DNA of 64,000 nucleotides from the IMG/VR virus record IMGVR_UViG_3300045974_000760, positions 79,217 to 143,216 of that record. One strand, 5' to 3'. The notes beneath the pieces were generated by a model. That model did no database searches and was not told the origin of the DNA. It worked only from the letters and a program-made list of their open reading frames with translations. Positions within the stretch are counted from its first letter, which is position 1. Each line of letters opens with the position of its first letter. Both the position numbers and the translations under genes were made by a program. The DNA is from a virus. Positions 1 through 64,000 of the stretch are shown one piece after another.

Positions 1-32
1 CAGAGCGAGCGGTAATCAGCGAGTCAGTCCTT

Positions 33-530
33 GTGGACTGGAACGTTATTGACACCAACTTTGAGGGCGCGATGTTCGATCGCGTCGACATCAAAGACAG
101 TGAGCTGAGCGGGATGCACATGCCAGGCATGGATATCCGCTTCTCGAACCTACGCCGTGTGATGTGGGGCTACGTGAACTTGTCCGACGGGTGCGTGTAC
201 CAATCCAACTTCTACAAAGTGAACATGCATCACGCGCGGTTTAGCGACACCCTCTTCTGGGGGTGCAGGTTCGACAATGTCGACTTGTCGAGCGCGCATG
301 GAGGCAAGGTCCGCTTCCGCAACTGCGCGTTCAAAGATACGAAGCTCGCCAACATCGACCTGCGCACGGCAACGTTCGAGGAATGTGTCTTCTACGGGGA
401 GGAGATGGACCTCTCCCTCACCATGGTCAATCCCGCCACCTTCCCGTATGTCAAAGGCTGGACGGTCAGCCCCGAGGGAGTGATGCTGCGGGAGCCTGCA
501 CCACCTCCCGGTACAACTGCCGATGTCTGA
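33..530 (+). CDS. Pentapeptide repeat protein (start may lie upstream of the window)
   Basis: A(D/N)(F/L)xx-type 5-residue periodicity (TNFEG AMFDR VDIKD...). Confidence 0.8.
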   Translation: MDWNVIDTNFEGAMFDRVDIKDSELSGMHMPGMDIRFSNLRRVMWGYVNLSDGCVYQSNFYKVNMHHARFSDTLFWGCRFDNVDLSSAHGGKVRFRNCAFKDTKLANIDLRTATFEECVFYGEEMDLSLTMVNPATFPYVKGWTVSPEGVMLREPAPPPGTTADV

Positions 531-954
531 TAACTACGTGAGCATGTGGGGCACGCTCAACTGGCGTACCCCCTTCAGCAACCCCAAGGTGCATGTCGTA
601 GTAGACGTGGACCCCGAGCTCGCTGCATACGCGCGCACGTTCATCCCACCGTCAGAGCGTATCAACGTCCCTCGCTACCCCGCCCACATCACGGCAATGC
701 GCGGGGAGGGGACACACAAGCACCACAGACGGTTGCTCGAGAAGGTACGGGGCATGGTCATCCCATTCGAGTGCGGGAAGATGTCGGAGCTCAGGCACGA
801 CAACGTGTACTGGTGGCTGCCCGTCTACTCGCCCGCGCTTCTGATGTTGCGCAAGCTGCTCGACTTGCCCGAATACACCGAGCTCACGAAACCACCTGAT
901 GGTGCGGAGATGTTTCACATCACCGTCGGCAACACGAAAGGTTGGGCACCATGA
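523..954 (+). CDS. 2H phosphoesterase family protein (Acb1/gp57B-like fold)
   Basis: Two HxT motifs (PAHITA, FHITVG) about 75 aa apart in a 143 aa protein. Confidence 0.75.
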   Translation: MSDNYVSMWGTLNWRTPFSNPKVHVVVDVDPELAAYARTFIPPSERINVPRYPAHITAMRGEGTHKHHRRLLEKVRGMVIPFECGKMSELRHDNVYWWLPVYSPALLMLRKLLDLPEYTELTKPPDGAEMFHITVGNTKGWAP

Positions 955-1733
955 CGCACACCATCACTCTCACCACTACCGAGCTGCGGGATGCACGTGC
1001 TTGTCCCGCCGGTCTTCGCGCATTCCAAAAGCTCATCGGCAAGGGTAAGCGCTCCATCTCTTTCAATCCCGCTGACCCGCTCATCGCCCTCTGGTCGCGC
1101 TGCGTCTATGGCCAGTACGTTCACTGGCTCGAGCGCGATAAGCACATGCCGCCTCTAGCCCTCCGCAGTACCCTCATCCAGAACGCGGAGCTCCGCGACC
1201 TCACCGCGGTCGGCAGCCAATGGTCGCTCGTCAACATTCGTAAATCCAACATCTTCCACGCCACCTTCAACGCGGCGCTCTTCGACACCTCCTCCATCAG
1301 TCACTCAGACCTATTTGGGTCGCGCTTCAACAACGCGACTTTTCTGAGCTGCAATCTCTTCAATCTGACGCTCACTCAAACGTACTTTGGGCACACGCGC
1401 TTCAGCCAATGCAGCTTCAGCGATTTGTCGACCAGGCTCGCCTCCTTTCACGGCGCGGTCTTCACAGATTGCACCTTCACAGATTGCGACCTCAGTGATG
1501 GCAACTTCAAGTACGCCATCTTTCGCGGCTGTCGCTTCGATCGGTGCAAGTTCTCAGGTGCGCATCTAGGCAAAGCCATCCTCTCCGATGGCTTCTACTC
1601 CAACACAGATCTGGGTGGGGCACTCCGCTTCAAAGAAGACCCTCCCCTCCCCGGGTACCGCACCAAGAAGTACAAGCCCGTCCCGGATTACGTTGTGCTG
1701 GAGTCGAGGTACAAGAAGCCGACGAGGGAGTGA
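951..1733 (+). CDS. Pentapeptide repeat protein
   Basis: Extended ATFNA/ALFDT/ASFHG/AVFTD repeats; ATGA overlap with previous stop. Confidence 0.85.
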   Translation: MTHTITLTTTELRDARACPAGLRAFQKLIGKGKRSISFNPADPLIALWSRCVYGQYVHWLERDKHMPPLALRSTLIQNAELRDLTAVGSQWSLVNIRKSNIFHATFNAALFDTSSISHSDLFGSRFNNATFLSCNLFNLTLTQTYFGHTRFSQCSFSDLSTRLASFHGAVFTDCTFTDCDLSDGNFKYAIFRGCRFDRCKFSGAHLGKAILSDGFYSNTDLGGALRFKEDPPLPGYRTKKYKPVPDYVVLESRYKKPTRE

Positions 1734-1737
1734 TGTA

Positions 1738-1772
1738 GAAGGCGGGCCCATCAAAGGCCCTTTCTTCTAGCC
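1738..1772 (+). terminator. Intrinsic terminator
   Basis: GGGCC-CATCAAA-GGCCC followed by TTTCTTCTAGC. Confidence 0.6.
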
Positions 1773-1792
1773 CTGAATCTACATCCTCTTCT

Positions 1793-1805
1793 CGGCATAA
1801 GAAGG
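1793..1805 (+). promoter_or_regulatory. Recurrent CGG(G/C)ATAAG motif, putative phage promoter
   Basis: Same motif at 5670, 8258, 10360, 31402, each upstream of a gene-block start. Confidence 0.5.
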
Positions 1806-1836
1806 TTGACCCCCAACCCTACGCACGGAGACTCAC

Positions 1837-2301
1837 ATGCCCAACGAAATCATCCACCTCGTCGGTTACGAACAGAAGCGCCCCTACGCCCTCAGCGACA
1901 ATGGCTTCACCGTCACCGGGCCTACACAGACAACGCTATACCTGCTCTGCAAACAACACCGCCTCACCGTGCAAGTGACCGCGGACATGTCCAGCGAGGA
2001 CGTGATTGCGTTCTTGCGCGAGTCAGTACCTCTCGATGAGGTGCACACCACCGTCCTCGAGCGCCTCACTGTTGCTGCGCGTTACATCGATGAGAAGCTG
2101 CGCAAGACCGTGAACTGGTACAGCGGCTACGACATCGATGCCCGCCTCGAGGCACTCACCTTTCGCGCGGCCCTGACCGAGCCCCCATTCAACGAGAAGA
2201 GGCGGGAAGCCCTCGCCGACCTCATCGACACCATTCAAACGGGCAGGTCATACGTCGCCCCGTACATCATCGAGAACACGATGTCGGTGAGGTCGGGCTG
2301 A
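1837..2301 (+). CDS. Hypothetical protein
   Basis: ORF with GGAG RBS and typical codon bias. Confidence 0.7.
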   Translation: MPNEIIHLVGYEQKRPYALSDNGFTVTGPTQTTLYLLCKQHRLTVQVTADMSSEDVIAFLRESVPLDEVHTTVLERLTVAARYIDEKLRKTVNWYSGYDIDARLEALTFRAALTEPPFNEKRREALADLIDTIQTGRSYVAPYIIENTMSVRSG

Positions 2302-2690
2302 TGCCTACGCACAAGGACGTGTACCTCGGCGACGGCTACATGCTGCACACGTACGAGGACGGCAACGCTCGCATTCGCAGGGAGTCCGAGCACCTCATGG
2401 GCGGCACCCGCTTCAATCAGGTCCAGCTACAGAAGCTGGTCGACGGGCTCATTGAGTCGGGCGTTGTTGTGGCCCCCGCAGACAAGCTCGCGCAGTTCCT
2501 CGAGCGATGCGACGGGCGCATCAAGAGTGTGCGCCGCCACCTCCCCGAGGATGAGGAGGCGGGCATCTACGTTGTGATGCACGAGACTACCTTCTGCACC
2601 AAGACCGCAAGCAGGGTGCAGGAGTACGCCGAAGAGGTGTTCGGGGTTGATGTGAGAGTGTGGATTGAGAAGGAAGTACGAAGTGAGTGA
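2301..2690 (+). CDS. Hypothetical protein (weak paralog of 5719 and 7771 genes)
   Basis: TGATG overlap; LIESGVV segment. Confidence 0.7.
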   Translation: MPTHKDVYLGDGYMLHTYEDGNARIRRESEHLMGGTRFNQVQLQKLVDGLIESGVVVAPADKLAQFLERCDGRIKSVRRHLPEDEEAGIYVVMHETTFCTKTASRVQEYAEEVFGVDVRVWIEKEVRSE

Positions 2691-2895
2691 GCTGAGGCGC
2701 GTCGTGGTGTTCAATCTCACTCTCCCCTCAACGCCGGGGAAGGTGAGTGCCTCAGTCTTTCGGTGTGAGTGCAAGAAGGGGGTGATGTTCGATGTCACCT
2801 CCAAGCTCGCTGAAGCAATGGGCGTCCTGCATCACGAGTGCGACATCTGTCACATGCGCGTTGTAACCAAACTACGTAGGGGAGAAGAGAAATGA
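2687..2895 (+). CDS. Small Cys-containing (possible Zn-ribbon) protein
   Basis: CxC and CxxC; GTGA overlap; start approximate. Confidence 0.5.
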
Positions 2896-3650
2896 TTGGA
2901 CCTGGAACATACGCGGTGATTCGAACCATCGGTGCGGGTGTACACGTGGGCGAGATTGTGGATTGGGACGTCAGCAACTCCACCGTCGTGTACCTGAAGA
3001 ACTGCCGGCGCGTACACAAGTGGAGCAGCGCCGCTTCCCCGCACATCCACACGCTCAACGAAATGGCAGTGCGCGGGTTGAACAAGAGCGACAGCCGGGT
3101 GACTGCCCCCATCCCGAACTACACCCTTCTGACCGCAACTCAAATCCTGCCGATGTCCAACCTGGCCATCAGCTCGTTCGAGGAGGTGGGCTGGGAAGGG
3201 GACATGTACAAGCTGCCCTTCGAGGCTCAACCCAAGGCCCCGCCCGAGGGCATAGTCGCCCATGAAGGTGTCACCTGCCTCATACGCACCTACGGTGCGG
3301 GCGTCTCCCTCGGTGAGGTGGATGCCTGGGACCCCCGCTACCCTGGCGTTGTGCACCTCCGCAACGCACGGCAGGTGTGGCAGTGGGACAACGCCGTGGC
3401 CGGGCCTGATGGACAGGTGTACGTCATCCACAGCATCTCTGAGGCAGCTGCTGTGGGCCCAGGCACAAGCGGCCGGGTCAGCGAGTACGTCGAGGAGGAG
3501 ACGATAACGTCAGCCCTCGAAATCATCCCCATCTCTGCCTACGCGCTGCAGCAGTACGCCGCGCAAGGCTGGGAAGCCCCCTACAACGGTCGCCTTCCAG
3601 TGGGCGAAGAGCCGCCACAGAGGCTACATGCTGACGATGAGTACGCTTAG
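2892..3650 (+). CDS. Tandem DUF6948-like (Sm-like fold) protein
   Basis: Two internal copies of IRTxGAGVxxGE...LxNxRxVxxW...E.A..G...I(I/L)P. Confidence 0.7.
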   Translation: MIGPGTYAVIRTIGAGVHVGEIVDWDVSNSTVVYLKNCRRVHKWSSAASPHIHTLNEMAVRGLNKSDSRVTAPIPNYTLLTATQILPMSNLAISSFEEVGWEGDMYKLPFEAQPKAPPEGIVAHEGVTCLIRTYGAGVSLGEVDAWDPRYPGVVHLRNARQVWQWDNAVAGPDGQVYVIHSISEAAAVGPGTSGRVSEYVEEETITSALEIIPISAYALQQYAAQGWEAPYNGRLPVGEEPPQRLHADDEYA

Positions 3651-3912
3651 CCACATCAGGTTGATGCTGTTCGGTCCGTACGACACTACGTTCAGCCCGC
3701 ACCTTCCCTGTGAGATTCGGGGATGTGCGGGCAGTCGTTGTGAGCTCATGTCCGAAGACATGTTCTACGGTGACGGTGAGGACATACACTTCGGCACGCG
3801 CAGCTACGACAACGAGCTCGAAGCGCCGGAGTACATACCCGACGGGCCCATTGGCTCCTTCGAGATGGCAGGGCCTCGCGCAAGGCGCGCGGTCTTGGGC
3901 GTCTATGCGTTA
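3637..3912 (+). CDS. Short acidic peptide, array member 1 (ends at TTA)
   Basis: In-frame TTA 3910-3912 overlaps the next ATG (ATGCGTTA); standard-code end would be 3984. Confidence 0.55.
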
Positions 3913-4078
3913 CATCTGGCTCATACTCGGGCCCGGGCCCCGGCACGAGCTCCACACCGAAGAGACGCGCTTCTGCTTCGATGACTGGAAGGCCGACGCA
4001 GAAGAGTACCCAGAACCTCCCTGTAGTGAAACGAAGGCCAGCGGCTGCCTGGCAGTGGAGTATCGAGAATGGAGGTGA
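3905..4078 (+). CDS. Short peptide, array member 2
   Basis: WKADAEEY...SGCLAVEY motif shared with 4856 and 5252 genes. Confidence 0.65.
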   Translation: MRYIWLILGPGPRHELHTEETRFCFDDWKADAEEYPEPPCSETKASGCLAVEYREWR

Positions 4079-4082
4079 GCAG

Positions 4083-4292
4083 ATGATGACCTGGCTACGG
4101 TTGTTTCGAATGACACCGATGACGGAGAACTGCAGGTACAAGTCCGGCGTTGGTGCGCACCAGCGTCAGCACATGCCGTGGGAGGCGCAGATGTGGCCCG
4201 GTCTTGCGGACGGGGGCAGCATCTTCGAGAGCAGGGGCGAGGGCATACATCCGATGGCTGACTCTCGCGGTCTATTCACGGCTCCAGAATGA
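4083..4292 (+). CDS. Short peptide, array member 3
   Basis: GGAGG RBS; ATGA coupling to next gene. Confidence 0.55.
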   Translation: MMTWLRLFRMTPMTENCRYKSGVGAHQRQHMPWEAQMWPGLADGGSIFESRGEGIHPMADSRGLFTAPE

Positions 4293-4489
4293 TGCAGATC
4301 TTGAAATGGCACTACTACATAGTCGGTGAACCTGGGGACTCGATCGCGGGGCAAGGTGACTATCGTTTCGCAGCGGGGATTGCAACACCTGCTGCGCCGC
4401 GTTTTTCCGACGAGTACGACGAGCACCACGGGGGTGGAACAAATGAGCTGTGGAGGAGGCCAGAACGTGATGACACTACAACGGATTGA
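4289..4489 (+). CDS. Short peptide, array member 4
   Basis: ATGA overlap; same size class. Confidence 0.55.
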   Translation: MMQILKWHYYIVGEPGDSIAGQGDYRFAAGIATPAAPRFSDEYDEHHGGGTNELWRRPERDDTTTD

Positions 4490-4676
4490 TTTCACCGTCG
4501 GCATGCACTTCGTACATGCCGGGCGGGACGAGCTCGGCATCTACGGCAATGGCCAGTACATGCACTACCCGTACGCCGTAGATGCCGTCAGCATCGGTGA
4601 TGGTTGGTGCGGTACGGACGAAGTAGTTTGCCACGGCGAAGGCGCCTCCTACAGGAATATTGCGCATGATACCTAG
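4470..4676 (+). CDS. Short peptide, array member 5
   Basis: GGAGGAGG RBS; overlaps neighbours. Confidence 0.55.
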   Translation: MTLQRIDFTVGMHFVHAGRDELGIYGNGQYMHYPYAVDAVSIGDGWCGTDEVVCHGEGASYRNIAHDT

Positions 4677-4869
4677 CAATGCCCTGCTCATCGTGCGGTC
4701 CCGCTACACACTGTTTGCTGAGCCGTGCCCTGGCCTAATGGCCTCCGACGCGGCCTGGTGCGCCTCACTGACCAACACACAGGACGCACGACGTACCTGG
4801 CATTGTTACCTCATTCGATACCGAGAGTGCATCGGTGAAGCGGAAGGATGGGAAGATGATTGCGGTTAG
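4666..4869 (+). CDS. Short peptide, array member 6
   Basis: AGGA RBS; short overlaps on both sides. Confidence 0.5.
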   Translation: MIPSNALLIVRSRYTLFAEPCPGLMASDAAWCASLTNTQDARRTWHCYLIRYRECIGEAEGWEDDCG

Positions 4870-5065
4870 AATGTCCCACTACGCGTACTGGGGTACTTCC
4901 AGTCAACCGTATCGACACTACGCTGAGTCGCAATGTGAGTACCTTTGCGAGCGTCCGTGGAAAGGTGACGCGGAGGAGTACGTGTACGATGAAGAGGAAG
5001 CGCTGAGCGGTTGTCTGTACGAGGAGTACACGTACAGCCACCGCTCGGCAGAAGGGCGGTGTTTA
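4856..5065 (+). CDS. Short peptide, array member 7 (ends at TTA)
   Basis: MIAVRMSHY...WKGDAEEY...EYTYS is colinear with the 5252 gene; TTA 5063-5065 falls within about one codon of the paralog's TGA. Confidence 0.7.
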
Positions 5066-5066
5066 C

Positions 5067-5252
5067 GTGTGGCTACGAGCTCTGCCCTTCGTGCCCTACA
5101 TGCACTTCTACGAGTACACGCCCATTGCCTCCCACGAATACAACCTCGTAACGGAGTGGAACGTGTTGCTCGTAGAAGAGCTCGATACAACGAACCCAAC
5201 ATACCGAGGTTACTGCGCGGACGAGATACTAGACACACACAGGGGCATCTAA
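5067..5252 (+). CDS. Short peptide, array member 8
   Basis: GTG start 1 nt after the upstream TTA; TAATG overlap with next. Confidence 0.55.
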   Translation: MWLRALPFVPYMHFYEYTPIASHEYNLVTEWNVLLVEELDTTNPTYRGYCADEILDTHRGI

Positions 5253-5464
5253 TGATTGTGCTTCGAATGTCTCACTACACGTACGAAGGCACGCACGCGC
5301 AGGATGAATGTGCGGACTGGTATAGCGAGGCGTATCCGCCACATTACCTCTGGGCGGTAGATGCGGAGGAGTATGCCTACGTGGCCCCCCTCCCTGGTGA
5401 GCCAGGAGGCGGTGTGCTCGACCACGAGTACACCTACAGTAGTCGCGAGATTGAGAATCGATGA
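5252..5464 (+). CDS. Short peptide, array member 9
   Basis: MIVLRMSHY...WAVDAEEY...EYTYS, paralog of member 7. Confidence 0.7.
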   Translation: MIVLRMSHYTYEGTHAQDECADWYSEAYPPHYLWAVDAEEYAYVAPLPGEPGGGVLDHEYTYSSREIENR

Positions 5465-5667
5465 ACAACAACGCCTATCTCGTGTGGGTACAACAGCAGC
5501 GGTGCGTCTTGTTCAGTACGCAGAGCCCGCTCGCTGACACGTACAGCCTGTGGCGCGATGATGATGCCCGTGCCTGTCTGCAGGCCCGTATCTCGCGGGA
5601 TTACGAGGATTACACCAATCCTCAGCTCGTACTGAACGACTACAGCGCGGGTGTACGAAAAGAGTAA
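5461..5667 (+). CDS. Short peptide, array member 10
   Basis: ATGA overlap; LWRDDDA resembles the array motif. Confidence 0.55.
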   Translation: MNNNAYLVWVQQQRCVLFSTQSPLADTYSLWRDDDARACLQARISRDYEDYTNPQLVLNDYSAGVRKE

Positions 5668-5718
5668 ATCGGGGATAAGAAGTACGCAGGCGGTTACTAC
5701 ACACAGGAGGAAGAACAG

Positions 5719-6132
5719 ATGGCTGATGCATCAACGGGGAAGTTTGAAGTGGGCGCGCTGAGCGCGTCGTACCGGCAAGAGGGTTCACTCACCTACGTCA
5801 CGCTGCACCGCGCGGGCAACTCTAGTATCGGCCCCGCTGTCTTGGGGGCTACCGCAGAAGACCTGGCAAAAGTAGTCGCAGAGCTCGTTGATCGAGGGCT
5901 CGTGCAGCTGCCCGTAATGCCGACACAGAAGCGTGAGGCGCTCAAGAAGAAGATCGCCGAGCTGGGCATAGATGCGACCGTGAGCGACCCGGCTGATTAC
6001 AAGGCACACGATTGGTGCACCGCTGAGGTGCTGGCGGTCGTAGTGGTTGCCTCCCTCACACTCGACCAGATGCGGCTACTGCTAGTCACGTGTAGAGAGA
6101 CATTCAAGGATAACGAGGTAGTTATCCGATGA
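5719..6132 (+). CDS. Hypothetical protein
   Basis: AGGAGGA RBS after GGGGATAAG motif. Confidence 0.75.
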   Translation: MADASTGKFEVGALSASYRQEGSLTYVTLHRAGNSSIGPAVLGATAEDLAKVVAELVDRGLVQLPVMPTQKREALKKKIAELGIDATVSDPADYKAHDWCTAEVLAVVVVASLTLDQMRLLLVTCRETFKDNEVVIR

Positions 6133-6311
6133 GCGTCATCGTCATCATCGACCTCGAGGGTGATGAGGCGGCGAAGCTGTTGAAGTCCGCCATCATCATG
6201 CGGGACGCTGACCTCAAGCGCATCAAGCGCCTGGTGAAGAAGCTCGGCTTCCTCGATGAGTTCAAGAAGCTGGGTATTGACGTCTACCCAATCAAGGCAA
6301 AGAAGACATGA
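6129..6311 (+). CDS. Hypothetical protein
   Basis: ATGA overlaps on both sides; strong codon bias. Confidence 0.7.
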   Translation: MSVIVIIDLEGDEAAKLLKSAIIMRDADLKRIKRLVKKLGFLDEFKKLGIDVYPIKAKKT

Positions 6312-7018
6312 GCGCGCCCAAGTACTGCTGCGACACGATGAAGCGGCAGATGGAGCACAACTGCGTCAAGTGCATGGGCCAGTACGCTTGCCCCGACAGG
6401 GTGATCAAGCCACCCAGCGTCCCTGGTGCCGCGTTTGGACTCTACATCCTCGACGGGGGCGCTGCGTACTACGCCATCTACTTCTGCCCCTGGTGCGGAG
6501 CGCGTTTGGCCAGCTGGTGCGGGGCGTCTCAACAAGAACAACCGACCAAGGAGGAAGTGATGGAAGACGAACGGAAGAAGCCAATCGAAGGCAACGTTGA
6601 CTCGTACCGGGAGATCCTCGAGTACAGGGGCTATGACCGCTCCGCTGTATTGCGGTTGCCGTCACGCGCGCCCATCACTCTGCAGCGCTATGAGCTCGTG
6701 GCGGTCGCCATGGCCGTGTTTGGCATGCTTCGAGACAAGTTCAAGGGCGCGGCGCCTGAGCAGGTGTTTGATGCGATTGCGCGGATTGTGAGCAGCGAGT
6801 GGAAGCCGTCTCCGCAGGAGGTGAGGGACGCGGGCTTCCTGTTGAATCAGGAGCTCACCCTGGCTGGGTGCGCCACGTTTGAGATGGTCGGCTACACGCT
6901 GACCGAGCTCGTGGTGTACTACAAGGCCGGTGTTCCAAACACCGCCACTGCCAGCGCGTTTCTGCAGAACCTCCCACCCTCGTACCGAGGTGTGCGGGTT
7001 GTGCCAAAGGCCGTGTGA
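6308..7018 (+). CDS. Protein with N-terminal DUF6980-like Cys-rich domain
   Basis: CCxxM...C...CPD...IYFCPWCG pattern. Confidence 0.6.
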   Translation: MSAPKYCCDTMKRQMEHNCVKCMGQYACPDRVIKPPSVPGAAFGLYILDGGAAYYAIYFCPWCGARLASWCGASQQEQPTKEEVMEDERKKPIEGNVDSYREILEYRGYDRSAVLRLPSRAPITLQRYELVAVAMAVFGMLRDKFKGAAPEQVFDAIARIVSSEWKPSPQEVRDAGFLLNQELTLAGCATFEMVGYTLTELVVYYKAGVPNTATASAFLQNLPPSYRGVRVVPKAV

Positions 7019-7233
7019 TGAAGACCACCTACCTGATGTACTTCCTGAGCATGGCCCTTGTGGTCGTGCTCGGGAGCTGTGGTGCACGAGACACAGATAA
7101 GAACCCTTCTCCAGAACGTGCGTGTGAGCTCGCTTGTTTGCCTGGCAGGGGGACGCTCAGTACCTTCTTCAACAACGGGCACTACAGCTGTATCTGCGCC
7201 CCACTACCTTGCCCATCTGGGAGTGCACGATGA
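7015..7233 (+). CDS. Putative lipoprotein, Cys-rich
   Basis: Hydrophobic N-terminus ending LGSC. Confidence 0.55.
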   Translation: MMKTTYLMYFLSMALVVVLGSCGARDTDKNPSPERACELACLPGRGTLSTFFNNGHYSCICAPLPCPSGSAR

Positions 7234-7385
7234 AAAGCAATGAGAGCCCGCTGAAGAACCCGGAGAACTGGCTTCTTGTGTTCGTGTGGGCTTGCGCGAT
7301 GGGCGCGGCCTTCCTCACAGGTATGCTCGCAGGTGACCGGTTGCCTCACGCTCCACCCTCATGCACGTGTAGGTGTGAGCGATGA
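7230..7385 (+). CDS. Small membrane protein
   Basis: One hydrophobic helix; ATGA overlaps. Confidence 0.5.
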   Translation: MKSNESPLKNPENWLLVFVWACAMGAAFLTGMLAGDRLPHAPPSCTCRCER

Positions 7386-7774
7386 GCAACATCACGGTCG
7401 AGACGTGGGTAGACACCGCGACGAGTGAGAAGGAGCTGCAGGAGACACCCGACTACCTACGCGAGCTCATCCGCAAGATGGTAGCGGAATGGATGACGCG
7501 GGAGCCGGACCTCAGTGATACCGGCGCGCGGGTACTTGCAGAGAGTGGCATCAAGGCAATCTGCAAGTACTCCGACTTCCTACTGGTGTTGGGCGACGGG
7601 CATATCCGTGACCCGCAGTACCTCGTGCGCTTTGCGCTCCTGCCTCATCCGCAGCGTGAGGTATTGTGCAAGAAGTACGCGGCACGCTTGTTCATGGCCC
7701 GCTCCGTGTTGGGCTTCTCGTGGGTCAGCCACGCGCAGCTCGAGGCAACCGTCAGCTACATCGAGGGTAAATGA
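7382..7774 (+). CDS. Hypothetical protein
   Basis: Coupled ORF. Confidence 0.7.
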   Translation: MSNITVETWVDTATSEKELQETPDYLRELIRKMVAEWMTREPDLSDTGARVLAESGIKAICKYSDFLLVLGDGHIRDPQYLVRFALLPHPQREVLCKKYAARLFMARSVLGFSWVSHAQLEATVSYIEGK

Positions 7775-8181
7775 CTACGTGCAAAGTGGACAGTCGGTAC
7801 TCGTGGGACGTACGAAAGCAGTACATGAATCGCGAAGGACAGCACATCGCCATTCGGGAGGAAGGACTGCTCGACACCGTGAGCACGGTTGTTCTGTCCG
7901 GCCCGGTACTTCAGGATATCTTCGAGGAGGCGCTGAAGCGCGGGCTGGTGTTGATGCCGCTGACCAAGCAGCAGAGGCTAGACAAGCTGCAGGAGCGCTA
8001 TGCGCTTATCAAGTGGCTTCGCAAGATGGTGTTCTGCGCGGGCGCGATACCCGTGGTGCATGTGAAGCTCAACGGTAGGGCGCTGCTGGATGAGATCAAT
8101 GTCTTGCGGGATGAGATTCGCAGGGAGCTCGGTGACGAGGTTCAAGTGAAGGTGACCTTCGGCGACGATGGAGACCAATGA
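7771..8181 (+). CDS. Hypothetical protein
   Basis: Coupled ORF; ALKRGLV segment. Confidence 0.7.
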   Translation: MTTCKVDSRYSWDVRKQYMNREGQHIAIREEGLLDTVSTVVLSGPVLQDIFEEALKRGLVLMPLTKQQRLDKLQERYALIKWLRKMVFCAGAIPVVHVKLNGRALLDEINVLRDEIRRELGDEVQVKVTFGDDGDQ

Positions 8182-8194
8182 TGTGAGGTAACGA

Positions 8195-8224
8195 GAAAGG
8201 CGCGGTCCCGTCTTTTTCGTAGCT
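8195..8224 (+). terminator. Probable intrinsic terminator
   Basis: GAAAGGCG...CGTCTTTTTCGTAGCT. Confidence 0.5.
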
Positions 8225-8303
8225 ATATGTCTTGCCCCGCAAATACAAGCGCGTAGTCGGGATAAGCCATGTGAGCGCACGCTACGCGTTCAGAAAGAAG
8301 AAC

Positions 8304-8702
8304 ATGATTGAGCATGGTAGGAACCGAGAAGGTCTCACGTGGGTGGAATGGCGCCTCGCCGCCAAGTTCGTCGGTGAAGAGCCCCCGCGTTCTTTTACCG
8401 CATGGCAAAATGGAGAAGATCCGACAGAGTGGGCTGCGGACCTCGAGGAGCATACGCAGCAGGCCATCTCGAACTTCACTGAGAAGGAGTTCGTCTACAC
8501 ACCGTGTGTAGAGGATGGTCCCGGTGAATACAACGTAGTGATGCCGGTGGAGTGGAAACCGTTCGATAGGGCGGCCTTCCCACGACTGCTTACGCACACA
8601 CGCTGGACTCTCACGTACCTCAAGGTCGGGGAGAGCGCGCTATTGTCCACCATCTATAACCCACAGAAGCAAACCTTCTACGCAGTAAGGAGGACGAAGT
8701 GA
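8304..8702 (+). CDS. Hypothetical protein
   Basis: ORF downstream of GGGATAAG motif. Confidence 0.65.
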   Translation: MIEHGRNREGLTWVEWRLAAKFVGEEPPRSFTAWQNGEDPTEWAADLEEHTQQAISNFTEKEFVYTPCVEDGPGEYNVVMPVEWKPFDRAAFPRLLTHTRWTLTYLKVGESALLSTIYNPQKQTFYAVRRTK

Positions 8703-9118
8703 TCAAAGGCGTCGAAGTGGGTGACCGTGTTCAGTTGATTGGCCGCCCCAAGCAAAGCGGGGAGGTGCGAGAGGTAAAGCCTGGAGCGGTGTTCGTGCGT
8801 CTCGGGGACTACCCCGAAGATGACCCGTGCTGGGTAGAGCTCGAGCACCTGGAAGTGATTGGTGTGGCCGAAGAAGTCCCAGAGTCATTCCGTGCTGCGC
8901 TCTACCTCATCGAAGATTTGAAGAAGGAGCGCGACCTGTGGCGCCTGCGGTGCGAGTGGCAGGAGGCGATCGTGGCGGCCATCGCTGCGGAGAGAAAGTG
9001 GCTCACGGCGAAGGAGCAACACTCGTACACGCCCTGCTTCGAGGAGTGCGTTGGGGTAGCCGAGAAGAGGAGAGACGCAGCCAAGGCGGCCTATGTGGCC
9101 GCGGGAGGTGTGGTGTGA
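8699..9118 (+). CDS. Hypothetical protein (N-terminal SH3/KOW-like, C-terminal helical)
   Basis: VEVGDRV...G.V..V pattern. Confidence 0.65.
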   Translation: MIKGVEVGDRVQLIGRPKQSGEVREVKPGAVFVRLGDYPEDDPCWVELEHLEVIGVAEEVPESFRAALYLIEDLKKERDLWRLRCEWQEAIVAAIAAERKWLTAKEQHSYTPCFEECVGVAEKRRDAAKAAYVAAGGVV

Positions 9119-9405
9119 TGGACCCGCGCGATAAGCCACAGCTGCGTAGCTTCGTGTGCTGGTACACGAACTTCAGCTACAACCGGTACATCATCAACAC
9201 GAGCAGTCCCGACCACAGCCAGGCAGCACTGCAGTTCGACACGGTTGCGCGCGGACTTGGCTGGCCTACTTGTTACGCGGTCTCAGTGCGTGAGCTGGAG
9301 CTGGATGACACGCTGGGACCACGGCATGAGTTCGACATCGCCGTCACTGTGAAGTGCCGGGAGATTGTAGAGAAGCCCCGAGGAAAGAAGAGGCAAGCGC
9401 AATGA
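9118..9405 (+). CDS. Hypothetical protein
   Basis: TGATG overlap. Confidence 0.6.
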   Translation: MDPRDKPQLRSFVCWYTNFSYNRYIINTSSPDHSQAALQFDTVARGLGWPTCYAVSVRELELDDTLGPRHEFDIAVTVKCREIVEKPRGKKRQAQ

Positions 9406-9412
9406 GTGACGC

Positions 9413-9823
9413 ATGGCCGGGGTGAAGAACCAGGACCTCGCCTCAGAGATAGAGTACCTCTACAACTGCTTCCGGAATGGGTGGATAGGCCCCAATGAGT
9501 TCGCGAAGCAGTTGACGGTAATACGTAGGAAGCAGGCCAAACACACCATCCCGTATCTCGGCCGCCTTCTACCTAAGAGGGACCTGCCCATCCTCGACAT
9601 CGACACCATCATCGAGGCGCGGCACCTCCAGGCATTCACACCCGAGACCTACAAGAGGCGGGTGATGCGTAAGAGGCTGGCAGTACATGCGGGCTTGACC
9701 AACAACAACTCCAGCTACTTCTTCCGTACCCAGTGGGAGGTCTGGGACATACGAATGAGGTGCTGGCACAGAGACGTGAACAAGGAACTGCGAGAGCAGT
9801 ACTTCCCCGACGAGGTGTGTTGA
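9413..9823 (+). CDS. Hypothetical protein with LGxL...DIDxII motif
   Basis: YLGRLLPKRDLPILDIDTIIEAR. Confidence 0.65.
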   Translation: MAGVKNQDLASEIEYLYNCFRNGWIGPNEFAKQLTVIRRKQAKHTIPYLGRLLPKRDLPILDIDTIIEARHLQAFTPETYKRRVMRKRLAVHAGLTNNNSSYFFRTQWEVWDIRMRCWHRDVNKELREQYFPDEVC

Positions 9824-10368
9824 TGACGATGCCCCATCCAGTCGTTCAGGTCATGGAACACCAGCGGACCTCACCGCTCTATTCAGCGCATCTGCAGGAT
9901 GCGCTGCAAGTGATGGAAGACACCATCTCCCCCGAGCAAGAGACCCGCGCTTTCGTTCAGGCGGCGCAGGTGCTGATTAGCTTGGTGGCCGGGCAGTACA
10001 TAGGCCATCACATGGGCGGCCCTGCTTTCTTCGAATCTGTCACCTCGAGCCTCAACTACCACATACAGCAGACCATCGTGCCTTGTGCACGGTGGTGGCG
10101 CGGCTTCGGACACTACGCCCGCTTTGAGACCAAGGATGTAAGCGCGTCGGGAGACGTGCTGCGGATTGACTTGGGCGCGTTCGTAGGACGACTTGAGCGG
10201 GTGACGGGCTTCGCACTACGAGAGGCGATACCCGTCAACCGCCCCATGAAGCGACGACGCCCTCTCAACCTCGGGCGGTTGCTGCCCAACCCCAGAGGCA
10301 TCCTCGACATCGATGAGATTATCGAGAGCCGCAGGCCCTCCGCGATACCCAGCCGAATCCGGGGATAA
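9823..10368 (+). CDS. Hypothetical protein with LGxL...DIDxII motif
   Basis: NLGRLLPNPRGILDIDEIIESR; TGATG overlap. Confidence 0.65.
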   Translation: MTMPHPVVQVMEHQRTSPLYSAHLQDALQVMEDTISPEQETRAFVQAAQVLISLVAGQYIGHHMGGPAFFESVTSSLNYHIQQTIVPCARWWRGFGHYARFETKDVSASGDVLRIDLGAFVGRLERVTGFALREAIPVNRPMKRRRPLNLGRLLPNPRGILDIDEIIESRRPSAIPSRIRG

Positions 10369-10412
10369 GGAAGGTGAACGCAGCAAGTAGCTGAACTGAC
10401 CAAGGAAGAACA

Positions 10413-10688
10413 ATGCCTATCTCACCCGATGCAGCACGAACCATTACTGACCCCGCGTTGTTGACCCGCTTGTCCGAGTTCATGCAAGTCGTCGACATCG
10501 CTCTGATTCAACGCGCGGGAGCTCCAAGTCATGTCTTTTCCCCGCCCGCTGACTTGTTCGCCCACCCCAAGGCGCGGGAGTTCTTCAGGTCAGCCTACTG
10601 GGGGGCTGGCTGGCACGTGTACTTCAGGCTCGAGTACGACCGTGTCCCCGAGCTCACCCTGATACCCAAAGAGGCCAAGGCGTCATGA
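10413..10688 (+). CDS. Hypothetical protein
   Basis: AAGGA RBS after GGGGATAAG motif. Confidence 0.65.
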   Translation: MPISPDAARTITDPALLTRLSEFMQVVDIALIQRAGAPSHVFSPPADLFAHPKAREFFRSAYWGAGWHVYFRLEYDRVPELTLIPKEAKAS

Positions 10689-11041
10689 TTACACCCGAGG
10701 AGCTGATGAGCGTCATCGTGCGGTTGTTCGGTGCGGCTGCCGTGATGCTCCTCCTGGTGGCATCTGCGGGCCTGCTACGCATCTGCTCCCTCCAGGAGAA
10801 GCTCAAGATGGTCGGGGAGAAGGAGCGGAGGGTGACGGCGGCCGAGCACACCTCTCTCGATTGGTCCCGTCGCATGGGCCTCGGTATGCCCGTAGGCCAG
10901 CAATGCAGCGTCGTGGATGACGCAGGGCGGGTCTTCTGTACCCTCGCCCATCGAACCCCCGACACGTCTCTCGCAACGACGTATCTCTGGTGCACCGCTG
11001 AAAGGTGCACCACAACAGACACAATGCCTGTACCGGAGTTA
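10685..11041 (+). CDS. Membrane-anchored Cys-rich protein (ends at TTA)
   Basis: N-terminal TM; in-frame TTA 11039-11041 lies 4 nt before the next ATG. Confidence 0.6.
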
Positions 11042-11045
11042 CAAC

Positions 11046-11279
11046 ATGGACATCTCATACAGCACGCAGTTGTGGGAGCTACCGGTTGTGGAGCGCAACT
11101 GGTGGAAGCAATACGTGAAGGGCAAGGACGGGATGAGCGTCGACTTCCCGAAAGACCGCGGTCTGATGACCGTCATCACCGCGAGCTCACAGGAGCAGCT
11201 CGACGCTGCGCTCAAAGAGTTCGACGAGAAGTATCCCTCGATGTACTCCGGGATGAACCGGGCAGTAGGTGGGCCATGA
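11046..11279 (+). CDS. Hypothetical protein
   Basis: GGAG RBS; good codon bias; ATGA overlap with next. Confidence 0.65.
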   Translation: MDISYSTQLWELPVVERNWWKQYVKGKDGMSVDFPKDRGLMTVITASSQEQLDAALKEFDEKYPSMYSGMNRAVGGP

Positions 11280-11686
11280 CGAACCAGAACGACTACAAGC
11301 TGCGTTGGCGCAATACCCCCGAGGGCTACGTCCTCTTCCTGCGGTCCCATGAGGAGGGTAAGCCAGATGAGATAGTGGCACAGGCGTGTTTGGCACCCGC
11401 GCTTCAGACCGCCATCGTGCTGGTGGTGTTGCGCTCGCCACAGGGTAAGCCGCTGACCGTCGAGCCGGTGGTGTCGATAACGAGCGGGGCGCTCTCGCTG
11501 GAGGAGACGCTCGAGCTCGCTGTGTGGTGCTTCGAAGAGTCGGGCCTGGAGACAAGGCAGCTCCAGCCCAACAGCATCGATTGGTTCGCCTTCCCGTCGG
11601 GAGCGAAAGAGCGGGCCCAGGCGAACAGGAAGAAGCAGCTCGATCAAGAGGCTGCAGATGCTGCTTGCAAGAAAGAGCCGAACTGA
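11276..11686 (+). CDS. Hypothetical protein
   Basis: AGGTGG RBS; ATGA overlap. Confidence 0.65.
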   Translation: MTNQNDYKLRWRNTPEGYVLFLRSHEEGKPDEIVAQACLAPALQTAIVLVVLRSPQGKPLTVEPVVSITSGALSLEETLELAVWCFEESGLETRQLQPNSIDWFAFPSGAKERAQANRKKQLDQEAADAACKKEPN

Positions 11687-11804
11687 CACAGACTAGGAGG
11701 AGTCGGGAGGTACGCGGTACACAACCACTACTGGTTTGAACGACCTTTCAGTGATGCCGGGAAGCTCAATGAAAGTGTTCGCCGCGTAGCTCTTGGCCCC
11801 TCCG

Positions 11805-11875
11805 GGGAGGTTGGGGCGGTTCCCCTAGCGGGCCTTATAAGCCGTGATCCACGGGTTCAACTCCCGTACCTCCTA
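11805..11875 (+). tRNA. tRNA-Ile(TAT)-like, imperfect; possibly part of a larger RNA starting at 11705
   Basis: GGGAGGT/ACCTCCT acceptor, CTTATAA loop, ACGGG-TTCAACT-CCCGT T arm. Confidence 0.5.
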
Positions 11876-11905
11876 CAACAACCACAACACAGAAAGGAGC
11901 AGCCC

Positions 11906-12349
11906 ATGGCTGTTCGACGTATCCGTGTACCTGCGCGCGAGCTCTCACCCGAGCTGCTCGATGCGGTTCGCGCTATTGCAGCAACCAATGATGTACCTGC
12001 AGAGGACGTTGAGGTTGACATCGTCAGTCCAGCGGATGCGCCACTACGCGACCGCGTACTAGCTCTGCTGGGAACGCCGCGTGAGGGCCCGGTGTTTGAG
12101 CAGCAGTACCAAGGCATGTTCATCGAGGCTGATAGAGTGCCTGAGCACCCTGAGCTAACGCCACAGCAACAGGCGATACTGAGGCGGCAGCGAGAAGCGA
12201 TGTTCGGGAGGAGATACGGGCGTAGCGGCAGAGACTTCAGTGTTTCGTCCCCGCCGCTCACAGAGGAAGAAGGGCGCGCCCTGAGCAATACACTCGTGGA
12301 CTCCTTGCGTACACCGCCAGTGCTGCGCAGACCGCATCTTCATGTCTGA
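11906..12349 (+). CDS. Hypothetical protein
   Basis: AAGGAG RBS. Confidence 0.7.
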   Translation: MAVRRIRVPARELSPELLDAVRAIAATNDVPAEDVEVDIVSPADAPLRDRVLALLGTPREGPVFEQQYQGMFIEADRVPEHPELTPQQQAILRRQREAMFGRRYGRSGRDFSVSSPPLTEEEGRALSNTLVDSLRTPPVLRRPHLHV

Positions 12350-12749
12350 GCAAGACTGGGCAGACATCCAGCAGTGGAGCGGTGAGTCGCCGGATATGGC
12401 AGATGCCGTGGCCATGGCCGTAGCAAACACCGTCAAGCCGCGGGTGAAGCGCCCGAAGTACCTCGGTGAACTCATGAAGAAGGGCGGGCTCGATATCGAC
12501 GCCATCATCAATAGCCGGGTCGGTGACTACTACTCCCTGGACAAGCCCCGTGACCCAGGCTTCGCCAACTACCTCAAGGACACGTACAGGTGGAGTAAAC
12601 ACGAAGCTCGCCGCCAATGGCGCGCCCTACTCGATCGCGATATCGACCCCGCGGTAATACTCAACACAAGGAGGGCAACGTGGCGAAAGATGACGCAGAA
12701 CAAGCAAACGAAGGTCGCGACCTCGGAGCAGAACCTAGTAGAACCGTTA
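12342..12749 (+). CDS. Hypothetical protein with LGELM...DID motif (TTA at 12747; TAG at 12783 in standard code)
   Basis: YLGELMKKGGLDIDAIINSR. Confidence 0.6.
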
Positions 12750-13426
12750 TCCAGACACACTCTGTGCAGCACGTCTTCGCTGTAGGGGAGGAGAGGGCAG
12801 TCGGCGCGATGGTGGATGGGCGCTATCACGAATACAACCACGGCGAGACCGTACCCGGACCGAATGTCATCGAGGTGGTCGCGCAGCTCGAGACTCCGCT
12901 GGAGTACATTCGTATGCAGCTGCAGATCCCCGATGAAGTAGTTGTCGAGGCTGCCGCCGCGGGGGCGTTGCGCACTCTCACTGACGGGGTGGAGGCGATG
13001 TACCTGCTCGACCGGCGAATCATGCGGATGCCACTGCTTCCATTCGGCCCGCTTCATCAGTCGAGGGTGCCGCTGCCCATGCCTCCGCTCCCAACAAGCA
13101 GCGCGGTCTTCCCGCCCTACCGCAACAGCCTGCCCGTACCCCGCCCAGCATGTCTCGGGGAGTTGATGAAGAAGGACGGGAAGAACATCGACGCGATAGT
13201 AGAAGCGCGGGCGCCCGTACGGTACCCGCGGCACAGGAACCTCAATCAGCTCAACCCAGTGCATCGTGGTGTCCGCGAACAGTTCAAGGAGTACCTCATT
13301 ACGAGAGGCATTACCGCCAAGAACTCCAGGCAAGCCTGGGCTACGTCGTCGGAGGAAGGGCAGAGCCCAAGGTTCGTGCTGGAGTACAGCTTCCAGTACT
13401 TCATGCATCGACTGAGGGCGACGTAG
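12680..13426 (+). CDS. Hypothetical protein with LGELM...NID motif (start 12680 or 12809)
   Basis: CLGELMKKDGKNIDAIVEAR. Confidence 0.6.
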   Translation: MAKDDAEQANEGRDLGAEPSRTVIQTHSVQHVFAVGEERAVGAMVDGRYHEYNHGETVPGPNVIEVVAQLETPLEYIRMQLQIPDEVVVEAAAAGALRTLTDGVEAMYLLDRRIMRMPLLPFGPLHQSRVPLPMPPLPTSSAVFPPYRNSLPVPRPACLGELMKKDGKNIDAIVEARAPVRYPRHRNLNQLNPVHRGVREQFKEYLITRGITAKNSRQAWATSSEEGQSPRFVLEYSFQYFMHRLRAT

Positions 13427-13464
13427 GACCGCAGGAGCGTTGTACTTCCCGCGGTTTTCTTAGC
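13427..13464 (+). terminator. Intrinsic terminator
   Basis: ACCGC...GCGGT stem plus TTTTCTTAGC. Confidence 0.55.
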
Positions 13465-13594
13465 TACAACACCGCCAATACAAAAGGTACTTGCGCTTCT
13501 GAAAACGCGCTGTATTACTTCCCTCGTCCCGAAGTACAACCTAACCGGTGACGAGGGACCCCCTCTTAGCAGTCAGTAACGCTCTGTGAAAATG

Positions 13595-13687
13595 TAAGCC
13601 GGTCGGAGTTCGATAGGACATGGCTGTCCAGGCGGTCTGTAACACCGCGGCCCTACGGGGCGAGTGGTTCGATTCCACCGGGCTTCA
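13595..13687 (+). tRNA. tRNA-Tyr(GTA)-like with atypical 5' half
   Basis: GCGGT-CTGTAAC-ACCGC anticodon arm, long variable arm, GGTTCGATTCC T loop; D region enlarged. Confidence 0.55.
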
Positions 13688-13811
13688 CTGGAAGAGCTGG
13701 CCGCCCCTCGGGGAGGAGGGGCTCTTCCTACTTTTTGTTCGGGTCGTTGGTTGTGGGTTACCCCATCGAAAAAGTCCCCCACGTCCATTCATTTATCCGA
13801 ACTTGTAGTAC

Positions 13812-13897
13812 GCCTCGTGTAGCTCAGTTGGTAGAGCGCGGGATGACATCCGAAAGGGGTCTGCCCGAGGTCGATGGTTCAAGCCCATCCACAGGCA
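13812..13897 (+). ncRNA. tRNA-like RNA, anticodon loop replaced by a GAAA-capped hairpin
   Basis: Canonical TAGCTCAGTTGGTAGAGC D arm and T arm; 21 nt between CGGG and CCCG. Confidence 0.6.
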
Positions 13898-13990
13898 CAC
13901 GGGCTGAATAAGCTCGGGCGCAAGCCCCTCTACTCTTGGTGACACAAGAGATAGACTGAGTTCCGGCTCAGAGGTAAACCGGAGAAGTAC

Positions 13991-14067
13991 GGGTAGGGAA
14001 GAGAAATGGTTCTCACTGGCCGCGTAGTTCGTCCACGCCCCGTCGGTTCGATTCCGACCTCTACCCC
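13991..14067 (+). ncRNA. tRNA-like RNA with no canonical anticodon arm
   Basis: GGGTAGGG/CTCTACCC stem, GAGAA/TTCTC arm, GTCGG-TTCGATT-CCGAC T arm. Confidence 0.5.
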
Positions 14068-14202
14068 CGCCGGTCCCCGATGACGAGTCGACTTACTCTA
14101 CGTAAGATGTTGGCCGTCTCTGTTCGCCTCTCGTAAACGCTAGCCTCTTCACGAGCGACAGATAGAGAATAATCGGGAGTACTGGCAGCTACTTGTTGTA
14201 TT

Positions 14203-14275
14203 GAGGCGTTAGCTCAGGTGGAAGAGCGGTGAGCTGTTAACTCACTTGTCGTTGGTTCAACTCCAACACGCTTCG
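14203..14275 (+). tRNA. tRNA-Asn(GTT)
   Basis: Full cloverleaf; GTGAG-CTGTTAA-CTCAC. Confidence 0.92.
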
Positions 14276-14277
14276 CA

Positions 14278-14387
14278 TGCTGGTTGTACCGAGACAAGCT
14301 TAAGCCCGTGACGCTTAGGCGCTTGCACTCCCCGATGATGTTCTAGACTACTTCAAAGGGGCGGGTGAGCTAGACGTATAGCCGGCA
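14278..14387 (+). ncRNA. Long rod-like structured RNA
   Basis: 12-bp terminal stem with G-U pairs, inner stems, followed by a U tract. Confidence 0.45.
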
Positions 14388-14399
14388 AGTTCTTTTTTT

Positions 14400-14471
14400 A
14401 CCAGCATAGCTCAGCGGTAGAGCTTCGCCTTTACACGGCGGATGTCGGGGGTTCGAATCCCTCTGCCGGTA
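14400..14471 (+). tRNA. tRNA-Val(TAC)
   Basis: Cloverleaf; TCGCC-TTTACAC-GGCGG. Confidence 0.9.
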
Positions 14472-14475
14472 CAAT

Positions 14476-14550
14476 GCGCGAGCGGCGAAACTGGCAAACG
14501 CACATGCCTTAGGAGCATGAACTCTAGGGGTTCGAGCCCCCTCTTGCGCA
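14476..14550 (+). tRNA. tRNA-Leu(TAG), short variable region
   Basis: CATGC-CTTAGGA-GCATG; GCGCGAG/CTTGCGC acceptor. Confidence 0.85.
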
Positions 14551-14563
14551 TAGTTGTTTTCAC

Positions 14564-14636
14564 GCTGACGTAGCTCAGTCGGTAGAGCTCCTGTTTTGTA
14601 ATCAGGGGGTCGGGGGTTCAAATCCCTTCGTCAGCT
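14564..14636 (+). tRNA. tRNA-Thr(TGT)
   Basis: Cloverleaf; TTTGTAA loop. Confidence 0.9.
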
Positions 14637-14717
14637 CTTCGCCGCGATAACCCAGCTAGAGGAACCACTAGCGTCTCAGTCTCGGTTGTTTTCGGCGGCC
14701 AACCGTAGAGGAAGAAC

Positions 14718-14978
14718 ATGGACTGGCTCAACAACCCGGAAGCCTTCGATCGGTTCCACAAAGATGGTGTTGACGACTTTCCAGGCGCAGTAGCCGGAGC
14801 TGGAATCAATAGGAGGAAGAACATGTTCAACTCAATAGTTGAAGAGGAGGATGCCCGTTTTCTCTGCGATATAGATATCGCCATACTTCGTGAGAGAGGG
14901 CTCAGTCAGGAAGAGCTAGAAGTAATGGTGAAGTTGAACCGGCTTACGTTTGAGTGGCAGTGCCGTTCACAAGACTGA
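14718..14978 (+). CDS. Hypothetical protein
   Basis: GAGGA RBS. Confidence 0.6.
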   Translation: MDWLNNPEAFDRFHKDGVDDFPGAVAGAGINRRKNMFNSIVEEEDARFLCDIDIAILRERGLSQEELEVMVKLNRLTFEWQCRSQD

Positions 14979-14985
14979 AGTACAT

Positions 14986-15113
14986 GCGCGGTCCTCGGTA
15001 GGTAGCTAAAACCCGTCTACAAACTTTTATCTCTCTCGCAAGAGAGGGGTCGGACGTGGATGGTTATCTTCTCTCGACCAGAAGCGACGGAGGTTCAACT
15101 CCTTCACCGCGCA
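14986..15113 (+). ncRNA. About 130-nt RNA with tRNA-like acceptor stem and T arm
   Basis: GCGCGGT/ACCGCGC-A ends; GGAGG-TTCAACT-CCTTC; internal CTCTC-GCAA-GAGAG hairpin. Confidence 0.55.
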
Positions 15114-15146
15114 CCCAAAGCCTGCCAGTACACGTTGATTGCCCTT

Positions 15147-15182
15147 TGGCCTCGTGTACTGAGCGGGCTTTTTCTTTAGCCC
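15147..15182 (+). terminator. Probable terminator
   Basis: Imperfect stem plus TTTTTCTTTAGC. Confidence 0.45.
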
Positions 15183-15216
15183 CAGGTCTGCGGCGGGTGT
15201 TGCTATACTCTTCGGC

Positions 15217-16440
15217 ATGTCGGGTTCCCACTACGGTCAGCCAGTACAACTCATCGACGGTCAGCTCGACGCCTTCGCTCGTGTTCGTGTAGCCGAGCCC
15301 ACCTACGTCTTCGACGCGCAGTTCACCTACGACATCCACCCGCTGTTGTACGAGCCCCTGGTCGCAGGCACCGGCGCCACAGTCACGCACGACTCGACGA
15401 ACCGCTGTGCACTGATGACGTTCGCAGCAACGCCTACCGGCGGTTCTGCCATCCTTCAGACCTTCGAACACTTCCGGTATCAGCCCGGTCGTTCTCAGCT
15501 CGCCCTTATCACCTTCAACTTCAGGGGCGGTGCAGCTAACTGTTTGAAGTTCGCTCTGTACGGCGATGCTAACAACGCCATCGGTTTCGAGCTCAACGAC
15601 TTCGTACCTCGCGTCGTCATCCGCTCCGGTACATCCGCAGGCAGCCAGTTCGTCGACCAGAAGGACTGGAACGTCGACAAGCTAGACGGCAAGGGCCTGT
15701 CGAAAGTTCTTCTCGACCCCACCACTACACAGATTCTCGTCGTCGACTTCCAGGCTCTCTACGTCGGCCGCGTTCGCATCGGCTTCGACATCAACGGACG
15801 CATCTACTGGGCGCACGAGTTCTGGAACGCCAACGCCCAAGCGTTCCCCTACATCCAGTCGGCGAACCTTCCTATCCGCGTTGGGATGACCTGCACCGGC
15901 ACCGTCTCCACCACCATGATCTTCTGCTGCACCTCCGTGAGTGCAGGCGGCGGTGAGGCGGATGTCGGTGGATACAACTTCGCCGTCGAAGGTACTGGCA
16001 CCGCAGGCAGCTCGATCGACGCGCACATCCTCTCCCTCCGCCCGAAGACGACGTTCAATGCCATTACCAATCGAGTGAAGTTCATTCTCGATAGCGTAGA
16101 TGTCACCGTCACCGGCACACCACCAGTGCTGTGGTCTCTCTGTCTCGGGCAAGCCATCACGGCGGGCATCTGGGCAAACGCGAATACGCTCTACTCCGCA
16201 TTCGAGAGCACAACGGCGGGCGTCATCAGCGGCACGCCTGCGATCGTGATTGCGAAGGGATACTGCGCCGCGACTGCGACGGTGAAGCAAGCCATCTCCA
16301 AGACCATCGCTGCGCGCTACCCCATCACGCTAGACGCGGCGGGAGCTGTGCGGGCGCTTGGTACGCTGTCTGTCAACGCGCTTGGCGTGGGCGGGGCAAG
16401 CGCTTGCCGCGTCATTCTCAACTGGCGTGAGCTCCGGTGA
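15217..16440 (+). CDS. Putative virion structural protein
   Basis: DAFARVRV and YQPGRSQL motifs typical of a widespread phage protein family; beta-rich. Confidence 0.7.
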   Translation: MSGSHYGQPVQLIDGQLDAFARVRVAEPTYVFDAQFTYDIHPLLYEPLVAGTGATVTHDSTNRCALMTFAATPTGGSAILQTFEHFRYQPGRSQLALITFNFRGGAANCLKFALYGDANNAIGFELNDFVPRVVIRSGTSAGSQFVDQKDWNVDKLDGKGLSKVLLDPTTTQILVVDFQALYVGRVRIGFDINGRIYWAHEFWNANAQAFPYIQSANLPIRVGMTCTGTVSTTMIFCCTSVSAGGGEADVGGYNFAVEGTGTAGSSIDAHILSLRPKTTFNAITNRVKFILDSVDVTVTGTPPVLWSLCLGQAITAGIWANANTLYSAFESTTAGVISGTPAIVIAKGYCAATATVKQAISKTIAARYPITLDAAGAVRALGTLSVNALGVGGASACRVILNWRELR

Positions 16441-16478
16441 GCTACCTGCTGTAAGCGCAATCTGGTACGCTGGGCGGC

Positions 16479-16919
16479 ATGTCAGCCACTCCATCGCTCA
16501 GCCAGTACCACATCGCGCAGCTGCTCAATGCGAGTGCGCGAGGCATCACCTTCACCCCCGCAGCGGCACTCTTCATGTCGCTGTACATCACAACGCCGGG
16601 ACCGCTCAACACCGGCACTGAGGTGCTCACAGGCATCGGCTACGCCCGCCACGTCATCACCTTCTCAGCCCCCACCTTCGGCCTCGTCACCAAGGGCACG
16701 CTGGTCAACGACAATGCCGAGTTCAACTTCGGCTCGTCGACGGCCAGCTGGAATGCGGGCGGTGCTGGCTCCGTCGGCTTCATGGGCCTCCATGATTCGC
16801 TTGCTATCGGTACTGGCAACCTACTGTGGTACGGCCCGCTTGATACGCCGGGCATCGTCAGTGCAGCGGGTCAAACCATCTCCATCGTTCCTGGCGCCAT
16901 CACACTGCTAATGGGGTGA
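16479..16919 (+). CDS. Tail/tail-fibre associated protein
   Basis: LYITTP...EV..GYAR..ITF...GNLLWYG pattern. Confidence 0.7.
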   Translation: MSATPSLSQYHIAQLLNASARGITFTPAAALFMSLYITTPGPLNTGTEVLTGIGYARHVITFSAPTFGLVTKGTLVNDNAEFNFGSSTASWNAGGAGSVGFMGLHDSLAIGTGNLLWYGPLDTPGIVSAAGQTISIVPGAITLLMG

Positions 16920-16923
16920 GAAC

Positions 16924-17349
16924 ATGTCTGCAGCAGGCGACGTAACCTACGTACCGATTGCCGGGTCAGCTGTACCCGACCAATACATTGACAACGAGCT
17001 CGCCACCAACGCTACAGCGCCCGGTGGTCTTGCAAAGCGACAGCGCACAGCCGACAACGACGCTCAACAACTCCTGAGCGACATCGCCACGCTGATGCGA
17101 ATGCTCGTCAGCAACACACCTGCTCGAGACGGTTCTCTCGACGCGGGCCGTGTGACGCTGGCGGGAACGACGAACAACATCGCGACTGTCACTACCGTCT
17201 CCAGCGTCTCCAGCGTCACAGGAGTGACTACCGTGACGACTGTGACGGGGCAGACGAACGCTGGCGGATTCAACATGCTGGCTGGTCAGATTGCTCTGGC
17301 GAACTCCCAGGCTGCGGCGCTTCGCAGCAAGATCTCGGTGACCCCGTTA
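16924..17349 (+). CDS. Thr/Val-repeat virion protein (ends at TTA)
   Basis: TVTTVSSVSSVTGVTTVTTV; TTA 17347-17349 shares its A with the next ATG. Confidence 0.65.
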
Positions 17350-17717
17350 TGGCCTTCATCATCCGCAAGCTCGATGCGCAGCACGATGACCAGCCGGTCT
17401 ATCTGGGCATCCTCGTAGGCACGGGGACACTGCACAACGTGTCTCGTGCTGACGCGAAACAATACGCGACACGGGAAGCCGCTGACGCCGCACGCGAAGT
17501 ACTCGGCGAGGTCTACGGAGCGGCAAACCTGGCCACGGAAGACGCGGACGAGCCCCCGGCCAAGACGGCTGAAGAGTTGTTCATGGAGAACCTACTCACC
17601 GCGATCGCGCTTGCCGAAGAGTGGATGCCGCAAAGCGGGAAGTTCACCCTGGAACAGATGTCCGCGCTCAGGCTCGCGATGTCTCGCGTCGTGCCACAAG
17701 CCAACCTGAAGGTCTGA
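17349..17717 (+). CDS. Hypothetical protein
   Basis: ORF in tail module. Confidence 0.65.
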   Translation: MAFIIRKLDAQHDDQPVYLGILVGTGTLHNVSRADAKQYATREAADAAREVLGEVYGAANLATEDADEPPAKTAEELFMENLLTAIALAEEWMPQSGKFTLEQMSALRLAMSRVVPQANLKV

Positions 17718-17718
17718 G

Positions 17719-19155
17719 ATGCCAACGACAGTCGGCCTGCGAAAAATCCTGGATGTGAAGGCGTGGGAGACGCTGGCACCAACGCCGGTCGCGAATACTT
17801 CCGGTATGATCTGCGTGCCATCCACCACCGCCGATCCGCACCAAGCGGTCCTGGTGGTTACTGCCCTTGCCACCGCCTGGCTGTATTACCCCGACGAGGA
17901 CGCTTGGGGAGAAATCCCGACGCCATCGCTCTCGGGCACGCTCAACCCTGCCTGTGGCGTATGGCACCCAGGTGGCCCCACCGGCACCACGACGGCCGGC
18001 ACAACTACAACCATCAGCACCAACTACACCACGATACGCTCTCTCGTCGGGTACAAGATCCGGCTCACGGGAGGCACGGGCGCGGGCCAGGAAGGGCTGA
18101 TCACAGCGCACGTAATCGGCGCCAATACTGTTTTCACAGTAGCCTCGTGGACCAACACAAGCGCTGCTGCCATCTCGGCGCCAGACGCCACAACGACGTG
18201 GCAGCTCCGCACCGGAAACTTCTATGTACTGATGGGCGGTACGACTGCGGCGGGTTCGTTCAAGCGCTTCGACATGGCCAGCTCTTCGTGGTCTGGCTCG
18301 CTTGGCGTCACGAACCTACCGGCCTCTCTTGGGACCGATATAACAATGGTAGCCGGGCATTCCACCGGCTTCATTACGACACCGAGGAAGGCAACGGCGG
18401 GTGCGGCTGCGACATTGACGGATGCTGTAGCGCCCTCCTGGACGGCAAATCAATGGGCGAACTTCCAGGTGAGAATCCTGGGGGGAACCGGCGCGGGCCA
18501 AGTTCGTACAGTCGCGTCGAACACTGCGACCGTGCTCACCGTCACCGCGAACTGGACGACGATCCCAGATACGACGAGTTACTACCAGATCGAGCCCAAT
18601 GAGGACTGGGTCTACCTACTCGGCAACGGCGCTGTCACGCTCTATCGGTACAGTATCAGCGGCAATACGTGGGCAGTCATCACGCCCAGTGTCGCGCGAA
18701 CTGCCGCACCAGGAAACCCGGCAGCAGCGTGCTTCGTCGACGGTGAGACGGCGACGGACTGGACGAGCGAGGCGGCGATCTTGAATGGCCGGCGCATCTA
18801 TTCAATGCGCGGGAATGGCACATCCAGCTTTGATATATACGACATCCCCGGCAATACCTGGCAGGCAGCACCGGCGGTCGGTGGCACAGCCGCTGTCGGG
18901 TATGGCGTCGGGTCACAGGCGATCTATTTCAACGGCACCCTGTATACCGTCAAAGATCAAACTGGCCGCGCGTATCGCACCTCACTTGGTGCAGGCCTGA
19001 TCGAGCCGCTCTCGACCATTGAATACCCATACACAACGCAGTCAAACAGCGCGCATACGTGGGGGGTGAAGTACGTCGATGGGTCTACAACCATTCCGTA
19101 CCTTTACCACTGGATTGCGGGCACTACCGTCCTTCAACGGTGCTTGTTGTTCTGA
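17719..19155 (+). CDS. Tail-associated beta-propeller-like protein
   Basis: Two GGTGAGQ repeats, LYRYSIS..TW Kelch-like blades; paralog of 19576 gene. Confidence 0.8.
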   Translation: MPTTVGLRKILDVKAWETLAPTPVANTSGMICVPSTTADPHQAVLVVTALATAWLYYPDEDAWGEIPTPSLSGTLNPACGVWHPGGPTGTTTAGTTTTISTNYTTIRSLVGYKIRLTGGTGAGQEGLITAHVIGANTVFTVASWTNTSAAAISAPDATTTWQLRTGNFYVLMGGTTAAGSFKRFDMASSSWSGSLGVTNLPASLGTDITMVAGHSTGFITTPRKATAGAAATLTDAVAPSWTANQWANFQVRILGGTGAGQVRTVASNTATVLTVTANWTTIPDTTSYYQIEPNEDWVYLLGNGAVTLYRYSISGNTWAVITPSVARTAAPGNPAAACFVDGETATDWTSEAAILNGRRIYSMRGNGTSSFDIYDIPGNTWQAAPAVGGTAAVGYGVGSQAIYFNGTLYTVKDQTGRAYRTSLGAGLIEPLSTIEYPYTTQSNSAHTWGVKYVDGSTTIPYLYHWIAGTTVLQRCLLF

Positions 19156-19183
19156 TGCCTCGCGGCGACACAGGTGATCTGAC

Positions 19184-19576
19184 ATGGGCCTGACCTACAA
19201 TCTCCGCAAAGCAGCAAATACGCAGCACCACGAGTCGCGCGCCGTGGTTCCAACTGCGCCTGGCGTCAATGGCCCGTCTGACGTAGTCACTGCGCTGGAC
19301 GGCCCATGCATCTACGCTCACGGGCGCATCTATTATTCCATATGGTGGGCCGATTACGCCTTCGAGCGGTTCATGAGGTACTCCCCATCAGCGGGCAGGT
19401 TCGATGGGTGGGGACGCTGGCCTTCGCTCGCGAGTCTTCGTGGCGGAGGAGGAGGAGGAACAAACAGGATGTTCGCAAGCCGATACGCCGACAATGGCGG
19501 TGCTGTTCTGCGTCACGTGTACTACGGCGTATCTAATGCGGCTCCGGTGTACCGGAAGCAGGAGCTTGAGGTCTGA
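19184..19576 (+). CDS. Internally truncated paralog of the flanking propeller genes
   Basis: N-terminus (NLRK...PTAP) and C-terminus (RYADNG..LR.VY.G) resemble those of its neighbours. Confidence 0.5.
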   Translation: MGLTYNLRKAANTQHHESRAVVPTAPGVNGPSDVVTALDGPCIYAHGRIYYSIWWADYAFERFMRYSPSAGRFDGWGRWPSLASLRGGGGGGTNRMFASRYADNGGAVLRHVYYGVSNAAPVYRKQELEV

Positions 19577-21012
19577 TGCCTAATATCTTCGGTCTACGCA
19601 ATGGTCTGTACACCCCGAAAACGGAGACGATGTGCGCGCTACCCACTGCCGCAGCTTTCGGCAACGGGTCGAGTGTATGCGGAACACACTACTCTGACCC
19701 GTTTCAGCCGATAATTCAGCTGGCCACCAGTACGCTCGCGTTTCTGTACAACCCGCGCGCCGACGGCTGGGTGAACATAACGAATCCAGCGTTTACAGGC
19801 ACGCTCTCGGTCGCGGACATAACATGGAATCCAAATGGTCCGACAGGGACGGTGAGCGCGGCCACCCCCAATAGCATCACTACGAACTACACGAGCGCGC
19901 GAGATCTGCGCCAGTACAGCATCCGGATCACGGCAGGAGCCGGCAAGGGCCAAGAGCGCGTTGTCAGCTACAACACGATCGGTGCAGGCGCGATATTTAC
20001 GGTCACGCAACCGTGGGATATACAGCCTGATGCAACCTCTACGTGGGTGCTCCGCACAGGGCGCTTCTACGTATTCGCGTCGACCGGGACGGTTATCGGG
20101 TTCAAATACTTCGATGTCGCGTCGATGTCTTGGGCATCGCTGTCGACGACGGGGGTGCCGAGCACGTGGGTTACGAGCGCGGCAGTATGCGCTCCGCATT
20201 GCTCCGTATTCGCGACGAATAGCCCGTCCGGGGCCATTACAGGAGGCGCATCTACGATTACCGATGCTGGCAAGAACTGGCTAACCAATCAGTGGTCGAA
20301 CCAGCAGGTACGAATCACCAGTGGTGCAGGCGCGGGCCAGACGCGCACGATCTCCAGCAACACGCCGACCACCCTCACGGTGTCGCTAGCCTGGACAATC
20401 CAGCCTGACAGCTCTTCCGTCTACGGGATCGGCGCGAACGAAGACTACATCTATTTGGTGGGCAACGGTGCGGGCGTACTTTACCGATACTCGATCAGCT
20501 CAGATACGTGGGTAACACTGTCGCCCGTCGTTGCCCGTGCCACCAGCGCAGCTGCGGGATGCTCCCTCACAAGCGTTGATCAGGAGACCGACCCTCTTTG
20601 GACCGACGAAACGAACTACTTGAATGGTCGTTACTTGTATAGCTTTCGCGGCGGCGGAACGGATAGCCTTACGTACTACGATGTTGCGTTCAATACTTGG
20701 TACAATGACGCCATTGCCGGCGGGGGGAACCCTATAAGCTATGCTGGCCGCGTAGCGTTTACGACTGGCGCTTCCTACGTGTACCAAGCCGGCACGCTGT
20801 ACGCGCAGGTCGGAGGATTGGGTGCGTTGTACAAGTTCTATCCTGCACAAAGCTTCATGGAGCCTTGGCTGAGCGTATCCACGACAACTCTCAGCGCGGT
20901 CAACGGGAAGAAGATGGCTGTCATTCGCTACGTCTCAGGAAACACCATTCTGAAGTTCGTCTACACGGGCCTGGGTGGTCTTACGAACTTTCTCAGAATC
21001 CAAGACATCTGA
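19576..21012 (+). CDS. Tail-associated beta-propeller-like protein
   Basis: Colinear with the 17719 gene; both 478 aa. Confidence 0.8.
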   Translation: MPNIFGLRNGLYTPKTETMCALPTAAAFGNGSSVCGTHYSDPFQPIIQLATSTLAFLYNPRADGWVNITNPAFTGTLSVADITWNPNGPTGTVSAATPNSITTNYTSARDLRQYSIRITAGAGKGQERVVSYNTIGAGAIFTVTQPWDIQPDATSTWVLRTGRFYVFASTGTVIGFKYFDVASMSWASLSTTGVPSTWVTSAAVCAPHCSVFATNSPSGAITGGASTITDAGKNWLTNQWSNQQVRITSGAGAGQTRTISSNTPTTLTVSLAWTIQPDSSSVYGIGANEDYIYLVGNGAGVLYRYSISSDTWVTLSPVVARATSAAAGCSLTSVDQETDPLWTDETNYLNGRYLYSFRGGGTDSLTYYDVAFNTWYNDAIAGGGNPISYAGRVAFTTGASYVYQAGTLYAQVGGLGALYKFYPAQSFMEPWLSVSTTTLSAVNGKKMAVIRYVSGNTILKFVYTGLGGLTNFLRIQDI

Positions 21013-21015
21013 GCC

Positions 21016-22206
21016 ATGCTCCTCGACCTCTACCCAGCGTACGGTCTGCAAATCACCTACTGCTCCGCCAGTCTGGCGGCGCAAGCTACGATCAGTGCAG
21101 CCGCCCTGCGGTCGAGTCGTGTCTCTTCTTCGCTCGAGGTGCGGGCCGAGACATCCGTCACCGCACTCAGTCTGCGCTACTGCTCTGCCTCCCTCGAGGT
21201 GCGCGCAACCATCAGTGCTGCCGCTCTTCGTTCCATGTTCGGCACGGCCAGCCTGGAGGTTCAAGCCACCCTGGCCTGCGCCGCTCTTCGCTCCTCGCTC
21301 ACGAGCTCTACGCTCGAAGCCAAGGCGTACACCACCGCCTCCATCCTCCGCTCCACGCTCGCCTCCTCCAGCCTCGAGGCCCGTGCCAGCACCTCAGCAG
21401 CCGCCCTACGTTCGGTGTTCGGTACGAGCTCACTCGAGGTGCAGTGCTCCACCTCTGCCTCCGTTCTGAGCTCCAGCCTCGTCTCCACAACGTTCGAAGC
21501 GCGGGCTGAGACATCCGTTGTCCCTCTACGTTCTAGCCTGGGCCGCACCTCGCTTGATGCTGCCGCCTATCTGAGTTGTACCGCACTGCGGGTGACGTAT
21601 TGCTCGAGCGCTCTCGAGGTACAAGCCTTCCTCGCTGCCAACGCGTTTCGAACAACACTCGTCTCCACCTCTCTCGAATGTATCGCAACGTGGAGTGCTG
21701 TCGGTCTTCGCTCTACCCTCGTCTCAACCAGCCTCGAGACAGAGTGCACCACCAGCGTTGTTGCCCTACGCTCTTGTCTGGGCTCCACGACGCTCGAGGT
21801 ACAAGCCGAGCTCTCGGGCGTTGGTACGCGGTTCGGTTCCGACATCAGCTCGAAGATTGTCTGCGCGCTCATAGAGCCACAGTTCTATTCGGCGGTCACC
21901 GCACTTCAACTCCTCGAGGGTCTCGTTGTAGCTCTCCCAGCAGTCGCTGCTGTTGAGGTGAGAACCGCTACGGCGGTGACATCATGCGTGCCTCGATACA
22001 CCGCGACGTCCATCTACAGCAGGTCGGTGTGTGCGGTGTACCTGCGCGTCTTCGAGGCGGTGATTGAGCCGGTGCGAATGGCGGCGGCGACGGAGGTGAT
22101 CGATACCATCGGCTGCCCGCGCGTGGTAGCAGCCCCGCCGTATACCGCCTCGGTGAGCGCACAGGTATACTCAGCCACCTCCGTTCAACGAAAGTCAGGC
22201 CGATGA
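21016..22206 (+). CDS. Ser/Ala/Thr-rich tandem-repeat virion protein
   Basis: About 12 imperfect copies of a roughly 21-aa unit SxSLEVxAxxSxxALRS. Confidence 0.75.
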   Translation: MLLDLYPAYGLQITYCSASLAAQATISAAALRSSRVSSSLEVRAETSVTALSLRYCSASLEVRATISAAALRSMFGTASLEVQATLACAALRSSLTSSTLEAKAYTTASILRSTLASSSLEARASTSAAALRSVFGTSSLEVQCSTSASVLSSSLVSTTFEARAETSVVPLRSSLGRTSLDAAAYLSCTALRVTYCSSALEVQAFLAANAFRTTLVSTSLECIATWSAVGLRSTLVSTSLETECTTSVVALRSCLGSTTLEVQAELSGVGTRFGSDISSKIVCALIEPQFYSAVTALQLLEGLVVALPAVAAVEVRTATAVTSCVPRYTATSIYSRSVCAVYLRVFEAVIEPVRMAAATEVIDTIGCPRVVAAPPYTASVSAQVYSATSVQRKSGR

Positions 22207-22586
22207 GCAACTACGCAATGTTCCGAGGGGACTCCCTCACACTCGCAGTCTTGATCACTCAGACCATCGACAGCGTGAAGGTGCCGGTAGACCTGACGGG
22301 CGCGACTGTATGGATGACGGCCAAGCGGCACTACAAGGACACCGACCTTCAGGCGGTCTTTCAAATCAAGACGCCCACCGACATCATCCTCGACGGCGAC
22401 CCTACGACGGGGCGGTGCGTCATCATCGTTCCGGCGAGCGCGACCAAGGACATGGTGTTCGTCGAGAACGTGCTGACGCAAGAGCTCTACTTCGACATCC
22501 AGGTCAAGACGCAGCTCGGTGTCGTGCAGACGGTTGAAGTCGGCAAGCTCACTGTCTCTGTCGATATTACTAACTCCATCACCTGA
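22203..22586 (+). CDS. BppU N-terminal-like baseplate/tail protein
   Basis: RGDS...PVDLTGAT...YFDIQV...GKLTV..DIT. Confidence 0.75.
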   Translation: MSNYAMFRGDSLTLAVLITQTIDSVKVPVDLTGATVWMTAKRHYKDTDLQAVFQIKTPTDIILDGDPTTGRCVIIVPASATKDMVFVENVLTQELYFDIQVKTQLGVVQTVEVGKLTVSVDITNSIT

Positions 22587-22645
22587 TACATCTTTGCGTG
22601 ACGCGCGTGCTAATGTACGCGCGTCGGCACAACGAGGAATACACA

Positions 22646-22981
22646 ATGAGCCTGCTCTCCTTCATCAAAAGCGTAGCGCGCACCCGACTGACGGCGACAT
22701 CGATAGTGCGGGAGGCAGCCTGTGGGCCCGAGGCGCAGCAGGTCGTCGAGAGCATCCTCCGCAGGCAGCTCCCACACACCGTCGGGGCCACCGCAATTGC
22801 CGGTGGTCCGTGCCATGCGGTGTATTTCGACGCCGACTGCACCGCGACGGTGCGGCTCTCCGGCGACGCTACCGGGGTGTCCAAGGCATACCTCGGCAAG
22901 ACCTGGTATCCCGAGGCGGCCGCGTATGTCACCGCGGTCTCTCCCAGCACAAACTGCACCGTCGGGTGGTTCCAGGAATGA
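22646..22981 (+). CDS. Hypothetical virion protein
   Basis: GAGGA RBS. Confidence 0.6.
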   Translation: MSLLSFIKSVARTRLTATSIVREAACGPEAQQVVESILRRQLPHTVGATAIAGGPCHAVYFDADCTATVRLSGDATGVSKAYLGKTWYPEAAAYVTAVSPSTNCTVGWFQE

Positions 22982-23742
22982 CCGTCTGTGGCGTCGCTGC
23001 GCGCGTCGGGGCGGGGTCTGCGATGGCGTTCAGCCCGCTCTCTCTCGGCGGGGTGAGATTGTGGCTCAATGGCCGCAATCCAGGGTCTCTGTGGACTACG
23101 TCCGGGCGGAGCGCCAATGTCGCGACGCCAGGAGACCCGATCGGATGCGCCGATGACCTGTCCGGGGTGACAGGCAATGCGCGCCAAACCGGCGCGGCGC
23201 AGCGTCCCACGTGGTCAAAGTCCATCTTTACGGCCGGCGCAATCTCGCTCGATGGCGCCGACGATTTCTTGCTCGGCGCCACGGCGGTATTTCCGACCAG
23301 TATGTCCGCGCGGACCGTGTTCGCGGCATGCGTGGTGTCCAACGTCACGCAGGTGTCAACGCTTTTCACGAACCGCACCGCAGCCCGCTACCATGCGATG
23401 CAGCTGAATAATCTGAACATTTCGAGCAACGGCGCGGACACGGCATCAAATGTCCAGACAAATAACACCGTTACCGCCTCCCTATCGCGGTCAACGTACG
23501 GATTTGTGTGGCCCGGCTCGGGCGCGCCGTCTGTCTATCTCAATGGCGCGGCGCTGAATATCACCACCGGGTATCAGTGCCCGGACACGGGTACTGACGG
23601 CTATCTGGTCGGCAAATCGCCGTACCCTGGCCAGAATTTTATCGGGCAAATCGCCGAACTGGTCTGCATCGATAGGGCACTGAGCAACACAGACTTGGCA
23701 GCACTGGTGGCCTACCTCAAGAGCGCCAACGGGACCGCATGA
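22978..23742 (+). CDS. LamG/concanavalin-like domain protein
   Basis: LWL...DLSG..GNA.Q...RP...DGADD...GQIAEL...RALS...YL. Confidence 0.75.
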   Translation: MTVCGVAARVGAGSAMAFSPLSLGGVRLWLNGRNPGSLWTTSGRSANVATPGDPIGCADDLSGVTGNARQTGAAQRPTWSKSIFTAGAISLDGADDFLLGATAVFPTSMSARTVFAACVVSNVTQVSTLFTNRTAARYHAMQLNNLNISSNGADTASNVQTNNTVTASLSRSTYGFVWPGSGAPSVYLNGAALNITTGYQCPDTGTDGYLVGKSPYPGQNFIGQIAELVCIDRALSNTDLAALVAYLKSANGTA

Positions 23743-24140
23743 CACTCTACAATCGTCGCATTATCGGAATCGTCCGCACAGACCTAGTGACCGCGGTCAA
23801 TGCTGGTATTTTCTCGATCCTCGGCGAAGGCTACGAGTCCAACCTCACCGTGGCTCTCTCCGCAACAGGCGAGGAACCAGCCACCCACTACGCCGGATCG
23901 GCGCAGATGCCAGAAGCCCAGCGCGATCTCGTCGTCGGTCTCATGAATCCGGCCGCTGGCGTATACGGATTCCCTGGCTGGGCCGATGGCGTGGATACAG
24001 ACGAGACAGCCGTGAAGGTGACAGACCCCGCCAATATGCCGACACCCGTTGGAGAGCAGCGCGTCGTGTGGGATTTCGACGCCGCATGCGCCTCGCTTGG
24101 CCTTCGGCGCGTGCTGCCCAAGATGCCCTGGATGACATGA
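23739..24140 (+). CDS. Hypothetical protein
   Basis: Coupled ORF. Confidence 0.65.
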   Translation: MTLYNRRIIGIVRTDLVTAVNAGIFSILGEGYESNLTVALSATGEEPATHYAGSAQMPEAQRDLVVGLMNPAAGVYGFPGWADGVDTDETAVKVTDPANMPTPVGEQRVVWDFDAACASLGLRRVLPKMPWMT

Positions 24141-24295
24141 CCGAATACGAGCAAGCCCTGGAACGGGGGCGGATCCTGGATAGAAGGATCGAAGCGCAGG
24201 AGCGGCATGTCAAGGCGTTCGCCGTGCTGGTCGGCATGTACGCTGCACTGGTGCTCGGCTACAGCGCGGTGGTTCTACACTACGTCCTCATTTTA
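24137..24295 (+). CDS. Small membrane protein (ends at TTA)
   Basis: C-terminal TM helix ends at TTA 24293-24295, upstream of the next gene's -10 box. Confidence 0.55.
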
Positions 24296-24338
24296 CGCCG
24301 CCTTCTACAAGCGGTGCCGGTCAAGTACCCTGAGAGGC

Positions 24339-24881
24339 ATGACCCTCTCAGATCTCCTCCACGACATCAAGGTCGAGTTCCCGGGCTTTCGTCTCATGCC
24401 CAAAAGCGACTCGACCTTCATGAGCGTGCTCCACGTGCTCCTGACCATCATCACGCTCGGCGGGGCGCGTAAGAGCTTCATGGAGGATTACGTCACCACC
24501 ATCGGCAACACCATCTACATCCCCAACGGCTGGGGTTTGATCTCCGCGGAAGAGAAGGTTGTCCTTCTCCGTCACGAGCGCGTGCACCTTCGTCAGGCGC
24601 GCAAGTACGGAGCCTTCCTGTTCGCCTTTCTCTACCTCTGCTTCCCTCTGCCGCTCGTCTTCGCCTACTACCGCGCGAAGTTCGAGAAGGAGGCGTACGA
24701 GGAGAGCATGCGGGCTGATGCAGAGCAGTACGGCCTCACCGTCCTCAACGACAGCTACAAGGCCTTCATCCTCCGTCAGTTCACGGGCCCGATGTACGGT
24801 TGGATGTGGCCCTTCAAGGCGGGCATTGAAACGTGGTACAACGACACCGTGAAACGCGTGAGCAAGGAGCTGTCCCGATGA
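24339..24881 (+). CDS. HExxH zinc metallopeptidase-like protein
   Basis: TTIGNTIY...LRHERVHLRQ...FEKEAY. Confidence 0.75.
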   Translation: MTLSDLLHDIKVEFPGFRLMPKSDSTFMSVLHVLLTIITLGGARKSFMEDYVTTIGNTIYIPNGWGLISAEEKVVLLRHERVHLRQARKYGAFLFAFLYLCFPLPLVFAYYRAKFEKEAYEESMRADAEQYGLTVLNDSYKAFILRQFTGPMYGWMWPFKAGIETWYNDTVKRVSKELSR

Positions 24882-25381
24882 CCCCCGAGATGCAGGCAGT
24901 GATGAGCGGTTTTTTCGATGAGATGAGCAAGCTCGCAGAGGGCGAAGAGAGCTTTCTTGACCGGCACGGTCACCACGTAGGTACCGCGGCCCAAGGTGCC
25001 ATAGCAGGTGGCTTCTTCGGGCACGAACTCGGAGGTACGCGTGGCGCGGCTTTGGGTGCGACGCTCGGAGGGTTGTACGGCGGCGGGGCCACCGAGCTCA
25101 TGACCCGCGCACATCGAAATGCCATCCTCAGCGCCAACGACGACGAGCTGTTGAAGTCGCGTGAGAAGCTGCAGAACTTGCCCCGTAACAACGCCATACT
25201 CGGAACACTCGGGGGCGCAGGCCTCGGGTACGGGTACGGTAAGGGCTCTCCCGTGGCTGCGGGCATTGGCGCCACAATCGGCGGGTTGACCGGGTACGCG
25301 GTGGGGCGCGGCACACGCGCTCAGAACACGAAGAACATCGATAACCTGTTGGCATCGCGGGCAGAAGAAGGAGAGCACTGA
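24878..25381 (+). CDS. Glycine-zipper protein with GFFDEMSKLA leader
   Basis: GxxxG repeats. Confidence 0.75.
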   Translation: MTPEMQAVMSGFFDEMSKLAEGEESFLDRHGHHVGTAAQGAIAGGFFGHELGGTRGAALGATLGGLYGGGATELMTRAHRNAILSANDDELLKSREKLQNLPRNNAILGTLGGAGLGYGYGKGSPVAAGIGATIGGLTGYAVGRGTRAQNTKNIDNLLASRAEEGEH

Positions 25382-28236
25382 TGCATCCGCTGCTGCAAGG
25401 CTTCATCGCAGAGGTTCGCGAAGAACTGCAAAAGGAAGCTGACGATGATGGCTCAGCTGGGCCGCGTAGGGGTGACGGCCCCGGTGCGCGGTGGAAGGCT
25501 GAGCGCGCGGCTGACCCCGCGGTGGCAGCGCGAACAGAGCACATCGTGTCCAAGTATAGCCGCCGTCCTGAGGAGCCTAGCGAGAACCGCTACATCCACA
25601 AGCGCCCAGGGGCCACGCACCTGGGACCGACGTACCAAGGGCGACAGCGGCACGGCATGGCTAGCTTCGAGGTACCAGGCGAGTACCACGACATGTCGCC
25701 GAACGAAGTCGAAGCGCTGAAGCGCCACCCGTTCCGTGACGCTGAGTACGAGCTCGCGAAGAAGCGACAAGATCTCGGAATCCCCGTGAGGCAGAGGCTC
25801 AGTCAAATCGAGCCGCGACAGACCGAGGCAGCGCCAGGCGAGCATCATCTGCCGGACACGCTCAAGGTGATGGAGCAGCACCCGCAAGGCGCGAACCTAG
25901 CCGCCATGGAAGAGCGGGAAGTCGCGAACGCCGTACGCGCTCGTGCTGTAGGTGAGCAGATACAGAAAAGCCAGGAGGCAATGCAAGAAAAGGCGATGCA
26001 GTTCGGCGAACGCGCTGCTGCGCGCGTCGGCTCGGCGGAGGATGCGGCGAAGGCGCTGCGCGCACCTGCGATGGCAGCACCTTTCGCGCTGGCCGGCTTG
26101 GCTGCCGGGCACCACCTTCTGTCGGAGAAGTACAAGGGCAGTACCGGCGAGAAAGTATTCAACCAGGGTCTCACCCCCGCATTGGCAGGCACGGCAATGG
26201 GCATTTCGGCCGGCGGGGTTCTCGGCGCTCTGAAAGGAAAGCCACTGGGGCGTTCCGCTCTGCTTGGTGCGGGCCTCGGGGCAGTTGGGGGCGTCGGCTT
26301 GGATCAGGCAATGCGCGCGATGAATACAGGCGCAATGCTCGACAAGTCGCCGCGGCAGATTCGAGAGCATATCGAGAAGCAGCGGCTCGTTCCTGCTATG
26401 AACGCTGGCACAAACGCACTGTCTGGAGGGGTAGTGGCGGGTACATCCGCGCTGGCACTACACTCAATGGGTGTTGCGCCGAAGTGGACAGTACCTGCAG
26501 CGGCCGTGGGCGGCGCTGCACTTGCCGGTAGTCTCGGGTATCACTACGGGCGCACAGCACTCGACCAGCTCAAGGAACGTGCACAGTTGTTTGGCGTGGA
26601 CCCGGAGATGAAGACAGCGAGCCTCTTCGTTGACAACGGGGCGCTGCGTCGCGGTGTGTTTCCGGCAATCGGTGAGGAGGCTGCTCGCGTAATGCAGTCG
26701 AAGGCCCCCACGTCTTCGTTGCCTGACAAGTTTCGGCGTTTCGGTAACTATTTGGAGCAGAACGTACACCTGCCTGAAGAGATCGCAGACGCAGCTCCGG
26801 AGAAGCTGACGCGCGTTCAGCGCGCCAAGCAGGTACTGCTCGGTTATCGCCCAGCAGCACTGCGTGAGCAGTACGAATCCGTGGCACCGGGACCGGAGAA
26901 GGAGAAGCTGCTCAAGGCGTTGACGCGCGAGGACTCCAACACCGGAATGGCCCGCGCTGGACTAGGTTCTGTGGCGGCTCCATTGGCGGCCGGTAGTATG
27001 TACGCCGGATATCGCGGGGCGAAGAAGTTCATTCCCTCTGTTGACATGAAGTACACCGGAGAGAAGGGCAACGCGAGTGAGGAGGAGATTGCGCGGCGTA
27101 AGGAGCTTGTGGGGGCATCAGGCACTCTCACGGCCGATGTCGCGGACCGGCTCAACACCGACAAGGGCTCGACCAGCAAGGTCACGCTTCAGGATGCTAC
27201 CGATGTCGCGAAGGGCACTGGCGGCGCAGCCGCGCTGACGCGCTACACAGGCAACTCTTCTCTCTCTCGTTTGTTGGGCGTAGAGACCGGCTATCACGGC
27301 ACCACGCCAGAGGCAGCGCAGAAGATCTTGGCTACGGGGCTGGACCCAGCCTTCGGTGCGCGAGAGGGCGGGGCTACACGGCGGCTTGTGGCGCAGAGCA
27401 ATGTCGCCGCGGCGCTGCGCGGGGAGAAGCCTATGACGAGGGAGGACATTCACCGCCTCAATCCGGCACAGGCTGCGCACGTACTTGATGCGCATTTGGG
27501 CTACGGCGGCGAGCATCTGGCGGACGAGATTGAGCCGAAGATGCCGCTGATGACGCAGAGCCATGTACCCATCAACACGGAGCAGTTTGTGGATAACGCT
27601 CGCAATCGAACCTACATCGCGCGCGGCGAGCCAGGCATGTACGCTGCGGCGCAGTACGCATCGATGCAGGACCCTCTGGTAGCACGGCGCATGAAAGCGG
27701 AGGGAGGCGCGCATTTGGCGGACGCAGCGGAGCGGCGTGATATCGGGGGGATGGGTAAGGGCTTGTCCGAAGTGGCGTCCGCTCCGATGCGTGCAAGGGC
27801 CGAGATGATGAGTGATGTGCCTGGCAAAGGACGCGTTGTAGCCATGGCGATGCCGATGGAGAAGTTCGAAAAGAACTTCGAGTTCGACGGAGACGACGCG
27901 ACCCGTTTTCAGCATGGCTTTCGAACGGTGCGAGATGAGCAAGGCAAGGGCGTCCCTCTTATCGGTAAGGAGCACCTCAACCTCGGGGAGGTTACGACGG
28001 GCAACATCGTGCGTAACCGCTCCAAGGACATGATGGGTTACATCAAGAAGCACCCGGGTCGCTTCGCTGCGGGTGTCGCAGGTACGGGCCTCAACGTAGC
28101 GGCACACGGGTACAACCTTGCGCACAACATCATCCCAACCGTGGGCAAGATGATTCCAGACGCGGTCAAGGACAAGGTTCGGTCCATGATGCCCACCATC
28201 GCTTCCCCCGAGACCGCCTCGGCCCCTGAGCAGTGA
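25381..28236 (+). CDS. Large multidomain protein: glycine zippers plus ADP-ribosyltransferase-like domain
   Basis: GYHGTTPEAAQKILATGLDP...TYIAR...AAQYA; leader GFIAEVREELQKEA. Confidence 0.75.
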   Translation: MHPLLQGFIAEVREELQKEADDDGSAGPRRGDGPGARWKAERAADPAVAARTEHIVSKYSRRPEEPSENRYIHKRPGATHLGPTYQGRQRHGMASFEVPGEYHDMSPNEVEALKRHPFRDAEYELAKKRQDLGIPVRQRLSQIEPRQTEAAPGEHHLPDTLKVMEQHPQGANLAAMEEREVANAVRARAVGEQIQKSQEAMQEKAMQFGERAAARVGSAEDAAKALRAPAMAAPFALAGLAAGHHLLSEKYKGSTGEKVFNQGLTPALAGTAMGISAGGVLGALKGKPLGRSALLGAGLGAVGGVGLDQAMRAMNTGAMLDKSPRQIREHIEKQRLVPAMNAGTNALSGGVVAGTSALALHSMGVAPKWTVPAAAVGGAALAGSLGYHYGRTALDQLKERAQLFGVDPEMKTASLFVDNGALRRGVFPAIGEEAARVMQSKAPTSSLPDKFRRFGNYLEQNVHLPEEIADAAPEKLTRVQRAKQVLLGYRPAALREQYESVAPGPEKEKLLKALTREDSNTGMARAGLGSVAAPLAAGSMYAGYRGAKKFIPSVDMKYTGEKGNASEEEIARRKELVGASGTLTADVADRLNTDKGSTSKVTLQDATDVAKGTGGAAALTRYTGNSSLSRLLGVETGYHGTTPEAAQKILATGLDPAFGAREGGATRRLVAQSNVAAALRGEKPMTREDIHRLNPAQAAHVLDAHLGYGGEHLADEIEPKMPLMTQSHVPINTEQFVDNARNRTYIARGEPGMYAAAQYASMQDPLVARRMKAEGGAHLADAAERRDIGGMGKGLSEVASAPMRARAEMMSDVPGKGRVVAMAMPMEKFEKNFEFDGDDATRFQHGFRTVRDEQGKGVPLIGKEHLNLGEVTTGNIVRNRSKDMMGYIKKHPGRFAAGVAGTGLNVAAHGYNLAHNIIPTVGKMIPDAVKDKVRSMMPTIASPETASAPEQ

Positions 28237-28243
28237 GCCCCGC

Positions 28244-28640
28244 ATGACTCGACCTGAAGAGCAGCTGACCACACGTCGCGAGGTTATCCGAGACATCGAC
28301 CGTCACGAGGACACCTGGCGCGGTGTGGTTTCGCAGGTTCAGGGCGAGAAGAAGCGGACGGCCAAGGACATAGCGAACAAGAGTAAGTGGGGGCCGCGCC
28401 TTGTGGTGCCCGGCGCAGTCGCAGGGCTAACGGCGGGTGTTGTGGCTCCTAGTCTTCTGTCCACGGAGTTGATGCGGCGCGGGTACAAGGGACTGGGTAC
28501 CGCGGCAGCGATTATGACGCCCGCCACTGCTTTTGGCGGCGCGCTCTACGGTGGTATTGGCGGCTACCGCCTCGGCGACAAGATTGATGACACACCTCAG
28601 CGCGACGCGCTGCGGGAGCATTTGAGCAATCTCTCCTCCT
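28244..28640 (+). pseudogene. Glycine-zipper gene apparently truncated at a junction
   Basis: Plausible protein to about 28640, then runs out of frame over the helicase fragment to 28906. Confidence 0.45.
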
Positions 28641-29039
28641 ACGGGCGACATCGACAAGAAGACCCGCGACCAGCTCGTGCGGGATTACAACGAGGACAAG
28701 CTCAAGGCACTGCTCGTCTCTTCGGCGGGCGGGGAAGGCCTCGACCTCAAGGGCACCCGCCTCGTGCAGATGCTCGACCCACACTGGAACAACGAGAAGC
28801 TCCGTCAGGTGGAAGGCCGGGCCATTCGCTACAAGAGCCACGACCACCTGCCCGAGGAGGAGCGCAACGTCACCATCAACAACTACCTGGCGACGCGCCC
28901 TCGTAAGGGCATCCTCGAGAGCTTGCACATCTCCGACCCGGGCCTTGGTGCGGACCAGTACCTGACGCGACGGTCTGGCGAGAAGGACAAGCTGATCGAC
29001 CAGTTCAAGGGGCTGCTCCCGAACTCGAAGAAGAGCTAG
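28641..29039 (+). pseudogene. C-terminal fragment of an SNF2/SF2 helicase
   Basis: TGD...RDQLVRDYN...LLVSSAGGEGLDLKGTR...DPHWN...QVEGRAIR; no N-terminal ATPase lobe. Confidence 0.75.
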
Positions 29040-29177
29040 GACATTGTACGCCCCTCCCGCTTTTCGATAGGGGCGCTACGTCTCTTTCTCTCGCTGAAAT
29101 ATTGAGCGCGAAGCCGGAATAACAACCGTGCGCGCCCACTACTTTCAGTCGGGCCAAACGAAAGAGACCAGCCAAAA

Positions 29178-30116
29178 ATGTCCAGCAAGAAGCCCAACAA
29201 AGCAGCACCCATCGCAGCCGCCAAACAAGCCGAAGTCATTCAAGCCGCAAGCGAGCGGGTGAAGGGGCTCAGCATCGACACGGTGCTCGAGACCGCAGCA
29301 GCCCTACGAAGCAGCTTGAACAAGAAGGTGGATGAGATTGCCCAGGTTACGCAGAGCAAGCTCGGGGATGTTGCCGCTCTCGACATCGTCATCGCGGAGC
29401 GCAAGTCGACCATCTCCCGCTTGGCGGGCATCGACGCAGAGCTCGAGGGGTACGAGGCGAAGAAGGCGGACCTCGAGGCAGAGCTCACCGACCTCGAGGT
29501 GAAGAAGGTCGACCTCGAGAGGCAGCTCGCTGACGAGGACACGGCACGTGCGGCCCGCATCAAGCGGGAGGAGGAGCTGATTGCCCTCTCCCGCAAGCAG
29601 GAGAAGGAGGCATACGACTACAACATTGCGAAGGCGCGACGGGACCTCGAGGATGCGTTCCGAGCCGACCTCGAGAAACGCAAGCGTGAGGAGACGCTTC
29701 GCCGGGAGGACTGGGAGCGCCTCCTCAACCGCGAGAAGAACGACCACGAGGCGTGGCTTGCCTCGGGCAACATCGAGAAGATTCGCAAGGAGATGGAGGA
29801 CGGCTTCACGCTCCAGCTCACGACGTCTCTCAACGCCCTCCGCTCTGACCTGACGGACAAGGCGAAGGATGCGGCGCGTCTTGCAGCCTCCCAGCTCGAC
29901 AGCGTCAAGAGCCAGCTCGATAGCTCGAACGCGCAGCTCAAGGCGGCCAACCTCGAGCTCGAGCGTCTGCGTCTCGAGAACGCGGCGGCAGGGGCCCGTA
30001 TCGAGAGCATCGCCGTCAAGGCGGTGGAGGGGGCGGCCTCTCGCGAGGGCTTCGCCAACCGAGTCGTCGAGACGGCGTTGCAGCAGCCGACGGTTCAGCC
30101 GCGCACCACGCGCTGA
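29178..30116 (+). CDS. Long coiled-coil protein
   Basis: Heptad-rich; REEE..YDY and IAVKAVEGAAS motifs; strong codon bias. Confidence 0.85.
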   Translation: MSSKKPNKAAPIAAAKQAEVIQAASERVKGLSIDTVLETAAALRSSLNKKVDEIAQVTQSKLGDVAALDIVIAERKSTISRLAGIDAELEGYEAKKADLEAELTDLEVKKVDLERQLADEDTARAARIKREEELIALSRKQEKEAYDYNIAKARRDLEDAFRADLEKRKREETLRREDWERLLNREKNDHEAWLASGNIEKIRKEMEDGFTLQLTTSLNALRSDLTDKAKDAARLAASQLDSVKSQLDSSNAQLKAANLELERLRLENAAAGARIESIAVKAVEGAASREGFANRVVETALQQPTVQPRTTR

Positions 30117-30143
30117 GATATTCGCGTCGGCGAGAAAATGTCA

Positions 30144-30174
30144 AAGCCCTCTTCCGAGGGCTTTTTCATTAGCT
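30144..30174 (+). terminator. Intrinsic terminator (possibly bidirectional)
   Basis: AAGCCCTC-TTCC-GAGGGCTT plus TTTCATTAGC. Confidence 0.75.
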
Positions 30175-30177
30175 ATG

Positions 30178-30248
30178 CGGTTCTGGCTGGAGTCGAACCA
30201 GCTTCCGGGAAGTTAGAAATCCTTGTTCGGCCGTTGAACTACAGAACC
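30178..30248 (-). tRNA. tRNA with CUA anticodon (putative amber suppressor); Arg(TCT) register pairs worse
   Basis: Perfect acceptor, D and T stems; canonical numbering gives U32 U33 C34 U35 A36 A37; anticodon stem has 3 WC pairs. Confidence 0.7.
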
Positions 30249-30303
30249 TTGGTGCTCCCGAGTACGCCGTCGCGAAGGTGGGAGCGGGGCCGTCTCTACA
30301 ACA

Positions 30304-30627
30304 TCAACGAGCGAGTGCAAGAGGAAGTTTGCGCACCAGCTTACTGCTCTTGTTGCCTGGCTCGAGCGCGAAGGCGGTCAAGCTGTTGTTGAGGTCGGGC
30401 TCGAAGAAGAGGGCCGTACGGAGGCCTCGTAGACTCGCCTCTTCAGCCAGCCGGCGGAGCTACGTTTCGTCAGGCACGGATAGAACTGCGAGCGTGTTAC
30501 TAGCGGCATACCAGCTCTCCTCCAGATCGCGATGGTGAGCTTGAAACACACGGCACGCATGACACGCTTGAGCGACTTGGAGACCGGGAGGCAGATCTGC
30601 TCTGACGATGACATAAAGTTTCTCCAT
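30304..30627 (-). CDS. Pth2-like peptidyl-tRNA hydrolase with in-frame TAG at codon 56
   Basis: KLYVIVRADL...AQACHA...VPDET*LRRL...FEPDLNNSLTAFAL...LPLAL; family motifs on both sides of TAG 30460-30462. Confidence 0.85.
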
Positions 30628-30904
30628 CGGCGTACTCCTCATTCTCAAGGATGGGCCGTTCAACTCGGATGTAACTCTCAAGCGCAGTCACATCAGCAAG
30701 AAGATCGCAGCCTTCCTTGTGCTTACAATCTGCCTTCTTGGTGGTGCGCGTGTCGTATCTCGCTCGACAAGAATCGCAGAGATAGTCGTACCCGACGACG
30801 CAGCAACGCATCGTCACGGGCGACTCCTTCCACATCTCCTCCTTGGCGCGGTCGACCATCCGCTCGATCCGATCGAGCAGCTCTAGGTCCATCGACGACA
30901 TCAC
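30614..30904 (-). CDS. Cys-rich hypothetical protein (ends at TTA)
   Basis: CxxC...H...C; in-frame TTA overlaps the pth2 start by 14 nt. Confidence 0.55.
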
Positions 30905-31260
30905 TCCGCTGCCTCGTCCTTCTTGTACGGCACCTTCACGCGAGGCGGAGGAGCGGGGATCGCCCCTTCCTTGTTCGCGAGCCAGGTTGTCAGCGCCTCT
31001 TTCGATACGTCTGCTTCCCCGATCATCGCGTCGCGGAAAACGATGACGAGTAGAGAGATATTCGGGAAGTTATGCTCGAACCCGTTCTCCTTCTGCACCT
31101 TGTGGGAACGCTCGATACGTCGGTACGGGAAACCACGTATGAAGCCCCAAGCAAGATTGCCGTACCGGCCTTCTTCCTTGCAGTGCTTACGGAACGACTT
31201 GTGGAACGCCTTGATCTTCTCTTGCTCTTCAGCTGGCAACTGCTTGTAGTTCTCGAACAT
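30901..31260 (-). CDS. Hypothetical protein, first gene of the amber-gated operon
   Basis: LAWGFIRGFPYRRIE; GAGAGGA RBS. Confidence 0.75.
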   Translation of the reverse strand: MFENYKQLPAEEQEKIKAFHKSFRKHCKEEGRYGNLAWGFIRGFPYRRIERSHKVQKENGFEHNFPNISLLVIVFRDAMIGEADVSKEALTTWLANKEGAIPAPPPRVKVPYKKDEAAE

Positions 31261-31347
31261 GGTTGTAGTCCTCTCTATTGAAGGTTCTTGTTGTGGAGTC
31301 AACAACAAGCAACTGGGAGGACCACGAGGCAGCTAGAAGAAGTGCAT
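31261..31347 (-). promoter_or_regulatory. Leader: uORF MHFF-amber plus RBS-sequestering hairpin
   Basis: ATG CAC TTC TTC TAG in frame with ATG 31260; GTGGTCCTC/GAGGACTAC outer stem and CTTGTTGT/ACAACAAG inner stem. Confidence 0.7.
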
Positions 31348-31356
31348 GACTCACCG

Positions 31357-31384
31357 AACATAACACGCGTACTTCGCCGCGCAA
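31357..31384 (-). promoter_or_regulatory. Sigma70-like promoter for the minus-strand operon
   Basis: TTGCGC-16nt-TATGTT with extended TG. Confidence 0.5.
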
Positions 31385-31429
31385 TATCGCGAGGCAATGT
31401 CCGGGATAAGGAAGCTGAAAGGAGGTCTT

Positions 31430-32539
31430 ATGGATGAGGATTTGGATGAACGAGACGCCATGTACCGCGACACGTTGTACATCCACACGTGGAGCTTTAT
31501 TGCCGCGCAGATGGAAGGGCGGCCGGTCGTAGACCAGTGTGTGGTCTACGCGTCGGAGAGTGAGCCTCATGTCCACATTCTGGACAAGGGCGCGTTCGTG
31601 AACCCGCGTAACGTGTTGATTTTCCAGCCCGATGAGGAGGTGGCATTCGAGGCGTACGAGATTGGTGAGCCGCTCGGGATGAAGGTGATTCGCGGGGAGT
31701 TCGAGGAGATCTACCTTGAGTGCCGGAGAAGGGCAGGGCTGATGTTCTTCGAGACGGGCTCTCCGGCACCAGAGCGGGTTGGGCAGCTGCGCCACATCAT
31801 CACGCAGGTTCTTGATACACGCGCCCTACTCGCAGTCTTCATCCCCAAGCCCACCGAGGAAGAGCTCGATCATGCGGTGGCGTACATGAAGCGCGTCCAC
31901 ACCTATGACTACGAGGGCAAGGCGCTCGAGAAGGCTTTCACGCGCGGTGGGGTAGAAGAAGTCAATTACCTGCTGAACGCGGTGGGGATGAACGGACTGC
32001 CCGAGGACGTCTTCACCGCACTCAGCGAGAAGAGCCGTACGTTGTCCATCAACGGACTCGTCGACATGTACCACCCAGCAGTCCACGCCAGCATCGAGGC
32101 TAAGCGCCGCGACTCACCCTGGGTGCTCTACGCACGAGCTCTACGTGAGACGGTCTGGGACGAGATCGGAATGGCGTACCGCATCGGGGTCCAGGGAATC
32201 ATCTACTCGGAGGTCATCTCCGCAGGTGTACTGCTTTTCGACGTGACGCGCTTCGGCAGTTCGAAGCAAGCACAGAAGCAACGCAAGACAGCCGCGCAGC
32301 TTGTAATGCGCCTTTTCAACATCGACACCAGCATCGATCAGAAAGAAGAGACCAAGAACCATGGCACGATCTCCAATGCAGTCCGCCGACGTTTCGCAGA
32401 CCTCCACGAGCTCCAATGCAACGCCCTCCGTCGCGAAGCTGGTCTTGGTGTGGAGCTGCATGCCCCTGAAGATGTTGCGGGGCTCGGGGACGATGAAGTT
32501 CATCGAGGAGGAAGTGGGCCTCGAAGCCCACATCGTTGA
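31430..32539 (+). CDS. Hypothetical protein
   Basis: AAGGAGG RBS after GGGATAAG motif. Confidence 0.75.
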   Translation: MDEDLDERDAMYRDTLYIHTWSFIAAQMEGRPVVDQCVVYASESEPHVHILDKGAFVNPRNVLIFQPDEEVAFEAYEIGEPLGMKVIRGEFEEIYLECRRRAGLMFFETGSPAPERVGQLRHIITQVLDTRALLAVFIPKPTEEELDHAVAYMKRVHTYDYEGKALEKAFTRGGVEEVNYLLNAVGMNGLPEDVFTALSEKSRTLSINGLVDMYHPAVHASIEAKRRDSPWVLYARALRETVWDEIGMAYRIGVQGIIYSEVISAGVLLFDVTRFGSSKQAQKQRKTAAQLVMRLFNIDTSIDQKEETKNHGTISNAVRRRFADLHELQCNALRREAGLGVELHAPEDVAGLGDDEVHRGGSGPRSPHR

Positions 32540-33131
32540 CCCCAAGGACAAGGGGAAAATCGACCCCGGGCAGTACGCCGGGGTCATCGCAATGCGGCCC
32601 ATGATGGGCGCGCCCGCCAAGGGAAAAGTAGAGCGCGTCTCCTCAGCCGGAGGATTCGACGTCCTGTGGCTCGACCACCAAACCTCCCACCTCACGGAGC
32701 ATATGAGGAACGTCATCCGGCGTATGGCGGGCGAGACACCTGTGGAGGTCGAGGCCCCCAAGCTCGCGCTCGCCCCCCCGGCGGAGGTCCACATCCCTGT
32801 GCCGATGAACTACCTCCCACAAGTGGAGGTGTCCGAGAGCGAGCAGAGCGTTATGCTTGCCCTCTACGAGAAGGAGAACAAGGAGCTCGGCGAAGAGCTG
32901 CGCGCGGTACGCGAAGAGGCAGAAGCCGCTCATACGCGCGGTAATTACCTCGCCGCAGAGAACGATCGCCTGACCCGCTCTCTTGCTGAGGCGAACGCCA
33001 CAATCGACAGTATGCAGGAGCTGAAGAAGGCAGCGAAGGCATTGGCTCCCTTCCGCACGTTGCTCGAGCAGGGGGTCATGACGAAACAGCAAGTGCAAGA
33101 GCACATCTTGCGCTTGATCGACTTCGGCTAG
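32361..33131 (+). CDS. Hypothetical protein with C-terminal coiled coil (start uncertain, 32361 or 32493)
   Basis: ORF; heptads. Confidence 0.65.
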   Translation: MARSPMQSADVSQTSTSSNATPSVAKLVLVWSCMPLKMLRGSGTMKFIEEEVGLEAHIVDPKDKGKIDPGQYAGVIAMRPMMGAPAKGKVERVSSAGGFDVLWLDHQTSHLTEHMRNVIRRMAGETPVEVEAPKLALAPPAEVHIPVPMNYLPQVEVSESEQSVMLALYEKENKELGEELRAVREEAEAAHTRGNYLAAENDRLTRSLAEANATIDSMQELKKAAKALAPFRTLLEQGVMTKQQVQEHILRLIDFG

Positions 33132-33143
33132 AATGGGCGGGGT

Positions 33144-33386
33144 ATGGACCCACATAAAGTAGCCGCGATGCGAATCGTGGCCGTTCCTTGTACCCGGGAA
33201 GAGATGACCGCCAAGCTCACAAGTATCCGTAGCGACTTCCACCGCGACGGCTTCGTGGTGAAGCAGGCAGTGCAGCGGCCCGGACGTATCCACGGGCATC
33301 GCTGCGAAGTACTCTCCGTCACGGGCATCAAGGAACTCGACAAGCGCCTACAACCGCTGCCACGCTCTGCGGATGGCAACGGATAA
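33144..33386 (+). CDS. Hypothetical protein
   Basis: ORF after TAGAAT box. Confidence 0.5.
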   Translation: MDPHKVAAMRIVAVPCTREEMTAKLTSIRSDFHRDGFVVKQAVQRPGRIHGHRCEVLSVTGIKELDKRLQPLPRSADGNG

Positions 33387-33681
33387 AGAAGGCACCGTAG
33401 AACAACAGAACCTCGAGTTCCGCCGCGCTATCCAATCCGCGTACACCACGGTGCAAGCCGCCGAGGCGTCACGTGGATTGGGTAGTGTGACGTACGAGGA
33501 GCTGATGCAGCAGCAGGTGGACATGATTGAAGGTTCGGGGACAGATACGCGCCCCAGCATCCTTCAACGCATCGACCGGGTGGAGGCCGACATCCTTGCC
33601 GTGGTTGGGCAGGTGAAGGAGCTACCGGTCGAGTACGTCCTCCAGCCGAACGGGGAGCTGGACGCCAACACAGCACCTTGA
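33373..33681 (+). CDS. Hypothetical protein
   Basis: ORF. Confidence 0.6.
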   Translation: MATDKEGTVEQQNLEFRRAIQSAYTTVQAAEASRGLGSVTYEELMQQQVDMIEGSGTDTRPSILQRIDRVEADILAVVGQVKELPVEYVLQPNGELDANTAP

Positions 33682-33688
33682 GGGGTGC

Positions 33689-34261
33689 TAACTCTTCGGG
33701 GAGTTTCGGAGGTGCGACGCGGCCGGGGATTGTCTGGGAGAAGTTCCAGCGGGCGACGGCCTTCGGCTCATCAGCCTGGCAAGTCCCCAGGGTGTAGCCG
33801 CTGAGGTTCCCGCAGGCGCCGATGCTTTGCTTCAACATGCGGTGAGCCGCACGGAGGCACTTCTTGCGGTCGGCGATCAAGTCAGCGCCGGACCACCCTT
33901 CAGCTGTCTTACCTTCGCCGATGTGAATCTGTGCGAGGCAGAAAGAAGTGGCTTTGCCTTTCCACTCATCGCAGGCGCCCTTGATGCATTTGCCATCGTC
34001 GACATCCTTGCGGTACCCCGACTCGAAGAAGGTGACGGCAATCAACAACTGGGCAGTTTGGATGCGTCCGTTTTTGCCCTTGAAGATTGGTTCTTCTTCC
34101 GCCACAACCGTAGCCATGTCGCGCGCAATACTGTTGTAGCGCGCCTTAGCTTGTTCTACCGTCTCGTTGTGCGGGTAGTGCTTCGCCCACGCGACACGCT
34201 TCTCTACAGGTGAAATCAGCAACATCACCGAGAGGATCCAAGTAGTGAGTAGTTCAATCAT
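33689..34261 (-). CDS. Lytic transglycosylase (SLT-like) with N-terminal hydrophobic segment (ends at TTA)
   Basis: FFESGY catalytic-type motif, CLAQI, LSGY; TTA ends it 7 nt from the convergent gene's stop. Confidence 0.65.
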
Positions 34262-34309
34262 CGGACCGAAAGAGGTAGTAGGTCCCGCCACGCTGTCAAC
34301 TGAGGAATA

Positions 34310-34760
34310 CATGACCACACCTGATACAACCGTGCCCGCTGTCGCAACCGCCCCCGTCGAGAAGCGGGTCATCCGTCGCCGTAAGTTGGAGGACCTCATC
34401 AATACGATTGGGGAGCGCTACTTCTCGTTGCCGGGCGTTCCAGATGGGAAGTTGTTGTTGAGTGTTGAGACTGCGGGGGATGCGTACACCACGGCGGTTG
34501 TGAACGAGCAGATGGCGCTCGTGTTCGAGGGCAAGGGGAAGAACCTCGCCGAGGCGCTGGTCGATACGCTGCGCGGGGTTGTCGAAGCGGAGACCGCGTC
34601 GGATGCGGAAGCAGAGGCAATCCGCAAGCTCGAGGAGGAGCTCGCGGCGAAGAAGCTGGCGGCGAAGTCGAAGAAGAACATCCTCTCCGACTGGAAGGGC
34701 TTCGGCAAGAGCGGGGGCGGGGACGAGGCGGCGGACGCCGAGACCGCTGAAGCCAAGTGA
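34310..34760 (+). CDS. Hypothetical protein
   Basis: GAGGA RBS; strong codon bias. Confidence 0.7.
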
Positions 34761-35470
34761 GCTTCGAGGTCTGGAAGAGCTGGTCGGTGTACCCGCTCAA
34801 CTTCCGTACGTGGCCGTCGATGGCTACGTGCGACCTGCACGGCCGCATCATTACGCGGTCGCTGTACAGCAAGGCAGCAGAGGCGGCGCCGGAGGACAGT
34901 GCGTTCCGCGTGTTTCTGTTGAAGCACAATCTGACGATTGACCACGCGGACGTGGGGTATGTGCGGGCGTACTTGCTCGCCTTCCCTCCAGTCCAGAAGG
35001 AGGAGCCTGTTGGCCTTGATACCCCTGCTGCCCGCAACCACCGAGACATCAAACCCAAAGCTCGGGAAAAGCGTCTCCTGGGCGATAAAGCAAATGGAGC
35101 GCGGGAGGGAGGTGACGCGCTTGCAGTGGGTCGACCCTCCGAAGCGCCCACCGTACCTGTACAGGTCCCTCACGTTGAGCGCGCTGTGTCGAATACCAGC
35201 GCACGTGAGTCTGCCGGCGAATCCGGAGGCGCAGTTGCGAACGAACAAGTCGTACCTGTACGAGCTGAGCCTGCAGGACAAGGAGGCGAAGGATTGGGTG
35301 CGCCTGGACTTCTGGCTTCGGGACAACGGTATACGGCGGCACTAGACTCGTTCCACAAGGGGCGTCGAGTGCGGCGGGGTATCTGGCCCGTCTCGCAGTG
35401 GAAGACGGAGGAGAAGAGTCCATCGCGTGACATGTTCGCGATGGATTGGGAGATCTGGTCGCCGTTATGA
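34757..35470 (+). CDS. Hypothetical ORF with C-terminal DUF2829/Tad2-like motif
   Basis: ALDSFHKGRRVRRGIW...PSRDMFAMDW; ends TTA-TGA. Confidence 0.45.
   Translation: MSFEVWKSWSVYPLNFRTWPSMATCDLHGRIITRSLYSKAAEAAPEDSAFRVFLLKHNLTIDHADVGYVRAYLLAFPPVQKEEPVGLDTPAARNHRDIKPKAREKRLLGDKANGAREGGDALAVGRPSEAPTVPVQVPHVERAVSNTSARESAGESGGAVANEQVVPVRAEPAGQGGEGLGAPGLLASGQRYTAALDSFHKGRRVRRGIWPVSQWKTEEKSPSRDMFAMDWEIWSPL
35010..35345 (+). CDS. DUF2829/Tad2-like protein
   Basis: SWAIKQMERGREVTRLQW...LSLQDKEAKDW; AAGGAGGAG RBS, TTG start. Confidence 0.55.
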   Translation: MALIPLLPATTETSNPKLGKSVSWAIKQMERGREVTRLQWVDPPKRPPYLYRSLTLSALCRIPAHVSLPANPEAQLRTNKSYLYELSLQDKEAKDWVRLDFWLRDNGIRRH

Positions 35471-35513
35471 GGAGGGTGCTTGTTCAGGCCCTTTTCATAG
35501 CTACAACTCTCGG

Positions 35514-36593
35514 ATGACACTTCCGATCTACGCCGGCTCCTACAAGGACTACACCGGCTTTTGGTCTCCGGGCATCTACAAGTACAACCTGCAGGCTATT
35601 GGCCCCCTCAGCGATGAGGCGGATAAGCGCACTGCGGTCATCGCTGCGACAGAGGGCGGGGCGTACGACGCCTCGAACTTCTACGACCGGTGCATTGCGA
35701 CACACGGCCTGATTCAGTTCTGCGACGCGAGCATGTTTGGCGTCTGTGACTTGTTGGGCGCGGTGGCGGACTACGATGTGACGAAGATCGAAGCGGTGGG
35801 CGAGTACGCCGCACATCGAGCCTTCTCGTTCACCAAGTCCACGGGCAGGTGGCGGTTCTTCGACAACGCCAAGAGGGCCCCCGTCCTCACGCTCGAGCAG
35901 CAGCGCCACCTGTGGATTCTGAACTCCGACGGGCACTCGTGGGATGAGGCATCGAAGACCGTAGCCAAGGGGTGGATCCAGGCTCTGTCCGCTGTGTGGG
36001 CCGATGAAGATGTACGCGCGCTCCAACGCCGCTACGTCGCGCAGAAGCTCATGGGCTTCGTCATGGCCCCCGTCCGCCCCATCCTGTTCGGCGATGTCGC
36101 CTTCGGGGAGAACATCACACTCGCCGGGCAGGCCGCCTACTTGTCCTTCGCCGCCAACCTCCCCGCAGTTGCTGGAGCTCAGTTCGCCAAGCTCTCCCCC
36201 TCCCTCGAGCGCGGCACCATGGAGTGGCTCCTCGAGCTACTACGTGTTCTTACCTTCGGCGCCGGTATCCCCATCTACGTCGACCGCTACAACAAGATCC
36301 GCCCCCACCTCGAGCGCCTCTACGACGTCGACCTACCCGACACCGCCGCTCTCCTCAAGGCCGGCACAACTGCGCTCGACCACCCCCCAGCAAGCAACCC
36401 AATCGGCGCTTCTGTTGCGCAGCATGCCTTGATTGCTGCTGGATTCGATCTCGGCCCCATGGGCGCCGATGGCGTCTTCGGAGCTCGCAGCAAATCCGCC
36501 CTGGTTGAGTTCCAACGCACCCACGGACTTACTCCCGATGGCATCCTCGGCCCCAAGTCGAGTGATGCCCTGCTCAAAGTTCTCAACGGCTGA
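35514..36593 (+). CDS. Endolysin with C-terminal peptidoglycan-binding domain
   Basis: DGVFGARS..AL.EFQ..HGL.PDGILGP; TEGG and GLIQF lysozyme-like motifs. Confidence 0.8.
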   Translation: MTLPIYAGSYKDYTGFWSPGIYKYNLQAIGPLSDEADKRTAVIAATEGGAYDASNFYDRCIATHGLIQFCDASMFGVCDLLGAVADYDVTKIEAVGEYAAHRAFSFTKSTGRWRFFDNAKRAPVLTLEQQRHLWILNSDGHSWDEASKTVAKGWIQALSAVWADEDVRALQRRYVAQKLMGFVMAPVRPILFGDVAFGENITLAGQAAYLSFAANLPAVAGAQFAKLSPSLERGTMEWLLELLRVLTFGAGIPIYVDRYNKIRPHLERLYDVDLPDTAALLKAGTTALDHPPASNPIGASVAQHALIAAGFDLGPMGADGVFGARSKSALVEFQRTHGLTPDGILGPKSSDALLKVLNG

Positions 36594-36699
36594 CTCACAA
36601 TAAGAACGTGCTGACGTCAGAAAGTACTGGACGTATTGCTTCTTCCAGCGAAAAATAAGGGCCTGCTCAACATAGGAGCTAAGAGAAGGAGATAAGACG

Positions 36700-36897
36700 A
36701 TGGATAAGGAACTTGAGGTCTTTCACCAGAAGTGCAGCGATGGCTTCCAGAATGTCGTGAACATCCTGGCCGCAGCCTTGCTCGACCCCGACGCAACCAA
36801 GCGGGCTCAGGCAATCCGTACTGCACACAATCGACTGGTCGAAAAGAACCTGCCCGTGCCCGCAGCGCTCGAGCGCGTCGCCGGCTCCCTTCACTGA
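36700..36897 (+). CDS. Hypothetical protein
   Basis: AGGAG RBS. Confidence 0.6.
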   Translation: MDKELEVFHQKCSDGFQNVVNILAAALLDPDATKRAQAIRTAHNRLVEKNLPVPAALERVAGSLH

Positions 36898-36994
36898 CCC
36901 CACCGCCTTCCCCCTCCAGGGCTCCCCACGCTTCTCACCAAGCGCCGGGAGCCCTTCTTCTTTTCTAGCTCCAACTCTCGTGTAGACTCCCCCC

Positions 36995-37648
36995 ATGTAC
37001 GATCTCCAGGTCGTCCTCCCGGTGGAAGTCATCGAGCTCAGCTCCGTCACTCTCCTGGGCGGCGTTACACCCTCCACCATCCGCGTCGTCGGCAAGGACT
37101 TCCGTACTGTCGCGCGCGTCACCATCAACGATATCGAGTCCCCCGCACTCAATATCAAAAGCCGCACCGTCCTCGAGGCTCAGGTCCCAGACATCATCGA
37201 CCCGCTCAGCATCTCCGCGGTTCAGGTGATGTCCAACCAGCTCACGCTGTCTCCCCAGAACCTCCTCCAGTTCCGGCTCCTTGACGTACCCACCGCCGTC
37301 AACGGCTTCTTCCGTCTCATACAGCTCTTCGTCAAGATTCTGCTGACCACCCCAGGTCGCGACATCTTCTCCCCCAATCTCGGCGGGGGAGCTCTACGTG
37401 GACTCGGGCGAAGCTACGCCGGCTCAGAAGCAAGCAGCCTCGTCAGCGACCTGCACATCGCGGTCAAGCAGACCGTGAGGCAGATGCTCTCCGTTCAGGC
37501 GCGCTCCCCTCGCACCCCCCTGCAAGAGCGGCTGCAGAACGCCTCGGTTGTGAACTCCACGTACAATCGTGACCAGCAGGCGCTATACGCCTCCATCGAG
37601 CTCCTCAACCAAACCAACATGTCCGCAGCCCTCAACCTCACGCTCTGA
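36995..37648 (+). CDS. Baseplate wedge protein, gp25-like C-terminus
   Basis: LIQLFVKILLTTPGRDIFSPNLGGG; precedes baseplate J-like gene. Confidence 0.7.
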   Translation: MYDLQVVLPVEVIELSSVTLLGGVTPSTIRVVGKDFRTVARVTINDIESPALNIKSRTVLEAQVPDIIDPLSISAVQVMSNQLTLSPQNLLQFRLLDVPTAVNGFFRLIQLFVKILLTTPGRDIFSPNLGGGALRGLGRSYAGSEASSLVSDLHIAVKQTVRQMLSVQARSPRTPLQERLQNASVVNSTYNRDQQALYASIELLNQTNMSAALNLTL

Positions 37649-37655
37649 GAAACCG

Positions 37656-40600
37656 ATGACCATCCTCGACCTGCAGACCCTCATCATCGAGCGTATCGGC
37701 GCGTACGACTCAGACATCGATACCTCCTCGGGCTCGCTTGCGGACCAGAAGATCATCCAGCCACTCCTGAGGCGTATCGGCACCGACCCCTTCTCCGTCG
37801 ATGCCCTCACCTTCATCCGGCAGCGTCTTCTCGACGAGTACCCCGACCAGGCTCTGCAAGACGGGGACGCTCTCTCCGACCTCGTCGTCAATATGAACGC
37901 GGTCCTGCTCGAGCCGCTGATTCGGGAGATTGACCGCATCCGCAATCAGCAGTCCTTTGCGGACCCGTCCATCCTCACCCTCGATGAAGCAGCCGCGCTC
38001 GGCGCGAACTTGTTCTCCGAAGTAGACCGCGGACAAGTAGCCTTCGGTGTGGCGCGCATCTACTTCGGCACCCCACAAGACTGCCCGCTCACCCCCGTCA
38101 ACTACTTCCGCTCACGCGCGGGGTTGCGCTTCTTCCTCACCGAGAATCAATCCATCCGCCAAGAGCAGATGGTCCTGAACGTCGAGAGCAATCTCTATTA
38201 CTTCGACGTCACCGTGAAGGCCGAGGCCCCCGGCGAGCAGTACAACATCGACGCCGGTGAGCTCGTCTCGATTGCCGCCACCGTCAGCGCAGCTCGTGTC
38301 ACCAACAAGCGCCGCTTCCGCTTCGGTGTCTCGGCCGATGACTCGGTCAGCTTCGTAGGTCGTGTAGCGCAAGAGCTCGGCGAGAAGAGCCTCGTCACCT
38401 CTCGCGGCATCATCGCGCAAGTACCGAAGACCTTCCCCGAAGTATCCCGCATCGCCGTCGTCGGCTTCAACGACCCCGAGATGCAGCGGGACATCTTGCG
38501 AGGGGGCAGCGCCGGCCCCGTTCGAGCCGGCGACAGCAACGGGCAGGTCCGGGCAGACGGCGAAGGGCGCTCCTTGTCGCGGCGGCTCTATGTGCCCGAC
38601 GCAGACTTCACTGCATTGATTGGCCCCGTGGGCCTCTCGCGCGGTTTCGTCATGACCGTCATCAATGCGTTCGGAAGCTCGAGCCCCCCACCCGTACGTG
38701 ACCTTCATGTGCGCGCTATCATCGACCCCAACACGGTCGACTTCGAAGAGCAGGTCATGTTGGCCGGCACCGTCGATGTACCGTGGGCGTTGAGGAAGAT
38801 TGAGCTCGTGCTCTCCGGTATCCCCGGCGGCATCCTCTACCCGAACACCACGAACGGCACCATCACCGTCCCACCAGACCAGGTGCACATTGGCGGGATG
38901 ACGGATGTGTACCTGAGGGGCGGGACCAGCGATGGTGGGGACCTGACGCTGGATTCGCTGACGGACGAGAACCCCTCACTTTCGGGCATCGCGTGCGAGT
39001 GCATCAACTCAACCGGACAGGTGGTGCTGCGTGACCTGCTGCTCGGCACGAACTACGCGGCGAACGACCCGACCTACGACATCCTCGAGACAGCGCGTGT
39101 GAAGCAGCTCACGCTGCAGATTCTGAATGGGCCTTCTGGGCTCCCTGGCGCGTATCGCATCGTGGAGGTGACGCAGATTGATGGGTCACATCCAGTTGTG
39201 CGGGTGACGCCTGTCCCGCTGGTTGTGAGCGGGGATTACCGCTGGCGCCTGCTCGACATCATCGACGTAGAGCTCGCGGACCCGAAGGAGCTCAAGGCGG
39301 CGGGCAGTGACATGCAGACCATCCAGAACGCGGACTTCGTGTCCACGGCATCTGGTGTGGACTTCGACGCGCTCGGTGTTGGTGCGGGGGATGTACTCCG
39401 TATTCTCAACGGCGCTGATGCGGGGGACTACAAGGTCAAGACCGTCCTGACGCCGTTCTACACGCGCATCCAGCTCGACAGGAAGCTGGCGTATTCGATG
39501 TCCGGGGTCTCCTACAAGATCTTCCGACCGAACACCGACGGCGGCATCTTGCTTCCGCTGCTGCGCATCAACGCGCTGAAGCTGCTTGATACGAGTGGGC
39601 AGCCAACGGGAGCCACCATCCCCTACGCGCTTCCGGTGGATGCGCAGTCCACCGCGTTCAGTAACCCAGCACGCGGTGTGAAGTGGGAAGTGCGTGACGC
39701 ACGTCTCGGCCTTGTATCGAAGACCTCCCTCGGCGCAGGTGTAGACCGGACGCTGCTTGATGGCGGCTCGCTATCATTCTCTCTGGTTGGTTACGGCGTG
39801 CGTACCGTGGGCTTTACGCTGCCGGGGCCCGGAACCATCTCTCTGCCCGACCTCGTTGCACTCATTGCGGCCGTGTTCGCCTATCCCAACGGTTGTGTTG
39901 CGGTGTCGGACTACCCAGGAGGAGCTCCTCTTGCTTTCGGTATTCTGCCCACGCCCCGAGACGAAGGTGTGTACCTGTATGGCGGGAGCCCTACTGTAAT
40001 CGCGGCACTATTCGACGGCTCCCCCGTCGGGGTGCTCTCGACGGAGTCCATCTCCTCGACGTATGTAGAAGAGCACGGCGGTTGGAGCAACGTGCACCCG
40101 TTGATTGACCCAGTGCTGGATGTACTCGATGTACTGGAAGGGTATCAGATTGGGCACTACGCCAATCTGACCCCATCAGCGACGGACCTTCGTCAGCTCA
40201 TTACGACGCGCAACTTCTCGCCGGAGATCAATCGACTGGTGCGCGTGGGAGCACGCAGTCTCGGCGCGGCGCGCATGTTCTTCCTCGAGCCCACCACGAT
40301 CGAGATTGACGACGCGACCCGGTTCAAGGCGGAACTGTCCAACGGCAATATCGTGGAGTTCAAACCCGACCCCACTCTCAGCTACCAGAAGATTCCTGCC
40401 CTCCCGAATGGCTCCCCGGTGAAGGATGGGACTGTGGCTGCCTTTGACTCCTACCTCGAGTCGCTCAGCACCGACTTCCTCCGCTACGGCGTACGCGAGG
40501 GCGATATCCTCACCATCACGTATCAGCCCGTGCGTGGCACGGCTGCACTCCCTGACCCAGTCGTAGGTCTGGTCGCGCGAAGGCTCACGCTGTCGCTCGC

Positions 40601-41651
40601 CGACGGGAGCAACAAGGACGTCATCTTTGTTCGCGACTCGAGCAGCATCGCGTCCAACGCCGTCACACGTGCGGGCGTTGCGAGCCAAATCAATCAGACG
40701 GTGGGGCAGACCGTCTGCAGCATTGTGCAGGACGGGCTGAACTACTACCTCGAGTTCGACGCCAGTATCTCGGTAGTCATCCGCGCCGCCAGTACAGCCA
40801 ACACCTTGCTTGGTTTCGATACGCTCGTAGACACGGACAACAGTGCGGCGTGCGCGGGCAGCTATACAGTACTCACGGCGGATGTGAACCGCGTCTATGC
40901 CCTCATGACGCCTACCGCCGCGGCATCGCGACTGCACTTCAACATCACACGCCCGGGCGCACAGCGCATTGTCGCCACCGCCATGGCGAAGAACGTCGCC
41001 GAGACCGGCCTCTACTACTTCGATGTAGAGCTCGTCTCCGAAGGTACCGGTGACCTCTGGAACATCCCAGCCAGCATCCAGCTCTCTCCGCGTGCCTTTA
41101 CCTCAGACGGCTACTGGCTCACGACGCCTGACACCGCCCTCACCTTCTCTGCCTCCGAGAGGCCCGTGCTGCACGTCTCCCGCAGCATCCTCGAGGTCGG
41201 GGTGAATGACGACCCTGCTTCGGCTACCCAGCTCGCCGGGCAGAAGGTCCAGGTCTCCTACGACTACAGCGCCACAACGGAGAACGTGGGCTCCTTCCTC
41301 CGCACCGACGACACGCGGGTCATCAACAACAACCCGCTCTCTCGTCACCTCATCCCCCACTACGTCCGCCTCGACATGACCTACCAAGGCCCCGTCACAG
41401 AGGCGCAGCTCCTCACCGCGATTCAGACGTACGTCGACGAGGCACTGCCGACCATCGCATTCGAAGCGAGTGACATCGCGGCCATCGCCTCGAAGCGGGG
41501 AGCCACCAGCATCACCCTCCCCCTTACCCTGCTGGCGGTCGTACATGATGTTGACCGCTCGGTGTGGTGCACCCGTTCGCAGAACCAGCTCAACATCGGT
41601 AGGCTGGCGGCGTTCGTCCCCGACGTCATCACGGTGCGACGAGCGGGCTAA
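37656..41651 (+). CDS. Large baseplate J-like (gp6-like) protein
   Basis: V.AEAPGEQYNIDAGEL...TNKRRF..G...D; structural context. Confidence 0.8.
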   Translation: MTILDLQTLIIERIGAYDSDIDTSSGSLADQKIIQPLLRRIGTDPFSVDALTFIRQRLLDEYPDQALQDGDALSDLVVNMNAVLLEPLIREIDRIRNQQSFADPSILTLDEAAALGANLFSEVDRGQVAFGVARIYFGTPQDCPLTPVNYFRSRAGLRFFLTENQSIRQEQMVLNVESNLYYFDVTVKAEAPGEQYNIDAGELVSIAATVSAARVTNKRRFRFGVSADDSVSFVGRVAQELGEKSLVTSRGIIAQVPKTFPEVSRIAVVGFNDPEMQRDILRGGSAGPVRAGDSNGQVRADGEGRSLSRRLYVPDADFTALIGPVGLSRGFVMTVINAFGSSSPPPVRDLHVRAIIDPNTVDFEEQVMLAGTVDVPWALRKIELVLSGIPGGILYPNTTNGTITVPPDQVHIGGMTDVYLRGGTSDGGDLTLDSLTDENPSLSGIACECINSTGQVVLRDLLLGTNYAANDPTYDILETARVKQLTLQILNGPSGLPGAYRIVEVTQIDGSHPVVRVTPVPLVVSGDYRWRLLDIIDVELADPKELKAAGSDMQTIQNADFVSTASGVDFDALGVGAGDVLRILNGADAGDYKVKTVLTPFYTRIQLDRKLAYSMSGVSYKIFRPNTDGGILLPLLRINALKLLDTSGQPTGATIPYALPVDAQSTAFSNPARGVKWEVRDARLGLVSKTSLGAGVDRTLLDGGSLSFSLVGYGVRTVGFTLPGPGTISLPDLVALIAAVFAYPNGCVAVSDYPGGAPLAFGILPTPRDEGVYLYGGSPTVIAALFDGSPVGVLSTESISSTYVEEHGGWSNVHPLIDPVLDVLDVLEGYQIGHYANLTPSATDLRQLITTRNFSPEINRLVRVGARSLGAARMFFLEPTTIEIDDATRFKAELSNGNIVEFKPDPTLSYQKIPALPNGSPVKDGTVAAFDSYLESLSTDFLRYGVREGDILTITYQPVRGTAALPDPVVGLVARRLTLSLADGSNKDVIFVRDSSSIASNAVTRAGVASQINQTVGQTVCSIVQDGLNYYLEFDASISVVIRAASTANTLLGFDTLVDTDNSAACAGSYTVLTADVNRVYALMTPTAAASRLHFNITRPGAQRIVATAMAKNVAETGLYYFDVELVSEGTGDLWNIPASIQLSPRAFTSDGYWLTTPDTALTFSASERPVLHVSRSILEVGVNDDPASATQLAGQKVQVSYDYSATTENVGSFLRTDDTRVINNNPLSRHLIPHYVRLDMTYQGPVTEAQLLTAIQTYVDEALPTIAFEASDIAAIASKRGATSITLPLTLLAVVHDVDRSVWCTRSQNQLNIGRLAAFVPDVITVRRAG

Positions 41652-41959
41652 CGCGGAGTCTTGGGGTCCACGATGACGATGTCAGGCACCGGGTCAGGGG
41701 GGGAGAGCACGAGGCCCGAGAAGGGGTCGAACTGCAGGCGGCACGCGTTGCAGCGCAGTACGGCGCGGGCCACAAGACTGTCGCCCTTGAAGGCGTGCCC
41801 TACAACCGATTCCCTAGTGAACTCCGTGCCTCGGCAGTTTCTACAAACCTGGTGGCGGTAGAATGCCTCATTCTTCTTCGCCTCCGGGCTGAGCTCGTCG
41901 GTGTAGTTCTCGAGGACCTTCAGTACCTCGGCTTCTGGTAGCTCTCTGAACACAGCCAT
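41648..41959 (-). CDS. Zn-ribbon protein
   Basis: CRNC...CNAC..FDPFSG. Confidence 0.65.
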   Translation of the reverse strand: MAVFRELPEAEVLKVLENYTDELSPEAKKNEAFYRHQVCRNCRGTEFTRESVVGHAFKGDSLVARAVLRCNACRLQFDPFSGLVLSPPDPVPDIVIVDPKTPR

Positions 41960-41998
41960 CGTTGTTCCCTTCCGTACTACTCGTGGTAAGAGGTCGAT

Positions 41999-44503
41999 AT
42001 GCCAGGCGCCATCATCGTCATCAACCAAGATCGAGATCCCGGACCCGTATCCAACGGTACGCCCGGTATTGCACGCAACGACCTTTGGTTGAACCGCACC
42101 ATCCATCTCGAGTGCGCAACCGGAGGCAACAGCTCATACGAGTGGACGCTGCTGTCGAGCCCACCGGGCGCGCTGGAGATGTCTGCACTACTCACGGGAG
42201 CCAGTACCGCCTCCGCCTCGTTCACGCCCCACCTGTCCGGCGCGTACCGTGTGATGCTGACCACGAACGGTGGCGGGCCCGGCAATGTCCAGGTGCTCAT
42301 CTGCGCCGTTACGAAGGACTCCAGCGGTGTAGCGCTGCAGCGCTCGTGGATTCTGCCTGCGTACGGAGAAGAAGCGGGGGAGGCGAACTGGGATGGGAAC
42401 GAGAGCGGGTGGGCCAGCGCCATCAATACCATCCTCGAAGACGTTCGCCAGAACGCCCTCTTCCTCGATACACCAAACGGCGCCGCCAATGGTGACGTCC
42501 TCTCGTGGAATGGATCGGCATGGGTCGCCGCAGCAGGGGGCGGGGGCGGAAGTGGCGGCGGTGGGAATGTACTCGTACTCGACCCGACCCTGTCGGTGTC
42601 CGCCGCCCCGGCCTTCAAAACAATGACCGAGCTGCTGGTGGCGCGAGCCGCCATCGAGGGCCCCGTAGAGATTGTATTCGTGGGCGCACAAGGCACTGAT
42701 GCAGGTACTTACGATCTGACCGAGTGCACACTCCGCTTCCGCGGCGACATCTCCATCAACGACGGCACGATCTGGCAGAACCCGTACGCCATCAACGGCG
42801 GCGGGTACACACTGTTCAACGGCGGCACGGGGCACATTGAAATCGGCGCGCGCATCCCGCCAATGAGCATCGAGGATGTGCTGCTCAGCCCTACTGGGGG
42901 TCAGGCGCTCTTCGTGACTACGGGGAGCACGGTCTGGGACTTCTTCGGGTGGGTGACAGCAGACGGCGGGGGCCTCCCCATCATCAATGCGCAGGCCAAT
43001 GGAATCGATCTACGTACACACGGCCCTCGCGTGGATATCTCGTATTTCGATATCTACGGGTCGGGCACCATGTTTGTGCACCTCGAGTGCCCACTGGAGC
43101 TCAGCGGCTTCGCGCCCTCGTACGCAGGCACGAAGAAGCTCGGGGCTAGTTACACCCCACTTGTCCCCCGCTTCAATCCTGCCTACGGACTCGACGACTC
43201 GTTCTACACAAGCTCACTGGGCGCCCTCTCGTACTACCTGGCGCGCTACAAGCCCGCGTGCGCCATCTTCGAGTTCGACGGCCCAGTCACGTACAATAAG
43301 TCAACGGGAGAGGTAGCACTCTACAACAGCGTTGAGCTGCGCGGCTCAACGGCTACAGGCCAGACTCAGCTTCAGATTGACGACAACACCTACTTCCACG
43401 ACGCGTGCACGGTCACCAATCTGAACCTGCTGGCCAACGGCTCAGTCACGCTCTTCCAGTTCTCCTCAACCGCCAAGCTCGAGCTCAACAACTCCGTCAT
43501 CCAATCAATCGGGGCACACCCGGTAATCACTCTGCCGCACAAGAGCGTGCTGATCGTCGAGCACTCGGACCTCAATACTCCCGATACACCATCGGTCGGT
43601 ACGGTCCTTATGGGCGCTTCAGCGACTGTTACAGTGATCTGGCGTGAGGGGTCGAACATCCAGAGCGATGTGTTTGTCGGACCCGCGTCTGCCACGTTGG
43701 ACGTGTACATGCCGCCGGGGCTTACGTTCCCCACGCAAACGTACTTTGCGGGCACCATCAACGTGTATTCTGCGGGCGTTACGTCTGGGGGCGTTACGCC
43801 TGGGGACCGCATGCCGCTGGACGCGAACCACACGCATGTGTGGTACTGCGACAACGTGACGGCCACCCGTATTGTGGCCGACGTTGGCGGTGTTGACCTC
43901 GTTGCAGCCTCAGGCACCGACGTGAGCAGCACGTACGGGGGTTGTTATAGGAGCTTGAAGTCCGCTACGCGCGCCGGTTCTGCCAGCGGGAACAGGGTGT
44001 GTGTTGGGACGTTGGCATCACCTATTACCCCGACGCAAGATCTCACTCTCGAATACACGTTTCGCATCGACTCCGCATTCAGGTTTGCAGGCTGGGGGGA
44101 ACTGCGGGGCGCCTCCATCGATGCAAACCTTGATTCAGGACTGAACCTCCTGCGCTCGAGCCTGTTTCCTGGCTCCTATGAAGTCAATGCGCTGGCTTGG
44201 TACGGCAGTAGTTTCAACCGGAACAGCATACCATACGGAGGTGGGCCAGGTGCTGTCACCCTTGGCACCACCCACCACGTGATGCTGGCATGGAGTTACT
44301 CGCCGTCTCAATTGGATGTGTACATGGACGGTTGTAAAATCATTACGCTTCCGACGTCTACGAGGTCTGGAGCCGCGCCAAACCTCCTCACCATGGAGAC
44401 AAATCTAGGTGTCGGCGCCCACATTGCCGACATACGTATATCTAACATCGTACGAGGCGCCGACTACGCAGCAGCGGCCTTCCTCGCCGCACAAGGACTG
44501 TGA
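41999..44503 (+). CDS. Tail fibre/spike-like protein (PKD-like N-terminus, LamG-like C-terminus)
   Basis: YEWTLLSSP...GAYRV.L; GDVLSWNGSAW; IADIRISN. Confidence 0.75.
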   Translation: MPGAIIVINQDRDPGPVSNGTPGIARNDLWLNRTIHLECATGGNSSYEWTLLSSPPGALEMSALLTGASTASASFTPHLSGAYRVMLTTNGGGPGNVQVLICAVTKDSSGVALQRSWILPAYGEEAGEANWDGNESGWASAINTILEDVRQNALFLDTPNGAANGDVLSWNGSAWVAAAGGGGGSGGGGNVLVLDPTLSVSAAPAFKTMTELLVARAAIEGPVEIVFVGAQGTDAGTYDLTECTLRFRGDISINDGTIWQNPYAINGGGYTLFNGGTGHIEIGARIPPMSIEDVLLSPTGGQALFVTTGSTVWDFFGWVTADGGGLPIINAQANGIDLRTHGPRVDISYFDIYGSGTMFVHLECPLELSGFAPSYAGTKKLGASYTPLVPRFNPAYGLDDSFYTSSLGALSYYLARYKPACAIFEFDGPVTYNKSTGEVALYNSVELRGSTATGQTQLQIDDNTYFHDACTVTNLNLLANGSVTLFQFSSTAKLELNNSVIQSIGAHPVITLPHKSVLIVEHSDLNTPDTPSVGTVLMGASATVTVIWREGSNIQSDVFVGPASATLDVYMPPGLTFPTQTYFAGTINVYSAGVTSGGVTPGDRMPLDANHTHVWYCDNVTATRIVADVGGVDLVAASGTDVSSTYGGCYRSLKSATRAGSASGNRVCVGTLASPITPTQDLTLEYTFRIDSAFRFAGWGELRGASIDANLDSGLNLLRSSLFPGSYEVNALAWYGSSFNRNSIPYGGGPGAVTLGTTHHVMLAWSYSPSQLDVYMDGCKIITLPTSTRSGAAPNLLTMETNLGVGAHIADIRISNIVRGADYAAAAFLAAQGL

Positions 44504-47500
44504 TGAGCACGTGCGTCTCACTTGGCTGGGGTACAGGTCCTTGGGGCGCAACCCCGTGGGGCGCAGGTGGCAGCTTCACGCCGGGCGGCGCACTTCCCGT
44601 TGTCGACCCCTTCGACATCTACTGCGTCGGGCCTTGTGGCCCCATCTCCGCACTGCTGACGTACTTCGATGTCGAGCTCCACGGGGATGGGACGCACGTC
44701 TCCTACGCGCCCACTGGTGACATCGTTCTGTCGGGCGGCTCCCCCAACAACAACCCCGTCTGGATTGCCATCAGCAACGGAGTACCGGGGCAATCGACGT
44801 TCGAGGCCACCCTCAAGTTCGACCAGCTGCCCCTGACGTTCTCTGATGTCCTGAACTGCCACATCCTCATCGGCCTTCAGGACTCCACCGGTATGTCGAC
44901 CGGGCTGCTGTTCGCGCAGACCGGCATTGCCTTCGCCACGTGCTTCCGCCCAGATGGTTTCTACAACCTGGTGCTCGATGCCCCTATCCAGATTTTGCCC
45001 GACAGCACCGGGCTGTTCGTGGAAGGGGAGTACTACGTTCTACGCGTCGTCACCGACAGCGATACCCAAGTACTCTACGTCTACCTCACCAGGGCCATCG
45101 AGCTCCCGCTCATCGGGCACCAGCTACGCTTCGTCCTCCCCGCCTTCCCGTCTGCCGACTGCCCCGTCACACCGCCCGACCAAACCGTGCTTTCGGTGCG
45201 AGGCACCAGCACTCAAGTCACGCGTCTCGCGGTTGGTAGTATCTGTCTCGGCAGCGGGTTGATCATCCCGAATGTCCCGCCGGTTGCCGACTCCGGCAAA
45301 GACCAGGCAGTACAGCTCTGCTCCATCGCCCAGCTCGACGGCTCCCGCAGCTTCGACCCTGAAGGCCAGCCCGTCACCTACACGTGGCGCCTCATCGATG
45401 CTCCGCAGGTCTCCGCATGCAGCTTCTCGGAGTACGACGGTGAGACGCGGCAGGCAGCACCACACGCCCCGCCCGCCCAGTACACCAACAAGTTCTACTC
45501 GGCCGCGCTCGGCGTCCTCCACGCTACAACCGGGCAGGCCATCGAAGCCGGTGATGTACTTGTTGTAGAAGGCAACCCCTACACCATCACCGGTACAGGC
45601 GCAGACCTCGGCGCGTTCTTCGTCACCATCGATGGCTACGAGCTCCGAGATGACCTGCCCGCCGGCACGTTCTTTCACCTGCTGCGCCAGCGCTACGTCT
45701 CGGGTCGCACCACCGTGAAGCCCACGTTCTACCCGGACGTCCCGGGCTTCTACAAGTTCGACCTCCAGGTGGGTGATGGCGCCCTCCTGTCCGCGTACTC
45801 CACCACCGTGATGAACGTGGTTGAGTCACCGCTGGCGCGCGGCTGCATCCCCGACATGTCTTTCATGTGGGACTACCTCACCGACTTCTGGTCGTTGGTC
45901 GAAGACATCAAGCCCCGCATGGAGACCGTGTGGAGCGCCATGGCGCAGATTGTCGCCGCAGAGATGTGGCGCGCCTGGCAGCTCGAGTACTCCAAGAGCC
46001 TCCGCGATATCCCACGCACCTTCGGGCGTAAGTGGCTCCACTACGACACACAGCTCGCCGAGTACGTGCCCGAGGCTACCGCACACCGACTCGCGCAAGG
46101 CGGTCTCGCCTTCACCGTCCCGCCCTCCGGACTCAGCTGGGCGGGCCTCTCCATCGCCCTCACCTCCGAGCTCATTGCTGCCCCGCTCCTGCTCACGTTC
46201 ACCGGCACTGACCCGCTGAGTGCCACGAACATCGCGGCACAGCTCAACTCGTTCTTCACGAGCCGTGAGCCCCGCATGGTCGCTACGCTGGTCACGGCTC
46301 GCGACGGATCTGGCGATACCATCCGCATCAACAGCCTCCTGCCGTTCTACGTTGACGCCGCAGGTACGGTCCCCCTCCCCCTCGGCGCGGCCAACAAGTA
46401 CCTCCGCGGTACTGGCGGGGTGCGCCTCACGGACACGCTCTACAAAGTCCCGTTCTCCCTCAACGGCATCTCGCTCGGCGCAGACCAAGTCCTGCTCATT
46501 GGCGAACAGACATACACCATTGTTCGGTTCGTCGACGACCCCGGCGACGTGTGGCCGACGCAGCGCATCCTGGTCGCTGAGAAGCTCGCGGCGGATGTAG
46601 GCGCAACCTGGTCCATCCCTGACCAGACGCTCTCCATTCGCACCGACTTCTACAACGGCTGCTTCACCGCCGGTGACATGGCCGAGTACGAAGTGCAGGC
46701 GCCTAGCGGCGCGACTCTGGATGTCTGGTGCCCCGTCCTCGGCGCCTCATCGATTCAGCCGAACGTCCTGCTCGTCGACCTCGAGCAAGTAGCGGCAGCC
46801 ACGCTCCTGCAGCTGGCCTCGTACCGCCTGTACCTGAAGCGTGTTGCGCGTCGACAGTACGTACCCGTCGACGACCTCGTTGTGGACGTCCCGCTCCTGC
46901 AGCCCTCCATCAAGATGGCGGATGATACGCAGGTGCTTCGCCGGAACATCGACTTCTACATCGAGTCCTTCCGCGGTCGTAACGTGCTGCGCTTCGTCTC
47001 CAACGAAACGCAGGATGTGTGGGAGGGCGAGATTCCTCCAGAACGGCTCTGGGCAGAGTTCACGTACCTCGACAACCGGCCGATGATTGAGGACAACTTC
47101 GGGCGGGCGGCCGGCGTCATGGTGCGCGACATCGAAGCACTACCGGAGTCGGTCGATTACCTCTCCGCTGTTCGCGGGGTTTGGTACCTCCTCTTCAACG
47201 GCCCCACCCTCACGAATCTTCGGGTTGGCGCGCAGATACTGCTCGGGCTGCCCTTCGCGGAGGAGACCAGCCGGCTGGTGGAGATTCGAAATGACTTCTC
47301 CCCCACCACGGGCCGTCTCTTGCTCTCCGACCTTGACCGTCCTGAGCTCGTACGTTCGTACTCGTACCCACGCAGCCTCGAGCTCGAGACCAATCCGAAC
47401 ACCAACCTGCCCTACGCGGTGGGAGACATCGTCTCGCAGTTCGCGCCGCTTGTGCGCGGCGTAGAGATTGACGACTACGTCAAGACTCCCGATTGGTTCC

Positions 47501-48822
47501 GCGGCTACATGAACCAGGGCGTGTTCTTCGAAGTGGAGAAGTTCTTCCGCTTCTTGGTGCGCGTAGACAGCGCGGCCTTCTCCCTCTCGGCGATGTCGTA
47601 CCTGCAGACCCTCATCCAGCGGGTGAAGCCGACGTACACGTACCCGCTCTTCGTGGTGAAGAAGGAGCCGCACGACGCGACGGTGAGCGTGACCGACCAC
47701 GTCGAGTACAAGGTCGGGCTGAATCTATTCGACCTCGGTGTGACCACAGGGGCTTACGGCGCGGCCACGATGTTCGATGAGCCAGACCCGAGCCCCACCG
47801 CACCGGCTACTCCGGCACCTGTCTCGCTTGCCCTCTCCTTCACCGCGGCGTCCCTGTCGACCATCCCCTCCAACGGATACCCGCTGGGCGTTGGTCGACG
47901 ACTCGGGACGGTCGGCAATATCACGCCCGGGACAGTGACAATCGTCGGGTCACCCTCCTTGTCTGCGCCGGACTACCAGATTGTCATCCAGAAGAACGGG
48001 GAGGATTGGCTGACACAGACCTTCACGCTCACTGGAGACATGACGTTCACGATGGCGGGGACGTACCCGGTTGCAGCGGGCGACGTGCTGTCGGTGCTGC
48101 TGCGCCCCACACCTCAGACAACGCGCTACCCGAACATCACCTCTATCGAGCTGGGCGTGACGTACGAGTACGTGCCCCTGCCCGCTGCGACGGGGCATCT
48201 GCAGAGCCGGTACGATGCGAGCTCAAACCCGGCAGCGGGCGAGCCAACGACCACAACACAACCTACGCAGTGGGGATTCGACCAGGGGTTCCTTGCGCCA
48301 ACGCATGCGGCGGTCGGCGTTGTGACCTACGTGAACCTGGCGGACGCAGGCTTCAAGCCGACGTACGACACGTTGTTCATGTTCGACACCCCGACGTTCA
48401 CCGAGCTCGTCGGGGTTCTGTACGACTCGTTCATCACGCACGTCCCGAACTACAATCAGCTCCTACATTCGAAGATTGTCTCGACCGTCAATACAACAAT
48501 CACGAATGTCCAGTTGCGCATCTACGGTGGACGCCAGGATGCGGTGCAGGACTACTGGCTCAACATCTACGTCAATGGGATTGCCCAGGTGTCATTTGCG
48601 TTCGTCGTGGATACGACGAGCAACGTTGAGAGGCGGTTTGAGTTCACAACCGCGCTGACTGTGAATGCGGCGGATGTTGTGACCGCGGGCTTGTCGCAGA
48701 TTGACACTGCGCTGGCACTACCGTGGTTCCAGAAGATCTCCGTGGCCTTCGGTACATCAGTCGCCTGGGCCTTCGACGGCACGTTGCCGGGAGGCACGTA
48801 CAAGCAGGTGAGGGAACTCTGA
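44500..48822 (+). CDS. Large baseplate wedge/virion protein with PKD-like domain
   Basis: NVPPVADSG.DQ...LDGSRSFDPEG..YTW; GPTL.NL..G..ILLGLP; KPTYT. Confidence 0.8.
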   Translation: MMSTCVSLGWGTGPWGATPWGAGGSFTPGGALPVVDPFDIYCVGPCGPISALLTYFDVELHGDGTHVSYAPTGDIVLSGGSPNNNPVWIAISNGVPGQSTFEATLKFDQLPLTFSDVLNCHILIGLQDSTGMSTGLLFAQTGIAFATCFRPDGFYNLVLDAPIQILPDSTGLFVEGEYYVLRVVTDSDTQVLYVYLTRAIELPLIGHQLRFVLPAFPSADCPVTPPDQTVLSVRGTSTQVTRLAVGSICLGSGLIIPNVPPVADSGKDQAVQLCSIAQLDGSRSFDPEGQPVTYTWRLIDAPQVSACSFSEYDGETRQAAPHAPPAQYTNKFYSAALGVLHATTGQAIEAGDVLVVEGNPYTITGTGADLGAFFVTIDGYELRDDLPAGTFFHLLRQRYVSGRTTVKPTFYPDVPGFYKFDLQVGDGALLSAYSTTVMNVVESPLARGCIPDMSFMWDYLTDFWSLVEDIKPRMETVWSAMAQIVAAEMWRAWQLEYSKSLRDIPRTFGRKWLHYDTQLAEYVPEATAHRLAQGGLAFTVPPSGLSWAGLSIALTSELIAAPLLLTFTGTDPLSATNIAAQLNSFFTSREPRMVATLVTARDGSGDTIRINSLLPFYVDAAGTVPLPLGAANKYLRGTGGVRLTDTLYKVPFSLNGISLGADQVLLIGEQTYTIVRFVDDPGDVWPTQRILVAEKLAADVGATWSIPDQTLSIRTDFYNGCFTAGDMAEYEVQAPSGATLDVWCPVLGASSIQPNVLLVDLEQVAAATLLQLASYRLYLKRVARRQYVPVDDLVVDVPLLQPSIKMADDTQVLRRNIDFYIESFRGRNVLRFVSNETQDVWEGEIPPERLWAEFTYLDNRPMIEDNFGRAAGVMVRDIEALPESVDYLSAVRGVWYLLFNGPTLTNLRVGAQILLGLPFAEETSRLVEIRNDFSPTTGRLLLSDLDRPELVRSYSYPRSLELETNPNTNLPYAVGDIVSQFAPLVRGVEIDDYVKTPDWFRGYMNQGVFFEVEKFFRFLVRVDSAAFSLSAMSYLQTLIQRVKPTYTYPLFVVKKEPHDATVSVTDHVEYKVGLNLFDLGVTTGAYGAATMFDEPDPSPTAPATPAPVSLALSFTAASLSTIPSNGYPLGVGRRLGTVGNITPGTVTIVGSPSLSAPDYQIVIQKNGEDWLTQTFTLTGDMTFTMAGTYPVAAGDVLSVLLRPTPQTTRYPNITSIELGVTYEYVPLPAATGHLQSRYDASSNPAAGEPTTTTQPTQWGFDQGFLAPTHAAVGVVTYVNLADAGFKPTYDTLFMFDTPTFTELVGVLYDSFITHVPNYNQLLHSKIVSTVNTTITNVQLRIYGGRQDAVQDYWLNIYVNGIAQVSFAFVVDTTSNVERRFEFTTALTVNAADVVTAGLSQIDTALALPWFQKISVAFGTSVAWAFDGTLPGGTYKQVREL

Positions 48823-48880
48823 TGCGTGTCTTTGCCCGGAAGGTCGGTATGATGCCGGCTATGCCCAGTCAGGAGCGGTC

Positions 48881-49516
48881 ATGCGTCTGAACGAAACTAT
48901 CAAGGTCGACTCGAACCTGCGGCTTGTCGCGCGTGAGCGCGGGAAGATCGTAACGACGCGGGATGTGCATAACATCTGGCTGAACTTCGGCAGCGAGTGG
49001 CTGGCCAAGCGTATTGCCTACACGTCCTTCGGGCCGCTGACGCCGGAGGATTCGAACGGCATCCGGTACATGGGGCTTGGTATTGGCGGCACGAGGCAGA
49101 CCTCCCTCGGTGTGGCCAACGCTACTCCGCTGGTGGAGGCGTATCCAGGAACGAACCTGCAGACCGATACGGACCCCACGGTGCTCGGGCTCGAGCGGCC
49201 TGTGCGTATCTCGGGCGGCACGACAGCCTACCCAGGTGAGGGGGCGGATGTGTGGCTCGGGCAGATTCAAGCCCCGCCTGAGCATCCCACGCCGAGCCAG
49301 GTCACGTTCAAGCGCCTCTTCACCATCACCGAGGTGAGCTACGGCCCCTACCTGACGGTGCCGGTGTCGGAGATTGGGCTCTTCCTGCACAACGACTCAC
49401 CGTCGTACGTGAACGTGTACAACAACCAGCCGGTCGCCTACGACACCTTCCCGGCAATCCCCTTGACCACCGCCATTACCCTTGAGGCCAGCTGGACCAT
49501 CCGGTTCGGTGGGTGA
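48881..49516 (+). CDS. Baseplate/tail-fibre proximal protein
   Basis: HNI..N.G...YMGLGIGG...SEIGLF...AYDTF...W.IRF. Confidence 0.75.
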   Translation: MRLNETIKVDSNLRLVARERGKIVTTRDVHNIWLNFGSEWLAKRIAYTSFGPLTPEDSNGIRYMGLGIGGTRQTSLGVANATPLVEAYPGTNLQTDTDPTVLGLERPVRISGGTTAYPGEGADVWLGQIQAPPEHPTPSQVTFKRLFTITEVSYGPYLTVPVSEIGLFLHNDSPSYVNVYNNQPVAYDTFPAIPLTTAITLEASWTIRFGG

Positions 49517-49522
49517 GAACAG

Positions 49523-51658
49523 ATGACCTTCCATCGCTACGTAGCTCCGACGTACTACGGCCCCACGGGCATCGACTACCTCAACGACCCGGTTGCCAAC
49601 GGCTTCTCGCTCTCGGTCCCGGTTGTCGTCGACAGCCGCAAGTCGGGTGGGCCCAACGAGGGCATCTATCTCGTCGCCTTTGGTGAGGACGCCTCGAGCG
49701 CCAACGCCAACCGCGGTCTCAAGGCTCTTGCCGAGAACACCGACGCGCTCGATGACATGCTCCATCGATCGCTCGCCGTCCCCTCTCGGTCGGGCAATGT
49801 TACGGCGGGCGCGCCTGTCTCTAGCATCATCCTCCCGCTCAATACGTTCGTCGGGGATTCAGGCGGCTATAGCCTCGACCGCCTCTTCTCCATCCTCGAT
49901 AGCAACGGCAACGAAATCATCGACGCTTCCGGAGTGAAGGTAGTTGTCGCCTCCATCACCGGGGCCACTGTCGGCGACGGCTTCTCGAGCGGGAGCATCA
50001 CCCTCACCCTCAACATCTCCATCCCCACGGGCACCGTCTACTACGTCACGTACGCAGTGCGCGGGAATCTGGCGGACCTGCCGACGGATGCGCTGACCAA
50101 CGTCACCATCCAGGCCTCGCAAGAGGTGAGCGCGGCCATCGAGAATCAGTTCCGGCTACTGCAGGGCAACAGCTACGCCTGGAACCACGCATGGGAGGGC
50201 GGCACAACCATTTACTCCCTCGCGTGGAAGGGTCTCGACGCCCTGTACCGCAAGAGCACTGTGCGCATTCTTGGCGCCCCCAATGCCGCATACGGTACCT
50301 TCACCGACGGCCTCAATACGGCAGGCGCAGGCGCGCACTTCATTCGTGACGGCGCGGGTATCACCGGCGTCTCGGGTACGAACAACACCAGCTGGACCAG
50401 CGCTGTCAAAGACCCGCTAGGCAGTATCTTCAAAGCGGCATCAGACGACGCCCTCACGACAGGGATATATACGCCCGCAGCTGTACCCGTCACCACGCCG
50501 CTCAGCAATGCGCTGGGCTTTGCTTACCTGGGGCGCCGGCGATCCAGCGGCCTCACCGGCGACGGTGATAGCCACTTCCTCCCAGGTACCGCCGCCTTCT
50601 ACGCAGGTAGCTCTCAGTTTCACTCTGGGGCGTTGCCGGCGGCCTACACGTACTTGCCAGCGGGCGAAAGCGCGGCGGTCGCGACGTCCGGCGACGATAT
50701 GCTCGTCACGGTCAGCGGCAACGCGCACTTTACCGCAGGCACGGACCCCGACGCCAAGTCTGGTATCGCGGCCGGGCACGATTTGCTTGTACTGACGTAC
50801 AACGGGATCACTCGTGCGTTCGTTATCACCGCGGTCCTTACGGCCACTACCTGCCTGGTGCGGACACTAGACGGGGGCCAGGATACGGACTTCGTCGGGC
50901 ATACCGCAACCATCAACCGCTGGGTGCGTTCTTACTTCTTGGTCGGGGACGGTGGCGCTCAGTTCCGCGAGTGGGCATCTGATACACCAAATCCCGTCCA
51001 GCTACGCAACTTCCAGGTGCTGCAGCCACCCGCCAATAGCGCCGACGAACACGTCGACGACGGCGGCTCCTACGCCACCGCGGCGCCCAATGCATACTTC
51101 GGCGCACGGACGAGTACCGATGCGTCCATTGCGTTGGGGTGGGGCGGGTACAACACCAACGGCGCGACCGGCAGTGGGGCCTACGAGCGCACTGGGGCAC
51201 TGCAGGGCGATGGTTCTCTTATTTCGACGCACGTCACCACTCCCGCGGTAACAGCGCCAGCGCTGTACACCACGAACGCTTCCGCCTCGATCACGCAGAA
51301 CATGACGAGCATCGGGGAGTACACGCTTGTGCTTAGCAGCACAGCAGCTGGTATCGCGCTTACGCTCACCGCCATGCAGCTCGGCGCTGACTATTTCGTC
51401 GCACTACTTCGAGACCCAGGCACCGCCAACTTCCCTACCGGGCAGAAGCTAACCCTGTCCTGCTCCGACACGCTCGGCAACGCCTACCTTACATCGAGCG
51501 AGTACGGGGGAGGTAGCGACGCATCGCCCGGGGACGGCGATATCCCACTCGCCCCCGTTCTAACCTCCCCTGTTGTCGATGTCTTCCGCATTCGCCTCGT
51601 CAACTTCGCGGGCGCACTTCGCCGCGCCATCATCACCCACCACGTCGTCGCCGGCTGA
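49523..51658 (+). CDS. Tail fibre-like virion protein
   Basis: GED..S..ANR.L.AL..N.D N-terminus; G/T/A-rich. Confidence 0.75.
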   Translation: MTFHRYVAPTYYGPTGIDYLNDPVANGFSLSVPVVVDSRKSGGPNEGIYLVAFGEDASSANANRGLKALAENTDALDDMLHRSLAVPSRSGNVTAGAPVSSIILPLNTFVGDSGGYSLDRLFSILDSNGNEIIDASGVKVVVASITGATVGDGFSSGSITLTLNISIPTGTVYYVTYAVRGNLADLPTDALTNVTIQASQEVSAAIENQFRLLQGNSYAWNHAWEGGTTIYSLAWKGLDALYRKSTVRILGAPNAAYGTFTDGLNTAGAGAHFIRDGAGITGVSGTNNTSWTSAVKDPLGSIFKAASDDALTTGIYTPAAVPVTTPLSNALGFAYLGRRRSSGLTGDGDSHFLPGTAAFYAGSSQFHSGALPAAYTYLPAGESAAVATSGDDMLVTVSGNAHFTAGTDPDAKSGIAAGHDLLVLTYNGITRAFVITAVLTATTCLVRTLDGGQDTDFVGHTATINRWVRSYFLVGDGGAQFREWASDTPNPVQLRNFQVLQPPANSADEHVDDGGSYATAAPNAYFGARTSTDASIALGWGGYNTNGATGSGAYERTGALQGDGSLISTHVTTPAVTAPALYTTNASASITQNMTSIGEYTLVLSSTAAGIALTLTAMQLGADYFVALLRDPGTANFPTGQKLTLSCSDTLGNAYLTSSEYGGGSDASPGDGDIPLAPVLTSPVVDVFRIRLVNFAGALRRAIITHHVVAG

Positions 51659-51670
51659 GAGAACACCAAC

Positions 51671-52363
51671 ATGATCTCCAAATCCCTCCGCCTCTCCAAC
51701 GGCGCCCTCTACGACCCACGCCTCGATCTGCTACCAAACGTTGGGGGCGTGCCTGTCAATGTAGCGGCATGCGGCAACAGCTTCACGGTGCAGGTCGCGC
51801 GCGCGTTCTCGATTGCATCACACTCGGGGCTGCTCACCACCACCCTCGCCAACATCCACATCTTCCCAATCGTCGCGGCGCCCTTCACACCCAACTCTGA
51901 CAATGCCGCAGACGGCCCACTACTCATCGAGTCGGTGGTGCTGGTGCTTACCGCCGACGTTACATTCTCAGACGCGGCGACCCCTACCCACTTCTCTATA
52001 GAAGTGGGTATGCGCGAAGAGGCTACGTGGTCCAATACAGCCAATCAACTCAACACGTACAAATGGGTCACGACAGGCGAACAAGTTGGTACGTTCTCCG
52101 GCGCGGGTGTGCGCCCTATTGCTTCCACCGTCAACGTCTTTGCTTCGCCTGTCAGTGTGAATGGGGGGCTACAGAGCGCGTTCAGCCGGACTGCGGACGA
52201 CACTGTAGGTAATATACGCAGCACGTTCTTCGGGGACCGGAGCACGAAGCTGACCGTTGGCGCTACAATCAAACACCAGTCCGGCGGCGGCAGCGCCACG
52301 CTCGCCTTCGACGCGAACTTCTACATCACCGGCCGGATGCTCCCCCCGCTCATCAACCCCTGA
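51671..52363 (+). CDS. Putative virion protein
   Basis: Beta-rich ORF in structural block. Confidence 0.65.
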   Translation: MISKSLRLSNGALYDPRLDLLPNVGGVPVNVAACGNSFTVQVARAFSIASHSGLLTTTLANIHIFPIVAAPFTPNSDNAADGPLLIESVVLVLTADVTFSDAATPTHFSIEVGMREEATWSNTANQLNTYKWVTTGEQVGTFSGAGVRPIASTVNVFASPVSVNGGLQSAFSRTADDTVGNIRSTFFGDRSTKLTVGATIKHQSGGGSATLAFDANFYITGRMLPPLINP

Positions 52364-52397
52364 TCGCAACAACGTAGCTCCGTGGTAAGCTCGGGCC

Positions 52398-52823
52398 ATG
52401 GAAGAACTACGCACCCTTCTCACCACCGAGCTGCTGTTCTTTGTGCTCGGCATCCTGGCGTTCTGTTTCGTCGTGAGGCGGGGTGTCGAAACCGCCTTCC
52501 CAACCCTCAGCACGAAGACACCAGAGACCACCGCACAGCGCGTCTGGGAGAAGTTCATTCTCCCCACGATGCCCATGTTCGTCGGCATCCTCTTCGGCAT
52601 CTTCATCTCCGCTTTCCCCTACCCCGCCGACATGGGCCGCACCTGGGGAACTCGCGCCATGTTCGGCGCTGGCTGCGGCTTCACCAGCGGTTGGTTCTAC
52701 CAGGTCGTCAAAGCCATCATCTTCCAGCGTTGGCAGGTTCCTCTCCCCGCTGCGCCGGCCACGGATACCGACCCAGGCGCCCCTCCCCCACCAGATGAAC
52801 CTTCCACACCTGGGGGTATCTGA
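52398..52823 (+). CDS. Putative holin
   Basis: Three hydrophobic segments in 141 aa. Confidence 0.55.
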   Translation: MEELRTLLTTELLFFVLGILAFCFVVRRGVETAFPTLSTKTPETTAQRVWEKFILPTMPMFVGILFGIFISAFPYPADMGRTWGTRAMFGAGCGFTSGWFYQVVKAIIFQRWQVPLPAAPATDTDPGAPPPPDEPSTPGGI

Positions 52824-53143
52824 TGCCTCCTTGGGTGCCGTGGGTCGTTCTGTTCGCCGCCTGCCTCATCACCGGCATCATCTTCGGCTTCGTTGTCCGT
52901 GGCCCCAAGGAGCCCGAGAAGTCGGTGGAGATCCCCTCTCCCGAGCTCTCGCCCAAGGTCATCGCCGAGACCAAGAAGGCCGAGCAGGGCTTCGTCGACC
53001 AGCAGAAGGTCATCGTGAAAGAACACGACGCCACGGTCGAGAAACAAATCGAGCAGCAGAAGGACATCACCTCCACCCTGCTCAACGAAGAAGCCGAGCT
53101 CAACGACTACCTGAAGCAAGTCGGCAAGAACACCCGGAGCTGA
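52823..53143 (+). CDS. Membrane-anchored coiled-coil protein (i-spanin-like)
   Basis: N-terminal TM plus helical tail. Confidence 0.5.
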   Translation: MPPWVPWVVLFAACLITGIIFGFVVRGPKEPEKSVEIPSPELSPKVIAETKKAEQGFVDQQKVIVKEHDATVEKQIEQQKDITSTLLNEEAELNDYLKQVGKNTRS

Positions 53144-53144
53144 A

Positions 53145-54347
53145 ATGCGCGAGCACATCCTCAAAGGCTTCTTCGAAGAGCTCGAGAAGCTCGCCGATGA
53201 GGTTCACAAGAAGACCGAGTTCCAGGGCATCCCCATCCACATCGATCGCCCCAAGGGCTTCGTCCAAGACTTCCCAGGCAAAGTCGTCGGCGGTACCCGC
53301 ATCGATCCCTGGAAGCGCACGTACAAGGTCGACTACGGTTTCATCCCCGGCACGAAAGCCAAAGACGGGGATGAGCTCGACGTCTATCTCGGCCCCCGCA
53401 AGACCGCCCCCGACGCCTACATCATCAAGCAGATGAAGAATGGCAAGGAGGACGAGAAGAAGGTCATGCTCGGCTTCAAGAGCGAGGCCGCGGCCAAGAA
53501 GATGTACCTCAGCCACTTCGTGTCCGCCTTCCACGACGAGCTCATCGGCGGCATCAAGACCGTCCCCGTCGACGAGTTCAGGAAGTCTCTCCCCTCCACG
53601 AAGACCGCCGCCACATTCGTCGGAGGCGGCGGTAGCTACGCAGGCGGTGGGGGCTTCTCGGGCAATGACTCGAACGGGCAGATGCACCGCTTCATCAACG
53701 CCGCCCCGATGATGCACATGAAGAGCTCAGGCACCTTCCAAGGAATGTCGGCAGCTCCCGGAGGCGGTTTCATGCCCGCCTTCTCGGGCGGTGAGGGAGG
53801 CTACACCTCCGAAGTACCCGGCGGGATGATTCACAACTACGCCCCTTCCGCCAAGATGCGCGCCGCCATGCAGAAGATGGGCGGTATCGGGGGAGCCACC
53901 AGCGAGGCCAAACGCCACCAGCAAGAGATTGTAGAGACCGTCCTGCGCGGGGCCTACAAGGATGTCGCTGATACCGCAGCCTCCGTCACTACCCCCATCG
54001 TCGATGCCGTGAAGAGCGTCCTACCTGGCGAAGAGAAGAAGACCGCCGAGAAGACATTGCGGGAAGCCTTCGAAGAGAAGCTGGACGACAAGGGCCGTTG
54101 GACCGGCGGCCTCAACTCCGACGGCTACCCCAAGATGCGCGACGGCAAAGAGATTCGCCTCGCCAGCCACGTAGCTCTCGAGCTCGCAGGCCGGGGACCC
54201 GCACCCAAGGACAAGGTCGTCGCCCACAACGACAACAACCCGAAGAACATCAGCCCCAACAACCTGCGCATCACCACACAGAAGGCGAATCTGCAGCAGG
54301 CTGAAGACCAGGGTAGGTGGCGCCCTCGAGGTCCGAACAAGGACTAG
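53145..54347 (+). CDS. Polyvalent protein: inorganic pyrophosphatase-like domain plus C-terminal HNH
   Basis: DYGFIPGT...DGDELDVYLGP...DE.KVMLGF; H.DNNP.N...NL...TQK.N; leader GFFEELEKLA. Confidence 0.8.
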   Translation: MREHILKGFFEELEKLADEVHKKTEFQGIPIHIDRPKGFVQDFPGKVVGGTRIDPWKRTYKVDYGFIPGTKAKDGDELDVYLGPRKTAPDAYIIKQMKNGKEDEKKVMLGFKSEAAAKKMYLSHFVSAFHDELIGGIKTVPVDEFRKSLPSTKTAATFVGGGGSYAGGGGFSGNDSNGQMHRFINAAPMMHMKSSGTFQGMSAAPGGGFMPAFSGGEGGYTSEVPGGMIHNYAPSAKMRAAMQKMGGIGGATSEAKRHQQEIVETVLRGAYKDVADTAASVTTPIVDAVKSVLPGEEKKTAEKTLREAFEEKLDDKGRWTGGLNSDGYPKMRDGKEIRLASHVALELAGRGPAPKDKVVAHNDNNPKNISPNNLRITTQKANLQQAEDQGRWRPRGPNKD

Positions 54348-54349
54348 GG

Positions 54350-54392
54350 GCTAAGAAAAAGGGCGGCTACAACCGCCCTTCTTCTTCTTTTA
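54350..54392. terminator. Bidirectional terminator between convergent blocks
   Basis: AAAAAGGGCGG-CTACAA-CCGCCCTTCTT. Confidence 0.8.
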
Positions 54393-54578
54393 CCGCGCTG
54401 TGACCTCAGCTACGTGTATGTTGACCTCGGCCTGCACACCTTGCGAGGGCTGGTACAGCTCAATGTGCTGTACCTCGTAGAGCTTCGTGCCGAGGTGCAT
54501 CACCTCACCGGGCCGCGGGATGTAATCCCAGGCCGCGCGCCAGATGACGGCGTCGAAGTGCTTGACGCGGACAATCAT
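54390..54578 (-). CDS. Hypothetical protein
   Basis: Coupled ORF; IPRPGE motif. Confidence 0.6.
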   Translation of the reverse strand: MIVRVKHFDAVIWRAAWDYIPRPGEVMHLGTKLYEVQHIELYQPSQGVQAEVNIHVAEVTAR

Positions 54579-55957
54579 TCCGCTGCCGTCGCCTTCAGCA
54601 GGTGGTGAAGGCCCTCCGCGACCTTCTTGGCGCAGTCGCGCCTGCCCATCTTCTCGCGGCGGGTCTCATCAGCGAGAAGAGCAGCCAGCTCCTTGCACGC
54701 GATGGCCATGATGCGCTGGCCCTCGAGGTTGTACAACCAGTACGTGGCCGGGTCGCCCGCACTGTTCTTGATGGCGTCGCCCGTACCCTTGAACACGGTG
54801 TCGGGCTTGCCGAAGCGCGGGTTACCAATAACCCCAAGTTCGCGGGCCATATCGTTCACCAGCAGCGAAGCCACTTCGAATGGCTTGCCAATGGTCCCCG
54901 CCGATACGTGGTTCGTATCATCCGTCTTCGGGATGACGACGACTGCCTGTGGCAGTGTCAGCGGCTTGTTCTCCGAGACCACGAGGATGCTCGAAGGTGA
55001 CTTGGGGCTCACTCCCTCGGGCACCAGCGGGGTGTGCGTGGAAGGGGCCTCAACACCGTACGAGAGATTGGGATTGATGGTCAGGTCGAGCCCGGTGGCC
55101 TGACGAATCGCGATGCTGCGAAGGTCGAGCGCGACATCCAGTGTCATCCGGCCCGCGAGGAACAACATGTACGTCTGCTCGTACACGAGCTTGACGGCGA
55201 TGGGTGCCTCGGCATCCGCCACACGGCGCAGTAGGTCTCCAGCGGTGAAGCGCTTCTCGGTGGCGGGGGCGTGCATGTCTTTCTCCTTGGTGTCGGGTGC
55301 GGCAGGAACAACGGGGTGCTCTTGTGGTGCCTCGGCGGGCTTCGGGCCCACCAGCTTCTCTGCAGGAGTGACGGGGCCATGATTCGCCTCGGCGAACACG
55401 GGCTTTGCGCGGGGTCCGGGGTCCAATATGGCCGCGATGTCAGGCGCTTTCACCTGTCGTCCCCAGTGCCAGCAGTGTCCGAGCAGGGTCACGCCGACCA
55501 CACCACCGCCGGTAAACAAGCGGCGCGCAAGGCGGTACACGTTGAGCTGCTCGCTCCACACGTTGATGAGCTTCATGGGGTACTTGTTCACCCCCTTGTC
55601 GCGGAGAGAGACCCACGTTTCGAACATGCGCAGGGACAGCGGAGTACCCAGGCTCTTCACGTCCATGTACGCCAGTACCTCCTGCACGTTCTTGGTGCCG
55701 GCGTAGACGCGCGCACGATGAGGCGCGAAGATGAGCTCCGGTGTCGTTGCGAGCGCGCCGCGTGCGGGCGCGGCGAAGAGGTCTTGCGCCAGCAGCCCCG
55801 GGAAGAAGTAGTACTCTTCCCCGCTCTCGCTGATGCCGAGCACGACCTCGAGGTCCAGGCCAGGTAGCTCGATGCTGGGCTTGCGGAGATTGCGGATGAC
55901 GTGAACGGAGGAGAGGCGTACGGGCGGGAGGGCGAGTTTGGCGGTGTCTGTGGTCAT
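54575..55957 (-). CDS. Hypothetical protein, possibly antirepressor-like DNA binding
   Basis: C-terminal SAG.IG...V..MA.ELG...W.YN; start reassigned to ATG after dcd. Confidence 0.6.
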   Translation of the reverse strand: MTTDTAKLALPPVRLSSVHVIRNLRKPSIELPGLDLEVVLGISESGEEYYFFPGLLAQDLFAAPARGALATTPELIFAPHRARVYAGTKNVQEVLAYMDVKSLGTPLSLRMFETWVSLRDKGVNKYPMKLINVWSEQLNVYRLARRLFTGGGVVGVTLLGHCWHWGRQVKAPDIAAILDPGPRAKPVFAEANHGPVTPAEKLVGPKPAEAPQEHPVVPAAPDTKEKDMHAPATEKRFTAGDLLRRVADAEAPIAVKLVYEQTYMLFLAGRMTLDVALDLRSIAIRQATGLDLTINPNLSYGVEAPSTHTPLVPEGVSPKSPSSILVVSENKPLTLPQAVVVIPKTDDTNHVSAGTIGKPFEVASLLVNDMARELGVIGNPRFGKPDTVFKGTGDAIKNSAGDPATYWLYNLEGQRIMAIACKELAALLADETRREKMGRRDCAKKVAEGLHHLLKATAAE

Positions 55958-56550
55958 GGCGTTTTCTTGATTCGTGCGGGGATTGGTGTGGCGGGTTGGT
56001 TCTGGTACTTCCCAGAGCGGTCGGCGTACGTTGTGTCGGGGCGATTGCCGCGGATGAAGAGGAGCTGCGCAATCCCCTCCCCCGGATATATCCGAACTGG
56101 GCACGGGCTGTTGTTCGCGAGCTCGATTGTCAGGTAACCCTCCCACCCTGGCTCGAGCGGTGTGACGTTGACGCTGATAGCGACACGCGCGTACGTGGAC
56201 TTGGCAAGGCAAATCGCCTCCACGTTGTCCGGCATCTTGAACCGCTCCATGCTCACGGTGAGCGCGTAGCTGTTGGGCGGGATGATGATGGTCTCGCCCT
56301 CCAGGCACTCCCACGTGAAGAAGCTCTTCTCGTTGGGGACCTTCGGGTCCACAACCACCGTGTGAAGGTTGGTGAAGATCTTCCACGTGTAACCCGCTCG
56401 GATGTCGTACCCGAACGAAGACACGCCGTAACTGATGATGCCTTCGGACTGCTGCTTGGGGACGAATGGCGTAATCATCCCGGAGGAGCCTTCGCACAGT
56501 GCGGCGATCTCCCGGTCGTTGAGTAGTTGCATGAGACCCTTTGAGAACAT
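55954..56550 (-). CDS. dcd: dCTP deaminase
   Basis: ISYGVSSFGYDIR, KSTYAR, VTPLEPGWEG, GKYQNQ. Confidence 0.95.
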   Translation of the reverse strand: MFSKGLMQLLNDREIAALCEGSSGMITPFVPKQQSEGIISYGVSSFGYDIRAGYTWKIFTNLHTVVVDPKVPNEKSFFTWECLEGETIIIPPNSYALTVSMERFKMPDNVEAICLAKSTYARVAISVNVTPLEPGWEGYLTIELANNSPCPVRIYPGEGIAQLLFIRGNRPDTTYADRSGKYQNQPATPIPARIKKTP

Positions 56551-56595
56551 AGCCGCCGGATGCCCGGCGACTAGTGGCGTTGATTGTCCTACCGA

Positions 56596-57927
56596 CTACT
56601 TCTCGAGAATCGTCTGCGACCCGCGGCGGAGCGTCCAATCATCCGCAGCGTCGTTCGTGTACAGCGCGATGTTCGGGTATTCCTTTCGGAACAGCCTGAT
56701 GATGTCCGCGACCTCCATGCGGAGTGTCGGATGTACCGTCGGTCCCGAACGAAGCTCGAGCAGGTGGATGAGCGCAGGTAGCGGGTAGCTTGCGCGCGAG
56801 CGCACCATGAACCCCATGGGCACGTAGTACTGCCGCGGCAGTGCCGGTATCTTCTCGAGCTCTATGGTCAAGTCTTCGATCAGCGCTCTGCCCCGCTTAC
56901 GCAAGTCATCCGGCAACTGCTCGAGGTACCAGGGGTGAAAGCCGAACTCGGTTGTGAGAATCGGCATGCGTGCAAGGTCTCGGCGGTGGCGCTGCAGGTC
57001 GCGGAAGCTGCCGAAGTCGAGCGTGAACAGCCAGTTCAGCCGCAGCGCATCCGCGAGGAACGGTGGTACGAGCGCTCCTCGAGGGCGCGTGAGCAGTAGC
57101 TCGTAGTGCTCCTTCAGCGCAGCCTCGTTGTCGGCCCATTTGATGGCGCCGCGCATGTAGCCCCAGAGAGCCTCTTGGTGTTCGTTCTCGGTGAAGTACG
57201 GCTTCGACTCATCGTCTTCTGCGTAGTAGCGCGTCTCGGCGTGGGCTTCGTACCACTCCAGAACCTCCGGCTTGTCCACGTGGCTGAAGCTCTCCGGGTA
57301 CTTCTCTTGGAGTGCGGCGAGCGCGCGCGAGAACAACAACCGTATCTCGAGGAGTGGGTGGTGCTGCCCCCACTTGATAGCGTCTGCTGCTTGCCTGAAG
57401 TTGGTATGCCAGCTCAGGTTGGTGGTGCAGCCCGCGGGCAACCACGCGCGCAGGATGTCGAAGACGCGGGCCTTGATCGCGCGTCCGTACGTCGCTTCGT
57501 CCTCCGTTTCTTGTCGTGGGTGCAGCGCGCGTACGTGCGCCTCCACGGGCACCTGCGCGTCCTTGTAGAACTGCATCCAGCGATCGAGGATGTCGGCCTT
57601 GTTCCACGGGTCGACGATGTCGCGGTTCGACATGTCGAGGTAGCGGGTCGAGGACTCCTGCCCGCTGAACAACGACCAATCCTCGATGGCCTTTGCTGCA
57701 AGCATCGAGACGTTCTCGAAGAACAGCGTGACGGTACCGCAGTCACCAATCGAGGGGTGGCCATACCCCACGTAGAACTTCGACATGAACTTGCCGCTGC
57801 CTGCCGCCTGGACCTTCTTGTAGTGCTCGCGCGCGCTCGTGTCGCTGCGAGAGTAGAGGGCCTGCAGCATGGCCCCGTCTTGCGGGTCGATACCATCGAG
57901 GAGAAAGACGTCGGAGCGCGGAATCAT
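56596..57927 (-). CDS. thyX: FAD-dependent thymidylate synthase, long ThyX-like form
   Basis: YGHPSIGD, QESSTRY, DFGSFRDLQRHR, ELRS. Confidence 0.85.
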   Translation of the reverse strand: MIPRSDVFLLDGIDPQDGAMLQALYSRSDTSAREHYKKVQAAGSGKFMSKFYVGYGHPSIGDCGTVTLFFENVSMLAAKAIEDWSLFSGQESSTRYLDMSNRDIVDPWNKADILDRWMQFYKDAQVPVEAHVRALHPRQETEDEATYGRAIKARVFDILRAWLPAGCTTNLSWHTNFRQAADAIKWGQHHPLLEIRLLFSRALAALQEKYPESFSHVDKPEVLEWYEAHAETRYYAEDDESKPYFTENEHQEALWGYMRGAIKWADNEAALKEHYELLLTRPRGALVPPFLADALRLNWLFTLDFGSFRDLQRHRRDLARMPILTTEFGFHPWYLEQLPDDLRKRGRALIEDLTIELEKIPALPRQYYVPMGFMVRSRASYPLPALIHLLELRSGPTVHPTLRMEVADIIRLFRKEYPNIALYTNDAADDWTLRRGSQTILEK

Positions 57928-58232
57928 TTCGCTGGCACCGTCGTGTCGATGGCTTCCCACTTGGTAACGCAGAAGCGGAAGCCGCCCGTACCGTCAACCC
58001 ACGTCAGGCGGAACTCGATGTTGCCCCTGCGCGGTTTGCCTACTGCTTCCGAGAGAAGCCACATCGCGTCCTCCTTACGCGTGAGGCGCGCCACCTTGTC
58101 GTTGTCCGTCTCGCTGAGCGTATTGAGGCGGCACACGGCGCGCAACAGGACGTCAGGTACCTGCTCCGACGGTACAACTCCCAGGCACACCGCGTTTGCC
58201 CAATCCTTCACAACTTTAGTCCTCCCGCCCAT
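57924..58232 (-). CDS. Hypothetical protein
   Basis: Coupled ORF with GGAGGAG RBS. Confidence 0.6.
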   Translation of the reverse strand: MGGRTKVVKDWANAVCLGVVPSEQVPDVLLRAVCRLNTLSETDNDKVARLTRKEDAMWLLSEAVGKPRRGNIEFRLTWVDGTGGFRFCVTKWEAIDTTVPAK

Positions 58233-58503
58233 ACTGCTCCTCCTTCACTTCCATCACGTTGCCGTCACGGTCCTCGCGAAGCGCGAGCTGACCCCTGCCC
58301 CGCAGCCCAGGGAAATCCATCAGGTCTTCAATCAAGACGGAGAAGTAGTGCGTCCCTTCCCCGTCCGACCCGTCGTCGAATCCCTCTTGGTGCCTGTCCC
58401 AGAAGTGCGGGACGTAGAGCATCTGCCCCTCGAACTTCCCGGGAGATTGAATGATGTCACGCGAGTCGACTTCGTATTGCTCCAGCAGCTCTTTTCGCGT
58501 CAT
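58216..58503 (-). CDS. Hypothetical protein
   Basis: PGKFEG motif; GGAGGA RBS. Confidence 0.65.
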   Translation of the reverse strand: MTRKELLEQYEVDSRDIIQSPGKFEGQMLYVPHFWDRHQEGFDDGSDGEGTHYFSVLIEDLMDFPGLRGRGQLALREDRDGNVMEVKEEQYGRED

Positions 58504-58517
58504 GTTAGCTTTCCTCC

Positions 58518-58976
58518 ATGCACCGATACATCGCTCTCATTCTGGCTGTTGTACTTCTTGTGAACCCCGCATACGCGCAGCCCAAGCCGGTGCAGGACAT
58601 CCCTCCCGGCGAAGACAACATCGTCGTCGTCAAGAAGGGAGACCCCGCACCGTTCACCGGGCAGTTGTTCGACCCATCGACTGCGCTGCGGTGGGCGAAC
58701 TGGCTCGAGCAGTACCGTCTGCGGCTGAAGGCGGATGTCGAGCTCGAGCAGAAGCGCGGCGAGCTCGGCACGGCCTTGTGGCAGCAGAAGTACACCATCC
58801 AGAAAGACTTCTATGAGGTGCAGCTCGCTCAGGCGTTGAAGGACAAGGAGGCCCTTACTGTGCGGCTGAATGACCGCCCCTGGTACACCACCGTGTGGTT
58901 CGGTTCAGTACTGGGCGTTGTCGGTACCGGCCTACTCGTCGGCGGTACTGCCTACGCCCTTCACGCTACCCGCTGA
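58518..58976 (+). CDS. Secreted/membrane coiled-coil protein (spanin-like)
   Basis: Signal peptide, KGDPAPFTGQL, coiled coil, C-terminal TM. Confidence 0.65.
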   Translation: MHRYIALILAVVLLVNPAYAQPKPVQDIPPGEDNIVVVKKGDPAPFTGQLFDPSTALRWANWLEQYRLRLKADVELEQKRGELGTALWQQKYTIQKDFYEVQLAQALKDKEALTVRLNDRPWYTTVWFGSVLGVVGTGLLVGGTAYALHATR

Positions 58977-59159
58977 CTTCGTACTGTCGTATCCACGTCA
59001 GCAGTACATCGACGGGGTACGACGACACGTTGGGCGGGGTAACTCCGAGTCGTCGGAGTATGGCTTGCAGCTCTTCGGGGGAAGAAGCCGCCAGCACATC
59101 CGCAGATATCTCGAGTAGGTCTTCGGCCTTCGGCGGGGTAACGCCCGCCAGCGGGAAGA

Positions 59160-60290
59160 CTACTTCCGGCCTTTGCCCTCCTTGGCTGGCGCTTTTCCCG
59201 ACGGCTCCGCCTTGCCTTCCGATGGCCGCCCAAGCTCGGCGAATGCCGTGAGCATCTCGTGGGTGCGCTGCTTGACCTCTTCCGGGGTCCAGCCGAACGC
59301 CTCCACTGCCTGCGCGAGCAGCAGCGCGCCCACGGTCAGTGTGACTTGCTGCTGCGCGTGAACTTCGCCGCGCAGCTTCTTGATATCCTCCGCGTTCTCC
59401 TTGCTGACGCGCAGGTTCTCGTCGAGCTGGAGGCGGATGTTGTTGAGCGCGATTGTGTCGTCAGACGCAATCTCGTTCGCCGATGCCTGGATGACTTCCA
59501 GGAGCTCGAGGATGCGAGCCGCACCTGCCCCGCCCGATGCTGCCTTCGCCTCTGCTGGTCGTGGCGCTGGGGCTGGTGTGGCGGAGGCAGGCGGCGGGAT
59601 GGACGCTGGGCGGGGTGTAGGCGCTGGCGTTGGCTCTGGGGGGGCCACCACCGCTGCGCTGACAGGCGCGGGCGTAGGAGGGGGCAGCAGGGTGACAGCA
59701 GCCGGTGCCCCTGATGCACCATCGCGAGCCACCAGGGCTACCAGGATGTTGGCCGCCTGTGCCTCGGGGGAGAGCGCGCCAAAGGCCGTGCGCTCTTCGG
59801 GAGTGCTGAACATCCCGAGCTCCTGCGCGATGGAGCGACGCTTGAACGTGTTGATGGCGGCGATGGCTGCCGCATTGCGTGGGATGCTGTCGAGAACGGC
59901 GTTATCGGACATGTCGAAGGGCGTCTCCGTGTTGGTGCGTTTGCGCGCTGCCAGCTCTTGGCGCTGGTGCTGGTTTGAGGTGACGCAGTAGATGACCTGT
60001 GCGTCGGGGCAGTTGAAGCACTCCCGCGGATTGAACGACTTGAGCGGGCAAGTAATCTGCGCTTCGAGCTTGGTGCGGTGTGCGATGGCCAGCTGCGCCA
60101 GAGCAATGCGCCAAGGGTCGAGCGGGTGCGGGTACATCGGCAGGCTGATGCGCTTGAACATCAAGCGGTCAATCAACTCTGCCCTACTCATGTTCGGGCG
60201 AACGGCTAGGCCATGAAGCTGTCCACGCTGGTACAACTCAGTGCGATTGCAGTCTTCCCAGAGACCGCGCTCATCGCCGGTACTGGTCAA
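59160..60290 (-). CDS. Hypothetical protein with Cys cluster and Pro-rich linker
   Basis: CP...CFNC...C; PAPTP repeats. Confidence 0.7.
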   Translation of the reverse strand: MTSTGDERGLWEDCNRTELYQRGQLHGLAVRPNMSRAELIDRLMFKRISLPMYPHPLDPWRIALAQLAIAHRTKLEAQITCPLKSFNPRECFNCPDAQVIYCVTSNQHQRQELAARKRTNTETPFDMSDNAVLDSIPRNAAAIAAINTFKRRSIAQELGMFSTPEERTAFGALSPEAQAANILVALVARDGASGAPAAVTLLPPPTPAPVSAAVVAPPEPTPAPTPRPASIPPPASATPAPAPRPAEAKAASGGAGAARILELLEVIQASANEIASDDTIALNNIRLQLDENLRVSKENAEDIKKLRGEVHAQQQVTLTVGALLLAQAVEAFGWTPEEVKQRTHEMLTAFAELGRPSEGKAEPSGKAPAKEGKGRK

Positions 60291-60720
60291 AGCTCAAGAC
60301 CTCCCCAAGGTTGATGTTGTCGACGGTGAGGTCGTAGACCCACGCAATGGTGCGTGCTTCGGTCGCGTAGCTCTTCACCACGCCGACGAACATGTGCTGG
60401 CTGTCGTCATAACCGCCCACGTCCTTCAAGCAGTCCTCGAAGAGCTTGACGCGGTTAGTGCCATCAGCGTGCTTATACCGGGTTTTGCAGGTCTTTGGCC
60501 AACCCGCGTTCTCGATGTCCGTCAGGTGGAGGTCGATGATGAGCGCGTAGGGATGGTTGGCCTGGAACAGTCGCAGTTGTGTTGGGTACGTGCGGGACAG
60601 GTGCGCGATGGTCTCGTTCTTGTACTTGCGCCCGACCTCCGAGAGGATGCGTTTGCCGTGCGCGTTGACGTAAGCGTGGTTTGTTGTTGGCGGTACCCCA
60701 GGTACCTCGAGCCGTATCAT
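60271..60720 (-). CDS. RusA-like Holliday junction resolvase
   Basis: PPTTNHAY...D.TNR.K..ED.L.....DDSQ. Confidence 0.8.
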   Translation of the reverse strand: MIRLEVPGVPPTTNHAYVNAHGKRILSEVGRKYKNETIAHLSRTYPTQLRLFQANHPYALIIDLHLTDIENAGWPKTCKTRYKHADGTNRVKLFEDCLKDVGGYDDSQHMFVGVVKSYATEARTIAWVYDLTVDNINLGEVLSFDQYRR

Positions 60721-61333
60721 CGCGCTTTGCCTTTCGTGGTGGAGCGGGGACGGGCGTAGCTTCTGGCGGCGCAGGTTGTGGAGAAGGTGCCGGTACCCAT
60801 CGGGGCCCATCGCTACGGCTGTCGGGTTGCCGTGTCAACGTTTTGAGAGCGCGCTCGACGTATTCGAAGTCTGCCTCCACCGCCGCCTTCTCTTGCAGTA
60901 GTTCTTGCTCGAGAAGCTGTAGCTGCTGGTGGCGAGCATTCTCCCAAATCAAGTCCTTGAGCCCGTCTGCTGTGAGGCGCTCGGCCTTGTCTCGCTGCTC
61001 GTTCTCCTTGCGCTCGCTACGTCGGATGGTTGTAGCGATGTCTGTCTTCTCGTTGTCGTTCTCGAGGAGCTTGCCTTTGAGCCGTGCGAGCCACCGCCCG
61101 TAGTAGCGGAACCAGGGGAGGAGCAGAGCGACGGTCTCCGCGCCTCTGCCTTGTAGGTCACGCAGGTCTTCCGGTGTGACGGTGGGGCAAGGACGTTCTG
61201 GGATGCCGGGCTCGTACAACCCGTAGGAGAGCGTGCGTAGCTTCACAGTCTCAGCGGTCTGCCATTGGCGGTTGATGTTCTCCTGTTGCTGGTCGGTAGG
61301 ACCGAGGTGCTTTGGTAGTGCAAGTCCACTCAT
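60671..61333 (-). CDS. Coiled-coil hypothetical protein (first in-frame TTA at 60671-60673; standard-code end 60473)
   Basis: Helical ORF between Cas4-like and RusA-like genes. Confidence 0.6.
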
Positions 61334-62190
61334 GTTTTCACCACGGGGAGAGAGGTGAGGCGCCCCTTCTTGTTGAGGGTCGCGGGGGCGCACTTCCAGC
61401 TGTAGGGGCAGAACTGGCAGACGACCGTCTCAGTGACGGGGGCATCCACCGTAGCGAGGGCGGGGTCCTCGAGATACTTCCACGCCTCTGCCATCCGCTC
61501 TTCGATACGTGCCCAGCGAGCCGCGTCGAACTTCACAAGGAAGGGACCGCTCGAGGGAGTGACAGTCTGGTCCCCCTTGTTCCAATACATGAACCAGGTG
61601 ACGGGGATGTTGAGGCACGCCATGTAGACGTGTGCCTGGTCGATGTGGTCGGGCTCGGGTGCGCGCAGTTTCTCGAAGGAGTCCGGGGCCTTGGATTTGA
61701 TTTCAATCAGTACCTTGACTAGCGGTGTTCGCGGGGATGCATCCCCCGCGTCGTAGTCGCGTAGCGCCTGCTCGTTCTCCTTGCGCTGCCAGTAGGTGAT
61801 GACCCCATCGGCAGAGGAGTAGATACCCCAGCGCGCGGCCAGCACGTGCGTATCGGGGGTGATGGGCACCTCAGACTCGAAGGTGATGATGCCCTTCGAT
61901 TGAGCGGCCATGTCCTCGAGGTCGCGCTGGACGAGTGTGTGGATGGCCTCGCCCATTTTCATGCGCTGCTTCCACACCACGTTGGCGCGGTCCACCTTCT
62001 CGATGCCGCGCATCGTGTACACCAGCTTGCGCATGCACCCCATCACCTCGCTGGCGTGGATGCCAGCGGGGCGGGGACGATGTGGCCGGATGTCCACCCG
62101 GAGCGAGGTGATGTAGTCGAGGTGCGCTCCAGCAGCTCGGGCCAGGTCTTCTGGAGTCGCGGTATCAAGGTCGGCGATTTTGACGAGCAC
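61330..62190 (-). CDS. Cas4-like PD-(D/E)xK exonuclease
   Basis: HASE..GC.R...G..IH...ADG...IEIKS...QAHVYM...CQFCPY...C. Confidence 0.85.
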   Translation of the reverse strand: MLVKIADLDTATPEDLARAAGAHLDYITSLRVDIRPHRPRPAGIHASEVMGCMRKLVYTMRGIEKVDRANVVWKQRMKMGEAIHTLVQRDLEDMAAQSKGIITFESEVPITPDTHVLAARWGIYSSADGVITYWQRKENEQALRDYDAGDASPRTPLVKVLIEIKSKAPDSFEKLRAPEPDHIDQAHVYMACLNIPVTWFMYWNKGDQTVTPSSGPFLVKFDAARWARIEERMAEAWKYLEDPALATVDAPVTETVVCQFCPYSWKCAPATLNKKGRLTSLPVVKT

Positions 62191-62722
62191 GTATCAACTC
62201 CTCGTAGTCTTCCCAGGGGATGAGTGCCCAGGTCTCAGTGTTGCGGTCGGTTACGCGGTCCTTGAACTTGACCACGAAGGCGGGACTCTCTCCATCCTTG
62301 CAATAGCTGCGGATGTCGTAGAGGTCCTTGCGAGTAACGCGGTAGCTGTCTGCGTAGGTGAACTTCTCCTCGATGCGGGCAATGCCCTTGAGCTGAACGT
62401 CACCTTTGGCCCAGGGCAAAGCCCCGGAGGCAGGCTGTGCTTTGCCTCCGATGGCTTTCGCGGTCCGCTTCTCTTCTCGCTGGCTCTTCTTCTTCATCCC
62501 CTTCTGGAGCAGTGGGATGTCCTCCTCGATGAAGATGAGCGGGACTGGTTTGTCGAGGAGGCAGTCGAGGCACATGAAGTCTGTGCCTTCTTCCGTCGTG
62601 CCGTGCACTCCGTAGATGCAGTACATGGCCGCATCCGTGTGCGCATGTAGCCCGCACACTGCGCACGGGTACAAGTCGCTCGTGGTGCGGGTCAACGTGA
62701 CGGTGACGGTCGTGGTCTTCAT
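62165..62722 (-). CDS. Holliday junction resolvase-like PD-(D/E)xK nuclease with Zn finger
   Basis: E..TAK.IGG..QPASGA...KGDV...IEEK. Confidence 0.75.
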   Translation of the reverse strand: MKTTTVTVTLTRTTSDLYPCAVCGLHAHTDAAMYCIYGVHGTTEEGTDFMCLDCLLDKPVPLIFIEEDIPLLQKGMKKKSQREEKRTAKAIGGKAQPASGALPWAKGDVQLKGIARIEEKFTYADSYRVTRKDLYDIRSYCKDGESPAFVVKFKDRVTDRNTETWALIPWEDYEELIRARQNRRP

Positions 62723-63960
62723 AGCCGGTACAAGACCCGCATCTCGGCTGCGGCGAGGATGTGCTGACGAACAACGAGCTCGCGCTCGTGGTCCTCCTTC
62801 AGCATCGCGATGAACGCCTCACGACTCGGGATGCCCATGACGTTCGTGGGCTCCTTCGTGTGACCCTCGAGCATGTCGATGCCCGTCTCACCGTCGCGCA
62901 GTACACCGAGGCGGAAGCCCGCGGTGATAACGGAGTCGATGTCCTCCTCCGTCGGGTCCCTGTCGAACAGCATCTCGTAGTCGCCTTCGATGCCGTCGTG
63001 GGTACCTGCCTTGCCCTTCTTCACCTTCCACTTCATCCGCTTGCCGATGATGGGGCTCTTGCTGTCGTCATCCCCGCTCACCCCGCCCAGCGCGCGCATG
63101 TACTTGTTGGTCGCGCGCACCTTGCCTGCGTCCTGCAGCGTGAGCGTGACGAGGTTGGCGTGCTTCAGCGCCTCTGCTCCCATCAAGTCCCAGTCGTCCG
63201 CGTACTTCTGCAGGTGCGGAGCAATCTTGCTCTTGTCCTTCGCCCGTACCTGCGTGGTGAAGATGACCCCTGTGCGGTTCTCCCCACTCACACTCGCGGC
63301 CAAGAACTTCTTCGAGAACGTCGTGCACATGGTCGCATGTGCGGACCGCTTGACGGTGTCCTCAATACCTTCCGCCTTGAGCTCCTCGGGTGACTGCGCC
63401 ATCGAGATGCTGTCGAGGAAGATGAGCCCGTAGACCTTCGCCTCGTACGCGTCGATGATGGTGTCGAGCAGCTTGGCGCCATTTTTCGTGCAGAGCGTAT
63501 CGACCGTCCCCGTCTGCGTCTTGAGCCCCTTGATCTCCTCCTTCGTGAGCAAGGGCTGGCGGTTGTTCTTCCGCGCGGTCTGCTCCTGCTCGATGGTCTC
63601 GTCAGGGACCGTCACATCCACACCGCACTTGCGCATGTACATGTGGTCGGGAGCGAACTCGGTGACGCCGTACAGGATGCTGCTCTGCGCGCCGTAGAGC
63701 ATCTGGTGCATGCGCGCCATTCGGTGAAGCAGGCGGGTCTTGCCAACACCGTAGGGCCCACCTACGAGGGACAAGCCACCAGCTGGGAAACCACCACCGA
63801 GGTCGAGGTCCAGCTGCATCAATCCCGTCGGGTACCGCAAGTAGGACGGGTTGACGTGCTTCTCTGCGGGACGGATGGCTGCGTGCCCCAAGCTCTTGTT
63901 GAGCTTCTGCAAGAACACCCGTCGGTCTGCGTCCTGTTCCTTCTTCGTTTTGCCGTGCAT
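62719..63960 (-). CDS. recA: RecA/UvsX recombinase
   Basis: TG...LD..LGGGFP...GPYGVGKT, FLDSI, QVR, GAEALKH. Confidence 0.9.
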   Translation of the reverse strand: MHGKTKKEQDADRRVFLQKLNKSLGHAAIRPAEKHVNPSYLRYPTGLMQLDLDLGGGFPAGGLSLVGGPYGVGKTRLLHRMARMHQMLYGAQSSILYGVTEFAPDHMYMRKCGVDVTVPDETIEQEQTARKNNRQPLLTKEEIKGLKTQTGTVDTLCTKNGAKLLDTIIDAYEAKVYGLIFLDSISMAQSPEELKAEGIEDTVKRSAHATMCTTFSKKFLAASVSGENRTGVIFTTQVRAKDKSKIAPHLQKYADDWDLMGAEALKHANLVTLTLQDAGKVRATNKYMRALGGVSGDDDSKSPIIGKRMKWKVKKGKAGTHDGIEGDYEMLFDRDPTEEDIDSVITAGFRLGVLRDGETGIDMLEGHTKEPTNVMGIPSREAFIAMLKEDHERELVVRQHILAAAEMRVLYRL

Positions 63961-64000
63961 TGGTCTTTCTCTTGTTTGAAAAGGAAGGCGGGCTGCCCTA

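What the first reader, a model, noticed from the sequence alone, without database searches (positions are those of the whole stretch)
3910..60673. TTA (UUA) behaves as a fourth stop codon across the window
Seen: reading every confident CDS by eye, including the 951, 1331 and 1440 aa genes, recA, thyX and dcd, I found no internal in-frame TTA, although CTA, TTG, ATA and AGA are used. In-frame TTAs instead sit at or near expected gene ends. These are 3910 (ATGCGTTA overlap with the next start), 5063 (1 nt before the next GTG and aligned with the TGA of paralog 5252-5464), 11039 (4 nt before the next ATG), 17347 (TTATG, the analogue of TGATG/TAATG coupling), 24293 (end of a TM helix, before the next promoter), 30614-16 minus (14-nt overlap with the pth2 start), 33689-91 minus (7 nt from a convergent stop), 35465 (TTA-TGA tandem), plus weaker cases at 12747 and 60671-73 minus. 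Treating TTA as stop removes 70-260 nt overlaps and two false three-gene fusions. Established: UUA=stop is known from Thraustochytrium mitochondria (translation table 23); I know of no bacterial or phage case, and bldA-type TTA control in Streptomyces uses sense codons. Inference: either a release factor reads UUA, or UUA is unassigned and ends translation by stall plus rescue/drop-off. TAA, TGA and TAG still act as stops.
Basis: partly seen in the sequence, partly recalled or inferred. Interest (0 to 1): 0.97.

Follow-up and report, generated by a model that had tools for sequence, protein, structure and literature searches.

The report
TTA works as a fourth stop
In this large phage and its relatives the leucine codon TTA is never used inside genes and instead sits exactly where related phages have ordinary stop codons, so it ends translation: a change of the genetic code so far described only in a few mitochondria and plastids.

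Summary
Observation confirmed and extended. The window is the last 64 kb of a 143-kb phage contig (61% GC). Genome-wide, in-frame TTA occurs 11 times in 43,300 codons (163 expected), the most depleted sense codon. It never lies inside a conserved domain. At three window sites (11039, 33691 minus, 35465) close relatives carry TGA at the orthologous codon. At 17347, and at the sigma-factor gene outside the window, homologues end at the TTA. A prediction made from an over-long homologue (P0019) was met: its extra tail starts with TTA. High GC does not explain it. Relatives at 44-57% GC show the same pattern (14 TTA against 167 expected). A complete 177-kb relative at 46% GC has 90 against 679 expected, and TTA would end 66 of its 226 genes. 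Salmonella phage Arash and other family members use TTA normally. The phage has no tRNA-Leu(UAA). No release-factor gene was found in it or in two complete TTA-poor relatives, only one of which uses TTA at gene ends. The trait is patchy on the family tree. I therefore favour a host-side cause, but the host and the molecular reader of UUA remain unknown. This scan noted the same phenomenon earlier on other phage DNA, including a 435-kb megaphage.

The parts
3910..3912 (+). TTA ending a 54-codon ORF that starts at ATG 3748
   Evidence: The ORF scores 17.4 before the TTA. The 23-codon tail to TGA 3982 scores -13.0. An ATG lies 5 nt upstream in another frame. No homologue test was made.
5063..5065 (+). 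TTA in ORF 4835-5464 (weak case)
   Evidence: The upstream 76 codons score only 5.1. The 132-codon tail runs across two other called genes (5091-5252 and 5252-5464). A GTG lies 1 nt after the TTA.
11039..11041 (+). TTA ending the 118-aa gene 10685-11041
   Evidence: Relatives L026 and L027 (75-77% aa identity) have a 118-aa gene ending in TGA at exactly this codon. The next gene's ATGGACATC lies 3-4 nt further on, and the gene order 91/118/77/137 aa is the same. Under table 11 the ORF would fuse three genes into 333 aa.
12747..12749 (+). TTA ending the 135-aa gene 12342-12749 (weaker case)
   Evidence: The ORF scores 39.4 before the TTA. The 11-codon tail scores -5.5. No homologue was found.
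17347..17349 (+). TTA ending the 141-aa gene 16924-17349, overlapping the next ATG (TTATG)
   Evidence: Seventeen homologues were found. The best (128-139 aa) end at query residues 139-141 and none aligns to 143-164. The tail scores -4.4 and the next gene's frame scores +10.8.
24293..24295 (+). TTA ending a small gene (about 69 aa, start 24086)
   Evidence: The 58-codon tail scores -19.9, while another frame (gene 24339-24881) scores +16.2.
28685..28687 (+).
   Evidence: The 72-codon tail scores -28.9. The frame of the next gene (GTG 28677-29039) scores +32.9.
30614..30616 (-). TTA ending the 92-aa gene 30892-30614, 14 nt inside the start of pth2
   Evidence: The 37-codon tail scores -24.6. 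Pth2 (PF01981) lies directly downstream.
33689..33691 (-). TTA ending the 190-aa gene 34261-33689
   Evidence: P0001 (94% identical) ends ...KLPEE just before this codon. L008 and L009 have TGA here. Most of the 14 homologues end within about 5 residues of it. The 86-codon tail scores -35.4 and lies on the 3' end of the convergent gene 33373-33681.
35465..35467 (+). TTA followed directly by TGA at the end of gene 34757-35467
   Evidence: The relative L008 reads ...TCGCCG TGA TGA where this phage reads ...TCGCCG TTA TGA.
60671..60673 (-). TTA ending a 220-codon ORF that starts at ATG 61333 (weaker case)
   Evidence: The ORF scores 38.9 before the TTA. The 65-codon tail scores -19.2, and the next gene's frame scores +23.2. 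The start of the next gene is unsettled.
11805..14637 (+). Phage tRNA genes: Ile(UAU), Tyr, an odd class-II tRNA, Asn, Val(UAC), Leu(UAG), Thr(UGU). There is no tRNA-Leu(UAA).
   Evidence: ARAGORN and Rfam. The phage supplies readers for other A-ending codons but not for UUA.

Best explanation
In the cells where this phage clade is translated, UUA is not read as leucine and it ends productive translation, so TTA is a fourth terminator beside TGA, TAG and TAA. It closes about 9-10% of this phage's genes and about 29% in a complete relative at 46% GC. The phages have purged TTA from gene interiors, and TGA and TTA now interchange at gene ends by single G<->T changes. That much is shown by the sequences. 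Which molecule reads UUA is inferred. My first choice (about 45%) is the host's own machinery: a host without a functional tRNA-Leu(UAA) whose class-I release factor accepts U at codon position 2. This is what is proposed for the RF2 Ser204 substitution in labyrinthulean mitochondria and peDinoflagellate plastids. My second choice (about 20%) is that UUA is merely unassigned in the host, and stalled ribosomes are released by rescue or by drop-off plus peptidyl-tRNA hydrolase. My third (about 20%) is that the phage imposes the state by a factor that is not a recognisable release factor. The confidence given is for the statement that TTA ends translation, not for any one mechanism.
For: (1) Depletion. 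TTA occurs 11 times against 163 expected in 43,300 codons, the lowest ratio of all sense codons. Out-of-frame TTA is common: 540 trinucleotides on the two strands.
(2) Position. The in-frame TTAs sit where the coding signal ends. Allowing four stops gives 187 genes instead of 176, raises coverage from 90.6% to 91.9%, and 17 genes end in TTA.
(3) Orthologues. TGA stands in close relatives at our TTA at 11039, 33691(-) and 35465.
(4) Family C-termini end at the TTA. This holds for the 190-aa protein, the sigma factor at codon 274, the gene ending at 17347 and ORF g62223, where homology stops at residue 336 and the TTA is codon 339. DUF932 downstream of sigma is a stand-alone protein elsewhere.
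(5) A prediction was met. The over-long sigma homologue P0019 has TTA at codon 270, at the family's end. P0004 has TTA three codons after the point where P0001 stops.
(6) It is not a GC effect. Relatives at 44-59% GC have 14 TTA against 167 expected, 12 of the 14 in the last 30 codons (p = 6e-10). The complete genome G001 (46% GC) has 90 against 679. Its three 'internal' TTA sites are junctions of genes that are separate in other genomes, and in one of them homology ends at residue 1036 with the TTA at codon 1037.
(7) Controls use TTA throughout their genes. These are Salmonella phage Arash (66 against 57), G006 (242 against 367), L022, L023 and LR756511. Relatives with rare TTA at similar GC keep it inside large genes (L029, L055, G004).
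(8) The phage's tRNA sets lack Leu(UAA), although G001 carries Leu(CAA) and Leu(UAG).
(9) For a host-side cause: there is no RF-1 domain in this contig, in two complete relatives (G001, which uses TTA at gene ends, and G004, where TTA is rare but internal) or in three partial ones. The trait is patchy on the family tree, with at least 6 changes. No translation-related gene is shared only by TTA-terminating genomes. TTA ends genes in every part of the genome.
(10) TTATG overlaps with the next start occur at 5 of 32 TTA ends, and T is favoured at the base after the TTA (15 of 32). Both fit true termination better than a long stall.
Against: No protein or ribosome data exist and the host is unknown, so no release factor or host tRNA set could be examined. 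Raw reads could not be inspected, and this genome itself rests on one assembly. Four assemblies of a relative are identical at their TTA sites. Most TTA-ended genes are small ORFans without homologues, so only about half of the window's sites have comparative support. My gene caller is home-made and its start choices are rough. In high-GC relatives with 0-2 TTA the state cannot be called, so the count of changes on the tree is soft. A host whose release factor reads UUA has never been described among bacteria.
Confidence: 0.82

Rival explanations
1. TTA is still leucine but a very rare, slowly read codon, because the host is poor in tRNA-Leu(UAA) as in Streptomyces bldA biology. Selection removes it from gene interiors. 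The survivors sit in real but unimportant C-terminal tails made by stop-loss mutations.
For: Relatives exist in which TTA is rare yet internal (L029, L055, G004). The phage carries tRNAs for other A-ending codons, which suggests a host poor in such readers. UUA is poorly decoded in vegetative Streptomyces (PMC10732093).
Against: Stop loss to any of the other seven or so sense codons one mutation away should be as frequent. Yet all three orthologous stop positions with an extension carry TTA, and in G001 TTA closes 66 of 226 genes. The tails reach 86 to 354 codons. They fuse unrelated proteins (sigma with DUF932, three genes at 10685-11686) and score as non-coding. Relatives at 44-50% GC still have no internal TTA.
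Confidence: 0.07
2. TTA is a programmed recoding site (a hungry-codon frameshift or bypass, as proposed for the phage Hau3 terminase) that joins the upstream and downstream ORFs into one product.
For: UUA-triggered bypassing has been proposed for Streptomyces phages (PMC10732093). Several TTA sites abut or overlap the next ORF.
Against: The flanking ORFs are separate genes with their own starts in relatives, which have an ordinary stop at that place. Homologues of the upstream protein end at the TTA. Some TTAs face a convergent gene or a tRNA cluster, with nothing to join (33691, 12747). Tandem TTA-TTA and TTA-TGA occur.
Confidence: 0.03
3. The TTAs are sequencing, assembly or base-modification artefacts standing for real TGA or TAA.
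For: All three orthologous differences are G<->T at the second base. Reads could not be checked.
Against: An error or a DNA modification cannot know the reading frame. Of the 4,135 TGA trinucleotides counted over both strands, only those at gene ends would be affected. The same pattern is seen in many independent assemblies from JGI, ENA and Logan. Four assemblies of one relative are identical at their TTA sites. An artefact also cannot explain the absence of TTA from gene interiors.
Confidence: 0.02
4. The phage itself makes UUA a terminator during infection. For example, it could inactivate the host tRNA-Leu(UAA) and free stalled ribosomes with its own factors, possibly Pth2. This would shut off TTA-containing host and rival-phage messages while its own TTA-free genes are spared.
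For: The phage encodes a Pth2 peptidyl-tRNA hydrolase, a P-loop kinase (AAA_33), a 2H phosphoesterase and a GNAT. Pth2 is found in 3 of 5 TTA-poor relatives against 1 of 5 TTA-using ones. The nearest cultured relatives infect Salmonella and Vibrio, which read UUA normally.
Against: No release-factor domain was found in two complete relatives, one TTA-terminating and one merely TTA-poor. No candidate gene is shared only by TTA-terminating genomes. The trait is patchy on the tree. TTA also ends small genes in the early-looking part of the genome, which would be translated before any phage factor is made. The Pth2 association is weak.
Confidence: 0.2

Closest known systems
Labyrinthulean (Thraustochytrium) mitochondrial code, NCBI table 23, and peDinoflagellate plastids (PMC12574857)
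   Same: UUA is absent from gene interiors and stands where homologues have stops. TAA, TAG and TGA remain stops. UUG stays leucine (435 in-frame TTG here).
   Different: Those are organelles with a few dozen genes, and their change is tied to a Ser204 substitution in an organellar RF2. Here it is a clade of 140-180-kb phages translated in bacteria, no release factor could be examined, and UCA is an ordinary sense codon (230 uses).
UUA and UUG as stops in Marsupiomonadales and Pseudoscourfieldia (Pycnococcus) mitochondria through an altered mtRF1a (PMC12574857)
   Same: A leucine codon has become a terminator.
   Different: Both UUR codons are affected there. Here only UUA is.
Unassigned codons in bacteria: AGA and AUA in Micrococcus luteus, CGG in Mycoplasma capricolum (codon-capture theory, PMC4695839); unassigned UAG in recoded E. 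coli (PMC6207430)
   Same: A codon vanishes from coding sequence and loses its tRNA. The phage family shows every step: normal use, rare use, absence, and use at gene ends only.
   Different: Unassigned codons are simply missing, and stalling at them is harmful. They are not used to close a tenth to a quarter of all genes.
Streptomyces bldA/TTA control and UUA-triggered bypassing proposed for phage Hau3 (PMC10732093)
   Same: UUA is a hungry codon whose reader is lacking during phage growth. The adpA upstream ORF described there also ends with UUA a few nucleotides before the main start.
   Different: There TTA is a sense codon inside regulatory genes, or a take-off site inside one essential gene. 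Here it never lies inside a gene, and the flanking ORFs are separate genes.
Stop-codon recoding in phages (TAG to Gln, TGA to Trp; own knowledge of Ivanova 2014 and Borges 2022)
   Same: A phage lineage has a genetic code that differs from table 11, and suppressor-type tRNAs are present. A CUA-anticodon tRNA occurs here and in G001.
   Different: The direction is opposite: sense to stop rather than stop to sense. TAG still behaves as a stop for most genes here.

Membership tests
Sense-to-stop reassignment of UUA (table-23-like code) | UUA absent from conserved internal positions of genes | tested here: met
   There are 11 in-frame TTA in 43,300 codons and none lies inside a homology-supported domain. 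The same holds in G001 and in six partial relatives.
Sense-to-stop reassignment of UUA (table-23-like code) | UUA found where homologues have a termination codon | tested here: met
   TGA stands in orthologues at 11039, 33691(-) and 35465. Family C-termini coincide with the TTA at 17347, at the sigma factor, at g62223 and in P0004 and P0019.
Sense-to-stop reassignment of UUA (table-23-like code) | No tRNA able to read UUA | tested here: inconclusive
   The 8 phage tRNAs here and the 10 in G001 include no Leu(UAA). The host's tRNA set is unknown.
Sense-to-stop reassignment of UUA (table-23-like code) | Class-I release factor with an altered codon-recognition motif (RF2 SPF serine, or the RF1 region) | not testable with these tools
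   No RF-1 domain was found in this contig or in five relatives, two of them complete. The host is unknown.
Sense-to-stop reassignment of UUA (table-23-like code) | Protein ends at the residue before UUA (proteomics or ribosome profiling) | not testable with these tools
Unassigned codon (Micrococcus luteus type) | Codon missing from all reading frames of genes, gene ends included | tested here: not met
   TTA is present and enriched at gene ends. It ends 17 of 187 genes here and 66 of 226 in G001. Some relatives (L066, L037, L058) do fit this state, with 0 TTA.
bldA-type TTA regulation (Streptomyces) | TTA as a sense codon at leucine positions inside a subset of (regulatory) genes | tested here: not met
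   There is no internal TTA. The sigma-factor TTA lies after the last conserved residue.
UUA-triggered translational bypassing (phage Hau3 terminase) | UUA followed by a short non-coding block inside one gene whose two parts align to a single homologue | tested here: not met
   The parts on either side of the TTA are different genes, separated or in other frames in relatives.
Phage stop-codon recoding (TAG or TGA read as an amino acid) | Coding signal continues through in-frame TAG or TGA in many genes | tested here: not met
   Of the 32 TAG and 79 TGA codons with strong upstream coding signal, 0 and 4 respectively have strong signal downstream. The only clear in-frame stop is in pth2.

The most novel reading that the evidence does not exclude
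A lineage of bacteria that serves as host to these phages, not yet recognised, itself uses UUA as a stop codon. That would be a free-living organism with four stop codons, missed because codon-meaning screens only infer amino acids and gene callers merely over-extend ORFs. Alternatively, the phages impose the code themselves as a way to shut off the host. Either way it would be the first sense-to-stop change outside organelles.
Probability: 0.6. Interest if true: 0.97.

Novelty: new variant of a known kind. Interest (0 to 1): 0.92.

Why it matters
A sense codon turned into a stop has been described only in mitochondria and, in 2025, in one group of plastids (PMC12574857). Finding it in a clade of large phages means it operates on bacterial ribosomes, in genomes with some 200 genes. 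It also points to hosts, or phage factors, with an unknown way of ending translation at UUA.

The phage family holds every step of the codon-capture path side by side: normal use, rare use, loss, and re-use as a stop. This makes the evolution of such a change directly testable.

There is a practical side. Table-11 annotation of these genomes is wrong at roughly every tenth gene, and at every fourth in G001. It produces over-long proteins, false overlaps and false fusions such as sigma with DUF932, and such products are already in public protein collections (P0004, P0019, P0035). A fourth stop codon would also act as a barrier to gene flow in both directions, which bears on host range and on engineered genetic firewalls.

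Tried and rejected
- **Searches that found nothing.** megablast of the 951-aa gene against GenBank phages gave no match. The search for related loci with that single protein found nothing in IMG/VR or in the metagenomes. Relatives appeared only once alignments or small ORFs were used. tblastn of two TTA-bearing ORFs against phages gave no match. Pfam and PHROGs gave nothing for most TTA-bearing ORFs.
- **First scoring control.** My sliding-window control ignored stops and also ranked AGA and TGT high. I replaced it with ORF-bound tests. Change-point analysis alone was too noisy to use.
- **Records that could not be reached.** Searching the 182-kb ENA relative as a whole was not possible. 'relatives' is not defined for a virus record.
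- **Homology tests that failed.** L019's gene upstream of pth2 and L027's 135-aa gene are not homologous to ours, so they give no test.
- **Search for a phage-encoded cause.** No RF-1 domain was found. Pth2 is only weakly associated with the trait. The only well-matched gene shared with G001 but absent from G006 is dCTP deaminase.
- **Host.** Sample accessions are in no paper held. Family contigs sit in MAG bins of Myxococcales, Anaerolineales, Desulfatibacillum and Gemmatimonadaceae, which is too weak and too mixed to name a host.
- **Context.** No consistent codon precedes the TTA (Pro in 5 of 32).

Full report
**What the window is.** The window is bases 79,217-143,216 of a 143,216-bp IMG/VR virus record, 61% GC, estimated 77% complete. 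It is a tailed phage. It encodes a terminase with an intein, sigma factor, DUF932, RecA, ThyX, dCTP deaminase, an endolysin with PG_binding_1 and Pth2. Its nearest cultured relatives are distant, about 26-31% identity: Salmonella phage Arash and some Vibrio phages. It has eight tRNA genes: Ile(UAU), Tyr, Asn, Val(UAC), Leu(UAG), Thr(UGU), one odd class-II tRNA and one with a CUA anticodon. There is no tRNA-Leu(UAA).

**Checking the observation.** I wrote a codon-usage gene caller in which TTA scores zero, and ran it on the whole contig.
- Under table 11 it finds 176 genes and 43,344 codons. TTA is in frame 11 times, against CTA 213, TTG 435, ATA 100 and AGA 43.
- Position-specific base frequencies predict 163 TTA. 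The ratio of 0.067 is the lowest of the 61 sense codons; the next is AGA at 0.21. Out of frame, TTA is ordinary: 540 trinucleotides on both strands.
- Seven of the 11 lie in the last 30 codons of their ORF, against a background of 12% (p = 8e-5). Three are the very last codon before a stop.
After each, the score in that frame turns negative, and usually another frame turns positive. I found an eleventh site at 28685.
- With TTA allowed as a stop the caller finds 187 genes, covers more sequence (91.9% against 90.6%), and 17 genes end in TTA, next to TAA 18, TAG 22 and TGA 130.

**Comparative tests in the window.**
- The ORF on the minus strand ending at 33430 under table 11 has 18 homologues. 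The closest, P0001 (94% identity, 190 aa), ends ...KLPEE, the residue before our TTA, and most others end within about five residues of it. In the DNA of two relatives (L008, L009) the orthologous codon is TGA.
- At 11039, relatives L026 and L027 have the same four genes of 91, 118, 77 and 137 aa that my four-stop model predicts. They read ...CCGGAG TGA where this phage reads ...CCGGAG TTA, and the next gene's ATGGACATC follows a few bases later.
- At 35465, L008 reads TGA TGA where this phage reads TTA TGA.
- At 17347, the best homologues (128-139 aa) end at residues 139-141 of the query, TTA is codon 142, and nothing aligns to the 22-codon tail.

So every site for which a relative could be found behaves as a stop. 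The three orthologous differences are all single G<->T changes between TGA and TTA.

**The four 'internal' TTAs outside the window.**
- The 628-aa ORF at contig 59134-61020 is a sigma factor (residues 39-273) followed by TTA at codon 274, a 26-codon spacer and a DUF932 protein that starts at an ATG. DUF932 is a stand-alone protein of about 314-345 aa in other phages. Ten sigma homologues end within a few residues of the TTA. In three relatives the sigma match stops at residue 261-273 and no DUF932 follows.
- This gave a test. The closest sigma homologue, P0019, runs 30 residues past the family's end, so I predicted a TTA at that point. Its DNA has TTA at codon 270, and the tail overlaps the start of DUF932.
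- ORF g62223-63422 has homology up to residue 336, and its TTA is codon 339.
- The remaining two cases have weakly coding or non-coding sequence after the TTA.

**Not an effect of high GC.**
- Relatives found through these proteins span 44-59% GC. Pooled (19,934 codons), they have 14 in-frame TTA against 167 expected, again the most depleted codon. Twelve of the 14 are in the last 30 codons and the other two at 30 and 31 (p = 6e-10).
- One relative at 44% GC has TTG 118, CTT 157 and AAA 163 but only five TTA, all within the last seven codons, twice as TTA-TTA. Four independent assemblies of it are identical there.
- A scan of IMG/VR with the 1331-aa structural protein gave 78 family members. 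One, G001, is a complete 177,132-bp genome with terminal repeats at 46% GC. It has 90 in-frame TTA against 679 expected, nearly all in the last 35 codons. With four stops its genes end in TGA 81, TTA 66, TAA 54 and TAG 25.
- Its three seemingly internal TTA sites are junctions of genes that are separate, and in different frames, in this phage and in G006. In one of them homology to the first gene ends at residue 1036 and the TTA is codon 1037.

**Controls.** Salmonella phage Arash (54% GC) has 66-70 TTA, spread evenly. G006, a complete family member at 55% GC, has 242. L022, L023 and LR756511 use TTA at or above expectation. Family members in which TTA is rare keep the few copies inside large genes with coding signal on both sides. 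These are L029 at 62% GC, L055 at 50% and G004 at 59%, where 8 are seen against 221 expected and all are internal. The end-only pattern is therefore not what a merely rare leucine codon looks like.

**Distribution in the family.** On a FastTree of the 1331-aa protein, this phage, L008 and L010 form a supported clade (99). That clade is sister to one that mostly uses TTA as a sense codon. The end-only state needs at least six changes on the tree, and sister pairs differ: L066 has 0 of 68 expected while L073 has 19 of 68, at the same GC. States in high-GC members with 0-2 TTA are uncertain, so this count is soft. The family shows normal use, rare use, absence and end-only use. That is the order expected under codon capture (PMC4695839).

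**Mechanism.** It is shown that UUA is not used as leucine and that it marks the ends of coding regions. Who reads it is inferred.
- No RF-1 (GGQ) domain is encoded in this contig, in two complete relatives (G001 and G004) or in three partial ones.
- The phage tRNA sets lack Leu(UAA). G001 nevertheless carries Leu(CAA) and Leu(UAG), and G004 carries 42 tRNAs with four other leucine acceptors.
- No translation-related gene is shared only by the TTA-terminating genomes. The best such gene is dCTP deaminase.
- Pth2 is only weakly associated: 3 of 5 TTA-poor genomes against 1 of 5 TTA-using ones.
- TTA ends genes in all parts of the genome.
- Five of 32 TTA ends overlap the next ATG as TTATG, and T is favoured at the following base. 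A long-lived stall would block such coupled starts.

Together with the patchy tree, this favours a property of the host. The most plausible version is a release factor that accepts U at the second position, for which the RF2 Ser204 substitution in labyrinthulean mitochondria and peDinoflagellate plastids is the precedent (PMC12574857). An unassigned codon resolved by rescue or drop-off is the second choice; in recoded E. coli, unassigned UAG is resolved by mistranslation and rescue (PMC6207430). A phage-imposed state is the third. The host is unknown. Bins that hold family contigs are of mixed phyla.

**What is known.** I found no paper reporting UUA as a stop in bacteria or phages. The closest literature covers organellar UUA stops (PMC12574857), unassigned codons (PMC4695839, PMC6207430), and UUA as a hungry codon in Streptomyces and its phages (PMC10732093). 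Earlier notes of this scan report the same reading on the preceding window of this genome and on other phages, among them a 435-kb megaphage. I did not test those.

**Verdict.** The molecular reader of UUA is open. Two limits remain: there are no protein or ribosome data, and reads for this assembly were not available.

Noticed in passing
window 30304-30627 (-) and 30177-30248 (-): The Pth2 (PF01981) gene is interrupted by one in-frame TAG at codon 56 (...VPDET*LRRL...). A tRNA with a CUA anticodon (Rfam 49.7 bits) lies just downstream on the same strand. In relative L019 the same codon is TAA (...VPSET*LHRL...) and no tRNA was found on that 7.6-kb contig. So the in-frame stop is conserved, but its type is not. 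G001 has a CUA tRNA too, but its pth2 is uninterrupted and ends in TTA.
   Followed up: partly
window 13813-13898 (+): A tRNA-like gene of class II length passes the Rfam tRNA threshold (41 bits), but ARAGORN draws it with a six-base anticodon loop and two acceptor-stem mismatches. It may be a degenerate tRNA-Ser(UGA).
   Followed up: partly
contig 1211-4303 (L002:1211-4303): The large terminase (GpA_ATPase) is 1031 aa. Only residues 527-997 match other terminases. Intein, Hint and LAGLIDADG domains are present in this part of the genome.
   Followed up: no
whole contig: The genome has genes typical of RNA repair or tRNA conflict: an AAA_33 P-loop kinase, a 2H-SAK phosphoesterase and a GNAT acetyltransferase. 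I did not locate them or link them to UUA.
   Followed up: no
G004 = IMGVR_UViG_3300034358_000044 (L124-L133): This complete 195.7-kb family member has 42 tRNA genes, including Leu(CAA), Leu(UAG), Leu(GAG) and Leu(CAG) but not Leu(UAA). TTA is seen 8 times against 221 expected and all copies are internal. It looks like an intermediate 'rare sense' state.
   Followed up: partly
L066 against L073 (IMG/VR family members): These are sister lineages at the same GC (52%). One has no in-frame TTA against 68 expected. The other has 19, of which 16 are internal.
   Followed up: partly
LR756511.1 1-50000 (L025): This 595-kb GenBank 'uncultured phage' gives very fragmented table-11 genes (130 short genes in 50 kb), which suggests a different, stop-to-sense recoding. 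It uses TTA normally.
   Followed up: no
public protein collections (P0004, P0019, P0035, P0043): Database proteins of this clade are over-extended past a TTA, by 44, 30 and 22 residues in the three I could check. Automatic annotation is systematically wrong here.
   Followed up: partly
contig 31079-31081 (L003:11079-11081): One trinucleotide serves as TTA at the end of a plus-strand gene and, read on the other strand, as the TAA stop of the convergent gene.
   Followed up: no

What the first reader, a model, noticed from the sequence alone, without database searches (positions are those of the whole stretch)
30178..30627. Pth2-like gene split by an amber codon, with a CUA-anticodon tRNA 55 nt downstream on the same strand
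Seen: the ORF track stops at VPDET (TAG 30460-62), but the frame continues for 51 clean codons carrying the family C-terminal motifs (FEPDLNNSLTAFAL...LPLAL) to TGA 30304. The adjacent tRNA has perfect acceptor, D and T stems, and canonical numbering places CUA at 34-36 (G73 discriminator). Established: Pth2 recycles dropped-off peptidyl-tRNA, and phage suppressor tRNAs exist. Inference: full-length hydrolase is made only on amber readthrough, supplied by a co-transcribed suppressor. This would be a local recoding switch in a genome that otherwise uses TAG as stop. It could also supply the peptidyl-tRNA hydrolysis needed if TTA terminates by drop-off.
Basis: partly seen in the sequence, partly recalled or inferred. 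Interest (0 to 1): 0.88.

Follow-up and report, generated by a model that had tools for sequence, protein, structure and literature searches.

The report
Amber-gated phage hydrolase plus suppressor tRNA
A soil/pond phage that otherwise uses UAG as a stop codon keeps one UAG inside a small peptidyl-tRNA-hydrolase-like gene and another in the operon's leader, next to its own UAG-reading tRNA. Comparison with about 100 related loci suggests these genes are made only while that tRNA overrides the stop, which I could not find described in the papers searched.

Summary
A PTH2-family gene (30627-30304, minus strand) has one in-frame TAG at codon 56. A canonical tRNA with anticodon CUA lies 55 nt downstream, followed by a terminator.

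It is not a private mutation or an error.
- A second metagenome keeps the TAG. Five of six substitutions after it fall on third codon positions.
- Ten other diverged PTH2 homologues also carry an in-frame stop. It is always TAG, and it sits at two hot spots.
- In 40 of 87 related loci the first tRNA downstream of PTH2 reads a stop codon.

The genome is not recoded: TAG ends about 25 of 178 genes, and I found no other interrupted gene.

The gene is the second "lock" of a larger operon. The leader reads MHFF-UAG-LPRGPP, with an RGPP arrest motif whose Pro codons pair with the next gene's ribosome-binding site. The syntenic sister phage has MFFL-UAA-LPRGPP and a tRNA(UUA). In all 18 loci that have both, the leader stop matches the tRNA anticodon.

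Nothing here is experimental.

This scan has already reported the same circuit on many other genomes. New here are a mid-gene lock and an amber/ochre sister pair. I found no published description. The suggested TTA drop-off link is not supported.

The parts
31357..31384 (-). Promoter-like element: TTGCGC (31384-31379), a 16-nt spacer, then TATGTT (31362-31357), about 10 nt before the leader ATG.
   Evidence: Read from the sequence. The element is conserved in the syntenic relative L026. The sigma-70 consensus scan did not call it, so this is an inference.
31315..31347 (-). Leader ORF (first lock): ATG CAC TTC TTC TAG (TAG at 31335-31333), then CTG CCT CGT GGT CCT CCC. This reads M-H-F-F-UAG-L-P-R-G-P-P, and RGPP is an arrest motif.
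   Evidence: L026 has M-F-F-L-UAA-L-P-R-G-P-P together with a tRNA(UUA). All 4 nucleotide differences inside the LPRGPP codons are synonymous. The pattern is found upstream of PTH2 in 24 of 97 related loci, against 2 on the reverse strand and 0.55 in shuffles.
31261..31326 (-). Hairpin in which the Gly-Pro-Pro codons (GUGGUCCUC) pair with the Shine-Dalgarno region of gene A (GAGGACUAC; GAGAGGA at 31275-31269).
   Evidence: RNA fold: -26.1 kcal/mol, z -1.66. The equivalent fold in L026 gives z -3.15 from a different sequence. Pro-Pro is encoded as CCUCC in 16 of 25 leaders.
30901..31260 (-). Gene A, 119 aa, function unknown. It is the conserved first gene of the cassette.
   Evidence: Homologues sit between the leader and PTH2 in L026, L045, L074 and L082, with weaker matches in L035, L070, L076 and L094. 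No Pfam or PHROG match. The AF2 model has pLDDT 79, and its only similarity is weak, to sigma-factor region 4 (Z 4.6).
30500..30901 (-). Gene B, a Cys-rich protein. The homologous part is 94 aa (30901-30623). Here the ORF runs on for 40 more codons over the start of PTH2, ending at TAG-TAA (30502-30497).
   Evidence: 70% identical to the 94-aa gene of L026, which ends ...YADG-TGA. This window lacks 3 nt there, so that TGA is lost. Gene B is found only in the window and L026.
30304..30627 (-). PTH2-like peptidyl-tRNA hydrolase gene, 107 codons, with the second lock: TAG at 30462-30460 (codon 56). The stop is TGA at 30306-30304.
   Evidence: The AF2 model of the read-through product has pLDDT 97.6. 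The top Foldseek hits are Pth2 structures 1q7s, 3erj, 2zv3, 1wn2 and 1xty, with TM 0.78-0.81.
30177..30248 (-). tRNA with anticodon CUA (30216-30214), a class I cloverleaf with a G discriminator. It is a candidate amber suppressor.
   Evidence: It is the only stop-reading tRNA among the 8 tRNAs of the 143-kb record, and it lies apart from the tRNA cluster.
30133..30164 (-). Intrinsic terminator-like hairpin with a 9-bp stem and a T-rich tail. It closes the operon 12 nt after the tRNA.
   Evidence: No terminator-like site lies between the PTH2 stop and the tRNA.

Best explanation
The TAG at codon 56 is a selectively kept read-through site, not damage. It is the second of two amber "locks" in one operon. 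The order is: leader (MHFF-UAG-LPRGPP), gene A, gene B, PTH2-like gene (UAG at codon 56), tRNA(CUA), terminator.

Proposed mechanism:
1. The tRNA is cut out of the operon transcript and charged by a host synthetase. The amino acid is unknown. Relatives have Glu, Gln, Asp or Ala at the lock columns.
2. While suppression is absent, ribosomes end at the leader's fifth codon. The hairpin keeps gene A's ribosome-binding site paired with the Gly-Pro-Pro codons.
3. When the tRNA outcompetes release factor 1, the ribosome reads on and stalls at RGPP, on top of that arm. This frees the ribosome-binding site.
4. Genes A and B are then translated. PTH2 follows, but only those ribosomes that also read its UAG complete the enzyme. 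A 55-aa stump would lack two of the four strands and the conserved EPD aspartate.
5. Output therefore scales with the square of suppression efficiency. A peptidyl-tRNA-hydrolase-like activity is supplied only when stop codons are being read through.

What is shown: the anatomy, conservation, codon-anticodon matching, and selection on the post-stop frames.

What is inferred: tRNA expression and charging, stalling, ribosome-binding-site unmasking, and what PTH2 acts on. My best guess for the last is peptidyl-tRNA shed by ribosomes that run past stops or stall.
For: 1. An independent sample, X2 (2016, a different study), has a 245-nt contig over 30287-30529 with 8 differences.
 - None is at the TAG.
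 - Of the 6 listed differences, 5 fall on codon position 3 of the PTH2 frame after the TAG. The binomial P for 5 or more of 6 is 0.018.

2. In-frame stops occur in 10 other PTH2 homologues out of 97 distinct loci.
 - All are TAG; none is TGA or TAA.
 - They are scattered on the tree, needing about 8 changes.
 - They cluster at two spots. One is the first turn of helix 3, in the same column as the window in L086 and L103, one column earlier in L045, L051 and L056, and two later in L107. The other is the first turn of helix 2, in L078, L079 and L082.

3. In 40 of 87 loci with room downstream, the first same-strand tRNA after PTH2 reads a stop.
 - The split is 31 CUA, 5 UUA, 3 UCA and one with UCUA.
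 - Only 2 loci have an ordinary tRNA there.
 - Half of the tRNAs lie within about 60 nt.
 - They include both class I and long-arm tRNAs, so what is shared is the function, not one tRNA lineage.

4. PTH2 avoids ending on its partner's codon: 4 of 39 observed against 12.5 expected, P 0.0015.

5. The leader pattern is start, then 14 or fewer codons, a stop, 8 or fewer codons, then R[AG]PP.
 - It is found upstream of PTH2 in 24 of 97 loci, against 2 on the reverse strand and 0.55 in shuffles.
 - In all 18 loci with both a leader and a stop-reading tRNA, the leader stop matches the anticodon: 11 TAG/CUA, 4 TAA/UUA and 3 TGA/UCA.

6. L026 is a syntenic sister of this operon, with identities of A 40%, B 70%, PTH2 62% and the neighbouring gene 45%.
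 - It has UAA in the leader and a tRNA(UUA).
 - All 4 differences in the LPRGPP codons are synonymous.

7. The Gly-Pro-Pro codons pair with gene A's Shine-Dalgarno sequence in both phages.

8. RGPP is a published robust arrest motif, refractory to EF-P (PMC12992588).

9. The genome is not recoded.
 - Stop codons are TGA 136, TAG 25 and TAA 17.
 - thyX ends in TAG just before dcd.
 - No other interrupted gene was found.
 - 20-kb contexts of two other TAG-interrupted loci show normal long genes, with TAG as the stop in 3 of 17 and 8 of 32 genes.

10. The read-through protein folds as Pth2, with pLDDT 97.6 and TM about 0.8.
Against: - There is no experimental or expression evidence of any kind.
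- The window tRNA's anticodon stem has only three Watson-Crick pairs, so it may be a weak suppressor.
- A strong suppressor should be costly, because TAG ends about 14% of the phage's own genes.
- Only about 10% of PTH2 homologues carry the internal TAG. The lock columns are variable surface positions, as expected for merely tolerated mutations.
- L079/L111 has the internal TAG, also ends on TAG, and has no tRNA within 10 kb.
- The hairpin z-score in the window is modest, at -1.66.
- The strain comparison rests on six substitutions in one short contig.
- The tree is poorly resolved: 110 columns, a quick search, and only 2 origins forced by well-supported branches.
- Some of the matching loci are close relatives, for example L030 and L032.
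Confidence: 0.62

Rival explanations
1. Buffered nonsense mutation. Because the phage already carries an amber suppressor next to PTH2, a GAG or CAG to TAG change at a tolerant surface position was simply tolerated. PTH2 is made at a reduced level, and the TAG has no regulatory role.
For: - The lock columns are among the most variable in the family: A, E, D, S, H, G and Q at the window's column.
- The closest relatives have Glu, His or Ala there.
- About 90% of homologues have no internal TAG.
- The PTH2-tRNA pairing is older than the TAG.
Against: - There are about 8 independent occurrences, concentrated in 4 columns out of roughly 35 variable ones.
- The operon's leader holds a second, clearly functional stop that co-varies with the anticodon.
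- Four loci have both locks: the window, L045, L051 and L082.
- The TAG persists across about 3% strain divergence, with purifying selection after it.
Confidence: 0.2
2. The tRNA is not a translational suppressor. On this reading it is a tRNA-like partner, substrate or decoy of the PTH2-like enzyme, for example in counter-defence. The interrupted gene gives only a truncated or inactive product here.
For: - The anticodon stems are irregular in the window, L026 and L027.
- Published work on phage XacN1 found no target for its CUA tRNAs (PMC5852040).
- The function of phage PTH2 has never been tested.
Against: - The leader stop matches the anticodon for all three stop codons, 18 of 18.
- The LPRGPP codons after the stop change only synonymously.
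- PTH2 avoids its partner's codon as its own terminator, P 0.0015.
- Substitutions after the PTH2 TAG fall on third positions.

All four observations require decoding of the stop.
Confidence: 0.08
3. Pseudogene, or a sequencing or assembly error, at one base.
For: It is a single TAG in a metagenome-assembled contig, and no close relative above 62% identity is available in the protein collections.
Against: - The probable source run gives an identical contig at about 13x word depth.
- A different study's run keeps the TAG among 8 differences.
- There are no other stops or frameshifts.
- The read-through product folds with pLDDT 97.6.
- The same feature is seen in 10 other loci from other assemblies.
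Confidence: 0.04
4. Genome-wide reassignment of TAG, as in code-15 recoded phages, with PTH2 being just one of many genes containing TAG.
For: Phage-encoded CUA tRNAs are the hallmark of recoded phages (10.1101/2021.08.26.457843; PMC9523058). The low-GC locus L021 has an in-frame TAG and may be of this kind.
Against: - TAG terminates about 25 of 178 genes. Downstream frames are non-coding, or a new gene starts there, as with thyX and dcd.
- The gap scan found no other split gene.
- No release-factor gene is present in the record.
- L110 and L111 also have normal gene calls.
Confidence: 0.03

Closest known systems
RAPP/RGPP regulatory arrest peptides (ApdA, ApdP, ApcA and the Streptomyces lividans examples; PMC7897499, PMC10951233, PMC12992588), and leader-peptide translational attenuation in general (ermCL/ermC type, from established knowledge)
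   Same: A short upstream ORF carries Arg-Gly-Pro-Pro. The codons of the stall site lie in a hairpin that hides the next gene's Shine-Dalgarno sequence.
   Different: Here the arrest motif lies behind an in-frame stop codon, so it is reached only after read-through. The input sensed would be suppressor-tRNA activity, not secretion or an antibiotic. The nascent chain at the stall is only about 10-11 residues. Stalling was not tested.
Stop-codon-recoded phages with phage-encoded suppressor tRNAs (TAG read as Gln, "code 15"; 10.1101/2021.08.26.457843, PMC9523058, PMC10879173)
   Same: A phage tRNA(CUA) is expected to decode in-frame TAG in phage genes while the host uses the standard code.
   Different: TAG remains a normal terminator for about 14% of this phage's genes. 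Only two sites, both in the tRNA's own operon, need read-through. The genome has 61% GC rather than being an AT-rich gut phage. Sister cassettes use UAA or UGA instead.
prfB (RF2) autoregulation through an in-frame UGA (established knowledge, not tested here)
   Same: An in-frame stop codon inside a translation-factor gene acts as a sensor of the balance between termination and its bypass.
   Different: There is no frameshift site. Bypass is by a dedicated tRNA. The sensed molecule is the neighbouring tRNA, not the gene's own product.
Peptidyl tRNA hydrolase followed by tRNA(cta) in cluster C mycobacteriophages (Ceeclamvirinae), e.g. ScoobyDoobyDoo gp79/gp80 and Adlitam gp158/gp159. PTH2 is also noted within phage tRNA arrays (PMC5966550) and in jumbo phages (PMC7824862).
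   Same: The same PTH2 subfamily (48% identity) and the same gene order and strand, with the tRNA 180-310 nt downstream.
   Different: PTH2 is uninterrupted there. Those phages share no other gene with this one. The records annotate the two genes, but I found no paper that links them.
Orphan suppressor tRNAs of jumbo phages (XacN1: two CUA tRNAs plus a PTH, no target found; PMC5852040)
   Same: A phage with the standard code carries CUA tRNAs and a peptidyl-tRNA hydrolase.
   Different: Here explicit targets exist: the leader and PTH2.

Membership tests
Pth2 / PTH2 (Pfam PF01981) | Sequence match to the family profile above the curated threshold | tested here: met
   39.6 bits against a cut-off of 23, E 6.7e-10, over residues 3-95 when the TAG is read through. 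A profile of relatives hits archaeal Pth2 structures 2zv3 and 1wn2 at about E 1e-8.
Pth2 / PTH2 (Pfam PF01981) | Pth2 alpha/beta fold | tested here: met
   The AF2 model has pLDDT 97.6. Foldseek matches 1q7s, 3erj, 2zv3, 1wn2 and 1xty with TM 0.78-0.81 and probability 1.00.
Pth2 / PTH2 (Pfam PF01981) | Conserved active-site aspartate in the strand after helix 3 (the D of the archaeal DAG motif) | tested here: met
   E76-P77-D78 is nearly invariant in the subfamily. In the profile alignment the EPD lines up beside the archaeal DAG motif of 2zv3, offset by one column, so the residue-level match is approximate. It lies after the TAG. The catalytic role of this Asp is recalled from the literature, not tested.
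Pth2 / PTH2 (Pfam PF01981) | Hydrolysis of peptidyl-tRNA | not testable with these tools
   This needs an enzyme assay.
Amber suppressor tRNA | Canonical elongator cloverleaf with CUA at positions 34-36, U33 and a purine at 37 | tested here: met
   ARAGORN and Rfam (49.7 bits) agree. The loop is UUCUAAC. The anticodon stem is weak, at 3 Watson-Crick pairs.
Amber suppressor tRNA | Actually decodes UAG in vivo (is expressed, charged and accepted by the ribosome) | not testable with these tools
   There is indirect support only: 18 of 18 leader-stop/anticodon matches, avoidance of the partner's codon as PTH2's own stop, and selection on the post-stop frames. No RNA run was listed.
tRNA-Pyl (the label ARAGORN gives any CUA tRNA) | Pyl-type architecture: short D loop without GG, 3-nt variable loop, 6-bp anticodon stem (recalled from the literature) | tested here: not met
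   The tRNA has GG in a 7-nt D loop, a standard GTTCGA T loop, and a 5-position anticodon stem. No search for PylS was made.
Genome-wide TAG reassignment (code 15-like) | Many genes with in-frame TAG, and TAG not used as a terminator | tested here: not met
   TAG ends 25 of 178 called genes. Only PTH2, and the leader, need read-through. Sensitivity is limited, because few genes have homologues to check against.
RAPP/RGPP arrest-peptide leader | R-[AG]-P-P motif in a short ORF directly upstream of a regulated gene | tested here: met
   RGPP lies at 31326-31315, 55 nt before gene A's ATG. The pattern is enriched 12-fold or more over controls upstream of PTH2 cassettes. No RGPP or RAPP occurs in any of the 178 called genes.
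RAPP/RGPP arrest-peptide leader | Stall-dependent unmasking of the downstream ribosome-binding site | tested here: inconclusive
   Predicted pairing of the Gly-Pro-Pro codons with the Shine-Dalgarno sequence is seen in the window (z -1.66) and in L026 (z -3.15). Pro-Pro is CCUCC in 16 of 25 leaders. There is no toeprint or reporter.
prfB-type autoregulation | In-frame stop bypassed by a programmed +1 frameshift with an internal Shine-Dalgarno sequence | tested here: not met
   The frame is continuous across the TAG, and homologues align in the same frame on both sides. The resemblance is one of logic only.

The most novel reading that the evidence does not exclude
The operon is a self-contained, codon-addressable sensor and effector. 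It measures how well its own tRNA overrides one chosen stop codon in the infected cell. It does so through a read-through-dependent RGPP stall in the leader and a second lock inside PTH2. Genes A and B and the PTH2-like enzyme are released only then.

Evolution has re-addressed the same circuit to UAG, UAA and UGA, and perhaps to a four-base codon, by co-mutating the anticodon and the leader stop. PTH2 would be the dedicated clean-up or control enzyme of natural nonsense suppression. This would explain the "orphan" suppressor tRNAs of large phages.
Probability: 0.42. Interest if true: 0.9.

Novelty: new variant of a known kind. Interest (0 to 1): 0.8.

Why it matters
- Phage suppressor tRNAs in standard-code phages have had no known target; XacN1 is an example. 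This locus and its relatives give them one, in their own operon.
- If the model holds, it is a natural gene circuit whose input is stop-codon read-through. It is built from an arrest peptide placed behind a stop codon, plus a second in-gene stop. Nature has retargeted it to all three stop codons.
- That would link three fields: arrest-peptide attenuation, phage recoding, and ribosome rescue through peptidyl-tRNA hydrolysis.
- It would offer a ready-made orthogonal switch for synthetic biology.
- It would make the role of archaeal-type Pth2 in phages directly testable.
- Cultured cluster C mycobacteriophages carry the uninterrupted form of the cassette, and the related metagenomic contig L004 also has a TAG leader. 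The biology may therefore be reachable in the laboratory.

Tried and rejected
- Megablast of the region against 50,697 phage records: no match.
- Whole-genome tblastn against ScoobyDoobyDoo, to look for other TAG-spanning genes. This had no power, because the two phages share no gene but PTH2.
- Same-frame continuations after TAG at three places: genome 78010-78843, 135812-137143 (window 56596-57927) and 44607-44852. All were rejected. Each is two genes, with a new start after the TAG; one pair is thyX and dcd.
- Codon-score scan for TAGs with coding sequence on both sides. It missed even PTH2, so it is insensitive.
- Exact look-up of the split products in the 15-billion-protein collection: not on record.
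- Scan of genome contigs: no pattern match.
- The A2 alignment was too diverse for locus searches.
- Records behind the metagenome loci are not held, so wider context came only from L110 and L111.
- No RNA holder was listed for the stretch, so nothing can be said on expression.
- X3 did not cover the TAG. It shows only that the central 94 nt of the tRNA region are unchanged in a more distant relative.
- Two further hits of the leader pattern in the contig (window about 37458 and about 24514, minus strand). They lie antisense to genes and lack the consensus, so they count as chance.
- Gene A: no Pfam or PHROG family and no Foldseek match. The best VIA-align Z is 4.6, to sigma-factor region 4, which is below a trustworthy level.
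- No RF-1-domain gene in the record.
- The inserted amino acid could not be assigned. Identity elements are ambiguous, and the partner tRNAs are of several unrelated types.
Full report
WHAT IS THERE

The window is the last 64 kb of a 143,216-base IMG/VR virus record. The record has 61% GC and CheckV rates it 77% complete.

On the minus strand, an ATG at 30627, preceded by GAGGAG, opens a frame of 55 codons. A TAG follows at 30462-30460, then 51 more open codons, then TGA at 30306-30304. Read through, the 107-aa product matches Pfam PTH2 at 39.6 bits (cut-off 23, E 6.7e-10) over residues 3-95. The first half alone falls below the cut-off, and the second half alone matches nothing.

A tRNA lies 55 nt after the TGA, at 30248-30177. 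ARAGORN calls the anticodon cta, and Rfam scores it 49.7 bits. Its acceptor, D and T arms are regular. The anticodon stem has only three Watson-Crick pairs, flanked by U.U and A.C. The loop UUCUAAC, with U33 and A37, fixes CUA at positions 34-36. ARAGORN's "Pyl" label is only its name for any CUA tRNA; the architecture is that of an ordinary elongator.

A 9-bp hairpin with a T-rich tail follows the tRNA at 30164-30143.

The one omission is the weak anticodon stem.

IS THE TAG REAL AND KEPT?

Three runs hold the stretch.
- X1, a pond metagenome, is probably the source. It gives an identical 53-kb contig.
- X2 comes from a different study in 2016. It gives a 245-nt contig over 30287-30529 with 8 differences, none at the TAG. 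Five of the six listed differences after the TAG (30334, 30343, 30400, 30412, 30415) fall on the third codon position of the PTH2 frame. The sixth (30435) changes Ser to Gly. The chance of five or more of six is 0.018. The frame behind the TAG is therefore under protein-level selection in a lineage that keeps the TAG.
- X3, a wastewater sample, holds a more distant relative whose tRNA core is unchanged.

The read-through protein folds with pLDDT 97.6. It superposes on solved Pth2 structures (1q7s, 3erj, 2zv3, 1wn2, 1xty) at TM 0.78-0.81. Codon 56 lies in the first turn of helix 3. A 55-aa product would lack two of the four strands and the nearly invariant E76-P77-D78. In a profile alignment this EPD lines up beside the archaeal DAG motif, offset by one column.

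THE GENOME IS NOT RECODED

A self-trained gene caller gives 178 genes, ending in TGA (136), TAG (25) and TAA (17). After nearly all TAG-ending genes the frame is non-coding. The three exceptions are two adjacent genes in the same frame with a fresh start codon. The clearest case is thyX ending in TAG 15 codons before dcd.

A scan of all uncalled gaps for TAG-joined frames returned only PTH2 and the operon leader. Sensitivity is limited, because this phage has almost no sequenced relatives. It shares no gene but PTH2 with mycobacteriophage ScoobyDoobyDoo. The record has no release-factor gene.

THE PTH2-tRNA PAIR IS GENERAL

The nearest cultured homologues, at 48% identity, are the "peptidyl tRNA hydrolase" genes of cluster C mycobacteriophages. 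In ScoobyDoobyDoo, gp79 is followed 180 nt later by gp80, annotated tRNA-Pyl(cta). In Adlitam, gp158 is followed by a CUA tRNA annotated tRNA-OTHER.

I collected loci from four sources:
- 19 IMG/VR loci;
- 4 loci behind the closest database proteins;
- 80 metagenome loci;
- the two phage records.

This gave 97 distinct loci.
- In 40 of the 87 with at least 300 nt downstream, the first same-strand tRNA within 1 kb reads a stop codon: 31 CUA, 5 UUA, 3 UCA, and one with a four-base UCUA.
- Only two have another tRNA first.
- Half of the tRNAs lie within about 60 nt.
- They are of unrelated types, both class I and long-variable-arm. The conserved thing is "a stop-reading tRNA", not one tRNA lineage.
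- PTH2 avoids terminating on the codon its partner reads: 4 of 39 against 12.5 expected, P 0.0015.
- One cassette sits in the Actinomadura craniellae chromosome (L029).

THE INTERNAL TAG RECURS

Ten other homologues have an in-frame stop inside PTH2. All are TAG; none is TGA or TAA.

Their positions are as follows.
- Same column as the window: L086 and L103.
- One column earlier: L045, L051 and L056.
- Two columns later: L107.
- A second spot, equivalent to window residue 34 (first turn of helix 2): L078, L079 and L082. L021 lies near it.

On a quick and poorly resolved tree, the label needs about 8 changes.

The nearest uninterrupted relatives have Gln, Glu or Asp at those columns.

Twenty-kb contexts of two of these loci (L110 and L111) show ordinary long genes, with TAG as a normal stop. 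So the lock is gene-specific in other phages too.

No homologue closer than 62% exists in a 5.8-billion-protein collection, and all 73 hits are full length.

THE LEADER: A FIRST LOCK

Following a first-reader note on this window (e1-5786337) and earlier follow-ups of this scan, I read the operon's head.

After a promoter-like TTGCGC-16 nt-TATGTT comes ATG CAC TTC TTC TAG CTG CCT CGT GGT CCT CCC. This reads M-H-F-F-UAG-L-P-R-G-P-P.

RGPP is a published, robust ribosome-arrest motif that is refractory to EF-P. Bacterial proteomes avoid it (PMC12992588; also PMC7897499 and PMC10951233). None of the 178 called genes of this phage contains RGPP or RAPP.

L026 holds the closest PTH2 (62%) and is syntenic. 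Its gene A is 40% identical, gene B 70%, and the divergent neighbouring gene 45%. Its leader reads M-F-F-L-UAA-L-P-R-G-P-P, and its cassette tRNA has anticodon UUA. All four nucleotide differences within the LPRGPP codons are synonymous. The codons behind the stop are therefore translated in both phages.

A pattern search (start, 14 or fewer codons, a stop, 8 or fewer codons, R[AG]PP) finds such a leader upstream of PTH2 in 24 of 97 loci. Controls give 2 on the reverse complement and 0.55 in triplet shuffles.

In all 18 loci that also show a stop-reading tRNA, the leader's stop matches the anticodon: 11 TAG/CUA, 4 TAA/UUA and 3 TGA/UCA. Some of these loci are close relatives. Leaders share H-F-[LWF] before the stop and Leu or Ile after it.

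In both the window and L026, the Gly-Pro-Pro codons pair with the Shine-Dalgarno region of gene A. Pro-Pro is written CCUCC in 16 of 25 leaders.

Gene A recurs between leader and PTH2 in other cassettes. Gene B is specific to this lineage. Neither has a known family. Gene A's model gives only a weak similarity to sigma-factor region 4.

HOW IT MOST LIKELY WORKS

Without suppression, ribosomes stop at the leader's fifth codon and gene A's ribosome-binding site stays paired.

When the operon's tRNA beats release factor 1, the ribosome runs on and stalls at RGPP on the anti-Shine-Dalgarno arm. Genes A and B are then translated, and PTH2 follows. PTH2 is completed only by ribosomes that read a second UAG.

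The logic resembles prfB, where an in-frame stop acts as a sensor. The mechanism resembles arrest-peptide attenuation.

- Shown: anatomy, conservation, codon-anticodon matching, and selection on the post-stop frames.
- Inferred: tRNA expression and charging, the stall, the unmasking, and the role of PTH2. My guess is that PTH2 recycles peptidyl-tRNA shed when ribosomes overrun stops or stall.
- Reasons for caution: the weak anticodon stem, and the cost of suppressing the TAG stops of about 14% of the phage's own genes. A later check on one earlier finding of this scan priced the full "switch" reading at only 20/100, for lack of any experiment.

THE TTA IDEA

TTA is very rare in frame: 12 observed against 164 expected from positional composition. 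It mostly sits near ORF ends. In gene B, a TTA lies three codons after the point where the L026 homologue ends.

However, the PTH2 cassette occurs across 27-74% GC, and nothing ties PTH2 to TTA. Host-like avoidance of a poorly served codon explains the rarity at least as well. I leave that claim to its own finding.

NOVELTY

The following are known from the literature or from annotation:
- PTH2 in phage tRNA arrays and jumbo phages (PMC5966550, PMC7824862);
- orphan CUA tRNAs (PMC5852040);
- recoded phages.

In seven full-text searches I found no paper linking PTH2 to suppressor tRNAs, describing amber-interrupted PTH2, or describing an arrest motif placed behind a stop codon.

This scan has reported the same circuit on many other genomes. 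New here are a mid-gene lock at a recurrent hot spot, an amber/ochre sister pair, and strain-level evidence of selection.

Noticed in passing
whole record; e.g. window 30616-30614 (minus strand): In-frame TTA is about 14-fold depleted: 12 observed against 164 expected from positional base composition. ATA and CTA are depleted only 1.5- to 3-fold. Nine of the 12 lie in the last 15% of the called ORFs or at a gene junction. In gene B, a TTA sits three codons after the point where the L026 homologue ends with TGA. This is compatible with strong avoidance of a poorly decoded codon (bldA-like hosts). It does not by itself show that TTA terminates translation.
   Followed up: partly
window 30623-30497 (minus strand): Gene B has lost its TGA through a 3-nt difference relative to L026. 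The same difference removes one Ala codon from PTH2. Gene B now overlaps the first 42 codons of PTH2 out of frame and ends at a tandem TAG-TAA formed by PTH2's invariant Ser-Asn codons.
   Followed up: partly
L027:4367-4441: In a cassette whose PTH2 is 59% identical, the slot behind PTH2 holds a short-arm (class I) tRNA. ARAGORN calls it Leu(taa), a reader of UUA. Its anticodon stem has a G.A mismatch, and the loop register is uncertain; an 8-nt loop is possible. The D arms of the window, L026 and L027 tRNAs are nearly identical, while their anticodons are CUA, UUA and UAA.
   Followed up: partly
L065:980-1052 and L066:543-615: Here the tRNA 4 nt behind PTH2 has an 8-nt anticodon loop, and ARAGORN calls the anticodon 'tcta'. 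It may be a four-base (UAGA) decoder, as another finding of this scan proposed.
   Followed up: no
L029 (Actinomadura craniellae QLYX01000009.1, 95465-103782): A PTH2-tRNA(CUA) cassette lies in a bacterial chromosome, beside UvrD-like helicase, DUF4276 and AAA_15/AAA_21 ATPase genes. This looks like a defence island or a prophage remnant.
   Followed up: no
L024:42270-42338 (ScoobyDoobyDoo gene 159): This cultured mycobacteriophage carries a second CUA tRNA, annotated tRNA-Sup(cta), inside its main tRNA array, in addition to the one behind PTH2.
   Followed up: no
window 13813-13898 (plus strand): ARAGORN reports a tRNA-like gene with a two-base "anticodon" (ga) within the phage's tRNA cluster. 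Another first-reader note calls it an anticodon-less tRNA mimic.
   Followed up: no
L078, L079 and L082 PTH2 locks, compared with leaders such as L042 and L085: The second hot-spot lock has the context Phe-Ser/Pro-TAG-Ile/Val/Leu. This resembles the leader consensus (His/Arg)-Phe-x-stop-Leu/Ile. The base after the leader stop is C (13), A (9), G (3) and never T. There may be a shared read-through-favouring context.
   Followed up: partly
window 30901-31260 (minus strand): Gene A is the conserved unknown gene of the cassette, with the motif RYGNLAWGFVRGFPYRRIER. Its model is helix-helix-helix-hairpin. The best matches are weak ones to sigma-factor region 4 domains (Z 3-4.6).
   Followed up: partly
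L079 / L111:9639-9944: This PTH2 has an internal TAG and also terminates on TAG. No tRNA gene lies within 10 kb on either side, so its suppressor, if any, is encoded elsewhere.
   Followed up: partly
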